From Mobula hypostoma (taxonomy: Eukaryota): a DNA stretch of 64,000 nucleotides. Below are positions 1-64,000 of the stretch, in pieces; the stretch's first letter is position 1, and every line of letters begins with the position of its first letter. Made by a program: the position numbers and the translations under genes. Below the pieces are notes generated by a model. That model searched no databases and had not been told where the DNA came from. It worked only from the letters and a program-made list of their open reading frames with translations. The stretch covers positions 109,618,001-109,682,000 of the forward strand of contig NC_086107.1 in NCBI RefSeq assembly GCF_963921235.1, in the 5' to 3' direction.

Positions 1-109
1 GAAAGAGTGATACAATGGTGTTATTGTCGTCAAATACATCGAGAATCAGTGGAATGCCATTCCATACCACCCAAACACAAGCATCCAAGGACAGACCACT
101 CCAAAGACA

Positions 110-650
110 AGTGTATCACAAGACATGGGAGAAGAATTAGGCCACTTGGCCCAACAGGTCTGCTCCACCATTCGATCATGGCTGATTTATTATCCTTCTT
201 GACCCCGATCTCCCCATAAACTTTGACACCCCTGATTAACCAAGAACCTATCAACCTCCATTTTAAATATACTCAATGACCCGGTCTCCACAGCCGTCTG
301 TGGCAAATAATTCCACAAATTCACCACGCTCTGGCTAAAGAATTTCCTCCTCGTCCCTGTTCTAAGAGGGGTGGGCCACTTTTCTGAGGCTGTGTCCTCT
401 GGTCCTGGACTCCCCCACTATAGGAAACATCCTCTCCACATCCACTCCATCCAGGCCTTTCAAGTTTCGATAGGTTTTCGTGAGAACCAGCCCCCACCCC
501 ACACCTGTTCTTCTAAACTCCAGCAAGCACAGGCCCAGAGCCAATAGAACACGCCTCGTACATTAACCCTTTCATTCCCAGGATCATTCTTGTCAACCCC
601 CTCTGGACCCTCTCCAATGCCAGCGGATCCTTTCTTAGGTAAAGGGCTAA
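110..650 (-). mobile_element. CR1 LINE 3' fragment (similar pieces at 2625-3010, 4955-5120, 5490-5740, 26555-26900, 29670-30985, 36364-36590, 55575-55750)
   Basis: Translates to CR1 ORF2 C-terminal motifs (MFPIVGESRTRGHSLR, RNFF..RV.NLW), similar to the long copy at 49597-53930. Confidence 0.8.
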
Positions 651-1150
651 AATAAAAGGACCCGCCACCCAGGCCATTCTCTCTTCTCGCTGCTGCCATC
701 AGGAAGATGGCACAAGAGCCTCAGGACTTGCACCACCAGGTTCAGGATCAGTTATTACCCCTCAACCATTAGGGTCCTGAACCAGAGGGGATAACCTCAT
801 CATTAAAATGTTCCCACAACCTACGTACTTACTTTCAAGGATTCTTCATCCCATGTTCTCGATATTTATTTCTTTCTTTTTGTATTTGCAGAGTCTCCTG
901 TCTTTTGCAGACTGGGTGAATGCTCAGTTGATGTGGTCTTTCATTGATTCTATTATGGACTTACTGAGTATGCCCGCAAGAACAAAAATCACAGGGCTGT
1001 ATATGGTGACATGTATGCACTTCGAATTTTTTGAAATGCATACTCCAAATTCTCGCTCCTCTCAAAATTAATACTAAAATTGCATTTGCCTTCCTGACCA
1101 CCAACTCAACCTGCAAGCTAACGTTTAGGGAATCCTGCAGGCGGACTCCC

Positions 1151-1722
1151 AACACGCACAGAATGCTGGTGGAACGCAGCAGGCTAGGCAGCATCTATAG
1201 GAAGAGGTACAGTTGAGATGAAGCTATACTCAGGTTGAAGGAACAGCACCTCATATTCCGTCTGGGTAGCCTCCAACCTGATGGCATGAACATTGACTTC
1301 TCTAACTTCCGTTAATGCCCCTCCTCCCCTTCTTACCCCATCCCTAATTTATTATTTATTTTCTCTCTCTTTCCCTCTCGCAATAACTCCTTGCCTGTTC
1401 TCCATCTTCTTCTGGTGCTCCCCTCCCCCTTTCTTTCTTCCAAGGCCTTCCGTCCCATAATACTCCCCCTTCTCCAGCCTTGTATCCCAGCTCTTGGCTC
1501 CATCCCTCCCCCTCCTGTCTTCTCCTATCATTTCAGATCTCCCTCTCACCCTCCCACTTTCAAATCTCTTACTATCTCCTTTCAGTTAGCCCTGACGAAG
1601 AGCCTCGGCCCGAAACGTCGACTGTACCTCTCCCCATCGATGCTGCCTGGCCTGCTGTGTTCCACCAGCATTTTGTGTGTGTCTTGCTTGAATTTCCAGC
1701 ATCTGCAGATTTCCTCGTGTTT
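1151..1722 (+). mobile_element. Penelope-like element 3' fragment with inverted terminal segment and hammerhead motif
   Basis: 1217-1315 encodes DEAILRLKEQHLIFRLGSLQPDGMNIDFSNFR*, a PLE-type ORF C-terminus. A pyrimidine-rich 3' UTR follows, then CTGACGA..GAAACGTC at 1592-1619. 1151-1216 is an inverted copy of 1618-1682. GGACTCCCA occurs on both flanks, inside a CR1 fragment. Confidence 0.75.
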
Positions 1723-3194
1723 GAGGACTCCCAGGGCCATTTGCGCCTCTGAATTTGCTCCCCATTTAGAAAATAGTCTGCACTTTTATTCCCTACCAAA
1801 GTGCATGACCGCGAACTTCCCTACACAGTATTCCATCGGCCACTTCTTTGTCTTTTCTCCAAACCTGCCCAATATTGAGGAAGTATGAAAGGACAGAGCA
1901 TAATGCAGAATGGAGCGTTACAATTTTAGAGAAAGCACGGGACAGGTAGACGATAAGGTGCAAGGGCCGCAATGAGATAGACCGAGGGTTCACCTTTAAT
2001 AGAGGAGGTCCATTAAAGAATCTGATAAGGAAATCAGAATGCTTGGTGGTCACAGGAACCACACACCAGATTAAGGAGCCACGGCTGATGCAGGGGTTTT
2101 GGGCTCAAATCGCCCGTAGGTGCAACACTCAACCTGCGACGGGGGTCCGCACTCAGCTCAGGCAGAAATACGAGATGCCGGCCGCACTGGACAGCTGCCC
2201 TGTGGTCTCAGCCTCAGGGCATGAACAAACCCGGGACTTCCGGGGGGAGGAAGGTCACACTGGGCTGCCGTGCACCATCGAATGGCCGCTCACTGCCCGA
2301 CCCACGTTCGCTGGACGGCTCGTTTTGTCGTTTTGTTGGGTCACGTTGCCTCCTTGAGGGCTCAGCAGTGGGAAAGGTGACCAACCCCAAACTTCAGGGC
2401 AACAACACTTCAGAGGACCTATCCTGAGCCTAATAGATTCATGCACTGGTGAAGTACATGAAGTTCTAGCTGTACTTCATTGGGAGCTTGAGGAGATTTG
2501 GCACGCCATCATAGACTAGCAAATGTCTACAGATGTACCATAGACAGCATTCTGACTGGTTACATTTCAGCCTGGTGTGGAGGTTGCACTGCACAGGATT
2601 GAAAAGGGCAATCAGTAAGGCAATACCGTAAGATACAGGGGCAGAATTAGGCCATTTGGCCCATCGAGTCCGCTCCGCCATTTCATCATGGTTAGTCCAA
2701 TTTTCCTCTCAGCCCCAGTCTCCAGCCTTCTCCCCGTATCCCTTCATGCCCAGACCAATCAAGAATATATCAACCTGGCGTCACCTCCACGGCTGCCTGT
2801 GGCAAAAAAATTCCACAGATTCTCCACTCTCTGGAGAAAGAAATTCCTCCTCATCTCCGTTCTAAAAGGACGCCCCCCTATTCTGAGGCTGCGCCCTCTG
2901 GTCTTAGACTCTCCCAACAGAGGAAACATCCTCTCTACACCCACTCTATCGAGGCCCTTCACCATTCGATAGGTTTCAATGACGTCTACCCCTCATCCTT
3001 CCGAATTCTAGTGACACCTCAAGAAGGCGACCCTCACCATCCAGGACACACCCTCTGCTCATTCCCACCATCGGGGAGGAGGTACGGGAGCCTGAAGATG
3101 CACAAAATCCCAACCCCTGTTCGTTCCCCTCCACAGATGCTGCCTGACCTGTTGAGTTCCTCCAGCGTTTTGTGTGTGCTGCTCAAGTTAGAGA

Positions 3195-3826
3195 GCAGAA
3201 GATGGCGGGAGGAGAAGATGGCAACGCGGCGCAGCTCTCCGGTGAAATGGTATCATATCGTATTTGTAAGTAGGATGCCGTGCACAATTCTGATTTGATG
3301 GAGGCAGACGTGAGAAAGCACAGAGGAACTTCTGGAGAAATTCCTGAAATGCCCGGTTTGCTGCCGCTGCTACTGTGCAATCGAGAATCTCCGGAGGGAA
3401 GGCCCCAAAATCCCCGGCTTTGCCTGCTGCTGGCAACCGAGGCTGGGGTCGAAGCGTTCGGCAGAGATGGTGCTCGGTGCTCGGTGTCGGAGGCTCGAAG
3501 TTTTCCGACCACTCAGAGTCGGACTGTGGTCGGGCATGGCAGGATGAGTTTTCTTCCTTCTCCCGTCTGCGTGAGATCTGGGACTTTCGAGAGACTTCGA
3601 ACCTTTTTTTTACTGTGCCCAAGGCTTGTTCTTCATCAAGTTATGGTATTGTTGCACTGTTGTAACTATATCTTATAATTGTGTGGTTTTTGTTAGTTTT
3701 TCAGTCTTGGTCTGTCCTGTTTCAGTGATATCACACCGGAGGAATATTGTATCATTTCTTAATGCATGCATTACTAAATGACAATAAAAGAGGACTGCAT
3801 GTCCTCATATTCTAATCTAATCTAAA
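3195..3826 (+). mobile_element. ~630-bp non-autonomous retroposon without tRNA head (copy 1)
   Basis: Colinear with 30018-30682 (-) and 55760-56372 (+). Starts AAGATGGCG and ends AATAAA plus (TCTAA)n tail. No conserved ORF. Confidence 0.75.
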
Positions 3827-5144
3827 TGGGGTTTAAAAGATGCAAACACATTAGGCCAGGGGTGGGGGGGGGGGGAGAACACAGTGAAGAAGCAAGGGGT
3901 AAAAGGTCAAGGTTAATGGTACCGGAACTAAACTGAAATCCTGGTGAAGAGAGAAAAGCCAAGGTTAAAGGTCAGCATTTTCTGGTTTATTTCAGGTTTC
4001 TTGCATCTGCAGCTTTCTTCGTTAGGATTCCTGAGTTTAACTCACTGTGCCTCACTCCCCCACCCCCATCAGAGAAGCCCACCTCAAACCACCGCCCCTC
4101 CCTCTGCCACCATTTCCGCTTTCCTTCTTTTGATTGTTCTCCCTCGTCGACTCACACAAGGTACTTTCACCCGCTTCTGCTGCAACTACAAACACACTTT
4201 AACCTCCAGTTTCCGCCCCCCGCCCCCCCCCACAACCAACCCAATGCTGGCGGAGGGGCCCCTAGACCCAGTTTGGTTCTCCACAGCTGCCAGTGAGTTC
4301 CTCCAGCACCTTGCGCATGCTGCTCTAGATTTCCAGCATCTGCAGAATCTCCTGTTTATAAAGGTGTGATATTCTGCAGATGTTGGGAATCTAGACCAAC
4401 ACACACACACACACGTCAGGCAGCATATACAGAGGGGAAAAAACAGCCATTTCACAGTCCTGATAAAGTGTCCCAACCTGAAACATCGACTGTTTACTCC
4501 CCTCCATAGATGCTGCCTGGCTTACTGAGTTCCTCCAACATTTTGCTGAAGGGGAAAGAGAAGAGGGATTTAACCAATTGGATTGGTCTTCTGAGGAGCT
4601 AGCAGGGACTCAATGGGCCAAATGGCCTTTACTTGCATCACACAATTCAATGAGGAACTATTATTACAAGTTCACTTCTTTGAAAGAGGAAAACAAACAG
4701 CAAGTCAAAGGGGAAACAGGCACTTTGCTAATCAGGGTTGGGCATGAATGGGACTGAACAATATCGGAATGAAAAGGATTACTGTGAGCCTTCTGCCACA
4801 CAGCCCAGTCTCCTCCACGTTCCACGCAGACGGCTAAGCTCCAATTGTCAACAACCCACTTGTGCTCGGCGTTAACCTCTGACCTTCTCATTTAGTCAGA
4901 AACAAACAGTTATCCCTGTGAATTACCCTGCCAAATCCTGGCTCTAAATCCTAAATCGATTGCTGGGTATACTTAAAGCAGAGGTTGAGTGGTTCTTGAT
5001 TCGTAAGGTGGGGGGAGGGGGTGGGAAGGGAGGCGGCTGGAGAACTGGGGCTGAGAGGTAAAGTAAACCGGCCTTGATCGAACAATGGTCTAAATGGCCT
5101 AGCTCTGCTCCTGTCTTAAAACAACACAAAGATCGTCTTCTTGG

Positions 5145-5435
5145 TGGGCAGCGCAGTCACTTTACAGCCCCACTAATCGGGTGGTTCGATTCCCGCCGCT
5201 GCCTGTAAGGATTTTGTACGTTCTCCCGACAGGCGGGTTTCCTCCGGGTGCTCCAGTTTCGTCCCACGTTCCAAAAACGTATGGGTTAGGGTTCGCAAGC
5301 TGTGGGCTTGCTACGGTGCTGCTGGAAGCACGGCGACATTTGCGGGCTGCCCCCAGCATACCCTCGGCTGTTGATGCAAAACGACTCATTTCCTTATAGG
5401 TTTTGGTGCAGATGTGACAACTAAAGCCAATCCTA
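5145..5435 (+). mobile_element. tRNA-derived V-SINE-like element (relatives at 17020-17265, 32500-33360, 46225-46450, 54950-55220)
   Basis: B box GGTTCGATTCC followed by a V-domain-like GGGTTTCCTCCGGGTGCTCCAGTTTC..CCCAC. Multiple dispersed copies. Confidence 0.65.
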
Positions 5436-5743
5436 AAACCTTATTCTTCTTTGTGCAGGCCACAGAAGGTGAGGGTGGTAGCCCACCAGTACGTCACTGC
5501 CTCTCTTCATTCAACTCTCAGAATAAACCGAGGTGCCTCCTGTCCTGTCCCAGGACCCTATCTATCCTAACGTCTCTTAGGCGTTCCAGCATATCCTCCT
5601 TCTCAACCTCAACACATTCCAGCACATTAGCCTGTTGTACACCGACCTCACCAAGGCCCCTCTCACTGGTGAATACTGAAACAAAGATTCCAGTAAGGAC
5701 CTCCCTTGCGTCCTCCAGCTCATGTTTCCTTTTATCCATGGCG

Positions 5744-6042
5744 TTGGCGTGTGGCCAAGTGGTTAAGGCGTTCGTCTAGTGATTTGAAGGTCACTAGTTC
5801 GAGCCTTGGCTGAGGCAGCGTGTGTCCTTGAGCAAGGCACTTAACCACACGTTGCTCTGCGATGACACTGGTGCCAAGCTGTATGGGTCCTAATGCCCTT
5901 CCCTTGGACAACATCGGTGGCGTGGAGAGGGGAGACGCAGCAGGGGCAACTGCCGGTCTTCCATACAACCTTGCCCAGGCCTGCGCCCTGGAAACCTTCC
6001 AAGGCGCAAATGCATGGTCTCATGAGACTAACGGATGACTAT
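5744..6042 (+). mobile_element. tRNA-derived SINE with CORE-like segment (second copy 38617-38893)
   Basis: A box TGGCCAAGTGG, B box AGTTCGAGCC, then GTGTCCTTGAGCAAGGCACTTAACC. Near-identical second copy. Confidence 0.75.
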
Positions 6043-6527
6043 ATCCATGATCAGTTCTACCCTCACTCCAGTCCACATAAGTGTAGAACACCTTGGGGTT
6101 TTCCTTAACCCTACTCACCAAGACCTTCTCAGGTCTCCTTCTAGCCCTGTGTCCACTCCTGAGCTCATTTTTGGCTACTTTACAACTCTCAAAGGACTGC
6201 CTGATCTTTGCTTGAAGATACAGGAGCCTCAGGGCTCACCCCTCCAGGTTCTGGAATTATTAACACTCTTGAACCAAAGGGGATAACTTCACTTGCCCCA
6301 TCACTGAAATGTTCCCATATCCAATGGACTCACTTTCAAGGACTCTTGTTATCATGTTTTTGATATTTATTGCTTATTTATCTATTATTATTATTATTTC
6401 TTTTTGTGTTTCTGCAGCTGGTTGTCTTTTGCATATTGGTTGGGTGCAGTATTTCATTGATTCGATTGTGTTGCTGTGAATGCCCGCAAGAAAATAAATC
6501 TCAAGATTACACATGTGCGTTGATCAC

Positions 6528-6733
6528 GGCCAGTGGCGTAGTGGCATCCACACCAGACCTCCAGGCGAGTCGTTCCGGGTTCGAGCCCATCCGGCCCCTT
6601 GCACGCATTCCATCTGCGTTGGGTTGAGTATCAAGCGAACAACTTGACCTCGTTAAAAAACAGACAAAGTTGCTGAAGAAACGGTAAGGTTGCCGCCCGA
6701 TGTGCCACAAAGCGCGAAGAGGAACAACAACAA
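6528..6733 (+). mobile_element. tRNA-derived SINE (related copy 57193-57397)
   Basis: A box TGGCGTAGTGG, B box GGTTCGAGCCC, (CAA)n tail. Confidence 0.7.
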
Positions 6734-7177
6734 TGTACTTTGATGATAAATTTACTTTGAACTTTCTACAGAGACAAAAAACTTTTTTTTTAAAGTTATT
6801 TTCCTCACTAGCCGCCGACTGGCTGACATTGTTGTTCTGCAAGTTAATAACAATCTCTGCCAACAAAGCCAAATCCACTAGGAGCCCTTAATTGCACTGC
6901 GGGGCTGATTTACAATTAGTTCAGAGCCAGACCCATCTTCAATCAACTATTACACTCGACTTATGATAACAGTTAAGATACCACCCACTCCCTCTTCCTA
7001 ACTAGGTGCTTAGCCGTCTTGTTTGTTAGGCGAGGTTATTAAAATATTTGCTTTCCCACCCAAGTGAGACCTTTGAACCCAGGTGCTGGACACCTGCCAG
7101 GCTGGTAAAGGGCCAGATCCTGAAAAGGGTCAAAGGTCACAACCAGAGCAAACCCTGCCCTGGAGTGAGTATGTATG

Positions 7178-7209
<32 letters not shown>

Positions 7210-8254
7210 GTTATCACTCACGGAAAAAGAGAGACAGAAAAACAGGAAATGCAGTGGTTTTTTTTAAAAAAAGTGAGACAAAAAAACTTGCTGCTGTTTA
7301 CGGGTGGGGACCAATCCTTTACAAGAGATTTTCCCGCAGGCTTGCCAGAGTACATGTTCTGCAGCACCGGGAGCTTGAAAGATTTGGCCATGCGGAGAGA
7401 CCCCGCCCAAGGTTTAAAACCTGCCCGTTCTCGCTCACCGGGTTCGGGGCCCATCTGCTTTCAATCGCGCTGTCGCTTCCAGCCCCGGGGGCAGACAGCT
7501 GCGCCGGCGGCCAGCCACTTCCCCGAGCGCTCCATTCGCCCGAGACGTCGGCAATCCAAGCCTGTCCCCACAGGAAGCAATTGTTCAAGCTGGGCTCTGC
7601 TTAAAAAGGCGCTCCGTGAACCACTTTGCATGCTGCTTCAGTACAGCAAGGGACATCTCTAGGACAGAAGCCAATGTCCGGCAAACAGAGGTGACCCAAA
7701 GCCTGGAGAAATACCCTCCGCTTGCCCGGACAATTGAGGTTCTGTCACTCCAAAGAATAAACTGCACAGACTGAGAAAATTCAGCTCCATCATGGGTGCT
7801 AGCCTGGTAGTATCCAAGACATCTTCAAGGAGCGGTGCCTCAGAAAAGGTGGTGTCCATCATTAATGACCTCCATCACCCAGGACATGCCTTGTTCTCAC
7901 TGTTACCATCAGAACGGAGGTACAGGAGTCTGAAGGCACACACTCAGTGATTCAGGAACAGCTTCTTCCCCTCTGCCATCCGATTTCTAAATGAACACTG
8001 AACCCATGAACCCTACCTCACTATTTTCTTGTACTACTTTAACTATTGAATATACATATGCTGTAATTGAACTTTTTAAAATGTATTTATCATGCATTGT
8101 ACTGTACTGTTGCCGCAAGGTTAACAAATTTCCCGATGTATGCCAGTGATGGTAAACCCAATTCTGATTCAAGAGAAGGGCAGCCTCACCAATCTCCTGA
8201 AACACTTACTCCTCCTTCAGAACTGTAGTGTACAATCTACAAAATGGGCTGCTC

Positions 8255-8727
8255 CGGAAGGAATTCACAAATCTATGACCTTCACTGTTCGAGGTGCAAG
8301 GGCAGGAGGCAGACCAGATCACTTCTGCCCCACAGGTCGCCCTCCAGGTCACACAGACACCCTTCTTGGTGGCTGGGTCGAAGACCTGGAACTCTTCTCC
8401 CCACCCTCCCTACCTGGAGCCACTTCACCAGAAGGAAGGCGACTGTACGAGGCAGCACCCGACCGACACCCTCAAGGGAAATTGGGAACGGGCGCTTCGG
8501 CAGGGCCGACTGTCTGCTCCCCTTTCAGGGATCCCTTCGTGCCCGGCTGTCCTTGGAGAGGGAGCACGCTGTCACGATGTGTACAGTGTGGGGGAATTCC
8601 AGGAACAGTGCGTCACCCAGGGAACTGACTATTCAATAATTACAATCAATTATGACTTGAGCTTGTTAACTGCCTTGTAAATACTTGATGTTTATATTTT
8701 GTATAAATAAACCTTTGTTAAAAAAAG
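8255..8727 (+). mobile_element. L1/Tx1-type LINE 3' end remnant
   Basis: Decayed peptide CLLPFQGSLRARLSLEREHAV resembles Tx1 ORF2 C-termini. Followed by AATAAA (~8706) and an A-run. Confidence 0.5.
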
Positions 8728-10878
8728 TTCTTTTTTTTGCGCAATTAATTTTATATATACACACTGAAATTCAGGGGTTTTTCCCCCTATTATTATGTAT
8801 TGCATTGTACTGCTGCCACAAGATTCACAACATACGCCGGTGATGTTAAACCCGATCCGGATTCGGGTGTGTCTTTTCAGCAATGCTCAAACCCCAAAGG
8901 ATGAATTAGTGGATTTTTAAAAGGAACGACAGAGCCCAGACAGCTGAAGACACAGGCAGTCAACATCAGAAGAACACGGTAAACCGCGGATGCAGGATGT
9001 CGGGGACCTGAGGTCATTGAGAGAACACTCAGCAAAGACGAAAGCCCTTCGGCCTAAATGGTCACCTCAGACCAATACACCCACCCTCGCTAGTCCCATT
9101 TGGCCTACATCCTCTAAACCCAGCCCAGGGTCCATGGGCCCCTCCGTTAATGAGAGGGGTCCATGACATATAAAAAAAAAGGTTGGGAGCCCCTACTCCA
9201 TGGACCAATCCAAATAGCTTTTAAGTATCTCTGAGGATCTGACCTTGACCCAGCATTTCGATGCAGCTACAAAGGAGGCACGACAGCAGCTATATTTCAT
9301 TAGGAGCTTGAGGAGATTTGGTACGTCACCAAAGACACTCGCAAATGTCTACAGATGTTCTGTGGAGAGCATCCGAACTGACTGCATCACTGTCTGGCAC
9401 AGGGTCAAAGTAAGCTGCAGAGAGTTGTAAAATTAGTCAGCTCCACCATGGACACTAGCCTCCACAGTATCTTCAAGGGACAATGCCTCAAAAAGGGGGC
9501 GTCCATCATTAAGGACCCCCATCACCCCAGCCATGCCCTGTTCTCATTGCTACCATCAGGGAGGAGGTACAGGAGCCTGAAGGCACACACTCAATGATTC
9601 AGGGCCAGCTTCTTCCCCTCTGCCATCCGAGAATAAATATAAACGTACACACATTCCATTTAAAACATCTAAACCCAGTATATTTACCTAAACCTGTAAT
9701 TCTTGATTCCCCCAGCCCAGGTGAAAGACTGCACGCCTCCACCCACCCTGTCTACATCCTGATACACTTTGGAACCAAAACCACAAAACAAAACTGCAAT
9801 AGCTAGAAATCCAGAACAAAAATCAGACCCAAATCAGTTTAATATCACCCGCTCATGTCCTGAAATTTGTTGTCTTTGCAACAGCAGTACAATGAAATAT
9901 ATAATAATAGAAAAAAAACTGGATTACAGTAAGTATATATATTAAAGAGTAAGTTAGATAAGTAGTGCAAAAATATAAAAAAAATCTAGTGAGGTACTGT
10001 TCTTGGGTTCAATGTCCATTCAGAAATTGGATGTTAGGGGGAAGAAGCTATTCCTGAATCATTGAGTGTGTGTCTTCGGGCTCCTGCACCTCCTCCCTGA
10101 TGGAGAACAGGGCATGACCTGGGTGATGGGGGTCCTCAATAATGGACGCCGCCTTTTTGAGACATCACCTCAAAACAGAGGATAACGGGGACTCAAAATT
10201 CCGAGGAAAGGTCACCGACCCAACACACTGACTGCGCTTCTCTCCCCAGGGGTAACCTGGCCCGCTGAGTACTTCGGGCAGGTTCAGTTGTTTGAGAAGT
10301 TTCTCAACTGGTTAACACTTAGCCTGGGGGTACAAGAGTTCACCGGTACATCCTCAAGTTTCGGCAAACTCTTATTAGAACATTACCTTTAAATTTCATC
10401 CTCCCTCTCCAACACACCCAGCCTCATTCCACCTACAACAGCCCGAATATACAAAAAATTCGTCCAACCTCCCCAGTCTGAAATACTATTTCACTTTAAA
10501 TTAAATAATCTTTTGAATGGGTGCGAATAAAAGACTACGTTAAAGTTAGGGCCAGTGGAAGGCCTCTTTAAGAACGTTTAAAGTTCTCTTACACAAGGCG
10601 TTAGAAAACACCACCGCACGCAACGACTTCTACAAGCTGCAGCGACGGATAAAGTGCCTTTTTAAAAATAAATTTTAGAAAGGAAGTGAATTTGAAATGT
10701 TTGTGAAAGCCGATAGTTCCATTAAACTTCATTCCAAGAGTAGTCGTAACGCAAAAGATCCGCTCAGTCCCAGAAGAAAACTTTACAAAACTTTTCAAAA
10801 CTTTATCCAAACTTTCTGGTTTTTTTCACACCCCCCCCCCCACCCACCCCTTTTGCGCCTGTCCGCACACAAAGTTAC

Positions 10879-10977
10879 CTGGATGAACTGAATAGTAAGA
10901 GCACTCTTGCCTACACCGCCGCCTCCGACCACCACCAGTTTGTATTTCTCCTGAGGACCACCGTCTTTATTGCTCAT
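10879..10977 (-). CDS. RRAS: R-Ras family small GTPase, coding exon 1 (RRAS or RRAS2)
   Basis: [33 protein letters not shown] contains the R-Ras/TC21 GGGGVGKS P-loop. It ends at a phase-0 donor CAG|GTAACT, where R-Ras-family exon 1 ends. Exon 2 was not found in 1-10878, so it probably lies outside the window. RRAS versus RRAS2 is unresolved. Confidence 0.85.
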
Positions 10978-11230
10978 TATCCCGGCACACGAAAGCCAAG
11001 TTAGGGGAAGCGGGGCAGAGCGAAGCCGGGACACCGGGGCCGCTGCTTCTGGGGTTGGGCTCAAACACAAACTCCGACGTCCCCTGCCATATGCAAATGC
11101 GATGCTAATTCATACATAAATATTAATCGCGACGCAAACCTCGTTTGCTCTCAGCCTGGCGCTTCCCTTATTTGGTGAGCTTCTCAAGCGTCCCGCCGGA
11201 GACCATGAGGTTCCCGTGGGGTCCTAAAGC
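10978..11230 (-). promoter_or_regulatory. CpG-rich 5'UTR/promoter of the R-Ras gene
   Basis: Repeat-free and CpG-dense. Octamer ATGCAAAT 11091-11098, ATGCTAAT 11102-11109, CArG box CCTTATTTGG 11166-11175. Confidence 0.6.
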
Positions 11231-11819
11231 CACTCTCGCACAATTTCAATTGTAGTTCAGCTCTTGTGGTTACTGGTTCTTGATGGCGAGTAATACTTGA
11301 GCCGGGCATTCAAGTAAAACAAAACAGACCATCTGGTCATCGTATCGTGCTGAAAATTAGGGGGGAAAAAACTGCAGATGCTGTAAGTCTGAAATAAAGT
11401 AGAAAATTCTGCAAACACTCAGCAGATCCGACTGCCTCTGTAGAGAGAGGAGAGTGTACCCGGGCTTGAGACTTTAGCTGTTTCCCTTTCAACAGTAGCC
11501 GAATTTTCCAGAATTTTCTGTTTCGTTATCTTTGAATTACTGTTCACGTTCTTAAAGGACTTAAATATTAACTTTTTTTTGTTATGTACATCGAAACATA
11601 CAGTTCATCATTCGTGTCAAGTCAAGTCAGTGAGGTTTGTGCAGGGCTGCCCGCAAGGGTAAAATATCACCTGTATATGTTGTGAAATTTGTTATATCTG
11701 CGGCAGTGGTACAATGTACTACATAATAGTAGGAAAAAAACGTAAATGATGGTATGTGTATATATAAAATAGTTAAATTAAATAAGTGGTGCTAAAATAG
11801 AAATAAAAAAGTAGTGAGG

Positions 11820-14650
11820 TAGTGTTCATGGGTTCAATGTCCATTCAGAAATCGGATGGCAGAGGGGAAGAAGCTGTTCCTGAATCATTGAGTGTGTGAT
11901 TTCAGGCTTCTGTACCTCCTTCCTGATAGTAGCAATGAGAAGAGGGCATGTCCTGGCTGATGGGGGTCCTTAATGATGGACGCTGCCTTTCTGAGGCATC
12001 ACTCCTTGAAGATGTCCTGGATACTACAGAGGCTGGTGCCCGTGGTGGAGCTGACTGAGTTTGCATCGCTCTGCAGCTTACTTCGATCCTGTGCGGTAGC
12101 CCCCTCCCCATACCAGACAGTGATGCAGCCAGTCAGAACGCTCTCCACAGTACATCTGTAGAAATTTGTGAGTGTGTTTGGTGACATAACAAATCTTCTC
12201 AAACTCCTAATGAGATATAGCCAGTGTTGTGCCTTCATTGTAGCTGCGTCGATATGTTGGACCAGGTTAGATCCTCAGAAATACTGACACCCAGGAACTT
12301 GAAATTGCTCACCCTTTCCACTTCTGATCCCTCAATGAGGATAGTCATTGTAGTCATAGTCATACTTTATTGATCCCGGGGGAAAGTGGTTTTCATTACA
12401 GTTGCACCATAAATAATTAAATAGTAATAAAACCATAAATAGTTAAATAGTAATATGTAAATTATGCCAGGAAATAAGTCCAGGACCAGCCTATTGGCTC
12501 AGGGTGTCTGACCCTCCAAGGGGGGAGTTGTAAAGTTTGATGGCCACAGGCAGGAATGACTTCCTATGACGCTCTGTGTTGCATCTCGGTGGAATGAGTC
12601 TCTGGCTGAATGTACTCCTGTGCCCACCCAGTACATTATGTAGTGGATGGGAGACATTGTCCAAGATGGCATGCAACTTGGACAGCATCCTCTTTTCAGA
12701 CACCACCGTCAGAGAGTCCAGTTCCATCCCCACAACATCACTGGCCTTACGAATGAGTTTGTTGATTCTGTTGGTGTCTGCTACCCTCAGCCTGCTGCCC
12801 CAGCACACAACAGCAAACATGTTCGCACTGGCCACCACAGACTCGTAGAACATCCTCAGCATCGTCCGGCAGATGTTAAAGGACCTCAGTCTCCTCAGGA
12901 AATAGAGACGGCTCTGACCCTTCTTGTAGACAGCCTCGGTGTTCTTTGACCAGTCCAGTTTATTGTCAATTCGTATCCCCAGGTATTTGTAATCCTCCAC
13001 CATGTCCACACTGACCCCCTGGATGGAAACAGGGGTCACTGGTACCTTAGCTCTCCTCAGGTCTACCACCAGCTCCTTAGTCTTTTTCACATTAAGCTGC
13101 AGATAATTCTGCTCACACCATGACAAAGTTTCCTACCGTAGCCCTGTACTCAGCCTCATCTCCCTTGCTGATGCATCCAACTATGGCAGAGTCATCCGAA
13201 AACTTTTGAAGATGACAAGACTCTGTGCAGTAGTTGAAGTCCAGGGTGTAAATGGTGAAGAGGAAGGGAGACAAGACAGTCCCCTGTGGAGCCCCAGTGC
13301 TGCTGATCACTCTGTCGGACATTTCCACCTGGGGTTCAGTTAACAATGGTTGTGTTGTCAGCAAAATGATAGATGGCATTTGAGCTGTGCCTGGCCACAC
13401 AGTCACGGGTGTCGAGAGAGTAGGGCAGTGGGCTAAGCACACAACCCTGAGGTGTGCCAGTGTAGATTGTCAGCGAGGTGGAGATGTCACTTCCGATCCG
13501 CACAGACTGTGGTCTTCCGGTTAGGAAGTCGAGGATCCGTTTGCAGAGGGAGGTACAGAGGCCCAGGTTCTGGAGCTTTTCAATCCGAACTGTAAGAATG
13601 ATAGTGTTAAACGCTGAGCTTTATTTAATAAACAGCATCGTGATAGAGGTATTTGTATTGTCCAGGTGATCCAAGGCCGTGTGAAGAGCCACCAAGACCA
13701 CATCCGCTGTAGACCTATTGTGGCAATAGGAAAATTGCAGTGGGTCCAGGTCCTTGCTGAGGCAGGAGTTGATTCTAGTCATTACAAACCTTTCAAAGCA
13801 TTCCAGCACCTTAGATGTGAGTGCTACTGGACTACAGTCATTAAGGTAGATCACCCTGCTCTTCTTGGGCACTGGTATAATCGTTTTGAAGCAGGTGGGA
13901 GCTTCCGACTGTAGCAAAGATAGATTGAAAATGTCTTTGAACCACTCCGCCATTTGGTTGCCACAGATTTTCAGAGTCGTATCAGTACTCCACTGGAGCC
14001 TGTCAGCTTGCAAGGGTTCACCCCCTTCAAAGGCAGCCTGACGTCAGCCTCTGAGACAGAGATCATGGGGTCACCGTAGGGATCCTCACAGCTGTAGTTT
14101 TATTCTCCCTTCTAAAGTGAGCATAGAAGACGTTGAGCTCGTCTGGGTGTGAAGTATCGCTGCCATTCATGATGTTGGGTTTCACCGCGTGGGAGATTAT
14201 GGCCTGCAAACCCTGCCAGGGTTCACAAGATGGGATTTGAGCTGTGCCTGGCCACACGGTATTGCGTGTAGAGCAGTGGACGAAACACGCATCCTTGATT
14301 CGCACCGGCGTTGATTGTCAGCGAGGAGATGTTATTTCCAATCCGCACTGACTGTGGCCTCCTGATGAGGTCAAGGATCCAGATGCAGGGGGAGGTACAG
14401 AGGGCAACGTTTTCGGAGTTGTTGACTGGAATTGGGGGTAGGATTATGTTGAACGCCGAGCTGTAGTCTATAAACAGCAGCCTGACGTAGGTATGACTAT
14501 TGTCCGGGTGATCCAAGGCCAAGCACAGATCCAGTGAGATTGCGTCTGCTACGGGCCTATTATGGGAACAGGCAAATTGTAGCACGTCCAGGTCCTTGCT
14601 GAGGCAATTGTGGATGTGAGCGCAACTGGGTGGCAGTCATTGAGTTGAGA
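11820..14650 (-). mobile_element. Cluster of decayed Rex1/Babar-like LINE fragments
   Basis: RT motifs DLDPLQF.Y..NRST.D, LFIDYSSAFN, LY.LR.LR.F, FYRCTVES.LT in several frames. Confidence 0.75.
12345..13321 (-). mobile_element. Young Rex1/Babar LINE 3' fragment with (ATGACT)n tail
   Basis: GAPQGTVLSPFLF, KFSDDS, KTKELVVDLRR, YKYLG, RLYFLRRL. Near-identical to 18894-19358, 23748-25022 and 31620-31997. Confidence 0.85.
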
Positions 14651-16029
14651 GTGGTTATTTTGTCAAAAGGGCAAAGGAAGTTCTCCCCAGTGCTCTGTGG
14701 TATTTGAGCTGATAATCACAATCTATCAAGTGGTAGGCAGAGATGGTGAGGAAAGGCAGGTCGTGACTTGCATATCCTTTAATTCCTTTGACAGTTTTGA
14801 CAACACAGTTCCGGTCATTATGAAACATGACAGCAAGCTTGGAAGGTGGAGCCATGTTAATCAGATTCTCGAGTATCCAAATCGTGATGGCTTACAGAGT
14901 AGAAACGGGCCTTTTGACCCATAAGGTTTATGTTGGTCACTGACTACCCATCCATATTAATCCCATTAGTTACTTGTTACTGAAACTTTGACAAACTTCT
15001 ATAGATGTGTGGTGGAGAGTATATTAACTGGCTGCATCACAGCCTGGTATGGAAACGCCAATGTGCCCTTGGATGGAAAATCCCTCAAAAAGTCGTGGAT
15101 ACGGCCCAGTCCATCACAGGTAAGTACTCCCAGTCATTGAGTACATCAGCACGGAGCACTGTCGCAGGAAAGCAGCATCTATAATCAGGGATGCCCACCA
15201 CCCAGGTCATGCTCTCTTCTCACTGCTGCCGTCAAGAGGAAGATACAGGAGCCTCAGGACTCACACCACCAGGTTCAGGAAGTTATTACCCCTCAACCAC
15301 CAGGCTCCTGATCCGAAGGGGATAACTTCACTCGTCCCATCACTGAACTGTTCCTACAACCTATGAACTCATTTTCAAGGACTCTTCATCTCATGTTCTC
15401 GATATTTATTGCTTATTTACTTATCATTATTATTTCTTTTTCAATTTGTTTGCACAGTTTGTTGTCTTTTGAACACTGGTTGTTTGTCCGTCCCGTTGGG
15501 CGCAGTCTTTCATTGATTCTATTATGATTCTTGATCTATGCCCAGAAAAAAATCTCAGGGTTGTATGTGGTGGCCAATCTGTACTTTGATAATAAATTTA
15601 CTTTGAAGTTTGAAATGCTCTGAGAATCTAACGTTCATCGCTCCTTCAGATAATGTGTTCCAGATTCCACCTTCTGGGTAAAAAGGGATCTTTCTCAAGT
15701 ACCTCTGGGCAGGTCATTAGCTCAGTGAAGGATGCCCTTTGCTCTGCCCGAACCTTGCCGGTCTGCCAGCAAGTCGAGATGACTGTCGAGCAATGCTGCT
15801 GACTGGCACCATTCCACACTGCCAGGAGGTGAGGTGAAGCTCGGGGCAGCCGCTGTGAGGACTCGGTGGAGAGGGGCCAGAGTACAAGGCTTTTCCTCTG
15901 TTGGAGAGAAGGGGGCCAGGTTGAGAGAGGAAGCCCTCGATTGTTGTAGTAGTGTACCACCCCAGAGGTCCATACGACTGGCAGTTGTCCTGTTGGTTTT
16001 AAGGACTGTGATAGAACACGGCTTAATGA

Positions 16030-16600
16030 AACACACACAAAATTCTGGAGGAGCTCAGCAGGCCAGGTAGCTTCTATGGAAAAGAGTAAACAGTCGACGT
16101 TTCTGGCTGAGACCCTTCTTCAGGACCGGAAAGGAAGGGAGAAAGAGTCAGACTAAGAAGGTGGGGGCAGGGGAGGAAGAAGTAGAAGATGGCAGGTGAT
16201 AGGTGAAACCGGGAGTGGGGCAGAGGGGGAAGTAAAGAGCTGGGAAGTTGTTAGGAGGAAGAGATAAAGGGCTGGAGAAGGGGGATTCTGACAGGAGAGG
16301 ACAGAAGACCATGGAAGAAAGGGAAGGGCCAGGACCACCAGAGACAGGTGATGGACAGGTAAGCAGAGAAGGTGTGAGAGGGAAACAAGAATGGGGAACG
16401 GCGAAGGCGAGGAGAGGGGTAATTACTGGAAGTTCAAGAAATTGGTGTCCATGTCATCGGGCTGGAGGCTACCCAGGCGGAATATAAAATGTAGCTCCTC
16501 CAACCTACATGCTGTCTTCGCGACAGTAGAGGAGGCCGTGGACAGACATGTCAGAATGAGAATGGGAAGTAGAACTGAAGTGGGGGGCCACTGGGAAATC
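16030..16600 (-). mobile_element. Penelope-like element 3' fragment with hammerhead motif
   Basis: Minus strand encodes PVAPHFSSTSHSHSDMSVHGLLYC.../RLEELHFIFRLGSLQPDDMDTNFLNFQ*, a PLE GIY-YIG-region C-terminus. CTGAAGA..GAAACGTC at about 16095-16123. Confidence 0.75.
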
Positions 16601-17494
16601 CTTTATTTTTTTGTGGCAGATGGAGCAAATGTGCTCAAAGCATTGACTGTGACTGTAAGAAGGAGAAGGCTTTGTGCAATTTATTACGAATAACGTATGG
16701 GAGACAATAATAGATCAGTAAAAGCTGACAATGAGCGTGCAAGTCTCAAACGCGACCCTACAGGTCAAGCTGCAGCTCACATCAAGGAGACAAAGACTGT
16801 CCCATCATCCTCTCATCCAGGTCTCAGAGCAGAAGCGAGGCTGTGTTTGTCTCGAGGCTTCACACACAGACTGGCCTCCCTAAGCTCTGGATATCCGTCC
16901 TGCTGGCCACGGTCTTTCATTGACTCTTTTGTGTTTCTTGTATTTGCCATGATTGCCCTCAAGAAAATGAATCAGGTTTGTATATGTGACATATAGTTTA
17001 TTTATTTGTGTACTTATTTACTGAAATACCATGCTGCCCAGTAATCCCTGATTTAACCCTAGCCTAATCACAGGACAATTTACAATGACCGATGAACCTA
17101 CCAACCGGTCTTTGGACTGTGGGAGGAAACCAGAGCACCTGGAGGAAACCCACACAGTCACGGTGAGGACGTACAAACTCCTTACCGGCAGTGGTGGGTA
17201 TTGAGCCCGGGTCACCGCCTGTACCGTAAAGCGTTGTGCCAACCGCTACGCTACCATGCTGCCTTTTGATAACGAATTTACTTCGCGCCTCAAACTTTGT
17301 ATACGCGGGCCCTACGCCTCAGCAAACAGCCCCGTAGGCACACGTACACACCTTATGAGGAATTTGCTGAGGAGCATTGGCCAGGGTGCAACATGCAACA
17401 GAAACTAACAACATTAATAACAATAAAGAATTATATGAGCAATAAACTCGGATACTAAAGTACAGATATGGAATAAACTGAGCTTAATTACTTA

Positions 17495-18366
17495 CTGAGG
17501 AAATTAAGAACATGGTGGCATGGTGCGAAGACAATAACCTATCCCTCAATGTCAGCAAGACGAAGGAATTGGTTGTTGACTTCAGAAGGAGTAGCGGACC
17601 GCACGACCCAATTTACATCGGTGGTGTGCAAGTGGAACAAGTCAAAAGCTTTAAGTTCCTCGGGGTCAGTATCACAAATGACCTGACTTGGTCTAACCAA
17701 GCAGAGTTCACTGCCAAGAAGGCCCAGCAGCGCCTTTACTTCCTGAGAAAACCAAAGAAATCTGGCCTGTCCCCTAAAACCCTCACTAATTTTTATAGAT
17801 GCACCATAGAAAGCATTCTTCTAGGGTGCATCACAACCTGGTATGGAAGTTGTCCTGTCCAAGACCAAAAGAAGCTGCAGAAGATCGTGAACACGGCGCA
17901 GCACATCACACAAACCAATCTTCCGTCTGTGGATTCACATTACACCGCACGCTGTCGGAGCAGTGCTGCCAGGATAATCAAGGACACGACCCACCCAGCC
18001 AACACACTTTTTGTCTCTTTTCCCTCCGGGAGAAGGCTCAGGAGCTGAAGACTCGTACAGCCAGATTTGGGAATAGCTTCTTTCCAACTGTGATAAGACT
18101 GCTGAACGGATCCTGACCCGGATCTGGGCCGTACCCTCCAAATATCCAGACCTGCCTCTCAGTTTTTTTGCACTACCTTACTTCCCACTTTTCTATCTTC
18201 TATTTATGATTTATAATTTAAATTTTTAATATTTACTAATTTTAACTATTTTTAGTATTTTTAATATTTAATATTTGTAATCCAGGTAGTGGGAAGCGCA
18301 GAATCAAATATCGCTGTGATGATTGTACGTTCTAGTACCAATTGTTTGGCGACAATGAAGTATAAG
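17495..18366 (+). mobile_element. Rex1/Babar-like LINE 3' fragment, second family (reverse copy 33565-33915)
   Basis: WCEDNNLSLNVSKTKELVVDFRR, FKFLG, KKAQQRLYFLR. The 3' UTR is shared with 33565-33915. Confidence 0.8.
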
Positions 18367-18650
18367 GTATTCCAAGTATGCCCTGTTACGCTTTTCAGGC
18401 GGCAATGAAGATCCTCAATCTCTGTCTGTCCTTGCCACTTCAATTCATTGCAGTTTCTGTAACAATTTTTTTTTACCCATCAGGGGTGAGCTGAGCCCCA
18501 AGCAGTTAATCTGATCAACCATTCTAATTCACTCCTCCTTGCCCCCCTCTATCTGGTATCCTGGCACTGCACTGTAAAGAGCTTTTTATCATGCTGTTTA
18601 CATTCTAAATACTGTACATGCTGGTATTTATGTATTAATATATGGCTTAT

Positions 18651-19511
18651 TCCCTCCAAGAGGGCCACAACCTTGTCGTTGTGAGCCTCAGTGACCCGGA
18701 AAGCTACATTGGCTGGAGTCAGGGCTCTTGGAAGGGTCACCCATGCCAAACAGGTCAAAGGGTAGAGGCCAGACTAAGAGTGGTCCACTGGTCCTCCAGG
18801 TTCGGGGGTTCAGCTCAGGGCTAACAACCCTGACTGGTCAAACAAAACTGTTACGGAAACAGCAACGAAGAATCCTTCTACATCTGAGTGTGACGGATGT
18901 TCTACGAGTCTGTGGTGGCCAGTGCGATCATGTTTGCTGTTGTGTGCTGGGGCAGCAGGCTGAGGGTAGCAGACACCAACAGAATCAACAAACTCATTCG
19001 TAAGGCCAGTGATGTTGTGGGGAAGGAACTGGACTCTCTCACGGTGGTGTCTGAAAAGAGGATGCTGTCCAAGTTGCATGCCATCTTGGACAATGTCTCC
19101 CATCCACTACATAATGGACTGGGTGGGCACAGGAGTACATTCAGCCAGAGACTCATTCCACCGAGATGCAGCACAGAGCATCATAGGAAGTCATTCCTGC
19201 CTGTGGCCATCAAACTTTCCTGGATTCCTGGTCCTGGATTTATTTCCTGGCACAATCTACATATTACTATTTAATTATTTATGGTTTCATTACTATTTAT
19301 TATTAACAAAAACCAATTTCCCCCGGGATCAATAAAGTATGACTATGACTATGACTATTCCTGAGTCTCCAGCCAGGACTTGCATGACTGACAGTAGTGA
19401 AAACCGAGGGGAAGCTACTGACATGATGAAGGGAGCCCTGAACACCACCAGAGATGGAGGACCTTCATTGCTGCCCTAAACGCCAGCGGTGTAACGGGCT
19501 GTAAGTAAGTA
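18651..19511 (+). mobile_element. RTE-derived non-autonomous retroposon interrupted by a Rex1 insert (18894-19358)
   Basis: RTE-like 5' segment, a 3' RWRTFIAAL remnant and a (TAAG)n tail. The Rex1 fragment is nested inside. Confidence 0.55.
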
Positions 19512-21108
19512 CGTAGATTGTTCTGTGATTAGGCTAGGGGCAAATCGGCGAGTTGCTGGGCAGCTGGGCAGTGTGGCTTGATGGGACGGAAGGGCCTCTC
19601 CCACACCCTGAACAAAATCAAATAAAGCTTCTGTACCAAGTTAGGCGTCGTTGAGCAAGATATTGTTGAGTAACTACTGTCTGCTTGAACGGTGGTTGAC
19701 GTTCCTGTACTGATGACTGAGAAATAGCGGGCTGGATTTGCAGTACTTCATATGAACAGGACATACCTGGGCAGGTTGTCATAACACTAGGCGGATGACA
19801 GCACCCTGACTGTGCTGGATCAGCTTGACTGGAGACACAAGAACTTCTCTGAGTGTCCTCTTGAGAAACACACACACACTCACAAAATGCCGGAGGAACT
19901 TTTGAAGTATTGCAGGGGTTCCCAAGCTGGTGTCCACGAAGCCCTTGTTTAATGGTATTGGTTCATGACATTAAAAGAAAGGTCAGGAACTCCTGACTTA
20001 CAGCATTTTGTTCAGTTCTGGTCACCTCAATAAAAAATATGGAATCTTTAGAGTGGGTGCAGACAAGTATTACTAAGATGCTGCCTGGATTAGAGAGTGT
20101 CTCTAACTCAGTAAATCAGGCAGCATCTATAGGAGGGGAATAAACAGTCAACGTTTCAGACTGGGACTCTTCATTGGAACTGTAAATTGGAATCCGATTT
20201 ATTGTCTCTGATATAAATTGTGAAATTTGTTGTTTTGTGGCAGCAATGCAGTGTAGGAATAACAAATTACTATAAATTACAGTAAAAAAGTAAATATGTA
20301 ATCTCATTATCTCATGTTTTTGTTACTTATTCATATTTGCATTTGCACAGTTTGTTGTCTTCTGCCTTCGGGTTGATCTTTCATTGATCCTGTTATATTT
20401 ACTATTCTGTAGATTTGCTAAGTATGCCCGCAGGAAAATGGGTCTCACGGTTGTATATGGTGGCATATTCCTACTTTGATAATAAAATGTACTTTGAAGT
20501 TTGTAAAAGAGGAATATTGAGGTAGTGTTTGTGAAATTAGAGACCATTCAGGAACCTGTTGGCACAGGGGAAGAAGCTGTCTCTGGAATATTGAGTGTGT
20601 GTCTTCAGGATCCTGTACCTCCTCGATGGTAGCAGTGAGAAGAGAGCGTATTCCAGATCGTTGGGGGATATTTGCGTTGATATGCAGGTGTACCTAATAA
20701 AGTGGCCACTGAGTGTACATTCAGTGTATTGTGTGAATTTATGTGCCTCTGCTAGCAGATGTTTTATTGTGCCTGCACCTCATCACACGTGTGCTTGTAA
20801 ACTCGACACGCCTCTGAGCCTCAGTGACCCATCTGTCTCTGCTCGGTTTGAGCCCATTCCCGTCCAGTAGCCGGAGGCCAGTGACTCGATAGAAGACCTG
20901 GCACCAGCTGGACTTCATCGGGAGTTTGTGGCGAATCCGGGTGCCATCAAAGGCTCCAGTAAATTCCGACAGGCGTACCGTGGAGGGCATTCAGACTGGC
21001 TGCATCGTCGCCTGGTACTGAGGCTCAAGCACACAGGATAGGAAGAGGCCGCACACTTGGCCATCGTGGGAACAAGACTCCACTCCAGCTTGGACATCCT
21101 CAGAAGGT

Positions 21109-21512
21109 GGCATCCGTCATTGAGGACCCTCACCACCTGGGCATTGGCATCCATCATTGAGGACCCTCACCACCTGGGCATTGGCATCCATCATTGAGAA
21201 CCCTCACCATCTGGGCATTGGCATCCATCATTGCGAACCCTCACCACCTGGGCATTGGCATCCATCATTGAGGACCCTCACCACCTGGGCATTGGCATCC
21301 ATCAGTGAGGACCCTCACCACCTGGGCATTGGCATCCATCTTTGAGGACCCTCACCACCTGGGCATTGGCATCCGTCATTGAGGACCCTCACCACCTGGG
21401 CATTGACATCGGTCATTGAGGACCCTCACCACCTGGGAGTTGGCATCTGTCACTGAGAACTCTCACCACCTGGGCATTGACATCCATCATTGAGGACCCT
21501 CAACACCTGGGT
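21109..21512 (+). repeat. Minisatellite, 37-bp unit, about 11 copies
   Basis: Unit GGCATCCATCATTGAGGACCCTCACCACCTGGGCATT, head-to-tail with no spacers. Confidence 0.95.
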
Positions 21513-21817
21513 CATGCCCTCTTCTCATTGCTACCATCAGGGAGGAGTTACAGGAGACTGAAGAACCACAGTCAAACTTTTAGGACCAGCTTCCTTCCCT
21601 CCACCATCAGATTTCTGGAACTGTCCGTGATGATACCTCACCGTTCCTCTTCTGCGTAATTAATTTTTTATTGCAATATAAAGATCTTCTTTATGTCTTG
21701 CACTGTGCTACCATCAAAAGAGAACAAGCATCACCACAGAATCGGGTTTAGTATCACCGGCATACGTCGTGAAATTAGTTGTCTTTGCGGCAGCGGTACA
21801 ATGCAATACACGATAAT

Positions 21818-22030
21818 TTGTTGTTGTTCAGTCGTTAAGTTGAGTCCGACTCTTCGTGACCTCACGGACCAGAGGGTCCACAGGGTTTTCATGGCAAGAT
21901 ACGGAAGTAGATTGCCAGGCCTTTCTTCCACACAGGTACTGCTGCTGCCCAGGTTGGGACCCAGCTGGGATTTGAACTCACGACCATCTGCCTCAAAGTC
22001 CAGTGCTGATACCACTACACCACTGGCCAG
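21818..22030 (-). mobile_element. tRNA-head SINE with RTE-type tail
   Basis: Minus strand has TGGTGTAGTGG and AGTTCAAATCC boxes, then GTCACGAAGAGTCGGACTCAACTTAACGACTGAA(CAA)n. Confidence 0.65.
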
Positions 22031-23747
22031 CCCAATCCATAATAATAGAGACTATTAAATACCATGAGAAATGTATACAAAATTGAATTCAATTAGTAGC
22101 ACAAAAATAGAAATTAAAAACAGAACTGAGAGGCAGTGTTTCGAAGGGTCTCGGCCCGAAACGTCGACTGTACTCTTTTCCACAGATGCTGCCCGGCCTG
22201 CTGAGTTCCTCCAGCACTTTGTGTGTGTGTTGCTCAGATCTCCAGCGTCTGCAGATTTTCTCTTGTATGTGAGAGGTGGCGTTCATGGGTTCAGAAATCA
22301 GATGGCAGAGGGGAAGAAGCTGTCCCTGAATCGTTGAGTGTGTGCCTTCAGGCTTCTGTACCTCCTCCCTGATGGTAGCAATGAGAAGAGGGCATGTCCT
22401 GGGTGATGGCTTCCCCTATCTCTTTATAGCTTGTCCTCCACCCCGCCTCGCCCCACCTTTTTTTAAAATTCTGGCATCTTTCCTCCTTCCTTTCCAGTCC
22501 TGATGAAGAGTCTCGCCCGGAAATGTCGACTGTTTATTAATTTCCATAGATGTTGCCTGACCTGCTGAGATCCCCCAGCATTTTATGTAGGTTGCTCTGG
22601 ATTTCCGGCATCTGCAGAATCTCCTGTGATTATTGCACGGCCGCCTGACTGTGCGACTAGAGCTAACTTGCACTGACCAGTGAAGGGGCACTGTATCTTT
22701 AAGACGAATTCCTGCTCCTCAAGTTTGTACAAGCTCACAGCCCACTGACTGACGCCCCGGACCCTCCCCCAGGACGTGCCTTGGAGAGGTGCTCACCTCT
22801 CCCACCCCCATCCCACGTAGGTCGTGCCCAGGGGCCACTTTATTAAACATGGGCTTGATTGGCAGCAAGACATGAATCACTTCCTCATACACACACCACA
22901 GGAATGTCAACAATGCAGCGCCTCCCCGGATTTCGAGCTGCCCTCGGGGTCCTAGTGCCCTCTGCCAATGGGCAACAGAGGGCTGGAGGAAATCTGTAAA
23001 TGCGCACATTGTGTCAAATGAGAGGGGCAAAAAAGGATTAAAACCAAATTAAAGGAACGGAAAATAAAACAGTGCAATAGTTTTACATTGTGAATTGTGA
23101 AAGGATTTGAAAACTTTTTGGTCTAGGGTTGCTGCACGTAATTTGGTTTGTACATTTACCATGTTACAACATGACCCCTACAGGCTTTTTTTTTAATTCA
23201 TAAACACAGGAGATTCTGTAGATGCTGGAAATCCAGAGTAACACACAAATTACTGGAGAAATTCAGCAGATCAGGCAGCATCATTTAATGTTTAATTATT
23301 TATGGTTTTATATTGCTATATTTATACTCTATTCTTGGTTGGGGCAACTGGAAGGAAAATCAATTTCCCTTGGGATCAATAAAGTATGACTATGACTATC
23401 AATGGAGGGAATAAATGGTGGATTTTGGGCCGAGACCCTTCATTAGGACTCTACAGGTCTCTTGTTTTAAGATTCAACATTGTGTAACACCATTTCCAAC
23501 CATCATCAACATCATTATGTGCTGTGTCGTACGACGTGGGCGATCATGGTCTCTTCCATGATTGTTCTTGGCAAAGTTTTCTACAGAAGTTTGCCATTGC
23601 TACTTTCTGGGCAGTGCCTTTACAAGGCGGGTCACCCCAGCCATTATCAATACTCTTCAGAGATTGTCTGCCTGACATCAGTGGTCACGTAACCAGGACG
23701 TGTGAAATGCACCAGCTGCTCATGTGACCATCCACCACGTGGCTTCA

Positions 23748-25046
23748 CATAGTCATAGTCATAGTCATAGTTTATTGATCCCGGGAGAAATTGGTTTTCG
23801 TTACAGCTGCACCATAAATAATTAAATAGTAATAAAAACCATAAATAATTAAATAGTAATATGTAAATTATGCCAGGAAATAAGTCCAGGACCAGCCTAT
23901 TGGCTCAGGGTGTCTGATCCTCCAAGGGAGGAGTTGTAAAGTTTGATGGCCACAGGCAGGAATGACTTCCTATGACGCTCTGTGTTGCATCTCAGTGGAA
24001 TGAGTCTCTGGCTGAATGTACTCCTGTGCCCAACCAGTACATTATGTAGTGGATGGGAGACATTGTCCAAGATGGCATGCAACTTAGACAGCATCCTCTT
24101 TTCAGACACCACCGTCAGAGAGTCCAGTTCCATCCCCACAACATCACTGGCCTGACGAATGAGTTTGTTGATTCTGTTGGTGTCTGCTACCCTCAACCTG
24201 CTGCCCCAGCACACAACAGCAAACATGATAGCACTGGCCACCACAGACTCGTAGAACATCCTCAGCATCGTCCGGCAGATGTTAAAGGACCTCAGTCTCC
24301 TCAGGAAATAGAGACGGCTCTGACCCTTCTTGTAGACAGCCTCAGTGTTCTTTGATCAGTCCAGTTTATTGTCAATTCGTATCCCCAGGTATTTGTAATC
24401 CTCCACCATGTCCACACTGACCCCCTGGATGGAAACAGGGGTCACCGGTACCTTAGCTCTCCTCAGGTCTACCACCAGCTCCTTAGTCTTTTTCACATTA
24501 AGCTGCAGATAATTCTGCTCACACCATGACGAAGTTTGCTACCGTGGCCCTGTACCCAGCCTCATCTCCCTTGCTGATGCATCCAACTATGGCAGAGTCA
24601 TCCGAAAACTTTTGAAGATGACAAGACTCTGTGCAGTAGTTGAAGTCCGAGGTGTAAATGGTGCAGAGGAAGGGAGACAAGACAGTCCCCTGTGGAGCCC
24701 CAGTGCTGCTGATCACTCTGTCGGACACACAGTGTTGCAAGCACACGTACTGTGGTCTGCCAGTCAGGTAATCAAGAATCCACGACACCAGGGGAGCATC
24801 CACCTGCATCGCTGTCAGCTTCTCCCCCAGCAGAGCAGGGCCGATGGTGTTGAACGCACTGGAGAAGTCAAAAAACATGACCCTCACAGTGCTCGCTGGC
24901 TTGTCCAGGTGGGTGTAGATACGGTTCAGCAGGAAGACGATGGCATCCTCAACTCCTAGTCAGGGCTGGTAGGCAAACTGGAGGGGATCTAAGTGTGGTC
25001 TGACCGTAGGCCGAAGCAGCTCGGTGGAGGATTTGTAATTACAATA
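23748..25046 (-). mobile_element. Rex1/Babar LINE insertion with 31-bp flanking direct repeat
   Basis: RT motifs VRPHLDPLQF, FFDFSSAFNTI, GAPQG, FSDDS and an (ATGACT)n tail. 23717-23747 is identical to 25047-25077. Confidence 0.88.
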
Positions 25047-25785
25047 TGCTCATGTGACCATCCACCACGTGGCTTCAGTTGACCCTTTTCAGGGGGAAGG
25101 GGCAAAGCAGGTGCCACACCTTGTCCAAGGGTGACCTGCAGGCTAGCGGAGGGAAGAAGCACCTTACAACTCCTTTGATAGAGACGTGTCTCCACCGTGC
25201 CACCCACATTTCCTGTACATGTGTGAAAAATAATGAAATGTTTGTTACTCAGTCTCCGAAGCAGCACGAAAACACGATAAGACAAAGAACACAATGATAG
25301 TTAAAAAAACACAACTAAATGTAAATAGATGATACTTTATATTCATACATTGGTTGTATATCCATAAATCGACGCTAAGCACGGGAGTGTCTGTACATAA
25401 GGTGACTCTGACAGGAAATGATAAAGTGGTGCTGGTTGGGAGGGTGGAGAGGTGGTTAGTGATCTACTTGCAAAGGGTTGTGAATGAGGGATGTCATTCA
25501 CTCATGGGGTCAGAACAGAACAATGATGAAGTTAGCCGAGCTGCTGCTTCACAGCTCCAGTGACCCGTTCTGGCTCCTGGCTTCTTCCCCCTTCCTTTCC
25601 GGTCCTGAAGAAGGGTCTCAGTCCGAAACGTCAACCGTTTACTCCTCTCCATGGATGCTGCCTGCTCTGCTGAGTGCCCTGCCATTTTATGCGTGTTGCT
25701 CTGGATTTCCAGCGTCTCTGGAATCTCCTATGTCCAGCGAGCCATGTTCATTCCTGACCTCGGGTGTTGTCTGCATGGAGTTTGC

Positions 25786-26206
25786 AGACGTCCCACCCTG
25801 CAAAAACTCACTTCAGAGAGGTAGCGCCATCAATTTGCCGGAGACTCCCGGAACTTCCGGGAGAGGTGGGATGTCTGCAATAGAGTAGCTCCTTAGCAGC
25901 CGGCCAGCTAGTTTAAATAACGTTAGCTCTGCTAATGAACGAATGACACCTGTTAAACTCACCTCAACATGTCTTTTACAGTCTTAACCCACCAGGGCAG
26001 TAGAAAAGTCACTGTTGCAAACAGTGCAGCGAGCAACACTGCCATTATTTTTGACCCCTATTAGGCAGGAGTACACTTTAGGGTAGTCTGGGGTGACGTA
26101 CGTTTTATATTTTCTTTCTTTGGAACACTCTGCCATGGCGCGCGTGCTCACTCTCTCGCTCACGTGCTCTCTCGCACTCTCGCTTGCTTGCTCTCGCTCT
26201 CTCTCT

Positions 26207-26242
<36 letters not shown>

Positions 26243-26394
26243 GTCGCTCTCGCGCTCTCTCTTGCTTTCTCTCTCGCGCTCGCTCGCTCTCAAAAAAATT
26301 GATTTCCGGGACATTGTATATAATTTGTGGGCATCAGGGAGCCACTATCAATATGCGGGAGACTCCCGGAACTTCCAGGAGAGGTGGGATGTCT
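25786..26394. mobile_element. Non-autonomous DNA transposon (hAT-like MITE)
   Basis: TIRs AGAC(G/A)TCCCACC and a perfect 8-bp TSD GAGTTTGC (25778-25785, 26395-26402). Inserted in a V-SINE; contains a (CT)n tract. Confidence 0.85.
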
Positions 26395-26946
26395 GAGTTT
26401 GCACGTCTTCCCTTTGACTGGGTGGATTTCCTCCCACATCCCAAGGGCGTGAAGATGGTAGGGTAATTGGCCACTGTGTAAGTTGCTTCCAAATTGAGGA
26501 TGAGGTTTAGAATCTAGGAGTGGAGTCGTAGGAGAGTGAAATATGATTAGCATAGAGAGTCATAGAGCCATAGAAAAGTACGGTACAGAAACAGGCTCTT
26601 CAGCTCATTTAGTCCATGCCAAACCATTTAAACTGCCTACTCCCATGGATCTGCCCTGGGACCATAGCCCTCCATACCCCTACCATTCATGTACCTATCC
26701 AGACTTCTTTCAAATGTTGAAATCGAGCTCGCATGCACCACTTACATTCACTTCATGGTCTCACGGCCCTCTGAGTGAAGAAGTTTCCCCTCACGTTCCC
26801 GTTAATCTTTTCACCTTTCACCCTTAACCCATGACCTGTGGTTGTAGTCCCACCCAATCTCAGTGAAAAAACCCTGCTTCCATTTGGCCTATCTACACCA
26901 TAAGGTATGGATCTACTGCTCCTGGAGCATTGACTTCCCTTGGCAC

Positions 26947-27690
26947 TGTTTATGGACTGAAAACTTACATTGACCTGTTATCTACACATGCACATTGCTC
27001 TCACGCTCTCTCCCTCCCTGCAACGTGATTACACCAGTTAATCTCATCTCCCGCGTGCGTGCTTTTATTTAATTGATATGTTGTTGTACAGACATAACAA
27101 ATTGGCAACAAGTAAGAACCTGAAAGTCTGCGAATATCACCAACTGCACCGACTGCTACAGGACGACAGACTTCGGAGAGAGACAGCAAGAGGAAAGAGT
27201 TAAACAGTATGGGGGAGGCCGTCACGGACACCAACAAAGGGACACATGGGTGACCGTGCACGGTACACAGTGAAAGATGCACAACTAGCAAAGTTAAAGG
27301 TGAAAATAACGTGACGATGGCCTTCGTCGGGAAAGCTGACAAATTTGATAATGCTAATGAGAACTGGGAATCGTATATCAAGAGAGTTGAACTGTACTGT
27401 AATGTGAAGGATGTGGTTGAGGAAAAGAAAATATCCACGCTTCTTAGCTTAATGGGTGCTAAAACGTATAGGCTTTTACACAACGTAGTAACTCCTGAAA
27501 AGCCAACAAAGAAGACGCACGATGAAATTATTACAATTTTACAAAATCACTTGAGCCCTAAACTGCTGGTAATAGCTGAGAGATTGAAATTTTACAAAAA
27601 GAACCAGTCAAAGGATGAAAGCACTTCTGAATACGTTGTGGAACTGTGCAAACTTTCCCAGTGCTGTGACTTTAGAGGTGGACTGCAAAC
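26947..27690 (+). mobile_element. Gypsy LTR retrotransposon 5' remnant (LTR, PBS, gag)
   Basis: Putative TG..CA LTR ending at 27099 and PBS-like TTGGCAACAAG. 27317-27675 encodes gag motifs F...ENWESY..R, LLSLMG..Y.LL, HLSP...IAER.KF....Q..ES...YV.EL..L...CDF. Confidence 0.75.
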
Positions 27691-27884
27691 AGCCTTTTCC
27701 AAAAGCTCCCTTCTGGAGAGCACTGTAGGGCTAGTAAAACAAAAACTCATGCCATCTTAGAAGTTCCTTCCCCCAGGCAGTTAATCTGATCAGCCATTCT
27801 AGTTAGCCCCCCACCACCCCCTCTATTATCTCAAGTTCAAAGCTCAAAGTAAATTTTATGATCAAGGTACATCATCATACACAT

Positions 27885-29130
27885 CAGGGGTCCCCAACCT
27901 TTTTTGCACTGCGGACCGGTTTATTATTGACAATATTCTTGCAGACCGGCTGACCCGAGGGGGCGGGGGGGGGGTGGGGGTAGGGTTGCCAACGGACAAG
28001 AGTAGCAGTCAAATATGTTGTGTTTACCCAGAGAAAGACTACAATGACCATGAAGCCTTGCGTGGGCACCAGTGCGCATACGTGATTTGCGCATGTGTGT
28101 ACCTGCCGATTTTTTTCTACAAATCGTTTTTTGTGATTCTGTTTGGGGGTGGGGGTGGTGTTAATCATGACTGGAATATAGGTGATAAGTGACTAATGCA
28201 CTCAATTTCATTTCTAAAAGGGGTTATCTAACAAATTTAATATTAAACACACAGCGCATATTTTCCTCGCATGAATATAGTGATAAGTCAATTATCAGGG
28301 GAGGACAGGGGAGCTTGAAGTAAGTGTTGAATGAACTTCCAGTAGAAGTGGTAGAGGCAGGTTCGATATTATCATTTAAAGAAAAACTGGATAGGTATAT
28401 GGACAGGAAAGGAATGGAGGGTTGTGGGCTGAGTGCAGGTCGGTGGGACTAGGTGAGAGTAAGAGTTCAGCATGGACTAGAAGGGCCGAGATGGCCTATT
28501 TCCGTGCTGTAATTGTTATATGGTTATATAAGTCACTTATAAATCGATAGCATCATAACATTTTAAGTAATGTTTGGATATTAAACACAGAACACATATT
28601 TTCCCCATATGAACATATAAAATCATTGCAACACACCAACATCGCTGAATCAGTGGGAGCCCTGGGCTGAATACTTGTTTCCTGCAACAACATAGTCCCA
28701 TCAAGGGGTTATGGGAGACAGCGATACTCGAAGGGTGTTCCTTATGTCCAGTCTATTCCGCAATTTAGTTTTCGTTGCATTCATTGCAGAGATATGTTGG
28801 AAATGGAAGCAACGTTTTCAGTTCTTTCATGGCTATCTCAGGATATTGAGCCTTGACTTTGATCCAGAATGCTGCCAGAGAGGTTATGTCAAACATACTT
28901 TTCAGCCCGCCGTCATTTGCAAGCTCGAGGAGTTGATCTCCTTCCCGCGCTGACATGGATGACGCGCGGGTAATGACCTCGCGTGCGTAATGGCTCAACT
29001 GTGGGCGTGACAGGGAATGAGGAAAGGTGCAGCTGACTCATATCGCCAAATCATATTGTTTCCTCATGGTCCGGTAGCGCTTACCTTGCAGCCCGGTACC
29101 GGTCCGCAGCCCGGTGGTTGGGGACCACTG
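27885..29130 (-). mobile_element. hAT (Charlie-like) internally deleted transposon with nested CR1 3' end (about 28325-28530)
   Basis: TIRs CAGGGGTCCCCAACC / GGTTGGGGACCACTG and an imperfect 8-bp TSD (ATACACAT/ATATACAA). hAT dimerisation-domain remnant FWIKVKAQYPEIA..LLPFPTYLC..KTKLRNRLD. Confidence 0.85.
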
Positions 29131-30017
29131 ATATACAACACCGAGTTTCATTTTCTTGTGGGCATACTCAACAAATCTATAGAATAGTAACTATAACAGG
29201 ATCAATGAAAGATCAACCAGAGTGTAGAAGACAACAAATAGTGCAAATAGCAATAAATAACGAGAACGTGAGATAATGAGATAAAAAGTCCTTAAAGTGA
29301 GATCACTGGTTGTGGGAACATCTCAATGGATGAGCAAGTGAGTGTAGTTTTCCCTTTTGTTCAAGAGCTTGATGGTTGAGGGGTAGTAACTGTTCTTGAG
29401 CCTGGTGGTGTGAGGTTTTTATAATGCTGTTTACATTGTAAATACATGCTGGTATTGATGTATTTATGCCCATTTTGTTCCACATCCGTACTTTAACCTC
29501 TATTTTATATTTATTTAATTCTTTATTCTTATAATGTTGGATGTTGATTTTTGTGAATGTCATGCCCTGACCAGCACAGCACAGCAAATTCTGAGAACAT
29601 GTAAATGCATATAGTGAATAAAATTGATCCTTGAAGCAGAGTTTCAATGCAAAACTTCGATAGTTACTTTTGCCCCCATAGAAGGAGAAGGTGTTTTTTA
29701 CGGCGGGAGAATCTAGGAAAAGACAGTACAGCATCAGAATAGAAGGACACTGCTTCAGAACAGAGATGAGACCTTGGTCAGACAACACTTGGAGTACTGT
29801 GTTCAGTTCTGGTCATCTCATTACAGGAAGGATCTGGATACCATAGAGAGAGTGCAGAGGAGATTTACAAGGATGATACCTGGAGAGCATGCCTTATGAG
29901 AATAGGTTGTGTGAACTCGGCCTTTTCTCTTTGGAGTGATGGAGGATGAGAGGTGATCTGATAGAGGTGTATAAGATGACGGGAGGCATTGATCGTGTGG
30001 ACAGCCAGAGGCTTTTT

Positions 30018-30682
30018 TTAGATTTAGATTATGAGGACACTCAGTTCTCGTTTATTGTCATTTAGAAATGCATGCATTAAAAAATGATACAATGTTCCTC
30101 TGGTATGATATCACAGAAACACAAGACAGACCAACTGACAAAAACCACATAATTATAACATATACTTACAACAGTGCAAAGCAATACCGTAATTTGATAA
30201 AGAGCAGACCATGGGCACAGTAAAAAAAAGTCTCAAAGTCCTGACAGCCCCAACACCTCACGCAGACGGAAGAAGGAAGAAAACTCTCCCTGCCATGAGC
30301 TTCCAGCGCCGCAAACTTGTCGATGCAGCATCCTGGAAGCACCCGACCACAGTCCGACTCTGAGTCCGTCCGAAAACTTCGAGCCTCCGACCAGCCCTCC
30401 GACACCGAGCACCGAGCACCATCTCTGCCAAGTGCTTCGACCCCGGCCCCGGCCGCCGAGCAACAGGCAAAGCCGCCGAGGATTCAGGGCCTTCCCCACC
30501 GGAGATTTTGGATCACACAGTAACAGCGGCAGCAAAGCAGGCATTTCAGAAGTTTCACCAGATGTTCCTCCGTGCTCTCACGTCTGCCTCCATCAAATCA
30601 GAATTGTGCACGGCCTCCTACTTGACAGATTACAGATATTCATCACCAGAGGCCGCTGCATCATGCCGCCATCTTCTGCTCC
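30018..30682 (-). mobile_element. ~630-bp non-autonomous retroposon (copy 2), inserted in a CR1 fragment
   Basis: Reverse complement of the 3195-3826 family. CR1 sequence continues on both sides. Confidence 0.75.
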
Positions 30683-31402
30683 TCCTTTTTCCCAGGGCTG
30701 AAATGGCTAACACGAGGGGCATAGTTTTAAGGAAGTAGGCACAAGGGAGATGTTAGGGGTAAGTTTTTCACTCAGAGAGTGGTGAGGGTGTGGAATGTAC
30801 TGCCAGCAAAGGTGGTAGAGGCAGATACAATAGGGTCCTTTAAGAGACTCTTGGATAGGTACATGGAGCTCAGAAAAATAGAGGGCAATGTTTGTAGGGA
30901 AATTATAGGCAGCTTCTAGGTTACATGGTTGGCACAATGTTGTGGGCTGAAGGGCTTGTAATGTTCTATATTCCATGTTCTATGAATTTCTGTGGCCAAA
31001 GGACAGTGAATTGGTGGAAGTCATTGCCGTAGACGGCTGTGGGTGCAGTCTTTGTGTGTAGGCTAAGTCTTTGGGTGTAGTTAAAGAGGGGGTTGACAGG
31101 TTCTTGATTAGCACGGGTGTTGAAGGTTACGGGGAGAATGGGATTGAGAGGGAAAATAAATCAGCTGTGATGGAATGGTGGAGCAGACTTGATGGGCAGA
31201 ATGGCCTAATTCTGCTCGTATTTGGTTTTATACCGCATGACCCTCTGAGTTCTTCCAGCAGATTGTTTGTTGCATCAGGGAGAATATCTTTGTACCTTTC
31301 ATAAAACGATGGCTTGGCTCCGCTTACTTCTGTAACCCCATCCAAACCTGGGCAGTTGTTAATTTGCGCACGGTAAGCTCCCGCAAGCTAAGCTGGATTG
31401 TA

Positions 31403-32255
31403 ACGCACACAAAATGCTGGAGGAACTCAGCAGGTCAGGCAGCATCTATGGCAAAGAGCGAAACAGTCAATGTTTCGGGCCAAAACCCTTCATCAGGACC
31501 AGGGAAAATGGTAAGTCAGAGTAAGAAGGCGGGGGGAGGGGAGGAAGAAGTACAAGGCAGCTGGTGACAGGTGAACCTGGGAGAGGGGAGAGGTGAAGTA
31601 GAGAGCTGGCAAGTCAATTATAGTCATGGTCATGGTCATAGTCATAGTCATACTTTATTGATCCTGGGGGAAATTGGTTTTCGTTACAGTTGCACCATAA
31701 ATAATAAATAGTAATAGAACCATAAATAGTTAAATAGTAATATGTAAATTATGCCAGTAAATTATGAAATAAGTCCAGGACCAGCCTATTGGCTCAGGGT
31801 GTCTGACCCTCCAAGGGAGGAGTTGTAAAGTTTGATGGCCACAGGCAGGAATGACTTCCTATGACGCTCTGTGTTGCATCTCGGTGGAATGAGTCTCTGG
31901 CTGAATGTACTCCTGTGCCCAACCAGTGCATTATGTAGTGGGTGGGAGACATTGTCCAAGATGGCATGCAACTTGGACAGCATCCTCTTTTCAGACAGTG
32001 AAAGGGCTGGAGACGGGGAGGACAGGAGGCCATGGGAGAAAGGGAAGTGGGAGGAGGTGATGGGCAGGTAAGGAGATAAGGTGAGAGAGGGAAATGGGAA
32101 TGGGGAATGGTGAAGGGGGGAGGGGGTTGCAATTACCAGAAGGTTACGAAATCAGCGTTAATGCCATCAGGCTGGAGACTCCTCCAACCCGAGTGTGGCC
32201 TCTGTGCAACAGTAGAGGAGGCCATGGAATAACATGTCGGAATGGTTGAACCACT
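31403..32255 (-). mobile_element. Penelope-like 3' fragment interrupted by a Rex1 3' end (31620-31997)
   Basis: Same terminal repeat and decayed hammerhead (31463-31500). A PLE C-terminal remnant (HSDMLFHGLLYC) lies near 32140-32255. Confidence 0.65.
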
Positions 32256-32662
32256 GGCCTATCTTAGCTGTTGGCATTGTAGGAGACCTGTTACTGAGAA
32301 ATGCCCCAGCTCTTGGCTACGGCTTGCCATGTGCAAATAACTCAACCTCTCTTAATGAGTCTCAAAGGACAAATACATCATGGCATTGAGTAACGCTGAA
32401 GGATTTTGGCACCAGCCCCTAGTTTCCACTGGTTTTACTCCTCTCTGCCAAGTAGTATTAGCAGCCACTGCGTGATCTGGATTACAAATCCATTTAAAGA
32501 TTAAAAATAAATATTAGCTTTATTTGTCACATGTACGTTGAAACTTGCAGGGAAATGGATTGTTTGCGTCAACAACCTATACAGTCCGAATCTGCGCTGC
32601 GTTCAGCCCGAAAGAGTCGCCGTGCTTCTATCGCGTCCACAACTTACCAACCCTAACCCGTA

Positions 32663-33203
32663 CAGTCCTGTGCAAAAGTCACAGGCACATGTATATAACC
32701 AGGGTGCCCAAGACCTCTGCACAGGACTGTAGTAATTTTATGTATTGCACTGTACTGCTGCAAAAAAAAACAAATTTCATGACATATGTGAGTGATGATA
32801 AACCTGATTCTGATATGGGTCTCTATTGTGGACTGAGGGTGGGAATGAGGCAGGGAGAGGGGAATCATGGTTGGGAAAAGGGGAAGGGAGAGGGGAGGGA
32901 GCAGGAAGCACCAGAGAGACATATCTGTAATGATCAATAAAACAATTGTTTGGAATCAAATGACCTTGCCTGCTGCCTCAAGGCTGGGTGTGTCTGCACC
33001 CTCGCCACCCCCTGCCCCAGCACTCCTTGTCTGCCACCTGTCCTTCACCCCTCCCGTGGCGCTCCACCCTCGCCATTCCCAACACCCTTTGCTCCCAGCA
33101 GATTTACAGACTCGCTCCCCGCTCCACATTGACAAATAAAGTGCTGTACAAAAGTCTTAGCCACTCGGACTATACATCATGCCTAAGACTTTTGCACAGT
33201 TCT
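32663..33203 (+). mobile_element. Composite Tc1-like MITE (two ~70-bp hairpin ends plus a spacer)
   Basis: CAGT(C/A/G)CTGTGCAAAAGTC-type TIRs. TA is duplicated at 32661-32662 and 33204-33205, splitting a V-SINE. Confidence 0.75.
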
Positions 33204-35246
33204 ATACATCTTTGGACTGTGGGAGGAAACCAGAGCACCCGGAGGAAACCCACGCGGTGATGGGGAGAACGGACAAACTCCTTACAGGCAGTGGCGAGAA
33301 TTGCACCCCGATCGCCGGGGCTGTAAAGCATTATGCTGGCCGCTAAGCTACCGCGCCAAGTAGCGCTGATCGAGAGGTTGCTCGTCGCTCGAAGATCTTT
33401 AACACCCACCCTCCCTCCCACACAGTGCCCGCAAGCCCTGGAAGAAGATTTGAACGGGTGCTCACTGCTCAGAGAATCAACGGAGCTGTTGAAGTGTAGA
33501 CCCATGAAATGGAGAACAGGCTCAGAGAACTGAAGGGTATCCCCTGTCACAATGAGGAAAGAGATACTTCATACTTTATTGTCGCCAAACAATTGATACT
33601 AGAATGTACAATCATCACAGTGATATTTGATTCTGCGCTTCCCACTCCCTGGATTACAAATAGATAGTAAATATTAAAAATTTAAATTATAAATCATAAA
33701 TAGGAAAATGGAAAGTAAGGTAGTGCAAAAAAACCAAGAGGCAGGTCCGGATATTTGGAGGGTACGGCCCAGATCCGGGTCAGGATCCGTTCAGCAGTCT
33801 TATCGCAGTTGGAAAGAAGCTGTTCCCAAATCTGGCCGTACGAGTCTTCAAGCTCCTGAGCCTTCTCCCGGAGGGAAGAGGGACGAAAAGTGTGTTGGGT
33901 GGGTGGGTCGTGTCCAATTGGGCACAGTTACATGGAGCACTGACACAAGAAAGCAGCATCCATCATCAAGGACCCCCACCATCCAGGCCATACTCACTCC
34001 TCACCACTACCATCGCGCAGGAGGTACAGGAACCTTAGGACCCACACCACCGGGTTCAGGAACAGTTATTACCCTTCAACCATCAAGCTCCCAAACCAGT
34101 GTGGGTAACTTCACTCACCTCAGCTCAACCCACATCCTCACTTTCAAGGACTCTTTGAGAATCAAGTTCTCATTTTTTTTTTTAATTTGCCCAATTTGAC
34201 TTCTTTTGCACGTTCCTGATGAAGGGTCCCGCCCCAAATCGTCGACTGTTTATCCGTTTCCATAGACGCCGCCTGACCTGCTGAGTTCCTCCAGCGTTTT
34301 GTGTGCGCCAGTTTTACACATCGGTTGTTTGTCAGTCTTTGTTAAGTATAAATTTCATTGCACTTCTTTATTTTCCCGTAAATGCCTGCGAGAAAATGAA
34401 TCTCAACCTAATACACATACTTCCATAGTAACTTTTACTTTGACAACCAGTGTGTGAAAGCAACACACACACACAAGATGCTGGAGGAAAAAGCTTTGAG
34501 CAAAGACCACCAGGCTCCAATCAATTACTTTCCACAGAGGTGAGACTAGTCAATAAACACTTCCACCCATTAATTCATCACGACTTTATCATTTTCTGTC
34601 AGAGTCACCTTATGTGCCCAGCGTCACTTTATGGACATATAATCAACCTGTGTATATAAGCCATCTTATTTTTATTGTGTTGGTTGTTTTTTATTAGGAC
34701 TGTATTCTTTGTCTTACTGTGTTTATTTTACCCCGATCACACAGGACATGCCCTCTTCTCATTGCTACATCAGGGAGGACATCCAGGAGCCTGAATGATT
34801 CAGGGAGAGCTCCTTCCCCTCTGCCATCTGATTTCTGAGTGGCCATTGAATATATCAGTACTTTTTCTGCACTACTAATTTAACTTAAATTTTAATTTAT
34901 ATGTATTTTTACTGTCATTCACAGTTTTTTAAAGTTATGTATTGCATTGTACAACAAATTTCACGGTGTATGCCGGTGCTGCCTTGGATCTGGAGTAACA
35001 ATGATTTTGTTCTTTTTTTGACACTTGTGTACTGGAAATTACTTTAATTTTTCTCGAATCTGGAACATTAACGATCCTCGACACTTTGTGGTGGAGAGCA
35101 GTGCGCCCCCTAGTGAGCAAATATGACTTCAAACAAAGTGCATCCAGCAGCTTGTTTGAATCACGTCAAGTGAAGTTTATTCAAGCAACATACATCATAG
35201 TTGCTGGTGAACGCAGCAGGCCAAGCAGCATCTATAGGAAGAGGCG

Positions 35247-35285
35247 CAGTCGACGTTTCAGGCCGAGACCCTTCGTCAGGACTAA
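35247..35285 (-). ncRNA. Minimal type I hammerhead ribozyme motif (PLE-derived)
   Basis: Minus strand AGTC-CTGACGA-A-GGGT CTCG GCCT-GAAA-CG-TC-GACT: stem I AGUC/GACU, stem II with a 4-nt loop, palindromic ACGU in place of helix III. Confidence 0.65.
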
Positions 35286-36161
35286 CTGAAGGAAGTGAAG
35301 TTTATTGTTTTTTTAGCTGTATACATGTATCTAAAGTATATAACCATAATGTGTATAGAAACGAGGTAACATTTCTCTGAACCAGAGTGTAAAGAACAGT
35401 AGTACACATAAGACACAATAACTTATGAAGGTAAGGATAAAGTCTGCAGATAAATCACACAAACTAAAGTGCATAAATTAAATATTGTCAGATACAGATC
35501 AACCCATGACACTTTGAATGGGATGCAGCAGGGAGTTCAGAAGCCTAATGGCCTGAGGGAAGAAACTGTTTCCAATCCCGACCGTTCTTGTCTTTATGCA
35601 TCAGAGTTTCCTGCCTGTTGGTAGAAAGTCAAAGAGGATGCTGGATGGATGGGTGGGGATCATCAATAATACTAAGAGCCCTTGTGTATCCAGTGCTCCT
35701 GATAAACGTCCCCAATGGATGTGAATAGTGCCACTGATATAGCCATCTCTGGGTCACACGCTCACTTCAAGTGCTGGAACCGTTTCTCAACTTTTTCCTC
35801 TCCCTTTCAGCCCAGGGTCACTGAGTCACCAGCGTCAACTCTTTGCAGGGGGTGCAGTTTCCAGCTGATGTCCAAAGTCGAGTTTGTTATCATATTTGCA
35901 AGTGCATGCATGCATGGGTGCACTATAAAACTTACTTTCAGCAGCATTACGGGCACACAGCAACAGAGAGACAACTTTTACAAGAACATGTCAATTAAAC
36001 ACGAGTGATCCAAAATTACACAAGGAAAGCCACAATAATAAATAAAACAGTTCAAGGAGGAGCAAAATGGTCATAATGTTTAGTACATTGAGTTAGTGAT
36101 TAAAAATTTAAAGTTGAGATTAATGTTGTATGTGTGTTATGCACAGGTGTAATGAAAAACA

Positions 36162-37022
36162 TACACTCAGTGTCCACTTTATTAGCTACCTCCTGTACCT
36201 ACAAGGTGATGACTACTGAGAGTATGTTCATGGTCTTCTGCGACTGTATTGTCAAAGTTTGATGTATTATGCGTTCAGAGATGCTCTTCTGCACACCTCT
36301 GTTGTAACGTGTGGTTACTTGAGTCACTGTCACCTTCCTGTCGGCTTGAATCAGTCTGGCTTCCAATAGACAATAGACAATAGGCGCAGGAGTAGGCCAT
36401 TCAGCCCTTCGAGCCAGCACCACCATTCACTGTGATCATGGCTGATCATCCACAATCAGTACCCTGTTCCTGCCTTCTCCCCATATCCCTTCACTCTGTT
36501 ATCATTAAGAGCTCTATCTAACTCTTTCTTGAAAGAATCCAGAGAACTGGCCTCCACTGCCTTCTGAGGCAGAGCATTCCACAGAACCACAACCCTCAGT
36601 AACAAGGCATTTTCAACCACAGAACCTGTTCCCCAGATGGTTTTTTTTTGTTTTTTGCACCTGTCCCTATAAACTCTAGCACAGAGGTTCCCAACCTGGG
36701 GTCCGTGAGCCCCTTGGTTAATGGTAGGGGTCCATGGTATAAAAAAAGGTTAGGAAAACCTGCTCTAGAGTCTGTTGTGCGTGAAAATCCCAGGAGATCG
36801 CCTGTTCCTGAGATACTCAAACCACCCCATCTGGCACCAAGATCAAAGTCACGGTCAAAGTCACTTAGATCACATCTCTTCCCCATTCTGATGTTTGGTC
36901 TGAACAACAACTGAACCTCTTGACCATGTCGGCATGCTTTTGTGGATTGAGCTGCTGCCGCATGATTAGCTGATTAGATACTTGCATTAATGAGGTGTAC
37001 CTAATAAAATGGCCGCTGAATA
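36162..37022 (-). mobile_element. Tc1-like transposon deletion derivative with nested CR1 end and an 80-bp hAT MITE (36682-36762)
   Basis: TIRs resembling CACTCAGTGGCCACTTTATTAGGTAC. Transposase N-terminus MGKRCDLSDFDR..GAR..GLSIS...LLGFSRTT. The MITE is flanked by CTCTAGCA/CTCTAGAG. Confidence 0.8.
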
Positions 37023-37849
37023 TCTTTGCAGCAGCATCGGAGACATATTACAACATTTACAAGAAAAACAAATTATATATAACTTTTACAAGTAAAGACA
37101 CAGGAATAGGCACTTCCGGCCTCTAACAACCTGCACCACCCAACCATCCACCAATTTAACCTTAGTCTAATCACAGGGCAATTTACATTGACCAATTAAC
37201 CTACTAACCAGTACGGGGAGGACGTACAAACTCCTTACAGAATTGAACTCTGAACTCCAACTTTTGATCGTTGAACATGGAACGAAAAGATTGAGCATCA
37301 CAGCCTTCTGGCTCTGATCCACAACCCTCTGGGTCAGAAACTTCTCCGCGTCTCAGTTCTAGCCATCCGACTCCTTATCCTGAAGTAACAAGGTCTTTGG
37401 TCCGGTCTCTCCACCACCTGCTAGGGATCTGGTGCATTTCAACAAGATGGCCTAAACCTCAGGGACCTTTTCTGTTTGGTCTCCCCACCCCCACCCCCAC
37501 CCACCCCCAACGTTGCTCTGCCACTCTGACGTGTCTCTTCCATACACAGCGATGTGCAGTCCACAAGCCCCACCCTCCTTGGTGGTGTTACCTCACCAGG
37601 AGGTGAGTCACCTCTGTCTAGATGCAAGTCAACAAGAAGGTACTCCAGCCCTGATAACAGTTAATATTAACTCAAGTTAACCAGTCAGAGATTAAAAAGC
37701 TCCCCGCTCAGATTTGGAGTCAGGTAACAAACAATCTGCTGGAGGAATTCAACGGGTCAAGTAGCGCCTGTTGGGGCCAAAGGATTTGTCGATGTTTCGG
37801 GTCTCCGAAGACTCAGGCAGGTTTCTACAGATATACCATGAAGAGTATA

Positions 37850-38240
37850 GGGGCCTTTGAAAGGAAGCTCTCCAAGTACGCAGGACTGGTCAGCAACTGT
37901 CAGCAGGCTGGATGAAGAGCGAGGTGTCTCCCAGTGGAGGTTGGTTGTAGGGGATTTGTAGCCCGTTCTTTAGTTAGAGCCTTCAGCATTTTGGGCATCG
38001 AGGGAGAGAGGAAGAGGAGAGCCATCCGCAGTACCACCGATGCGGCAGAGAGGGCCTCAAGATGGCTGTGGCTCAAAAGAGGGGAGCCATGGAGTCATAA
38101 GCAGCTAGCCATCTGGACACAAGCTGGGGTCTGATCAGCCCGGCTGGGTCACCTGGAGGAGGTTGTGTGATGCTGAAAGACCCGAAACACCCGATGATTC
38201 CAGGAACATCACTGAAGATGTGTCCGGAAGCATCAATAGA
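37850..38240 (+). mobile_element. HERO-like (restriction-like endonuclease) non-LTR retrotransposon 3' end
   Basis: FERKLSKYAGLVSNCQQAG*RARCLPVEVGCRGF..SL...LGI.G...RRAI...AAERASRWLWLKR. Confidence 0.7.
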
Positions 38241-41139
38241 TGTATGTACACAGTGACTGGTATGGAGCCTCCAATGCACAGGATCATGAGGATGTTTCAG
38301 AGGGTTTTAAACTCAACCAGCTCCATCATGGACCCATATCAGAATCAGGTTTATCATCACCCACAGATGTGGGGGTGGGGACGGGGGTGGGAGTCGTTGC
38401 CTTGCAGCCGCTTGAGCATGGGACGGGGAGTTGAGGGGGGCTTTGGGGTTCTAATGTTTTAACGGCCATTCATTCTTTGGGGCATCTTTCTGTTTTTGTG
38501 GATGGCTGCAGAGAAAAAGAATTTCAGGCTGTATATTCTACACATTTCTCTGACATTAAATGTACCTATGTGTCATGAAATTAGAGTTTTTTTGTGGTAG
38601 TATAGTACAATTAGATGAGTGGCCAAAGGGTTAAGGTGTTCCTCTAGTGATCTGAAGGTCACTACTTCGAGCCTCAGCTGAGGCAGCATATTTGTGTCCT
38701 TGAGCAAGTCACTTAACCACACATTGCTCTGCGACGACACTGGTGCCAAGCTGTATCAGCCCTAGTGCCCTTCCCTTGGACAACATTGGTGGCGTGGAGA
38801 GGGGAGACTTGCAGCATGGGCAACTGCCGGTCTTCCATACAACCTTGCCCAGGCCTGCGCCCTGGAAACCTTCCAAGGCACAAAGCCATGGTCTACATAA
38901 AATTACTACAGCACTGTGCAAAAGTCTTACACGTCCAGGCTGTAAGACTTTTGCACAGTACTGTATCTGTGACAACAAACCAAATTCTGATTTTGATCAG
39001 GATTGAGAGTGGAGAGGCGAGATGGCCGGTATAAAGGGTGGGGGGGGGGCAGGGGCGGAGTGAGACAGGGGTCAGAGATAATTGGTCAATCGAGGAAGGG
39101 CAGAGGATTATGGACAGGTTGAGTTAGGTGGAGGGATGAAGTTATTAAGTGCAATCGTGAACAATAGCCAGATCAGAAATGCTGATCAACTCAACTAGTT
39201 CCCAAAGAGAACTCTGATAGTCCAATCAGATGGTTCACTGCTGCTCGGTGATAGAACACAAAAAAAATCATATGTACAATTAAGAAACATTAAAAAATAA
39301 TGGCAATACTGGAGTCATGGTGATCATGATGAAGTCTGCTGGAGAGAGACATCTATACACGTGCTGTCCTCCATAATTCAAAGAGATTGAAGGATAAGGT
39401 TGCAGGGTGACGAAACGTGGCAAGAGCACTCGGAACTAAAAACTAATCCCTACCGGGAGAAAACAGCACCTGTTCTTTCTGCTTCTGCCAGAGATCAAGG
39501 CAGGTGGATGTTAGATGGAGACAGAAAGAGAAAAAGAAGCAGATGGAGTGAGCTGGGGAAGAGGGGAGGATGAAGGGGAAAGTCGGCAAGAAGACAAAAG
39601 CTGCTGGCGCTGGAACCTGATCGGTAAGGAAGGTGACATGAGGCGACAGGTGGGGGGGGGGGTGATGAAGTGTGGAAGCTGGGAGGTGATAGGTGGATGG
39701 GCTGAAGCAAGAGGGATCTGATAGGAGAACAACACACACAAAATGCTGGAGAAAATCAGCAGACCAGGCGGCATCTGTGGAAAAAACGTACAGTTGACGT
39801 TTCAGGCCGAGACCCTTCGGATTTCCGGCATCGGCAGATTTTCTCTTGTTTGTGATCTGATTGGAGAGGATAGCAAGAACAGTGAACTTTCTGATTGTGG
39901 GTTACCCCCATGTCCAGACTGTTCTCCCTCCACTCCCTCCTTCCGACTTTTCACCCCTCCGACTTTGTTCCTCTTTCCCATTTCTGGAAGAATGATTCGG
40001 AGGAAGTGGGACTTGCACTGACAGCTGTCTGGGGTATGTGGAGAAGATGAAATTGGGATTGTGAGAGGGGCGTGTCTGCTCCATCATGATAATAAATCTG
40101 TTGTGTCAGGTACAAGAACTTCATTCATTTTTATAGTTGCTGAGACCCTCGTTGAACGTGTACTTCTTTTCCATGGACGCTGCCTGACCTGCCGAGTTCC
40201 TCCAGCATTTTGTACGTGTTGTTCTGGATTCCCAGCATCTGCAGAACGTCTTGTGGCGAGGACTTCCAGTGTTGCTGTCTGGGGTTGAGGAAATATTGAA
40301 ACACTTTTATTAACAGTAAAATGGGTCCTCGTCCATGCTGTGTCTGCCCTGGACTGAGGGAGGAGCAGTGGCGCAATCACCTTTATTCAGGGGTCTGTGG
40401 GAGGAGTCACAGGGGCGGTCAGCAGAGGGGCATGTCCAGACAGGTAACCCAGTTACAACATATATATATGGTTTACCACACCCATTCCTGGCTGCTCTCT
40501 GTAAAAGCCATCTGAAGACATCTTCCATTTCATCTGTAGATTCCAAGCAGGTTATTTGATGCACAAAGCTCCAGAGAACAGAAGCAACATTGTCCCCTAG
40601 GTTGCCAATCTCCCAATTTTTTTTTATAAATGACACCAAGCTGCCATCTCTATCGAAAACGCACAACTAAGTTTGTAGGAATGATTTTGGGGTCAGAGAA
40701 GGGAACTAGAGGTCAGATTAGGATTTGGGAAAGGTGATAGGGGCAGTTAGAGGCCAGTCTTACGCTCCACATCCGAAGGCCAGCAATGTGGATGGGTGGC
40801 AAAGGACGTTCACAATCTAGGCCCCTACTCTGCACTCGACGGGACAGCGGTGTGGACGTAGGAAACAGAGGACATCCGTGGGCTGTCCTAGGTCAGTGGA
40901 AGTCCATTGGAGGAGGCAGCATTAGGGTCAGTTGGTTGGGGTGCTCGGAATTCAATCATGGAATTCGGGATCCCGTCGTCAGCTAGTCCAGCGGTCGAGG
41001 TCGAGGATCAAGGCCTGAAGAATGATCAGGCAATCTGTACCTCCAAAGAGGAGCATTTCCTACTAAAATGTCTGTTTCTCAGAAACCCTGGGAAGAGATA
41101 CAGTGGAAGAAATGTGACCTAAGTGACGTTGACTGAAAA

Positions 41140-41510
41140 TGATCGCTGGTGTTAGATGGGGTAGTTTGAGTATCTCAGAAACTGCTGCTCTCCTGGGATT
41201 TTCACACACAGTCTCTAGAGTTTATAGAGAATAGTGAGAAAAACAAAACAAAAAAAAAATCCAGTGAGTGGCCATTCTGCGGGTGACAATGCCTTGTTGA
41301 TGAGAGAGGTCAGAGGAGAATGGCCAGACTGGTTCAGGCTGACAGGAAGGTGACAGTAACTCAAATAACCACATGTTACAACAGTGGTGTGCAGAACAGC
41401 ATCTCTGAATGCACAACACGTTGAAACTTGAAGTGGATGGGCACAACAGAAGAAGACCACAAACATACACTCGTAGGCATAGGACACATCTCAAAGTGGC
41501 CATTGAGTCT
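41140..41510 (+). mobile_element. Tc1-like fragment (same family as 36162-37022; another at 57590-58051, minus)
   Basis: Colinear transposase N-terminal remnant and right TIR AAAGTGGCCATTGAGT. Confidence 0.7.
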
Positions 41511-41939
41511 AGGTTTAAAGTCATTGGTAGAAAGAAAAATCAGAGGGAAAATGAGGAATCTTATTTTCACCCAGCAGGTGAAGGGTAGTGGAGGCAAAAA
41601 CATTCAATAGATTCAAACAGGTCTTGGGTACAGGCAAACAGCTGTGAGCGGCAAGTTCAAAAATTCAAAAAGTTCTAAGTAAGTTTTATTATCAGAGTAC
41701 ATACATGCCACCACATACAACCCTGAGATTCTTTTTCCTGCGGGAATACTCAGCAAATCTATGAAATAGTAACTATAACAGGATCAATGAAAGATCATCC
41801 AGAGTGCAAAAGGCAACAAACTTTGCAAGTACAACTATAAATAAATAGCAGTAAATAATGAGAACATGAGATAATGAGATAAATCCTTAAAGTGAGATCA
41901 TTGGTCGTGGTAATCTCAATGGATGTGCAAATGAGTGTA

Positions 41940-43750
41940 GTTATCCCCTTTTGTTCAACAGCCTGATGGTTGAGGGGTGGTAACTGTTCTTGAACCTGGT
42001 GGTGTGAGTCCTGAGGCTCTTGTACCTTCTACCTGATGGCAGCAGTGAGAAAAGAGCATGGCCTGGGTGGTGACTATCTCTGATGATGGACGCTGCTTTC
42101 CAACGACAGTGTTTCATGTAGATGTACTCAATGGTTGGGGCAGCTTTACCCATGATGTACTGGGCCAAATCCACTACCTTTTGCAGGATTTTCCATTCAA
42201 AGGGCATTGGTGTTTCCACACCAGCCGGTCAATATACCCTCCACTGCACATCTATACAAGTTTGTCAAAGTTTTAGATGTCATGCCAAATCTCTGCAAAT
42301 TTCTAAGGAAGTAGAGGCACTGCCGTGCTTTCTTCACAATTGTATCTACATGCTGGGTCCAGGACAGGATCCTCTGAAATCGTAACAACCAGGAATTTAA
42401 AGTTACTAACCCTCTCCACCTCTGATCCTGTTATGCAGACTGGCTCACGGACCTCTAGTTTTCCTCTCCTGACATCCACAGTCAGTTCCTTGGCCTTGCT
42501 GACATTGATTGAGAGGTTGCTGATGTGACACCACTCAGCCAGATTTTCCGATCTCCCCACTGTGTGCTGATTCATCACCACCTTTGACAGCGGTGTCATC
42601 AGCAAACTTGACTATGGTATTGGAGCTGTGCTTGGACACGCAGTCACGGGCGAAAAGCAAGTAGAGCAGGGAGCTAGACACACATCCGTGCAGTGCTCCA
42701 TGTAGATGGAGATCATGGAGGAGATGTTGCCAGTCCGAACTTACTGGGGACTGCAAGTGAGGAGATCCGGGATCCGACGGCACAAGGAGGTGTTGAGGCT
42801 AAAGTCTTGGAGTTTATTGATTAGTTTTGAGGGGATAATGGTGAATGCTGAGCTGTAGTTGATAAAGAGCTGTCCAGATGTTCCAGGGTTGAATGAAGAT
42901 GAGACAGCATCTGCCATGGACCTGTTGCTCAGTATGGAGCAGGTCCAAGTCACTTTTCAGGCAGGAGCCGAGATGTTTCGTCACCAGCCTCTCAAATCAC
43001 TTCCTCACTGTGGGTGCAAGATAGCCATTGAGGAGGCCACCGCCCTCTTCCTCAGCACCGTATAACTGAAGCCTGCTTGAAGCAGGTGGGCACCACACAC
43101 TGCCAAAGCGAAAAAGGTTAAAGACGTCAGTGAACACACCAGCCAGTTGGTCAGCACAGGTCTTTAGTACATGTCCGGGTAACCGGTCCGGTCTAGGTGC
43201 TCTCCAAGGATTCACCCTTCTGAAGGCAGCCCCCATGTCAGTATTCAGATACTGAGGTTCTGAGACGTGGGGGTTTGCGATGGTTCCTCCCTGCTCTGAT
43301 GGTCAAAGTGAGCTTCATACCTTCGATGCCCATCTGGATTTGAAGCCCTGCCGTTCCCCCATGTCGCTTGATTTGGTTTTGTAGGAGGTTATAGCACTCA
43401 AACCCTGCCGCAGCCATCGAGCATCCCGCGTTGATTCTGGTTTGGTCCGGAATCTCCACTTTGCCCATGAGTTGGCTTTCCAGAGATCATTCCTGCACCT
43501 CTTGCAGTATTCTTGGTCGCCAGGCTTGAATGCCTCTGATATGGACCTCTCTTCAGACCTCATGGTTCATTCAGGGCTTCTGATTGGGGGAGACTGAATG
43601 ATTTAGTGGGAACACACTCACCTGTAACTGTTCTAATGAAATCTGGAGTATTCGTTCAGATCCACAGATGAGTGCTTGAACACAGCCCAGTCCACTGACT
43701 CAAAGCAAGCCTGTAACCGTTCCTCTGCCTCCCGTGACCACCACTTAGCT
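41940..43750 (-). mobile_element. Decayed Rex1/Babar-like LINE
   Basis: [57 protein letters not shown] across several frames. Confidence 0.8.
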
Positions 43751-44581
43751 GTCCTAATCTATGTCGTGTAGACACTTGGAGCTGGCTAGAGGGATTAGAC
43801 TGGGCAGCTGTTCCCAAACTGGTCCAAGCACTGTGGCCCACGGTGGCCTGTTTCTGCACTGCATGCTTTTTATGATTCTGGTTCTGCGTCATTAGAAGAC
43901 ATGGTGGTGGGTGGAGGAGGAGGAAATGGGTGTGGACAGGAATCGGAGCGGACATCATCCGCTGAGCTGTCCTCCCCTCAAATCTGTACTAAAAAAATCT
44001 TGGCTATCCACCCTGTTTACTTTAGTCCAAGTGTCTGTGACGGGGCACTTCTGAATGGTTAAAAAAATAATGGAAATGGCTCAAGTCCAAAGGGACTTCC
44101 GTCCCTGTGCCAGAGAGTAAACTTCACAGAGAGGTACAGACAATAAAAGGCGGTGTTTATCAGGACTGGGAATTATCCATCAGCAGTGCAGAACTTACTT
44201 AGTCACCCCGGAGCACACCACACCTTAACACCATCGTCAGACAGGAGTGCAGTGTAAATTCACCCAAAAGCACCTCAATTCCACAGATGAAGTTTTGGGA
44301 AGAAGGAACAGCAGTGGGATTGGATTGGATTGCCTGGAATTCTGAAGGTTTGATTGTCAAATTCAAAGTAAACTTGCCGAAAAAGTACATATATATCACA
44401 TAGAGGTTCATTTTATTGCAGGCATTCACAGGAAAAACAAATAAGGAGTTTATGAAAAAAACTATACAGAACAAAGACTGACAAACATCCAATGTGCAAA
44501 AGACAAATTGTACCAATAACAAATAAAAGTATTGATAAATGAGTTGCATTTTCCTTGAAAGTAAGTCGATAGGCTGTGGAG

Positions 44582-46215
44582 TGTTGTGTTTGATATTGAG
44601 GGAGAGTGCAGAGAGACACCCCTGGGGGCCAAAATGCAGGCTATTCAACTGAACTTTATTGATAACACTCTGCTTGTTCAATACGTGAACTCCTCCCATG
44701 TCATCATCGTAGCTTGTCGCACCAGACCGCCAGCCACTCTAGTGTTGTTTGGTTGATGTTGAGCAGGTCAGTGTCAGCTAAATCAGGTGAGGGTGGGCAG
44801 TTGCGCGGAATGTGTTCAATATTCTGCACCCTTTCGCCACACTCACAGGATTCGCTGGTCTATAAACCCCACTTCACCATATTGTCTCCCGTCCTACAAA
44901 CTCCCGCTCTCGCTCCGTTGAGAGTGCACCATTTCCATCTGTCAAGCAGTGCCTCGTCTGGTAACATTTCTGTGGGGTCTTGCACTGTATTGTCTGGTGG
45001 GGTTCTGGCTTCTGTTTATTGCCAGAGGTTGATCCTGTAACGTTTGGGGGGGGTATGTTCCGTGCTGTAGTAAAGCTTTTCCTCGATTTTAGGCGGTTGG
45101 AAACTGGCACATGATGATGTAGTGGGTGCCGTGGATCCGAGTTCTGTTTACCTTTTACAATTTTTGTTGTAGTGTGTCTTCGGATCTCTGGGGGAACAAT
45201 GCTTGCAAGTCTATAAATGATGTTAGTGGGTGTGGGAGCAGCTAAATGAGTGGCCTAGGATTGACCCATTAACTAACACAACGTCTCCCCTTCTTGGGGC
45301 GGGGGGGGGGAATAAACTGAGTATCTACTTCTCATCTATAGACCTGCATTGAAATTATAGTCACTGACATTAGCAATTCAGTTCACTTTACCCGTAAGCA
45401 CGTAACTTGTTGCTCCTTACGTAATCATAAAAGAATTGCCAACATTATAACTGTCTTTCTCTTTTATAAGAAAAACTCTCACTGTCCTTGTATAAAAAAA
45501 TGCCACATTATGACCATCCTTCACACTCTCTCTCTCTGTTTTCCTCCTTTACACACCAATTTCTTTTTTAAGAACAGTCTCATTTTGTGAAACATTTTCA
45601 TCATTAGAACACCTTTTAAAAACAGCACTAAATCTAATGGAGGTCAGGGAGGACTACTGGAACACTCTGGCAAAGTAAGAAGATTATTCTACACCTCTTT
45701 AGTCACTCGTCCTGAGCTATTAGGCTATGGAGTAGGGTGGTGGGACAGATAAACGACCTGATCTGGTATAGGCTCCTGGGAGCGTTGGAGCAGACGAAGA
45801 TTCTGTAACAAGTGTATCCACCTCAGGCAAGTGGTCCTTGTCATAAGGATCAGACCACTATTTCTTTCGCTACCTATCGTGGACCTTGAAGGTGAATGAG
45901 TGTTCTGCCTGACTTCACCTCATGATCTCCTGATCACAAATGACCCACAGTGCAGGTTCCGCTCTATTGTTCCTTTGGTGGATTGGTCTGAAACTCAGAC
46001 ATCGTCACCTCTCCTGGCTGCATGCTGCTTTCCCGTGGCAGCATTCCGTGTAGGTGCGGTCGCTGGTGGGGACGGCGAAGGGGAACAAGGAGAATTTCTC
46101 CACCTCTGTTCTGATCGCACTGTCGGAGACGGGCCTTCATTGCTTCAAGTATTCCAACACGCTTCTGGGATCACTTCGTCCTTCTACAGTTGAAGTCGTT
46201 CAAAGTCACGGTGCC
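44582..46215 (-). mobile_element. Gypsy 3' remnant: integrase C-terminus, PPT and a ~700-bp LTR (44582-45283)
   Basis: LTR with inverted ends TGTTGTGTT/AACACAAC(G) and an internal AATAAA. PPT AAGAAGGGGAGA lies immediately before it. Decayed GD.V..GT..SF.I and YTRSGRLSVPP integrase-end motifs. Confidence 0.6.
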
Positions 46216-46784
46216 CCCCGAACCTAACTCACCATTGCCTGTAAGGAATTTGTACGTCCCGTTGACTGTGAGAGTTTCCTCCCACATTCCAAAAACGTAC
46301 AGTTAGAGTTAGCGAGTTGTGGGCATACTGTGTTGTCGCCAGAACTGTGCCCCCCCCCCCAGTGCATCCTTGGACTCTGTTGGCCATTTACGCTCACGAT
46401 GCATTTCTCTGTATGTTTCAAAGTACATTTGACAAACAAAAAGGTAATTTTTTTGCTATTCTTTGAATCTTTAACTAAAACCAAGTCTCATTCAGCCAGC
46501 ACCATTATGTTCACACATATACACATACCCATCACCTAGGACTTTACACAGCACTGTAGTAATTTTATATATATTGCACTGCACTGTTGCAAAATTAAAA
46601 TCATGACATATGTGAGTGATGATAAACCCAGAGTCTGATATGGGTCTCTACTGTCGACTGAGAGTGGGAAGGGGGCAGGGAGAATCATGGCTGGGAAAAG
46701 GGGGAGGGAAAGGGAAGCACCAGAGAGACATTCTGTAATGATCAATAAATCAATTGTGCAAACATCTTAGGCACCCTGGTTATA

Positions 46785-47248
46785 TACGAAGGATGATTGA
46801 TAAGTTCGTGGCCTAAGGTAGACGGAGTCAATTTTAGAAAACTAGCACATTTATTTTTCAACATAGTCCCCTCCTACATTTACACACTTAGTCCAGCAGT
46901 CGTGGAGCATACGGATCTTGGACCTCCAGAAAGTGTCCACAGCAGGGGTGATTGATAAGTTTGTGGCCTAAGGTAGAAAGAGATGAGTTACTAACTTCAA
47001 ACTTCCTGCATTTTCACTCAGAGTGAAACTGCACTTCCATGTAACCAGAGCTGTATAACTCATCTCCTTCTACCATAGGCCATGAACTTATCAATCACCC
47101 CTGCTGTGGACACTTTCTGGAGGTCCAAGATCCGTATGCTCCACGACCGCTGGACTAAGTGTGTAAATGTAGGAGAAATAAATGTGCTAGGTTTTCTAAA
47201 ATTGACTCCTTCTACCTTAGACCACGAACTTATCAATCACCCCTGGTA
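46785..47248. mobile_element. Palindromic mariner-derived MITE
   Basis: ~200-bp inverted arms and TA TSD. The left arm (minus strand) encodes the mariner C-terminus IRMLHDCWTKCVNVGGDYVEK*; the right arm has IRMLHDRWTKCVNVG followed by a short deletion. Confidence 0.88.
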
Positions 47249-47269
47249 TAGTACTCTGCAAAGCACAGA

Positions 47270-47720
47270 CACAGACAGTTAGGGTGCCTAAGACTTTTGC
47301 ACAGAACTGCATTTGTCAATGTGGAGCAGAGAGCGAGTCTGTAAGTCTGGCGGGAGCAAAGGATGTTGGGGAATGGAGAGGGAGAGCATGGCACAGGTGG
47401 CAGAGGAGTGCCAGGTTGCAACACGCCCAGCCCTGAGACACCAGGCAAGGTCATTTGATTCCAAACAATTGGTTTATTGATCACTACAGAATGTAAATGG
47501 TGCCTCCCGCTCCCTCCTTCTTTCCCCTCTCCCTGGACCTTTCCCACTCTCAGTCCACAACAGAGACCAAAATCAAAATCAGGTCTATCATCACTCTTGT
47601 TTGTCATGAAAATTTTGTGTTAGCAGAACAGTGCAATACATAAAATTACTACAGTACTGTGCAAAAGTCTTAGGCACCCTAGCTATATACACACGTGCTT
47701 AAGACTTTTACACAGTACTG
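47270..47720 (-). mobile_element. Reverse copy of the composite Tc1-like MITE (forward partial copy 46536-46784)
   Basis: Reverse complement of 32663-33203, including the hairpin at 47651-47720. Confidence 0.75.
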
Positions 47721-48959
47721 TACAGAAACAGGACCTCCAGCCAGGTGACTCCAACTTCAGGGAATCTTGTAGTTATTATACAAGACAGGCGTCCCCAGCC
47801 ATTGTTAATACTCTTCAGAGGCAGCCCGCATGATGTCAGTGATCGCATAGCCAGCACCAGCTGCTCCCATCGCTTCACTTGACCCTGATCAAGGGTGGGG
47901 TGGGGTGGATGCTAAGCGGGTACTACACCTTGCCCAAGGGTGACCCGCAGGCTAGCGGAGGGAAGGAGCGCCTTACACCTGCTTTGGTAGAGATGCATCT
48001 CCACCCCACCACCCAATCTTGCACTTATCTGAATTAAACTCCATTTGCCATTCCTTGGCCCACTTAGCTGAAAAAGATTCCCCCCTACACACTAATTTTT
48101 GCTAACTGCTTTCATTGTCCCCAATAATCACCTATTATAGTGTCAGCTGCAAACTTACTAACCAATCCTTTTGCTTTCAAATCCCTCTCTTTCGCCAGCC
48201 TTACAACACTGCTGTCTCTACACCTCACATTTGTCCACTTGCCCCACCCCACTGTCTCTCTCCTGGCACACACACAAAATGCTGGAACTCAGCAGACCAA
48301 GCAGCATCTACGGAACAGGGTAAACTGTCAACGTTTCTGGCCAAGACCTTCCTCCAGTACGATCTCCAGCATCTGCAGATTTCCTCATGTCTGTGTGTCT
48401 CCCCTGGTACTTAGCGGTTTTGAGGGCATTCAAGGCATATATATAACCAAACGAAACAACGTTCCTTTGGACCACGGTGCACCCACACAACACATATCAC
48501 ACACAGCACATAAACCAAAATATTATGCTATAAACAAGTCAATAAAATGCAATTCAAAATGCATGAAGCAAAACGCAGCAAAGCTAAATGGTAAACAGCC
48601 CACAGTCTCCATGATGAGACCTCAGCGGTGTATTCATTAGTCTCACCACCTGAGGGAAGAAGCTGTAACCCAGCTTCAAGGGCTGTGATCACATCAGAAC
48701 AATTGCCTGTTTCCTTCCTGCCAGGTCCTGGATTCGCTACCGCCGGTGATCAGTGGAATGACGGCGGCCTCATCCGCAAACTTCATTAGCTTAACTGATG
48801 TATCACTGGAGATGCAGTCATTGGTGTATAGAGAAAATAGAGGGGTGGGAGAGGAGAGCCGAAACTCCGACCAGCCATTCCCCTCGTACGCCTCCTGATG
48901 CTACCATCTGCCGCTTTCAACTCCCGTGCCCTACATTGCTGCCTTTAATTCAGTTATTG

Positions 48960-49596
48960 AATTCTGAATGCTCCTTGAGGTGGTTATAGCTGGGGCAGGT
49001 AGTGGGGACAAGCTCCCACAACCTATTAAAGGCTCCCAATGGCATGCATCTCAAATAGCCTCTGACAACCAAGTCCAGCTCCTGACCATCACATGTGGCT
49101 TAGCTACGAAGCCCGGCGGAACCATTTCTACTGACAGGAGAAGGGGCAAAGGCAGGTTATTGGCGCTTTAAAACCTGTCACTTCGGGCAGATGGGGCTCA
49201 TCAGCCGTGGTTGGCAGCTCATCTAGCAGAGGGAAAGTTAAGCCACACGTGATGGTCAGGAGCTGGACTTGGTTGTCAGGGGCTATTTGAGATGCATGCC
49301 ATTGGGACCATTTAATAGGTAGTGGGAGCTTGTCCCCACTACCACCCCTGGCCATAACTACCTTAAGGAACATTCTGATCTCAAACCTCCGCTACTTTGC
49401 ATCTATACACACTCATGGGAAAAGTCCACGGCAGGAGTCCCCCAGGGCAGTCTAGCGTTGAGTTCAACGCTGACTGGCAACTCCTGCGATGCTGCTGGTG
49501 CCAAACGGTATTGGTCTCCGCCGTTCCTTTGGAATTCGTCAGATGTGTGGAGAGGGCAAATTTTGCTGCATGAGCAACAACCTGCTCTCCATATCG
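48960..49596 (+). mobile_element. RTE-related non-autonomous retroposon with an internal inverted duplication; resumes at about 53929-54008
   Basis: 48960-49103 and 49239-49379 are inverted copies. The element appears to be split by the CR1 insertion. Confidence 0.55.
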
Positions 49597-49892
49597 GAGA
49601 AGGAAGTCTGAGAATCGGAGCCAGAGTGCGGCGGGAGCCATTTTGATTTTTCTTATCATTGGAGTTCAGAGGGGTGGGACTGCGCAGGCGTGTAACATCG
49701 GGCAGTGAAATGCGGAAGATTTAAAAGGAACAGAGCCTTATACAGCGGGCAGCGTCAGTTTGCAGGCAGCGGAGTGAGCTGGGAGCAGAGTGAAGACTTA
49801 AGGGCTTTGGCTCAATGGGCTTCGGCGGAAACAGGCGAGACAAAGTAGGTTTGGTTTTCAATTTTTCCTGTTATTTGAGGAAAGGGGGAAGT

Positions 49893-50827
49893 ATGAGTGT
49901 GAGGGCAGCTTGCTGTTCTCGGTGTCAGATGTGGGAAGCCCTGGAGTCTCCTAGTCTCCTGTACGTCCACATTTGCGCCAGGTGCGCCAAGCTGCAGCTC
50001 CTAAGGGACCGCGTTAGGGAACTGGAGCTGCAGCTCGATGACTTTCGTCTGGTCAGGGAGAGTGAGGAGTTGATAGAGAGGAGTTACAGGCAGGTGGTCA
50101 CACCGGGGCCACAGGAGGCAGACAAGTGGGTCACGGCTAGGAAGGGGAAGAGGAAGTGTCGGGTACTAGAGTAGCTGTGTAGCTGTGCCCCTTGACAATA
50201 AGTACTCCTGTTTGAGTACTGTTGGGGGGGGACAGCTAACCTGGGGGAAGCAACAGTGGCCATGCCTCCAGCACAGAGTCCGGCCCTGTAGCTCAGAAGG
50301 GTAGGGAAAGGAAGAGGAGGGCAGTAGTAATAGGGGACTGGGTAGTTAAGGGGTCAGATAGGTGATTCTGTGGACGCAGTCCAGAGACCCGAATGGTAGT
50401 TTGCCTCCCTGGTGCCAGGGTCCGGGATGTTTCTGATCGCATTCAAGATATCCTGAAGTGGGAGGGTGAGGAGCCAGAGGTTGTGGTACATATAGGTACC
50501 AATGACATAGGTAGTAAAAGGGAAGAGGTCCTGAAAGGAGAATATAGGGAGTTAGGAAGGGAGTTGAGAAAAAGGACTGCAAAGGTAGTAATCTCAGGAT
50601 TACTGCCTGTGCCACACGACAGTGAGAGTAGGAATACAATGAGGTGGAGGATAAATGCGCGGCTGAGGGATTGGAGCAGGAGGCAGGGATTCAAGTTTCT
50701 GGATCATTGGGACCGCTTTTGGCGCAGGTGTGACCTGTACAAAAAGGACAGGTTGCACTTGAATCCTAGGGGGACCAATATCCTGGCGGGGAGATTTGCA
50801 AAGGCTACTGGGGAGACTTTAAACTAG
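49893..50827 (+). pseudogene. CR1 ORF1: zinc finger + leucine zipper + SGNH/GDSL esterase, disrupted
   Basis: CCSRCQMW..HICARC, LRDRVRELELQL, CLPGA, VVHIGTND, DRLHLN. Stop and frameshift near 50174. Confidence 0.85.
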
Positions 50828-50917
50828 AATGGTTGGGGGGGGGCAGGTGGGAATCAAATTGAAGAGACTAGGAGAGAGGAGGTTAGTTGACAAATAGAGA
50901 AAGCCAGTAGACAGTGT

Positions 50918-53854
50918 GTGAGGGGGGATAGGCAGGTGACAGAGAAGGGGAGCAGTCAGACCAAAGATGTAGGGGAGAAGGAAGAAAAAGATAATAAAGT
51001 TGTTTGCACCATTAGGGATAAACAGAGAGTAAGAGGTGGAGAGTTTCTTAAATGCATCTATTTTAATGCTAGGAGCATTGTAAGAAAGGTGGATGAGCTT
51101 AGAGCATGGATTGATATCTGGAAATATGATGTTGTAGCTATTAGTGAAACATGGTTGCAGGAGGGGTGTGATTGGCAATTAAATATTCCTGGATTTCATT
51201 GCTTCAGGTGTGACAGAATCAGAGGGACAAGAGGGGGAGGTGTTGCATTGCTTGTCAGAGAAAATATTACAGCGGTGCTTTGGCAGGATAGATTAGAGGG
51301 CTCGTCTAGGGAGGCTATTTGGGTGGAATTGAGGAATGGGAAAGGTGTAGTAACACTTATAGGGGTGTATTATAGACCACCTAATGGGGAACGAGAATTG
51401 GAGGAGCAAATTTGTAAGGAGATAGCAGATATTTGTAGTAAGCACAAGGCTGCGATTGTGGGAGATTTTAATTTTCCACACATAGACTGGGAAGCCCATT
51501 CTGTAAAAGGGCTGGATGGTTTGGAGTTTGTAAAATGTGTGCAAGATAGTTTTTGCAGCAATACATAGAGATACCAACTAGAGAAGGGGCAGTGTTGGAT
51601 CTCCTGTTAGGGAATGAGATAGGTCAGGTGACAGAGGTATGTGTTGGGGAGCACTTTGGGTCCAGTGATCACAATGCCATTAGTTTCAATATAATTATGG
51701 AGAAGGATAGGACTGGACCCTGGGTTGAGATTTTTGATTGGAGAAAGGCTAACTTTGAGGAGATGTGAAAGGATTTAGAAGGAGTGGATTGGGACAATTT
51801 GTTTTATGGGAAGGATGTAATAAAGAAATGGAGGTCATTTAAAGGTGAAATTTTGAGGGTACAGAATCTTTATGTTCCTGTTAGCTTGAAAGGAAAGGTT
51901 AAAAGTTTGAGGGAGCCGTGGTTTTCAAGGGATATTGGAAACTTGGTTCAGAAAAAGAGAGAGATCTACAATAAATACAGGCAGCTTGGAGTAAATGAGG
52001 TGCTCGAGGAATATAAAGAATGTAAAAAGAATCTTAAGAAAGAAATTAGAAAAGCTAAAAGAAGATATGAGGTTGCTTTGGCAAGTAAGGTGAAAATAAA
52101 TCCAAAGGGTTTCCACAGTTATATTAATAGCAAAAGGATAATGAGGGATAAAATTGGTCCCTTAGAAAATCAGAGTGGACGGCTATATGTGGAGTCAAGA
52201 GAGATGGGGGTGGTTTTGAACAATTTCTTTTCTTTGGTGTTCACTAAGGAGAAGGATATTGAATTGTGTAAGGTAAGGGAAACAAGTAGGGTAATTATGG
52301 AAACTATGATGATTAAAGAAGAGGAAGTACTGGTGCTTTTAAGGAATATAAAAGTGGATAAGTCTCTGGGTCCTGACAGGATATTCCATCAGACCTTGAG
52401 GGAAGTTGGTGTGGAAATAGCAGGGGCTCTGACAGAAATATTTCAAATGTCATTAGAAACGGGGATGGTGCCGGAGGATTGGTGTATTGCTCGTGTGGTT
52501 CCATTGTTTAAAAAGGGTTCTAAGAGTAAACCTGGCAATTATCAGCCTGTGAGTTTGATGTCAGTGGTGGGTAAATTGATGGAAAGTATTCTTAGAGATG
52601 GTATATATAATTATCTGGATAGACAGGGTCTGATTAGGAACCGTCAACATGGATTTGTGCGTGGAAGGTCATGTTTGACAAATCATATTGAATTTTTTGA
52701 AGAGGTTACTAGGAAAGTTGACAAGGGTAAAGCAGTGGATGTTGTCTATATGGACTTCAGTAAGGCCTTTGACAAGGTTCCACATGGAAGGTTGGTTAGG
52801 AGGATTCAATTGTTAGGTATTAATATTGAAGTAGTAAGGTGGATTCAGCAGTGGCTGGATGGGAGACGCCAAAGAGTAGTGGTGGATAACTGTTTGTCAG
52901 ATTGGAGGCCAGTGGCTAGTGGTGTGCCTCAGGGATCTGTACTGGGCCTGATATTGTTTGTCATATACATTAATGATCTGGATGATGGGGTGGTAAATTG
53001 GATTAGTAAGTAGTCAGATGATACTAAGATAGGTGGAGTTGTGGATAATGAAATAGGTTTTCAAAGCTTGCAGAGAGATTTAGGCCAGTTAGAAGAGTGG
53101 GCTGAAAGATGGCAGATGGAGTTTAATGCTGATAAATGTGAGGTGCTACATTTTGGTAGGATTAATCAAAATAGAACATACATGGTAAATGGTAGGGCAT
53201 TGAAGAATGCAGTAGAACAGAGGGATCTAGGAATAATGGTGCATAGTTCCCTGAAGGTGGAATCTCATGTGGATAGGGTGGTGAAGAAAGCTTTTGGTAT
53301 GCTGGCCTTTATAAATCAGAACATTGAGTATAGGAGTTGGGATGTAATGTTGAAATTGTACAAGGCATTAGTAAGGCCAAATTTGGAGTATTGTGTATGG
53401 TTCTGGTCACCAAATTATAGGAAAGATGTCAAGAAAATTGAGAGAATACAGAGAAGATTTACTAGACTGTTACCTGGGTTTCATCTCCTAAGTTACAGAG
53501 AAAGGTTGAACAAGTTGGGTCTTTATTCTTTGGAGCGTAGAAGGTTGAGGGGGGACTTGATAGAGGTATTTGAAATTATGAGGATAGATAGATAGAGTTG
53601 ACATGGATAGGCTTTTTCCATTGAGAGTGGGGGAGATTCAAACAAGAGGACATGAGTTGAGAGTTAAAGGGCAAAAGTTTAGGGGTAACATGAGGGGGAA
53701 CTTCTTTACTCAGAGAGTGGTAGCTGTGTGGAAGGAGCTTCCAGCAGAAGTGGTTGAGGCAGGTTCGATGTTGTCGTTTAAAGTTAAATTGGACAGTTAT
53801 ATGGACAGGAAAGAAATGGAGGGTTATGGGCCGAGTGCAGGTTGGTGGGACTAG
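50918..53854 (+). pseudogene. CR1 ORF2 (APE endonuclease + reverse transcriptase), disrupted
   Basis: NARSI, ISETW, GDFN, SDH, QHGF, DFSKAFDKV, GVPQGSVLG. Frameshift near 51555 and a stop at 51766. Catalytic YADD is now TAG-TCA-GAT-GAT at 53011. Confidence 0.92.
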
Positions 53855-54099
53855 GTGAGAGTAAGAGTTCAGTACGGACTAGAAGGGCCGAGATGGCCTG
53901 TTTCCATGCTGTAATTGTTATATAGTTATATATTGTGCTACCTTGACTTCTGTATCACGTACCGGTGGGACACAACATCCATGGTCATCTCAACCAACAG
54001 AGGGCTTCATCAATGAGCTCTGAAAGATCTCAGAGGATTCTTTCCCTTCCCCGTTCCCAAACATTGCAACCAGGCAGACAGGAAGATCACGATTACACC

Positions 54100-54805
54100 G
54101 GAAAACAAAGATTTTGCTTCCTGGATACTTCTGGGTGTATCTTGGGCATTTGGGGCTGCTGATCATGAAAATCACCATGAAATTTCCGTACTATGCATCT
54201 TTTTTTTGAAACTGCCTATATTTGTTGTTTCAATTCATAATTCAAGTCAGAATAATTGATACCAAGATTAAGGAAGGCATTTTGTTGGTCCATAAATCAA
54301 TGACAGGCAATTTGAAGAACCTCTACTGGGACTGTGAGAATCGCATGGAAGGCATTCAAGGACGTTGTTGAAAATGTTCTTTGCAACTACAGAGCACCAG
54401 ACTACATGCAGCTGGTTGACAACATGCTCCAAGCACTCAAAACCATGAAGTGCAACAAGTCACTGAAGATTCATTTTCTGCATTCCCATTTAGACTTCTT
54501 CCCTGCAAATCCTGGCACTGTCAGTGACGAGCATGGTGAAAGGTTTCACCAGGACATTGTGGTCATGGAGAAACGGTGTCAGGGCAACTGGAATCCATCA
54601 ATGCTGGCTGATTATTGTTGGACACTTAGATGAGAAGCCTCAGACACTGAGTACAAATGAAAATCATCAACAAAACATTTTTAGCTTAGTTGAACTATTG
54701 CAAACCGCCAACACTGTTATGTAATTAAACACATTATATTCAATAAAAGTTACTTGTTTCCCCAAATTCCTACATGATGCAAGTAGTCTGAAATTATACT
54801 TGTGT
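54100..54805 (+). mobile_element. Chapaev3-type (CMC) DNA transposon remnant
   Basis: KIKEGI.., AW..F..VV, SLKIHFLHSHLDFFP.N.G.VSDEHGERFHQDI..MEKR.QG.W...MLADYCWTL. Confidence 0.75.
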
Positions 54806-55759
54806 GGTCTATCTGAGGAAGCAACACTGAAAACGTTGTCCAATGTTATCTGACTGCTGCTGGATGCTCCATCGCTGACTGTGACACTGGAGTGACATTC
54901 TGACGATTGAAATACCACAGGTACACCGCCTCCCTAATGGCAAATGGAATTTAATTCAGAGATTACATGCACACCAAAACATACAGTGAAACACATCGTT
55001 TGCATCAATGACCAGAACAGTCCGCGGGTGCGCTGGGGGCAGCCCTCAAGTGTTGCCACGCTTCCGGCGCCAAGTAGCATGCCCATCTTTGAATAGTGTG
55101 AGGAAACTGAAGCACCTGGTGGAAACACATGCGGTCACGGGGAGAACATACAAACAGCCCGAATTGAACCCCGATCTCTGGCGCTGCAAAGCACCCCGTA
55201 ACCACTATGCTACCATGGCACCATCCCCTATTGTGCTTTACGAGACTTGTGCTCATCAACATGAGGTGTGCCACACCAGGGAAACTTAAGCACTCAGTGG
55301 TAGCAACAACATAGCCAGAGACAGATAAATATTTCCCTTCTACCCCAATACACAGAATACAATGGAGCAAATGACGATGAACAGGAGAATTACAGGTAGG
55401 CACTTGATGGCCAGCATGGGCCCAGTGGGCCAAAGGGCTTATTTCTGAGCTGTAAAATGATATGACATTAACTTCCAGTATCAGGTTGTCCCAAGGTAAC
55501 ACTTTCCACCCCTAAAAAAAGTGTCTCACATGATCACAGACATTCACAGGTTACAAATCTCTTATCCTAATTACCAACAGACATAGGAGCAGAATTAGGC
55601 CATTCAGCCCATCGACTCTGTTCCACCATTCCACCATGGCTAGTTTATTATCTCTCTCAACCCCATTCTCATGCCTTCTTCCTGTAACCTTTGACACCTT
55701 TACTAATCAAGAACTATCAACCTCCTTGAAATATACTTAAGTCACTTGGCATATGAGGG

Positions 55760-56372
55760 AGGAGAAGATGGCAGTACACCACGTGTGCGCAGCTCTCCAG
55801 TGAAAATGATATCGTATCTGTTAAATAGGGGCCGTGGACAATTTTGATTTGATGGAGAATGGACGTGAAAGCACAGAGGAACATCTGGAGAAATTTCTGA
55901 AACGTCCGTTCGTTGCCGCTGTTACTGTTGTGGTCGTGAATCTTTCGGAGGGTAGGCCTCAAAATCCCCGGCCTTGCCTGCTTTTGGCGACTAGAAAGGA
56001 GGTTGAATTGTTCGGACAGAGATGGCGCTCAGTACTCGGTGTCGGAGAGCTGATCAGAGCTCGAAGTTTTCGGATGACTCAGAGTCGGATTGTGGTCGGC
56101 ATGGCAGGGAGAGTTTTTCTTCCTTCTCCCGTCTGCGTGAGATGTGGGACATTGAGAAAATTTGAACTTTACTGTGCTCATGGACTTCTTCATCAAGTTA
56201 TGGTATTGTTACACTGTTTGTAACTATATGTTATAATTATGTGGTTTTGTCAGTTTTTTCAGTCTTAGTTTGTCCTGTGTTTTGTGATATCACACCGGAG
56301 GACATAATGCATCATTTCTTAATGCATGCATTACTAAATGGCAATAAAACAGGTCTACGTGTCTTCATAATC
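55760..56372 (+). mobile_element. ~630-bp non-autonomous retroposon (copy 3)
   Basis: Colinear with 3195-3826. Confidence 0.75.
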
Positions 56373-58749
56373 ATACCCATATGTCAATACCCTAACAAGC
56401 AAGTGCGTGGAGGGACTGGTGGGATCGGGGGTTCCTAACTTGGAGATCATGAGGCACTTGCTTAATGATATTGGTCCATGGGATTTAAAAGAAAGTTTGG
56501 GAACCCCTGGGTGGGATGAATGAGGACGGATTTTCCAGATACTGTGGAGCTGCCGGCCTAAGAGAAGGACGACGTCGATTCCAAACCCAGGTAGATGAGA
56601 CTCGTTAGCCTTGCCAGGAAGTCTGTCTAGGAAAAGGAAAACTCCGGTACTCAGCCAACAGCCTTGCAGTCACCGCAGCTCGTTGTGCCATTGTGGAACG
56701 TCCCCCAGGCCAAAGAGCGGAATCGGCCCACGCACGCCGATCCTATCAACCTACGCAGCACAGGGAAGAAGAACAGCCCTACAGCGAGGGAGTTCCCTCC
56801 TGATCTTCACAAGTGAAGAACCAGCCATCACATCTCACACTGTCCTGTGATTCGGGGTGCTGGGTGGCGTGACTCTTTGGACCGGAAGGACCTGTACTGT
56901 GCAGCGTCTCTAAATAAACAATCATATTTGTTACGGTATACTAGTTTAAGATTCATTTTCTTGCAGGTACTTACATGAAAATAAAAACAATAGAATTTCA
57001 TGACAAAATGCACACAAAGACCAATGTGCAAAAGTCATCTGTGCAATTAAAACTAATACTGAGAACACGAGGTGCAAAGAGTCCTTAAAAGTGAGTCCAA
57101 GTTGTGGAGTCAGTTCAGAGTAACGGTACGGAAAGGTTACCCATGCTGATTCAGCAGCCGGATGGTTGTTTGGTAATAACTGTTCCTGAACCTGGTGGTG
57201 CAGTGGCATCAGCACCGAACTTCGAGGCGAGTGGTCCAAGTTCGAGTCCTGCCGGCCCCTTGTACACTTTCCATCCACGCTGGGTTGAGCTTTGTAAAAC
57301 CTCGGCCTCGTTAAAAAAAAACAAAATAGGCAAATGCTACGGAAACAGCAAAAAAATGCCACCCGATGCGTCGCAGGGCGTGATAAAGGGACTACAACCC
57401 GGTGGTGTGGTACCCAAGGCTTCCGTAGCTCCTGCATCAAGAAGAGAGCATGCCCTGGATGGTGAGGGTCTTTGATGGCAGATTCTGCTTTCTTGTGGCA
57501 TGTAAATGTACTCAATGGCGGGGAGGGCTTTACCTGTGGATGGACTGCATTACCTATATCTAAAATTCTCAGTCCAAGGTGGGATTTGAACCGTCTACAA
57601 TAAAGAGGCCACTGACTGTATACTCATGGCTTTCTGCAGCCGGAGCCCAACCACTTCACACACCACTGTCGTAATCGCCTTCCTGGCACCCCTTGAACCA
57701 TTCCCCTCTGATCTCTCTCTCATTAACAAGGTGTTTTAGCCCACAGAACAACTGCTCACTGGATGTTTTTCGCACCATTCTCTACAGACTTTAGAGAATG
57801 TTATGCATGAAAATTCCTAGAGAGCAGCAATTTCTGAGATACTCAAACCACCCCATCTGGCACCAACAATCATTCCACGGTCAAAGTCACTTGGATCACA
57901 TTTCTTCCTCCATTCTGACGTTTGGCCTGAACAACAACCGAACCTCTTGACCATGTCTGCATGCGTTTACGCATTGAGCTGCTGCCACATGACTGGCTAA
58001 TTAGATATTTTCATTAACCAGTGTACCTAATAAAGTGGCCATTGAGTGTATGCCACCAGATAAATTAATCTGGAATTACATCAAGGTGATCGCTCTCTCT
58101 CTCTTGATGCTGGAGAATAGTGCTGGAGCAAGGTTTAACCGCTGCAGTTGGTAGATTTGGACTAATTCAGGTTTATGATGTTTTCTAGGTCTGGTTCTTC
58201 TTTATGGGTGATTTTTGAATTGGGGCAGCCTGCAGATAATGAACACTGACCAGAACTGAAAATACCTTTACAGTTTGTGTTTTTCCACTCATTATTGTTG
58301 CTGTAGTTGGCGCAATTATTTTTTTTTGCATATGGGGGGGGTGCAGTTGATGTTTTTCTTTGAATGGGTTGGATTCCATGGTTCTTTGTTTCATGGCTCT
58401 CTGTGGGGAAGACAAGTTTCAGGGTTGTACTCTGCATACATTAATAAAAAAAAATGTACCTTGAACCTTTGACACTAGTTCAGTAATGACAGAACAACAA
58501 CATGTGGATTTGTGGGAGGAAGGAAGTTGTGGAGATTTATACCTTGAAGGATTGGGGATAAGCGTTCTAAGTTGAATCAGCAAGGCCACAAAGTTCCAGG
58601 TGTTCCAAACCTGGTATCCACAGACCCCTTGCTTAATGACGTTAGGCTATGGCATTAAAAAGGTTGGGACCCCTGCATCTGGAACCCAATCCATCCAATA
58701 ACACCCTGGCAGATTTGCTATTCTCTGACTGTTCTTGGCCCTTTTAATA

Positions 58750-59370
58750 AGACCATAAGATATAGGAGCAGAATTAGGCCATTTGGCCCATCAAGTCTGC
58801 TCTGCTATTTCATCAGGGCTGATCTATTTTCCCTCTCAGCCCCAAATCTCCTGCCTTCTCCCCATATCCCTTCATGCCCTGACCAATCAAGAATCTATCA
58901 CCCTCTGCCTTAAATACACCCAATGACGGCCTCCACAGAAACCTCTGGCAACGAATTCCACAGATTCACCACTCTCTGGCGAAACAAAATTCCTCCTTGT
59001 CTCTGTTCTAAAGGGACACCCCTCTATTCTGAGCCTCTTGTCTTAGTCTCCCCCACCATAGGAAACATCCTCTCCGCATCCACTCTAATGAGACCTATCA
59101 ACACTAGATAGGTTTCAATGAGGTCACCCCTCCGTCTTCTGAATTCCAATGAGAATAGGCCCAGAGCCCTCAAACGCTCTTCATATGACAAGCTTTTCAA
59201 TCCCAGAATCATTGTCGTGAACCTCCTTTGAACCCTCTCCAGTGTCAGCACATCCTTTAAGATAGGGGGCCCAAAACTGTTCACAGTAATCCAAGCTTTA
59301 TAATGCCTCCAAGATTGCATCCTTGCTTTTATATTCTAGTCTCTTGAAATGAATGCTAACATCACATAAT
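58750..59370 (-). mobile_element. CR1 3' fragment ~150 bp downstream of the Kir6 stop codon
   Basis: [31 protein letters not shown]. Confidence 0.8.
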
Positions 59371-59514
59371 AAGGTTATGAGTGTTGATTTCAGCTCCAGT
59401 CTTTCAGGCTCAGCATGGACAGGATGGGCCAAGTGGACAGTTTGGTGCTCTACGACTCTAAACGTTCAACACGTGTGTGGAAGAAGACTTTATGGAGCAA
59501 AGGCCCATGACAAA

Positions 59515-60717
59515 CTACAGACCTGATAAACAGTCGACCGACTGAAATCGCACAAATGACTTTACGCCCGCTGGCGATGAGTTGATGATCTCCGAGGAGC
59601 TCCTTCTGCGCAGAGCAGTCAGCCGATGTTTTGGCCCATTGTCCCTGCGCTCACTTCTCCCCTGCCTCTCTCGCGCCATCGCGCTGTACAGGGGCATGTT
59701 AGTCTTCACGGTGTTGCCAAACTTGGAATAGTCAACCGCGTACCTGCCCTCTTCCTCAGTCACGATGGGCACGAACCTATGGCCCCAGAGTATCTCCTCC
59801 GGCAGGTAGGAGGTACGCACTTGGGTCGTGATGCCTGTGGTCTCCACCACACCTTCCAGCAGGACCACCACCTCAAGATCTTCTTGCTGGAGATCAGACT
59901 CGGACAGAGCGTAGAGCGGGCTCTTCTCGTCAATGGTGTGGCTTATGATCAGGGGGGACACTAGGAAGATGGCGTTGGGTTGCACCGAGTTCTCAACCTG
60001 GATGTCGATCTGGGAGATGGGGATCACCTCCCCCTCCTGCGTAGTGGTCTTCTTCACCAGTTGCATTCGGATGGTCGCGCTGATGATCATGCTCTTCCTC
60101 AGGTCGCCCACCCGGAACATGAAGCAGAGCTTACCGTTCCTCTGCGCTATGACCGCGTGCTTGCTGAAGATGATGGTCTCCGCTCTGCGGTTGGCCTGGG
60201 CGGTCTTCATGAAAATACAGCCCAGCATGACGGCGTTGACGATGAGGCCCGTTATGTTCTGGATGATAAGGATGGTGATGGCCATCGGGCACTCCTCTGT
60301 CACCATCCTGCCGCCGAACCCTATGGTCACCTGCACCTCGATGGAGAAAAGGAAGGCAGAGGTGAAAGACTTGATGCTGGTGATGCAAGGCACGGCCCCC
60401 TCCTGCCCAGCATCCAAGTCTCCGTGGGCGAAGGCAATGAGCCACCAGAGCATGGCGAACACAATCCAGCTGCACAGGAAGGACATGGTGAAGATCACCA
60501 ACGTGTACGGCCACTTAAGGTCCACCAGGGTGGTGAAAACGTCTTGAAGGAAGCGCCCCTGCTCTCGGATGTTCTTGTGGGCCACATTGCAGCCTCCGTT
60601 CTTTGAGACGAAACGGGCCTTCCTCGACCTGGTGCAGTATCGGGGCTGTGACAGGTTGTCCTCCACTAATCTGGTCAGCAGGTACTCGTCTGGGATGATG
60701 CCCTTCCTCGCCAGCAT
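59515..60717 (-). CDS. KCNJ11: ATP-sensitive inward rectifier K+ channel subunit, Kir6 family (KCNJ11-like; Kir6.2 or Kir6.3)
   Basis: Intact 400-aa ORF with N-terminus [44 protein letters not shown], the Kir6-specific TIGFG filter (60313-60327), DLRKS, DYSKFGN and an RXR motif. No intron in the CDS. The paralog assignment is uncertain. Confidence 0.93.
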
Positions 60718-60735
60718 CGTGGGTGTAGGTAACCA

Positions 60736-60770
60736 CCTGTGGGGCCAGTTAGAAACAGGAAGAAAGTGTT
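60736..60770 (-). promoter_or_regulatory. Splice acceptor 19 nt upstream of the Kir6 ATG
   Basis: Minus strand CTTTCTTCCTGTTTCTAACTGGCCCCACAG|GTGG, with a pyrimidine tract and CTAAC. Confidence 0.6.
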
Positions 60771-63235
60771 AGGCTCTTTTCCAAGTTGACGCACTTCTAT
60801 ATTACCCTTAATGGACTACAACCTTGGAACATTACTACGGCAACTTGTACCCAGTCATGTTTTAGGCTTCAATTTCTTTGTTTGCTGCTGATTGGTTATT
60901 CATGAATTATTTTTCTGCCTGTTGTCAAGTTTATTATTGCACAGTGAGGTACAACTACAAGGAATAAAATAACTAGCTTGAAGCAGTATCGCAGGTACAT
61001 GGCTTCTGATAACAACACCTCGAACACAAGTTACGTATACATTTACGTCACGACAATGTACAACGAGGTCACCGGACCAGACACTGAAGCTAGTGGATAT
61101 AAAAGTGTTTATTCAACAAAAGCAAGCAATTGGCATCATAATTCGAGACACTCTTGGAAGAAGAGGCCCGCTCGACTCAGTAGGATGTGGCTTTTTTTAC
61201 ATGCTAAAGATCAAAGGCAACAGCAGGCCAATGTACCTACAATGCTTCCTTTAAATTACATGTAGTTTTCAAATGCCTCCTTCTTAGCACCCACACTCCA
61301 GACACCCAAAATGAATCACAAACACAAGAAAGTCTGCAGATGCTGGAAATCCGAGGCAACACACACACAAAATGCTGGAGGAAGTCAATAGGCCAGGCAA
61401 CAGGTATGGAAAAGAGTAAACAGTCAATGTTTTGGGCCGAGACCCCAGAATGGAAGTTAATTGCCACCGACTCTCAGCCACATTCTTGTAGATGCAGGCA
61501 TCTGAGTTTAATAGTTCAGAGCTGCATTTTTAATTCGATCTGCAATCCACATTCAAATCTGAAGATTGGTTGCTGGTGAAATTAATATCTGCTATGTAGC
61601 CCAACTCTAGAATATGACCCAACCTATCACACCGAAGGAAAACCAAACTGCTAAACAAGGAAGTGCGAAGATACCCAGGATCAGAGACAAGTCTATGGTG
61701 ATGCAGAAGGTGATCAATTGTTAGAGGAGGATTAGATCGGATCAGTTCAAGAGCCTGTCGGTAAATCTCATCTAAACATTGAACATCTGAATCAATATTG
61801 ACATTGAACATCTGTTTGGTGACTGTAGTATGGAGCGGATTGATGATGGCGCTAAACGGCAACTCCTTTGCTTGCATTTTTGGAAACAGCTCTACTTCTA
61901 TCTTTATTTCTCCCTTTCAGGGTTCTTTTGAAGACCCTGACCTGAAGTTACACGCTGACTATGGGGGAATGCGGGAATGGGACCCGCTCTCGGGGTTTCA
62001 TGACCAGCCATTGTTGCTCGGCACACCAAGGATTCAGCCCAAGAGTCCAGCTCTGATTCAGAAGCCTAGGATCCCAAGGCTCCGAAGACGGGCGGATCGA
62101 GGGTCGGTGTCCCAACAGGAGATCCATGTGTCGTTGGGGGGTGTCAGAATATCTAAGGCTGTGTGCCCAGATCTTTAAGCGCAGAGCACGAAAAGAAGCG
62201 ACGTAACGGACTTTTAACATCGTAAACCAGCGAGTTGTTTGTTTTGTCTCCCCGCTCGCTGTGAAACGGAGACACCCCTTTCTCCCTTATTAGGGAGGGA
62301 GGGAGAGAGAGAGAGAGAGAGAGAACCTGTGGTATGTCAAACACCGGGTGAAACACAAAGTCTTTAGGGTAACTGCAAGTCTGTCTTTGCCATTGCCTTG
62401 CTCACGCTTGAGTGTTCGGTGACGGGTACCGATGCTTTTTTTCTGCCGGTGGGGGGAGGGGGATTGTTGCTTGCTGCCGCCAACATGCAGGAGGGAGGGG
62501 AGCTGGGGGGGGGTGGTCTTTGGGGTTCTAATATTTAACTGTCGTTCATTTGGGGCACTCCTCTGTTTTTGTGGATGGTTGCGAAGAAAAGCATTTCAGG
62601 ATGTATATTGTATACATTTCTGAGATTAAATTGTACCTTGGAAACCTTTTTGAAATATTCTCAATGCAGTACTGAGGAAGTGCCACACTGTTGAATTCCA
62701 GTGACTTTAAACCATAATCCAAGCTGTGGCTTTTTGACCGGTAGGACTAGGGTTGTGCAAGTTGGTTCAAGAACCTGCGTGTTTCAGAAGAGTACCTTTC
62801 TCACTTCTGTTTAATGAATCAGACTCAGGTTATTCGGGCAAGCATCAACATGCAGCTCAATATTCCCCACTCAGGGTTGTGGACTGGGATCAAGGATACA
62901 AAATCTAATAGGGCCCCTTCTCCTTCCACTCCTCCCATTGTCCATTCTCCTATCAGCTCTTTACCTCTTCCACCTATCACCTCCCAGCCTCTTGCTTCAT
63001 AGAGCAACACACACCCAAAATGCTGGAGGAACTCAGCAGGTCAGGCAACATCTATGAGGAGGGAAAAGGAGTCAATGTGATGGAGGATCTCTGCCCAAAA
63101 CATCGACTCTTTATTCCTTTCCATAGATGCTGGCAGAGCTGCTGAGTTCCTCCAGCATTTTGTGCGTTACCTGTCACCTGCTTGCATCCTTCCTCCCCAC
63201 CATCTTATTCTGTCTTCCATCCTCCTCCTTTTCCA

Positions 63236-63270
63236 ATCCTGATGAAGGGTCTCGGCCCGAAACGTCGACA
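63236..63270 (+). ncRNA. Minimal hammerhead ribozyme motif in a PLE-derived repeat cluster (62905-63358)
   Basis: CTGATGA (63239-63245)-A-GGGT CTCG GCCC-GAAA (63259-63262)-CG-TC, with predicted cleavage after 63266. Stem I is partly decayed. Confidence 0.6.
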
Positions 63271-63682
63271 GTTTATTCCCCTCCATAGATGCTGCCTGAC
63301 CTGCTGAGTTCCACCAGAATTATGTGTGTGTGCTTAAGATTTCCAGCGTCTGCAAATTGAAGTCTTTAACATAAACGGATTATCTTTTCAACACCATGAG
63401 CAGAAAACCACAAGCTACGAGCCCTGCTTTCAGTGCTGGAGGGTTGCACTGGATATCACCGAAGGAGAGAAGACAACTCTTTACTAGTGCCTTTGATCCA
63501 TTTTAGGGACCTAGTAATTCTGTCATCAGGGAAGCAAACTACATTCAAATAGCGCCTCCTGGGGTGGGGGGAGGAGGAAGGAAAGATGAAAGCAAAGTTC
63601 ACATTTTTTAATAGCACTTTCCCCATCCTCAGGACACCCCAGAACATTGGTTGAGCAATTTAATAATTTCATAGCATCATAT

Positions 63683-64000
63683 ACAGTGCCTTGAAAAAAT
63701 ATTCCACCCCCACAACTAGTTTCACATCTTACTGCCTCATTTTCTAAATTTAATATACTGAAGTAGGATTTTTTTTTGAGCTAATCTACAAAACGTTGTG
63801 CATCATGTCAAATCAAAAGGAAAAATTCCAAAACCTGTCAATAATTTAGTAAGAATTAAAAATCAAACTCGAGGCTGAAAAAAAAATCGTTTCCTTTGTA
63901 ATTACTGATATCCCCTCAGGTACAATTCTGTAAATTACCTTACCAACTCGCCCAATTGGTTGATGCAGAAATTGGAGGATCACCATTTTCAATGAAAACC
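63683..64000 (+). mobile_element. Left end of a Tc1-like element running off the window
   Basis: TA-CAGTGCCTTGAAAAAATATTC..ACCCC, a Tc1-type terminus followed by AT-rich subterminal sequence. Confidence 0.55.

Follow-up and report, generated by a model that had tools for sequence, protein, structure and literature searches.

Hammerhead motifs in a 64-kb stretch of a ray genome as probable truncated 3' ends of a Penelope-like retrotransposon

In this study, we believe that the hammerhead motifs scattered through a 64-kb window of Mobula hypostoma (the whole stretch of DNA that was analysed) are very probably the 5'-truncated pseudo-LTR 3' ends of a Penelope-like retrotransposon (PLE), which encodes a reverse transcriptase (RT) together with an endonuclease of the GIY-YIG type and carries a known minimal hammerhead, and that these ends were likely inserted by target-primed reverse transcription of uncut RNA and are likely decaying. 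No new system is involved; what is added is a further host lineage and a density that is out of the ordinary.

A fixed-spacing scan of the window for CTGANGA-N13-GAAA gave seven exact matches, at 1592+, 16100-16123-, 22500+, 25605+, 31473-31496-, 35256-35279- and 63239+, and 15 matches when up to one mismatch was allowed, whereas shuffles averaged 6.5 matches and never exceeded 14. With a profile of the ribozyme region, 17 matches were obtained in the window at E<=0.1, of which 16 also passed E<0.001, and none of the 10 shuffles used as a control gave a match at E<0.05. The 16 strong matches are the same six "intact" and ten "decayed" copies listed in an earlier sequence-only reading, so that its recurrent motif and its density (16 per 64 kb, approximately one per 4 kb) were recovered in full. 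Its list of six core-intact copies was correct for all six but one short, since the copy at 31465 is also core-intact, which makes seven. The 17th match, absent from that list, is a diverged piece at 37788-37803(-). With a wider family profile, 28 pieces were found, amounting to 3,911 bp or 6.1% of the window (Table 1). An RRAS2-like gene has copies in its first-intron region, and others lie upstream of a coding exon of a KCNJ11-like gene. The Rfam search of the window gave 0 matches at the gathering threshold, and the exact pattern was present at 0 loci in each of the contig sets scanned (metagenome, viral and prokaryotic). Judged by its sequence, the repeated motif is the already-described minimal hammerhead of Penelope end-pieces, of an ordinary kind though dense.

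The motif was evaluated in a 16-row alignment of 15 listed copies and the diverged one, from which the copy at 23430, split by an insertion, was excluded. The majority sequence has the core CUGANGA ... GAAA ... UH, and 11 of 11 core bases are kept in 7 of the 16 copies. There is an extra A between A9 and G10.1 in all 14 copies covering that site, and the pair G10.1-C11.1 is G-C in nine rows, G.U in four and unpaired in three. Helix III is replaced by a palindrome at 15.1-16.1, which is ACGU in 9/16 rows, and most of the other rows have CpG-type changes. This core, extra base and palindrome agree with the earlier description of a minimal type I hammerhead in which ACGU stands in for helix III. 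An intact core does not imply an intact ribozyme: among the seven core-intact copies, only 35247-35284(-), with its match at 35279, has every pair together with the core and ACGU, and a G.U closes its stem II. Energy folding did not give the active fold for most copies, and the folding of isolated copies did not surpass that of shuffles (z -0.17 to +1.32). By prediction, most copies cannot self-cleave. Lunse et al. 2016 are said to have found that PLE hammerheads cleave as dimers.

Table 1. Pieces of the hammerhead-bearing family in the 64-kb window
Positions	Strand	Feature	Details
1151-1216	-	Short, inverted arm belonging to insertion 1; extends from 3' terminus 1 back to near the scissile bond	Unit 1151-1722 flanked by 8-9 bp duplication
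1217-1315	+	GIY-YIG endonuclease ORF end: last 32 codons and stop	88% identical to P0009
1316-1586	+	Pyrimidine-rich pseudo-LTR spacer, ORF stop to hammerhead	P0009 and P0011 read-through tails match its start
1587-1624	+	Minimal hammerhead, core intact (1592)	One mismatch in stem I, one in stem II
1625-1722	+	3' segment: terminus 1 at ~1682 (after GT repeats), optional ~41-nt tail, terminus 2 at 1722/1723	
3117-3182	+	Short copy without ribozyme	Start ~2 nt 3' of scissile bond
4367-4545	.	Inverted composite: minus arm 4367-4446 (terminus 2 to scissile bond), plus arm 4448-4545	Plus-arm hammerhead decayed: G8 to A, ACAU
16028-16644	-	Longest copy: frameshifted endonuclease C-terminus, spacer, hammerhead 16091-16128, terminus 1	Core intact (16123), G10.1-C11.1 lost
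20105-20186	-	Decayed copy	U4 and G5 altered
22143-22270	+	Copy truncated within core	Start G8, end terminus 2
22420-22632	+	Copy with hammerhead 22495-22532, core intact (22500)	Stem II broken, 1/4 pairs left; AUGU for palindrome
23200-23450	-	Single copy split by later insertion (23399-23450 and 23199-23282)	Flanking duplication
25577-25735	+	Copy with hammerhead 25600-25637, core intact (25605)	First stem I pair gone
31398-32265	-	Long copy: endonuclease remnant 32139-32265, spacer interrupted by LINE fragment, hammerhead 31464-31501	31496: ACAU instead of ACGU; U17
34212-34307	+	Decayed copy	G12 and A15.1 altered
35183-35295	-	Short insertion with hammerhead 35247-35284	Exact 14-bp target duplication
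37727-37803	-	Old diverged copy	New relative to earlier list
39729-39855	.	Inverted composite: minus arm terminus 1 to G8; plus arm 40-nt tail only	In 14-bp duplication
40140-40255	+	Copy starting 4 nt 5' of scissile bond	Preceded by 11-nt inverted stem II piece
48266-48397	.	Inverted composite, geometry as 39729-39855	Flanking duplication
61316-61445	-	Copy truncated at stem II, without CUGAUGA	Ends at terminus 2
63003-63360	.	Inverted arm 63003-63078, defective hammerhead copy 63078-63167, partial tandem copy 63169-63360	Tandem copy has core-intact hammerhead 63234-63271 (63239), 3/5 stem I pairs left

The copies at 1217+, 16644- and 32265- run straight into the endonuclease C-terminus of ray ORFs, as found by tblastn with P0009 (E=1e-18, 1e-11 and 9e-7 for these three). 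The best protein matches were RT-endonuclease ORFs whose annotated hosts are Hypanus sabinus and Mobula hypostoma. The matching ray ORFs have an RT motif of the 'YIDD' type, a Cx3-4CxxC linker and GIY-YIG, and a CX2-5CxxC linker between RT and endonuclease is present in P0007-P0011. The Pfam GIY-YIG family was matched by 4/5 ray ORFs at E 5e-4 to 2e-3, all below the curated cut-off, and by neither of two short window peptides. Nothing beyond GIY-YIG-type leads below its thresholds came from the ESM Atlas; no solved structure matched P0007, and the protein-based search of viral contigs confirmed no locus. A query with the whole of P0002 led to an unrelated retroviral-type protein and was set aside. 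No full-length element or RT remnant lies within the 64-kb window, and the link from hammerhead to RT passes via annotated ray proteins, the database records in which the RT is seen, rather than via one contiguous DNA record. The order in the copies is ORF end, stop, pyrimidine spacer, hammerhead and two alternative 3' termini, and both sequence variants of the family include copies reaching the endonuclease ORF. With three copies continuing into ray GIY-YIG ORF ends, the earlier proposal of a Penelope-derived carrier repeat in a cartilaginous fish is supported. The carrier is likely a Neptune-clade PLE, as judged from the linker motif and the host and not from a tree.

Two fixed 3' ends lie approximately 41 nt apart, and 25 of the 28 pieces finish at one of them (12 and 13). 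In three of four public sequencing runs, loose ends were found at 1680-1682 and 1722-1723, and in the fourth at 1682; the sequences compared were assembled contigs of these runs. The 5' ends are staggered from -548 to +73. Flanking duplications were found in 5/17 units at a background p<=0.0023, including 3/6 units with inverted arms, and the target duplications of copies are roughly 9-17 bp. There are five two-armed composites. In four of them each terminus ends one arm, and the fifth is the partial tandem, whose outer ends likewise lie one at each terminus. 5' truncation, an optional tail, an inverted arm and one partial tandem were all found among the window copies; the accessible texts on PLEs describe a tail, an inverted 5' copy, partial tandems and 5' truncation (PMC8557442, PMC3846280). 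No structure emerged when the tails of 16 copies were folded as a consensus. A possible A-U/U-A swap was seen in a tail hairpin at 1658/1664, resting on one pair.

For the origin of the copies as truncated insertions, we propose the following course. By analogy with a Poseidon element of Anolis, for which this was demonstrated (PMC11167929), the element protein may nick both target strands, and reverse transcription may begin at two fixed positions within the RNA, 3' of the ribozyme. Copying would mostly halt after 60-200 nt, and the ribozyme, just upstream of the start sites, would be amplified as a passenger. Strands primed at different sites would give one inverted arm, with the tail confined to one end. 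The absence of an ORF from the copies is due to 5' truncation, and the RNA template was likely uncut because 19 of the 22 arms that reach the scissile bond extend beyond it. The ribozyme is predicted to be functional only in the master element RNA, as an ACGU-mediated dimer that is probably protein-assisted. The ribozyme may not be wholly passive, because 13 of the 22 arms entering its footprint stop within it; this is 0.021 ends per nt, compared with 0.005 in the 3' flank and 0.012 in the upstream one (p=0.007 versus both flanks, p=0.19 versus upstream alone).

This enrichment could also be read as a sign that the ribozyme shapes the insertions, with a protein dimer holding two RNAs whose minimal hammerheads pair in trans, and a cut or RT stall setting the 5' end of the short arm. 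We consider this unlikely, and the enrichment is inflated because short 3' pieces are under-detected. The arms overlap in three composites, which means that two template passes are needed, and their short arms end at offsets 26-31, 27-28 and 23-24 on a scale that puts the scissile bond at 27/28; however, one of the three goes 4-5 nt beyond that bond. With offsets that were hand-read from the junctions and are approximate, 5 ends fall at the scissile bond in 224 nt of exposure versus 8 in 406 for the rest of the footprint (p=0.52), and cleavage-defined 5' ends were rejected as unsupported. In the accessible text of PMC11167929, the Anolis protein, a predicted dimer, promotes hammerhead cleavage, but hammerhead mutants still insert and no RNA ends were found at the cleavage site. 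Unlikely, too, is the conjecture that the two-armed insertions record a dimeric Penelope RNP with two RNAs at one target, in which an active double hammerhead arises by ACGU pairing in trans and the short arms stop where the cut or fold dictates. If it were true, ray genomes would hold the largest hammerhead family described, and their insertions would be a fossil record of in vivo trans-dimer cleavage.

The sequence-only reading had favored a retrozyme-like non-autonomous family, that is, a retrozyme- or SINE-like pseudo-LTR derivative spreading by its own small, possibly circular RNA, and we believe that this is very improbable. Most copies are indeed only 60-200 bp and without coding sequence, one partial tandem has two motifs 161 nt apart (63078/63239), and a preprint, in its accessible part, derives animal retrozymes from PLE pseudo-LTRs and reports them in its single chondrichthyan (10.64898/2026.07.22.740005). 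However, no tandem monomer array of the unit is among the 15 TRF rows of the window, the 5' ends are staggered as given above, ORF-linked copies occur in both variants, and, in the tandem pair, the motif that comes first has defects at C3, A9 and G12. The motif is also of the minimal PLE type, whereas retrozymes, as far as the accessible text goes, have canonical type I hammerheads in tandem repeats of 150-450 bp (PMC7229834). The ORF is missing through 5' truncation, and the retrozyme-like claim is not supported.

As truncated insertions of an autonomous element, the copies decay like neutral DNA and likely have no function now. Mismatches in the aligned copies were found at 28/120 CpG-site positions (23%) versus 78/834 elsewhere (9%, p=3e-5), and CpG decay affects G12, C11.1 and the palindrome. 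The core mismatch was 4.6% versus 10.5% in the tail (p=0.04) with variant-diagnostic columns included, and 6/131 versus 37/453 (p=0.19) with the three such columns removed, in copies that were partly detected via the core. In stems I and II, 77% of cells pair versus 20-46% when slid. There is one double-sided change, and 445/500 shuffles reach the observed count; covariation is not to be expected among copies made from a single master. Selection on the core was rejected as unsupported in view of the p value of 0.19 and the lack of covariation. In the RRAS2-like gene (minus strand), whose intron is the only one placed, both ribozyme-bearing copies are antisense. The claim that the family seeds self-cleaving motifs is not supported by these results. 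Host co-option of the dispersed copies as cis-acting self-cleaving elements in introns or UTRs, to which their density, their position in the RRAS2-like first-intron region and upstream of the KCNJ11-like exon and the p value of 0.04 might point, is considered extremely improbable, given the CpG decay, absent covariation, p value of 0.19 and antisense intron copies above and the lack of in vitro cleavage by a lone minimal hammerhead in the accessible text of PMC4209133.

The ray insertions offer material on the role of the hammerhead in Penelope transposition. Thousands of duplication-bounded insertions in ray genomes would make it possible to ask statistically if the ends of insertions are determined by cleavage, and the two-terminus, two-arm geometry suggests that Poseidon-type internal two-site priming also occurs in a likely Neptune element. 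In the literature on hammerheads and Penelope in cartilaginous fish, no account of the ray family was found in the accessible texts; Lunse et al. 2016 or the supplements of the retrozyme preprint may list the motif.

Studies have shown that minimal hammerheads occur in the pseudo-LTRs of metazoan PLEs. According to the accessible part of Cervera and De la Pena 2014 (PMC4209133), they share with the window motif CUGANGA, the extra base, a G-started stem II, GAAA, a 2-nt palindromic insert, UH and a closing stem I, as well as a U-rich 5' flank and mostly solitary copies with some close opposite-strand pairs; the solitary copies are ascribed there to truncated PLEs. The short stem II of the window motif (4 bp, CUCG loop) resembles their Culex, Xenopus(2) and Latimeria(3) entries, and two supplement files that were searched contain no entry for a shark, a skate or Callorhinchus. 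Approximately 4,000 copies in coelacanth and 9,000 in Xenopus are reported (PMC4209133), and extrapolation from the local one per 4 kb in one window suggests far more in the ray. Similarly, Poseidon PAc of Anolis (Frangieh et al. 2024, PMC11167929, in its accessible part) has a hammerhead upstream of two RT start sites, an interval between them that is an optional 30-40 bp tail, and insertions that cross the cleavage site, as are found here. In contrast to Poseidon, the ray element has a Cys linker, and its terminus 1, known from sequence alone, follows GU repeats, whereas PAc has an AC-rich loop. Neptune-clade EN+ PLEs (Craig et al. 2021, PMC8557442, accessible part) share RT, the CX2-5CxxC linker and, at the C-terminus, GIY-YIG with a Cys/His motif, together with 5' truncation, partial tandems, an inverted 5' copy and a one-ended tail; the linker is not exclusive to Neptune, as Nematis has the same. 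The non-LTR retrozymes of animals, in the accessible texts (PMC7229834; 10.64898/2026.07.22.740005), are like the window family non-coding, PLE-related and high in copy number and have a type I hammerhead. However, they are fixed monomers in tandem with canonical ribozymes and circular RNA, whereas the window family is dispersed, variably truncated and ORF-linked, and its minimal motif is without helix III.

The hammerhead recognised in the sequence-only reading was identified correctly, and the motif agrees with the minimal hammerhead ribozyme (min-HHR) in the accessible text of PMC4209133. The majority sequence comprises stem I CAGUC/GACUG, the core CUGANGA, an extra A, stem II GGGU/GCCC with a CUCG loop, GAAA, CG and UC; like the min-HHR, it has an extra base after A9, G10.1-C11.1 and a palindromic 15.2-16.2, without helix III. 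According to the same text, single min-HHR motifs show no cleavage and dimers low cleavage. The window scan yielded 7 exact and 15 near matches to CTGANGA-N13-GAAA (near-match shuffle mean 6.5). Searching with a profile built on the 40-nt ribozyme region gave 16 copies with E<0.001 plus a single diverged piece at E=0.1, whereas 10 control shuffles gave 0 matches at E<0.05. These 16 copies are exactly those reported before, and the proposed density of about one motif per 4 kb holds within the window. The Rfam search of the window returned no match to the hammerhead motif. The whole family contributes 28 pieces (3,911 bp, 6.1%), with a mean pairwise identity of 76% (63-89%; 105 pairs, ribozyme plus tail). 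One public run had 74,212 contigs aligning to the 661-bp stretch 1100-1760 at 80% or above, a figure that is not a copy number; among the runs listed, 16-42% of sampled words were present in 24 public runs from 15 organisms.

Three copies adjoin ORF ends whose peptides match proteins annotated in Hypanus sabinus and Mobula hypostoma, which bears out the Penelope-derived carrier. No RT remnant of the element was found within the window. The linker motif between RT and endonuclease in the annotated proteins is a mark of Neptune and Nematis Penelope-like elements (PLEs) in the available part of PMC8557442, and only Neptune and Poseidon PLEs are reported from vertebrates in that of preprint 10.64898/2026.07.22.740005; therefore, judged from linker and vertebrate host, the element likely belongs to the Neptune clade. 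The endonuclease tail is apparently spliced into predicted Hypanus sabinus isoforms (annotated proteins P0001, P0007, P0012 and P0013) of ATP synthase c, DIPK1C, ABHD14A and ULK1, reflecting either frequent exonisation or annotation noise.

The family had also been read as retrozyme-like and non-autonomous. Retrozymes are described, in the accessible portions of PMC7229834 and preprint 10.64898/2026.07.22.740005, as fixed monomers in tandem with canonical ribozymes. We rejected this identity because TRF found no tandem array of the hammerhead unit in the window, the 5' ends are scattered between positions -548 and +73 counted from the core, and ORF-linked copies are present for both sequence variants. 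In the only tandem pair, 63078/63239, the first motif is defective. What carries the motif is a Penelope-like element truncated at its 5' end, not a retrozyme.

The 11 core bases were retained in 7/16 aligned rows (15 listed copies and the diverged piece, the split copy at 23430 being excluded), and core, both stems and ACGU were all retained only in 35247-35284(-). CpG positions deviated from the majority in 28/120 cells versus 78/834 elsewhere (p=3e-5), with changes on G12, C11.1, the palindrome and C17. Outside CpG positions, the core differed in 6/131 cells and the tail in 52/494 (p=0.04); with three variant-diagnostic columns removed, the tail figure was 37/453 (p=0.19). The comparison is tilted towards core conservation because copies were partly detected via the core. 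The stem I/II covariation test proposed earlier, applied to the aligned window copies, gave a single double-sided change across 9 pairs, a count not above that of shuffled data. Single copies folded no better than shuffles. By CpG decay, core versus tail and stem covariation, the window copies gave no sign of selection, and they are likely inert.

Coding features and two-armed insertions located in the window
Feature	Position	Strand	Detail
ORF end upstream of hammerhead copy	1217-1315	+	peptide searches
ORF end upstream of hammerhead copy	16426-16644	-	peptide searches
ORF end upstream of hammerhead copy	32139-32265	-	peptide searches
First coding exon, Ras-family gene	~10880-10977	-	Pfam Ras E=1e-4
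Single-exon inward-rectifier K+ channel coding ORF	59515-60717	-	best match Kir6.2/KCNJ11
Two-armed insertion	39729-39855		plus arm tail only; minus arm begins at plus arm's stop point; ~14-bp flanking duplication
Two-armed insertion	48266-48397		plus arm tail only; minus arm begins at plus arm's stop point; ~14-bp flanking duplication

Host genes were sought in the 258 frames with 75 or more codons, so that short exons may be missed. We take the Ras-family exon to be RRAS2-like; because no later exon of this gene was found among these frames in the window, 1-10880 is probably its intron 1. Copies 1592 and 4460, which bear the ribozyme, run antisense to this gene. A splice acceptor likely lies just upstream of the KCNJ11-like ORF, near 60738. 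A near full-length LINE, presumably CR1-type, occupies 49794-53595(+), with a GDSL-esterase ORF1, APE endonuclease and RT disrupted by stops. Young LINE 3' fragments, 97-98% identical, lie at 12429-13132, 18895-19218, 23835-24355 and 31724-31990, and one such fragment splits Penelope copy 31398-32265. The minisatellite 21108-21511 (37-bp unit, 10.9 copies) is made of part of a dispersed repeat of LINE origin and carries no ribozyme. Two MITE-like inverted repeats lie at 46871-47175 and 48957-49384 (120-nt arms 96% complementary; 149-nt arms 89%). The open frame 27254-27760(+), which to us resembles a Gypsy gag fragment, had no match in Pfam.

For 25 of the 28 pieces the end falls on either of two termini about 41 nt apart (12 on one, 13 on the other), and two of the other three are interrupted by later insertions. 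When contigs of four public runs were mapped to 1100-1760, loose ends among the best-supported rows clustered at 1680-1682 in 4/4 runs and at 1722-1723 in 3/4. This 41-nt interval corresponds to the PLE tail, which the accessible text of PMC11167929 attributes to two internal RT start sites. Tail positions 1658 and 1664 covary in T/A versus A/T frequencies across four public runs, and the two may form a single compensatory pair within a hairpin of the tail. In five insertions, two long arms face opposite ways. Four of these have one arm ending at each terminus; the remaining one, a partial tandem, shows the same arrangement at its outer ends. Flanking duplications occur at background p<=0.0023 in 5/17 units. 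Inverted arms, one-end tails, partial tandems and duplications are all described for PLEs in the available parts of PMC8557442 and PMC3846280. Pyrimidine-rich pieces resembling the pseudo-LTR (pLTR) spacer adjoin two insertions (39600-39729 and 62900-63003), and the element may prefer older pLTR copies for insertion.

By 5'-end offsets read by hand, 13/22 arms terminate within the ribozyme footprint (enrichment p=0.007 versus both flanks, p=0.19 versus the upstream flank), a comparison affected by poorer detection of short 3' pieces. Within the footprint, the cut site was not preferred over the other positions (p=0.52). Among three short arms that overlap, two end within about 3 nt of the scissile bond, and the third 4-5 nt beyond. 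A possible trans-dimer role of the ribozyme at insertion is unsupported. Of the arms reaching the scissile bond, 19/22 extend past it; therefore, the template of insertions was likely mostly uncut or religated, the same outcome as that given for the Anolis element in vitro in the accessible text of PMC11167929.
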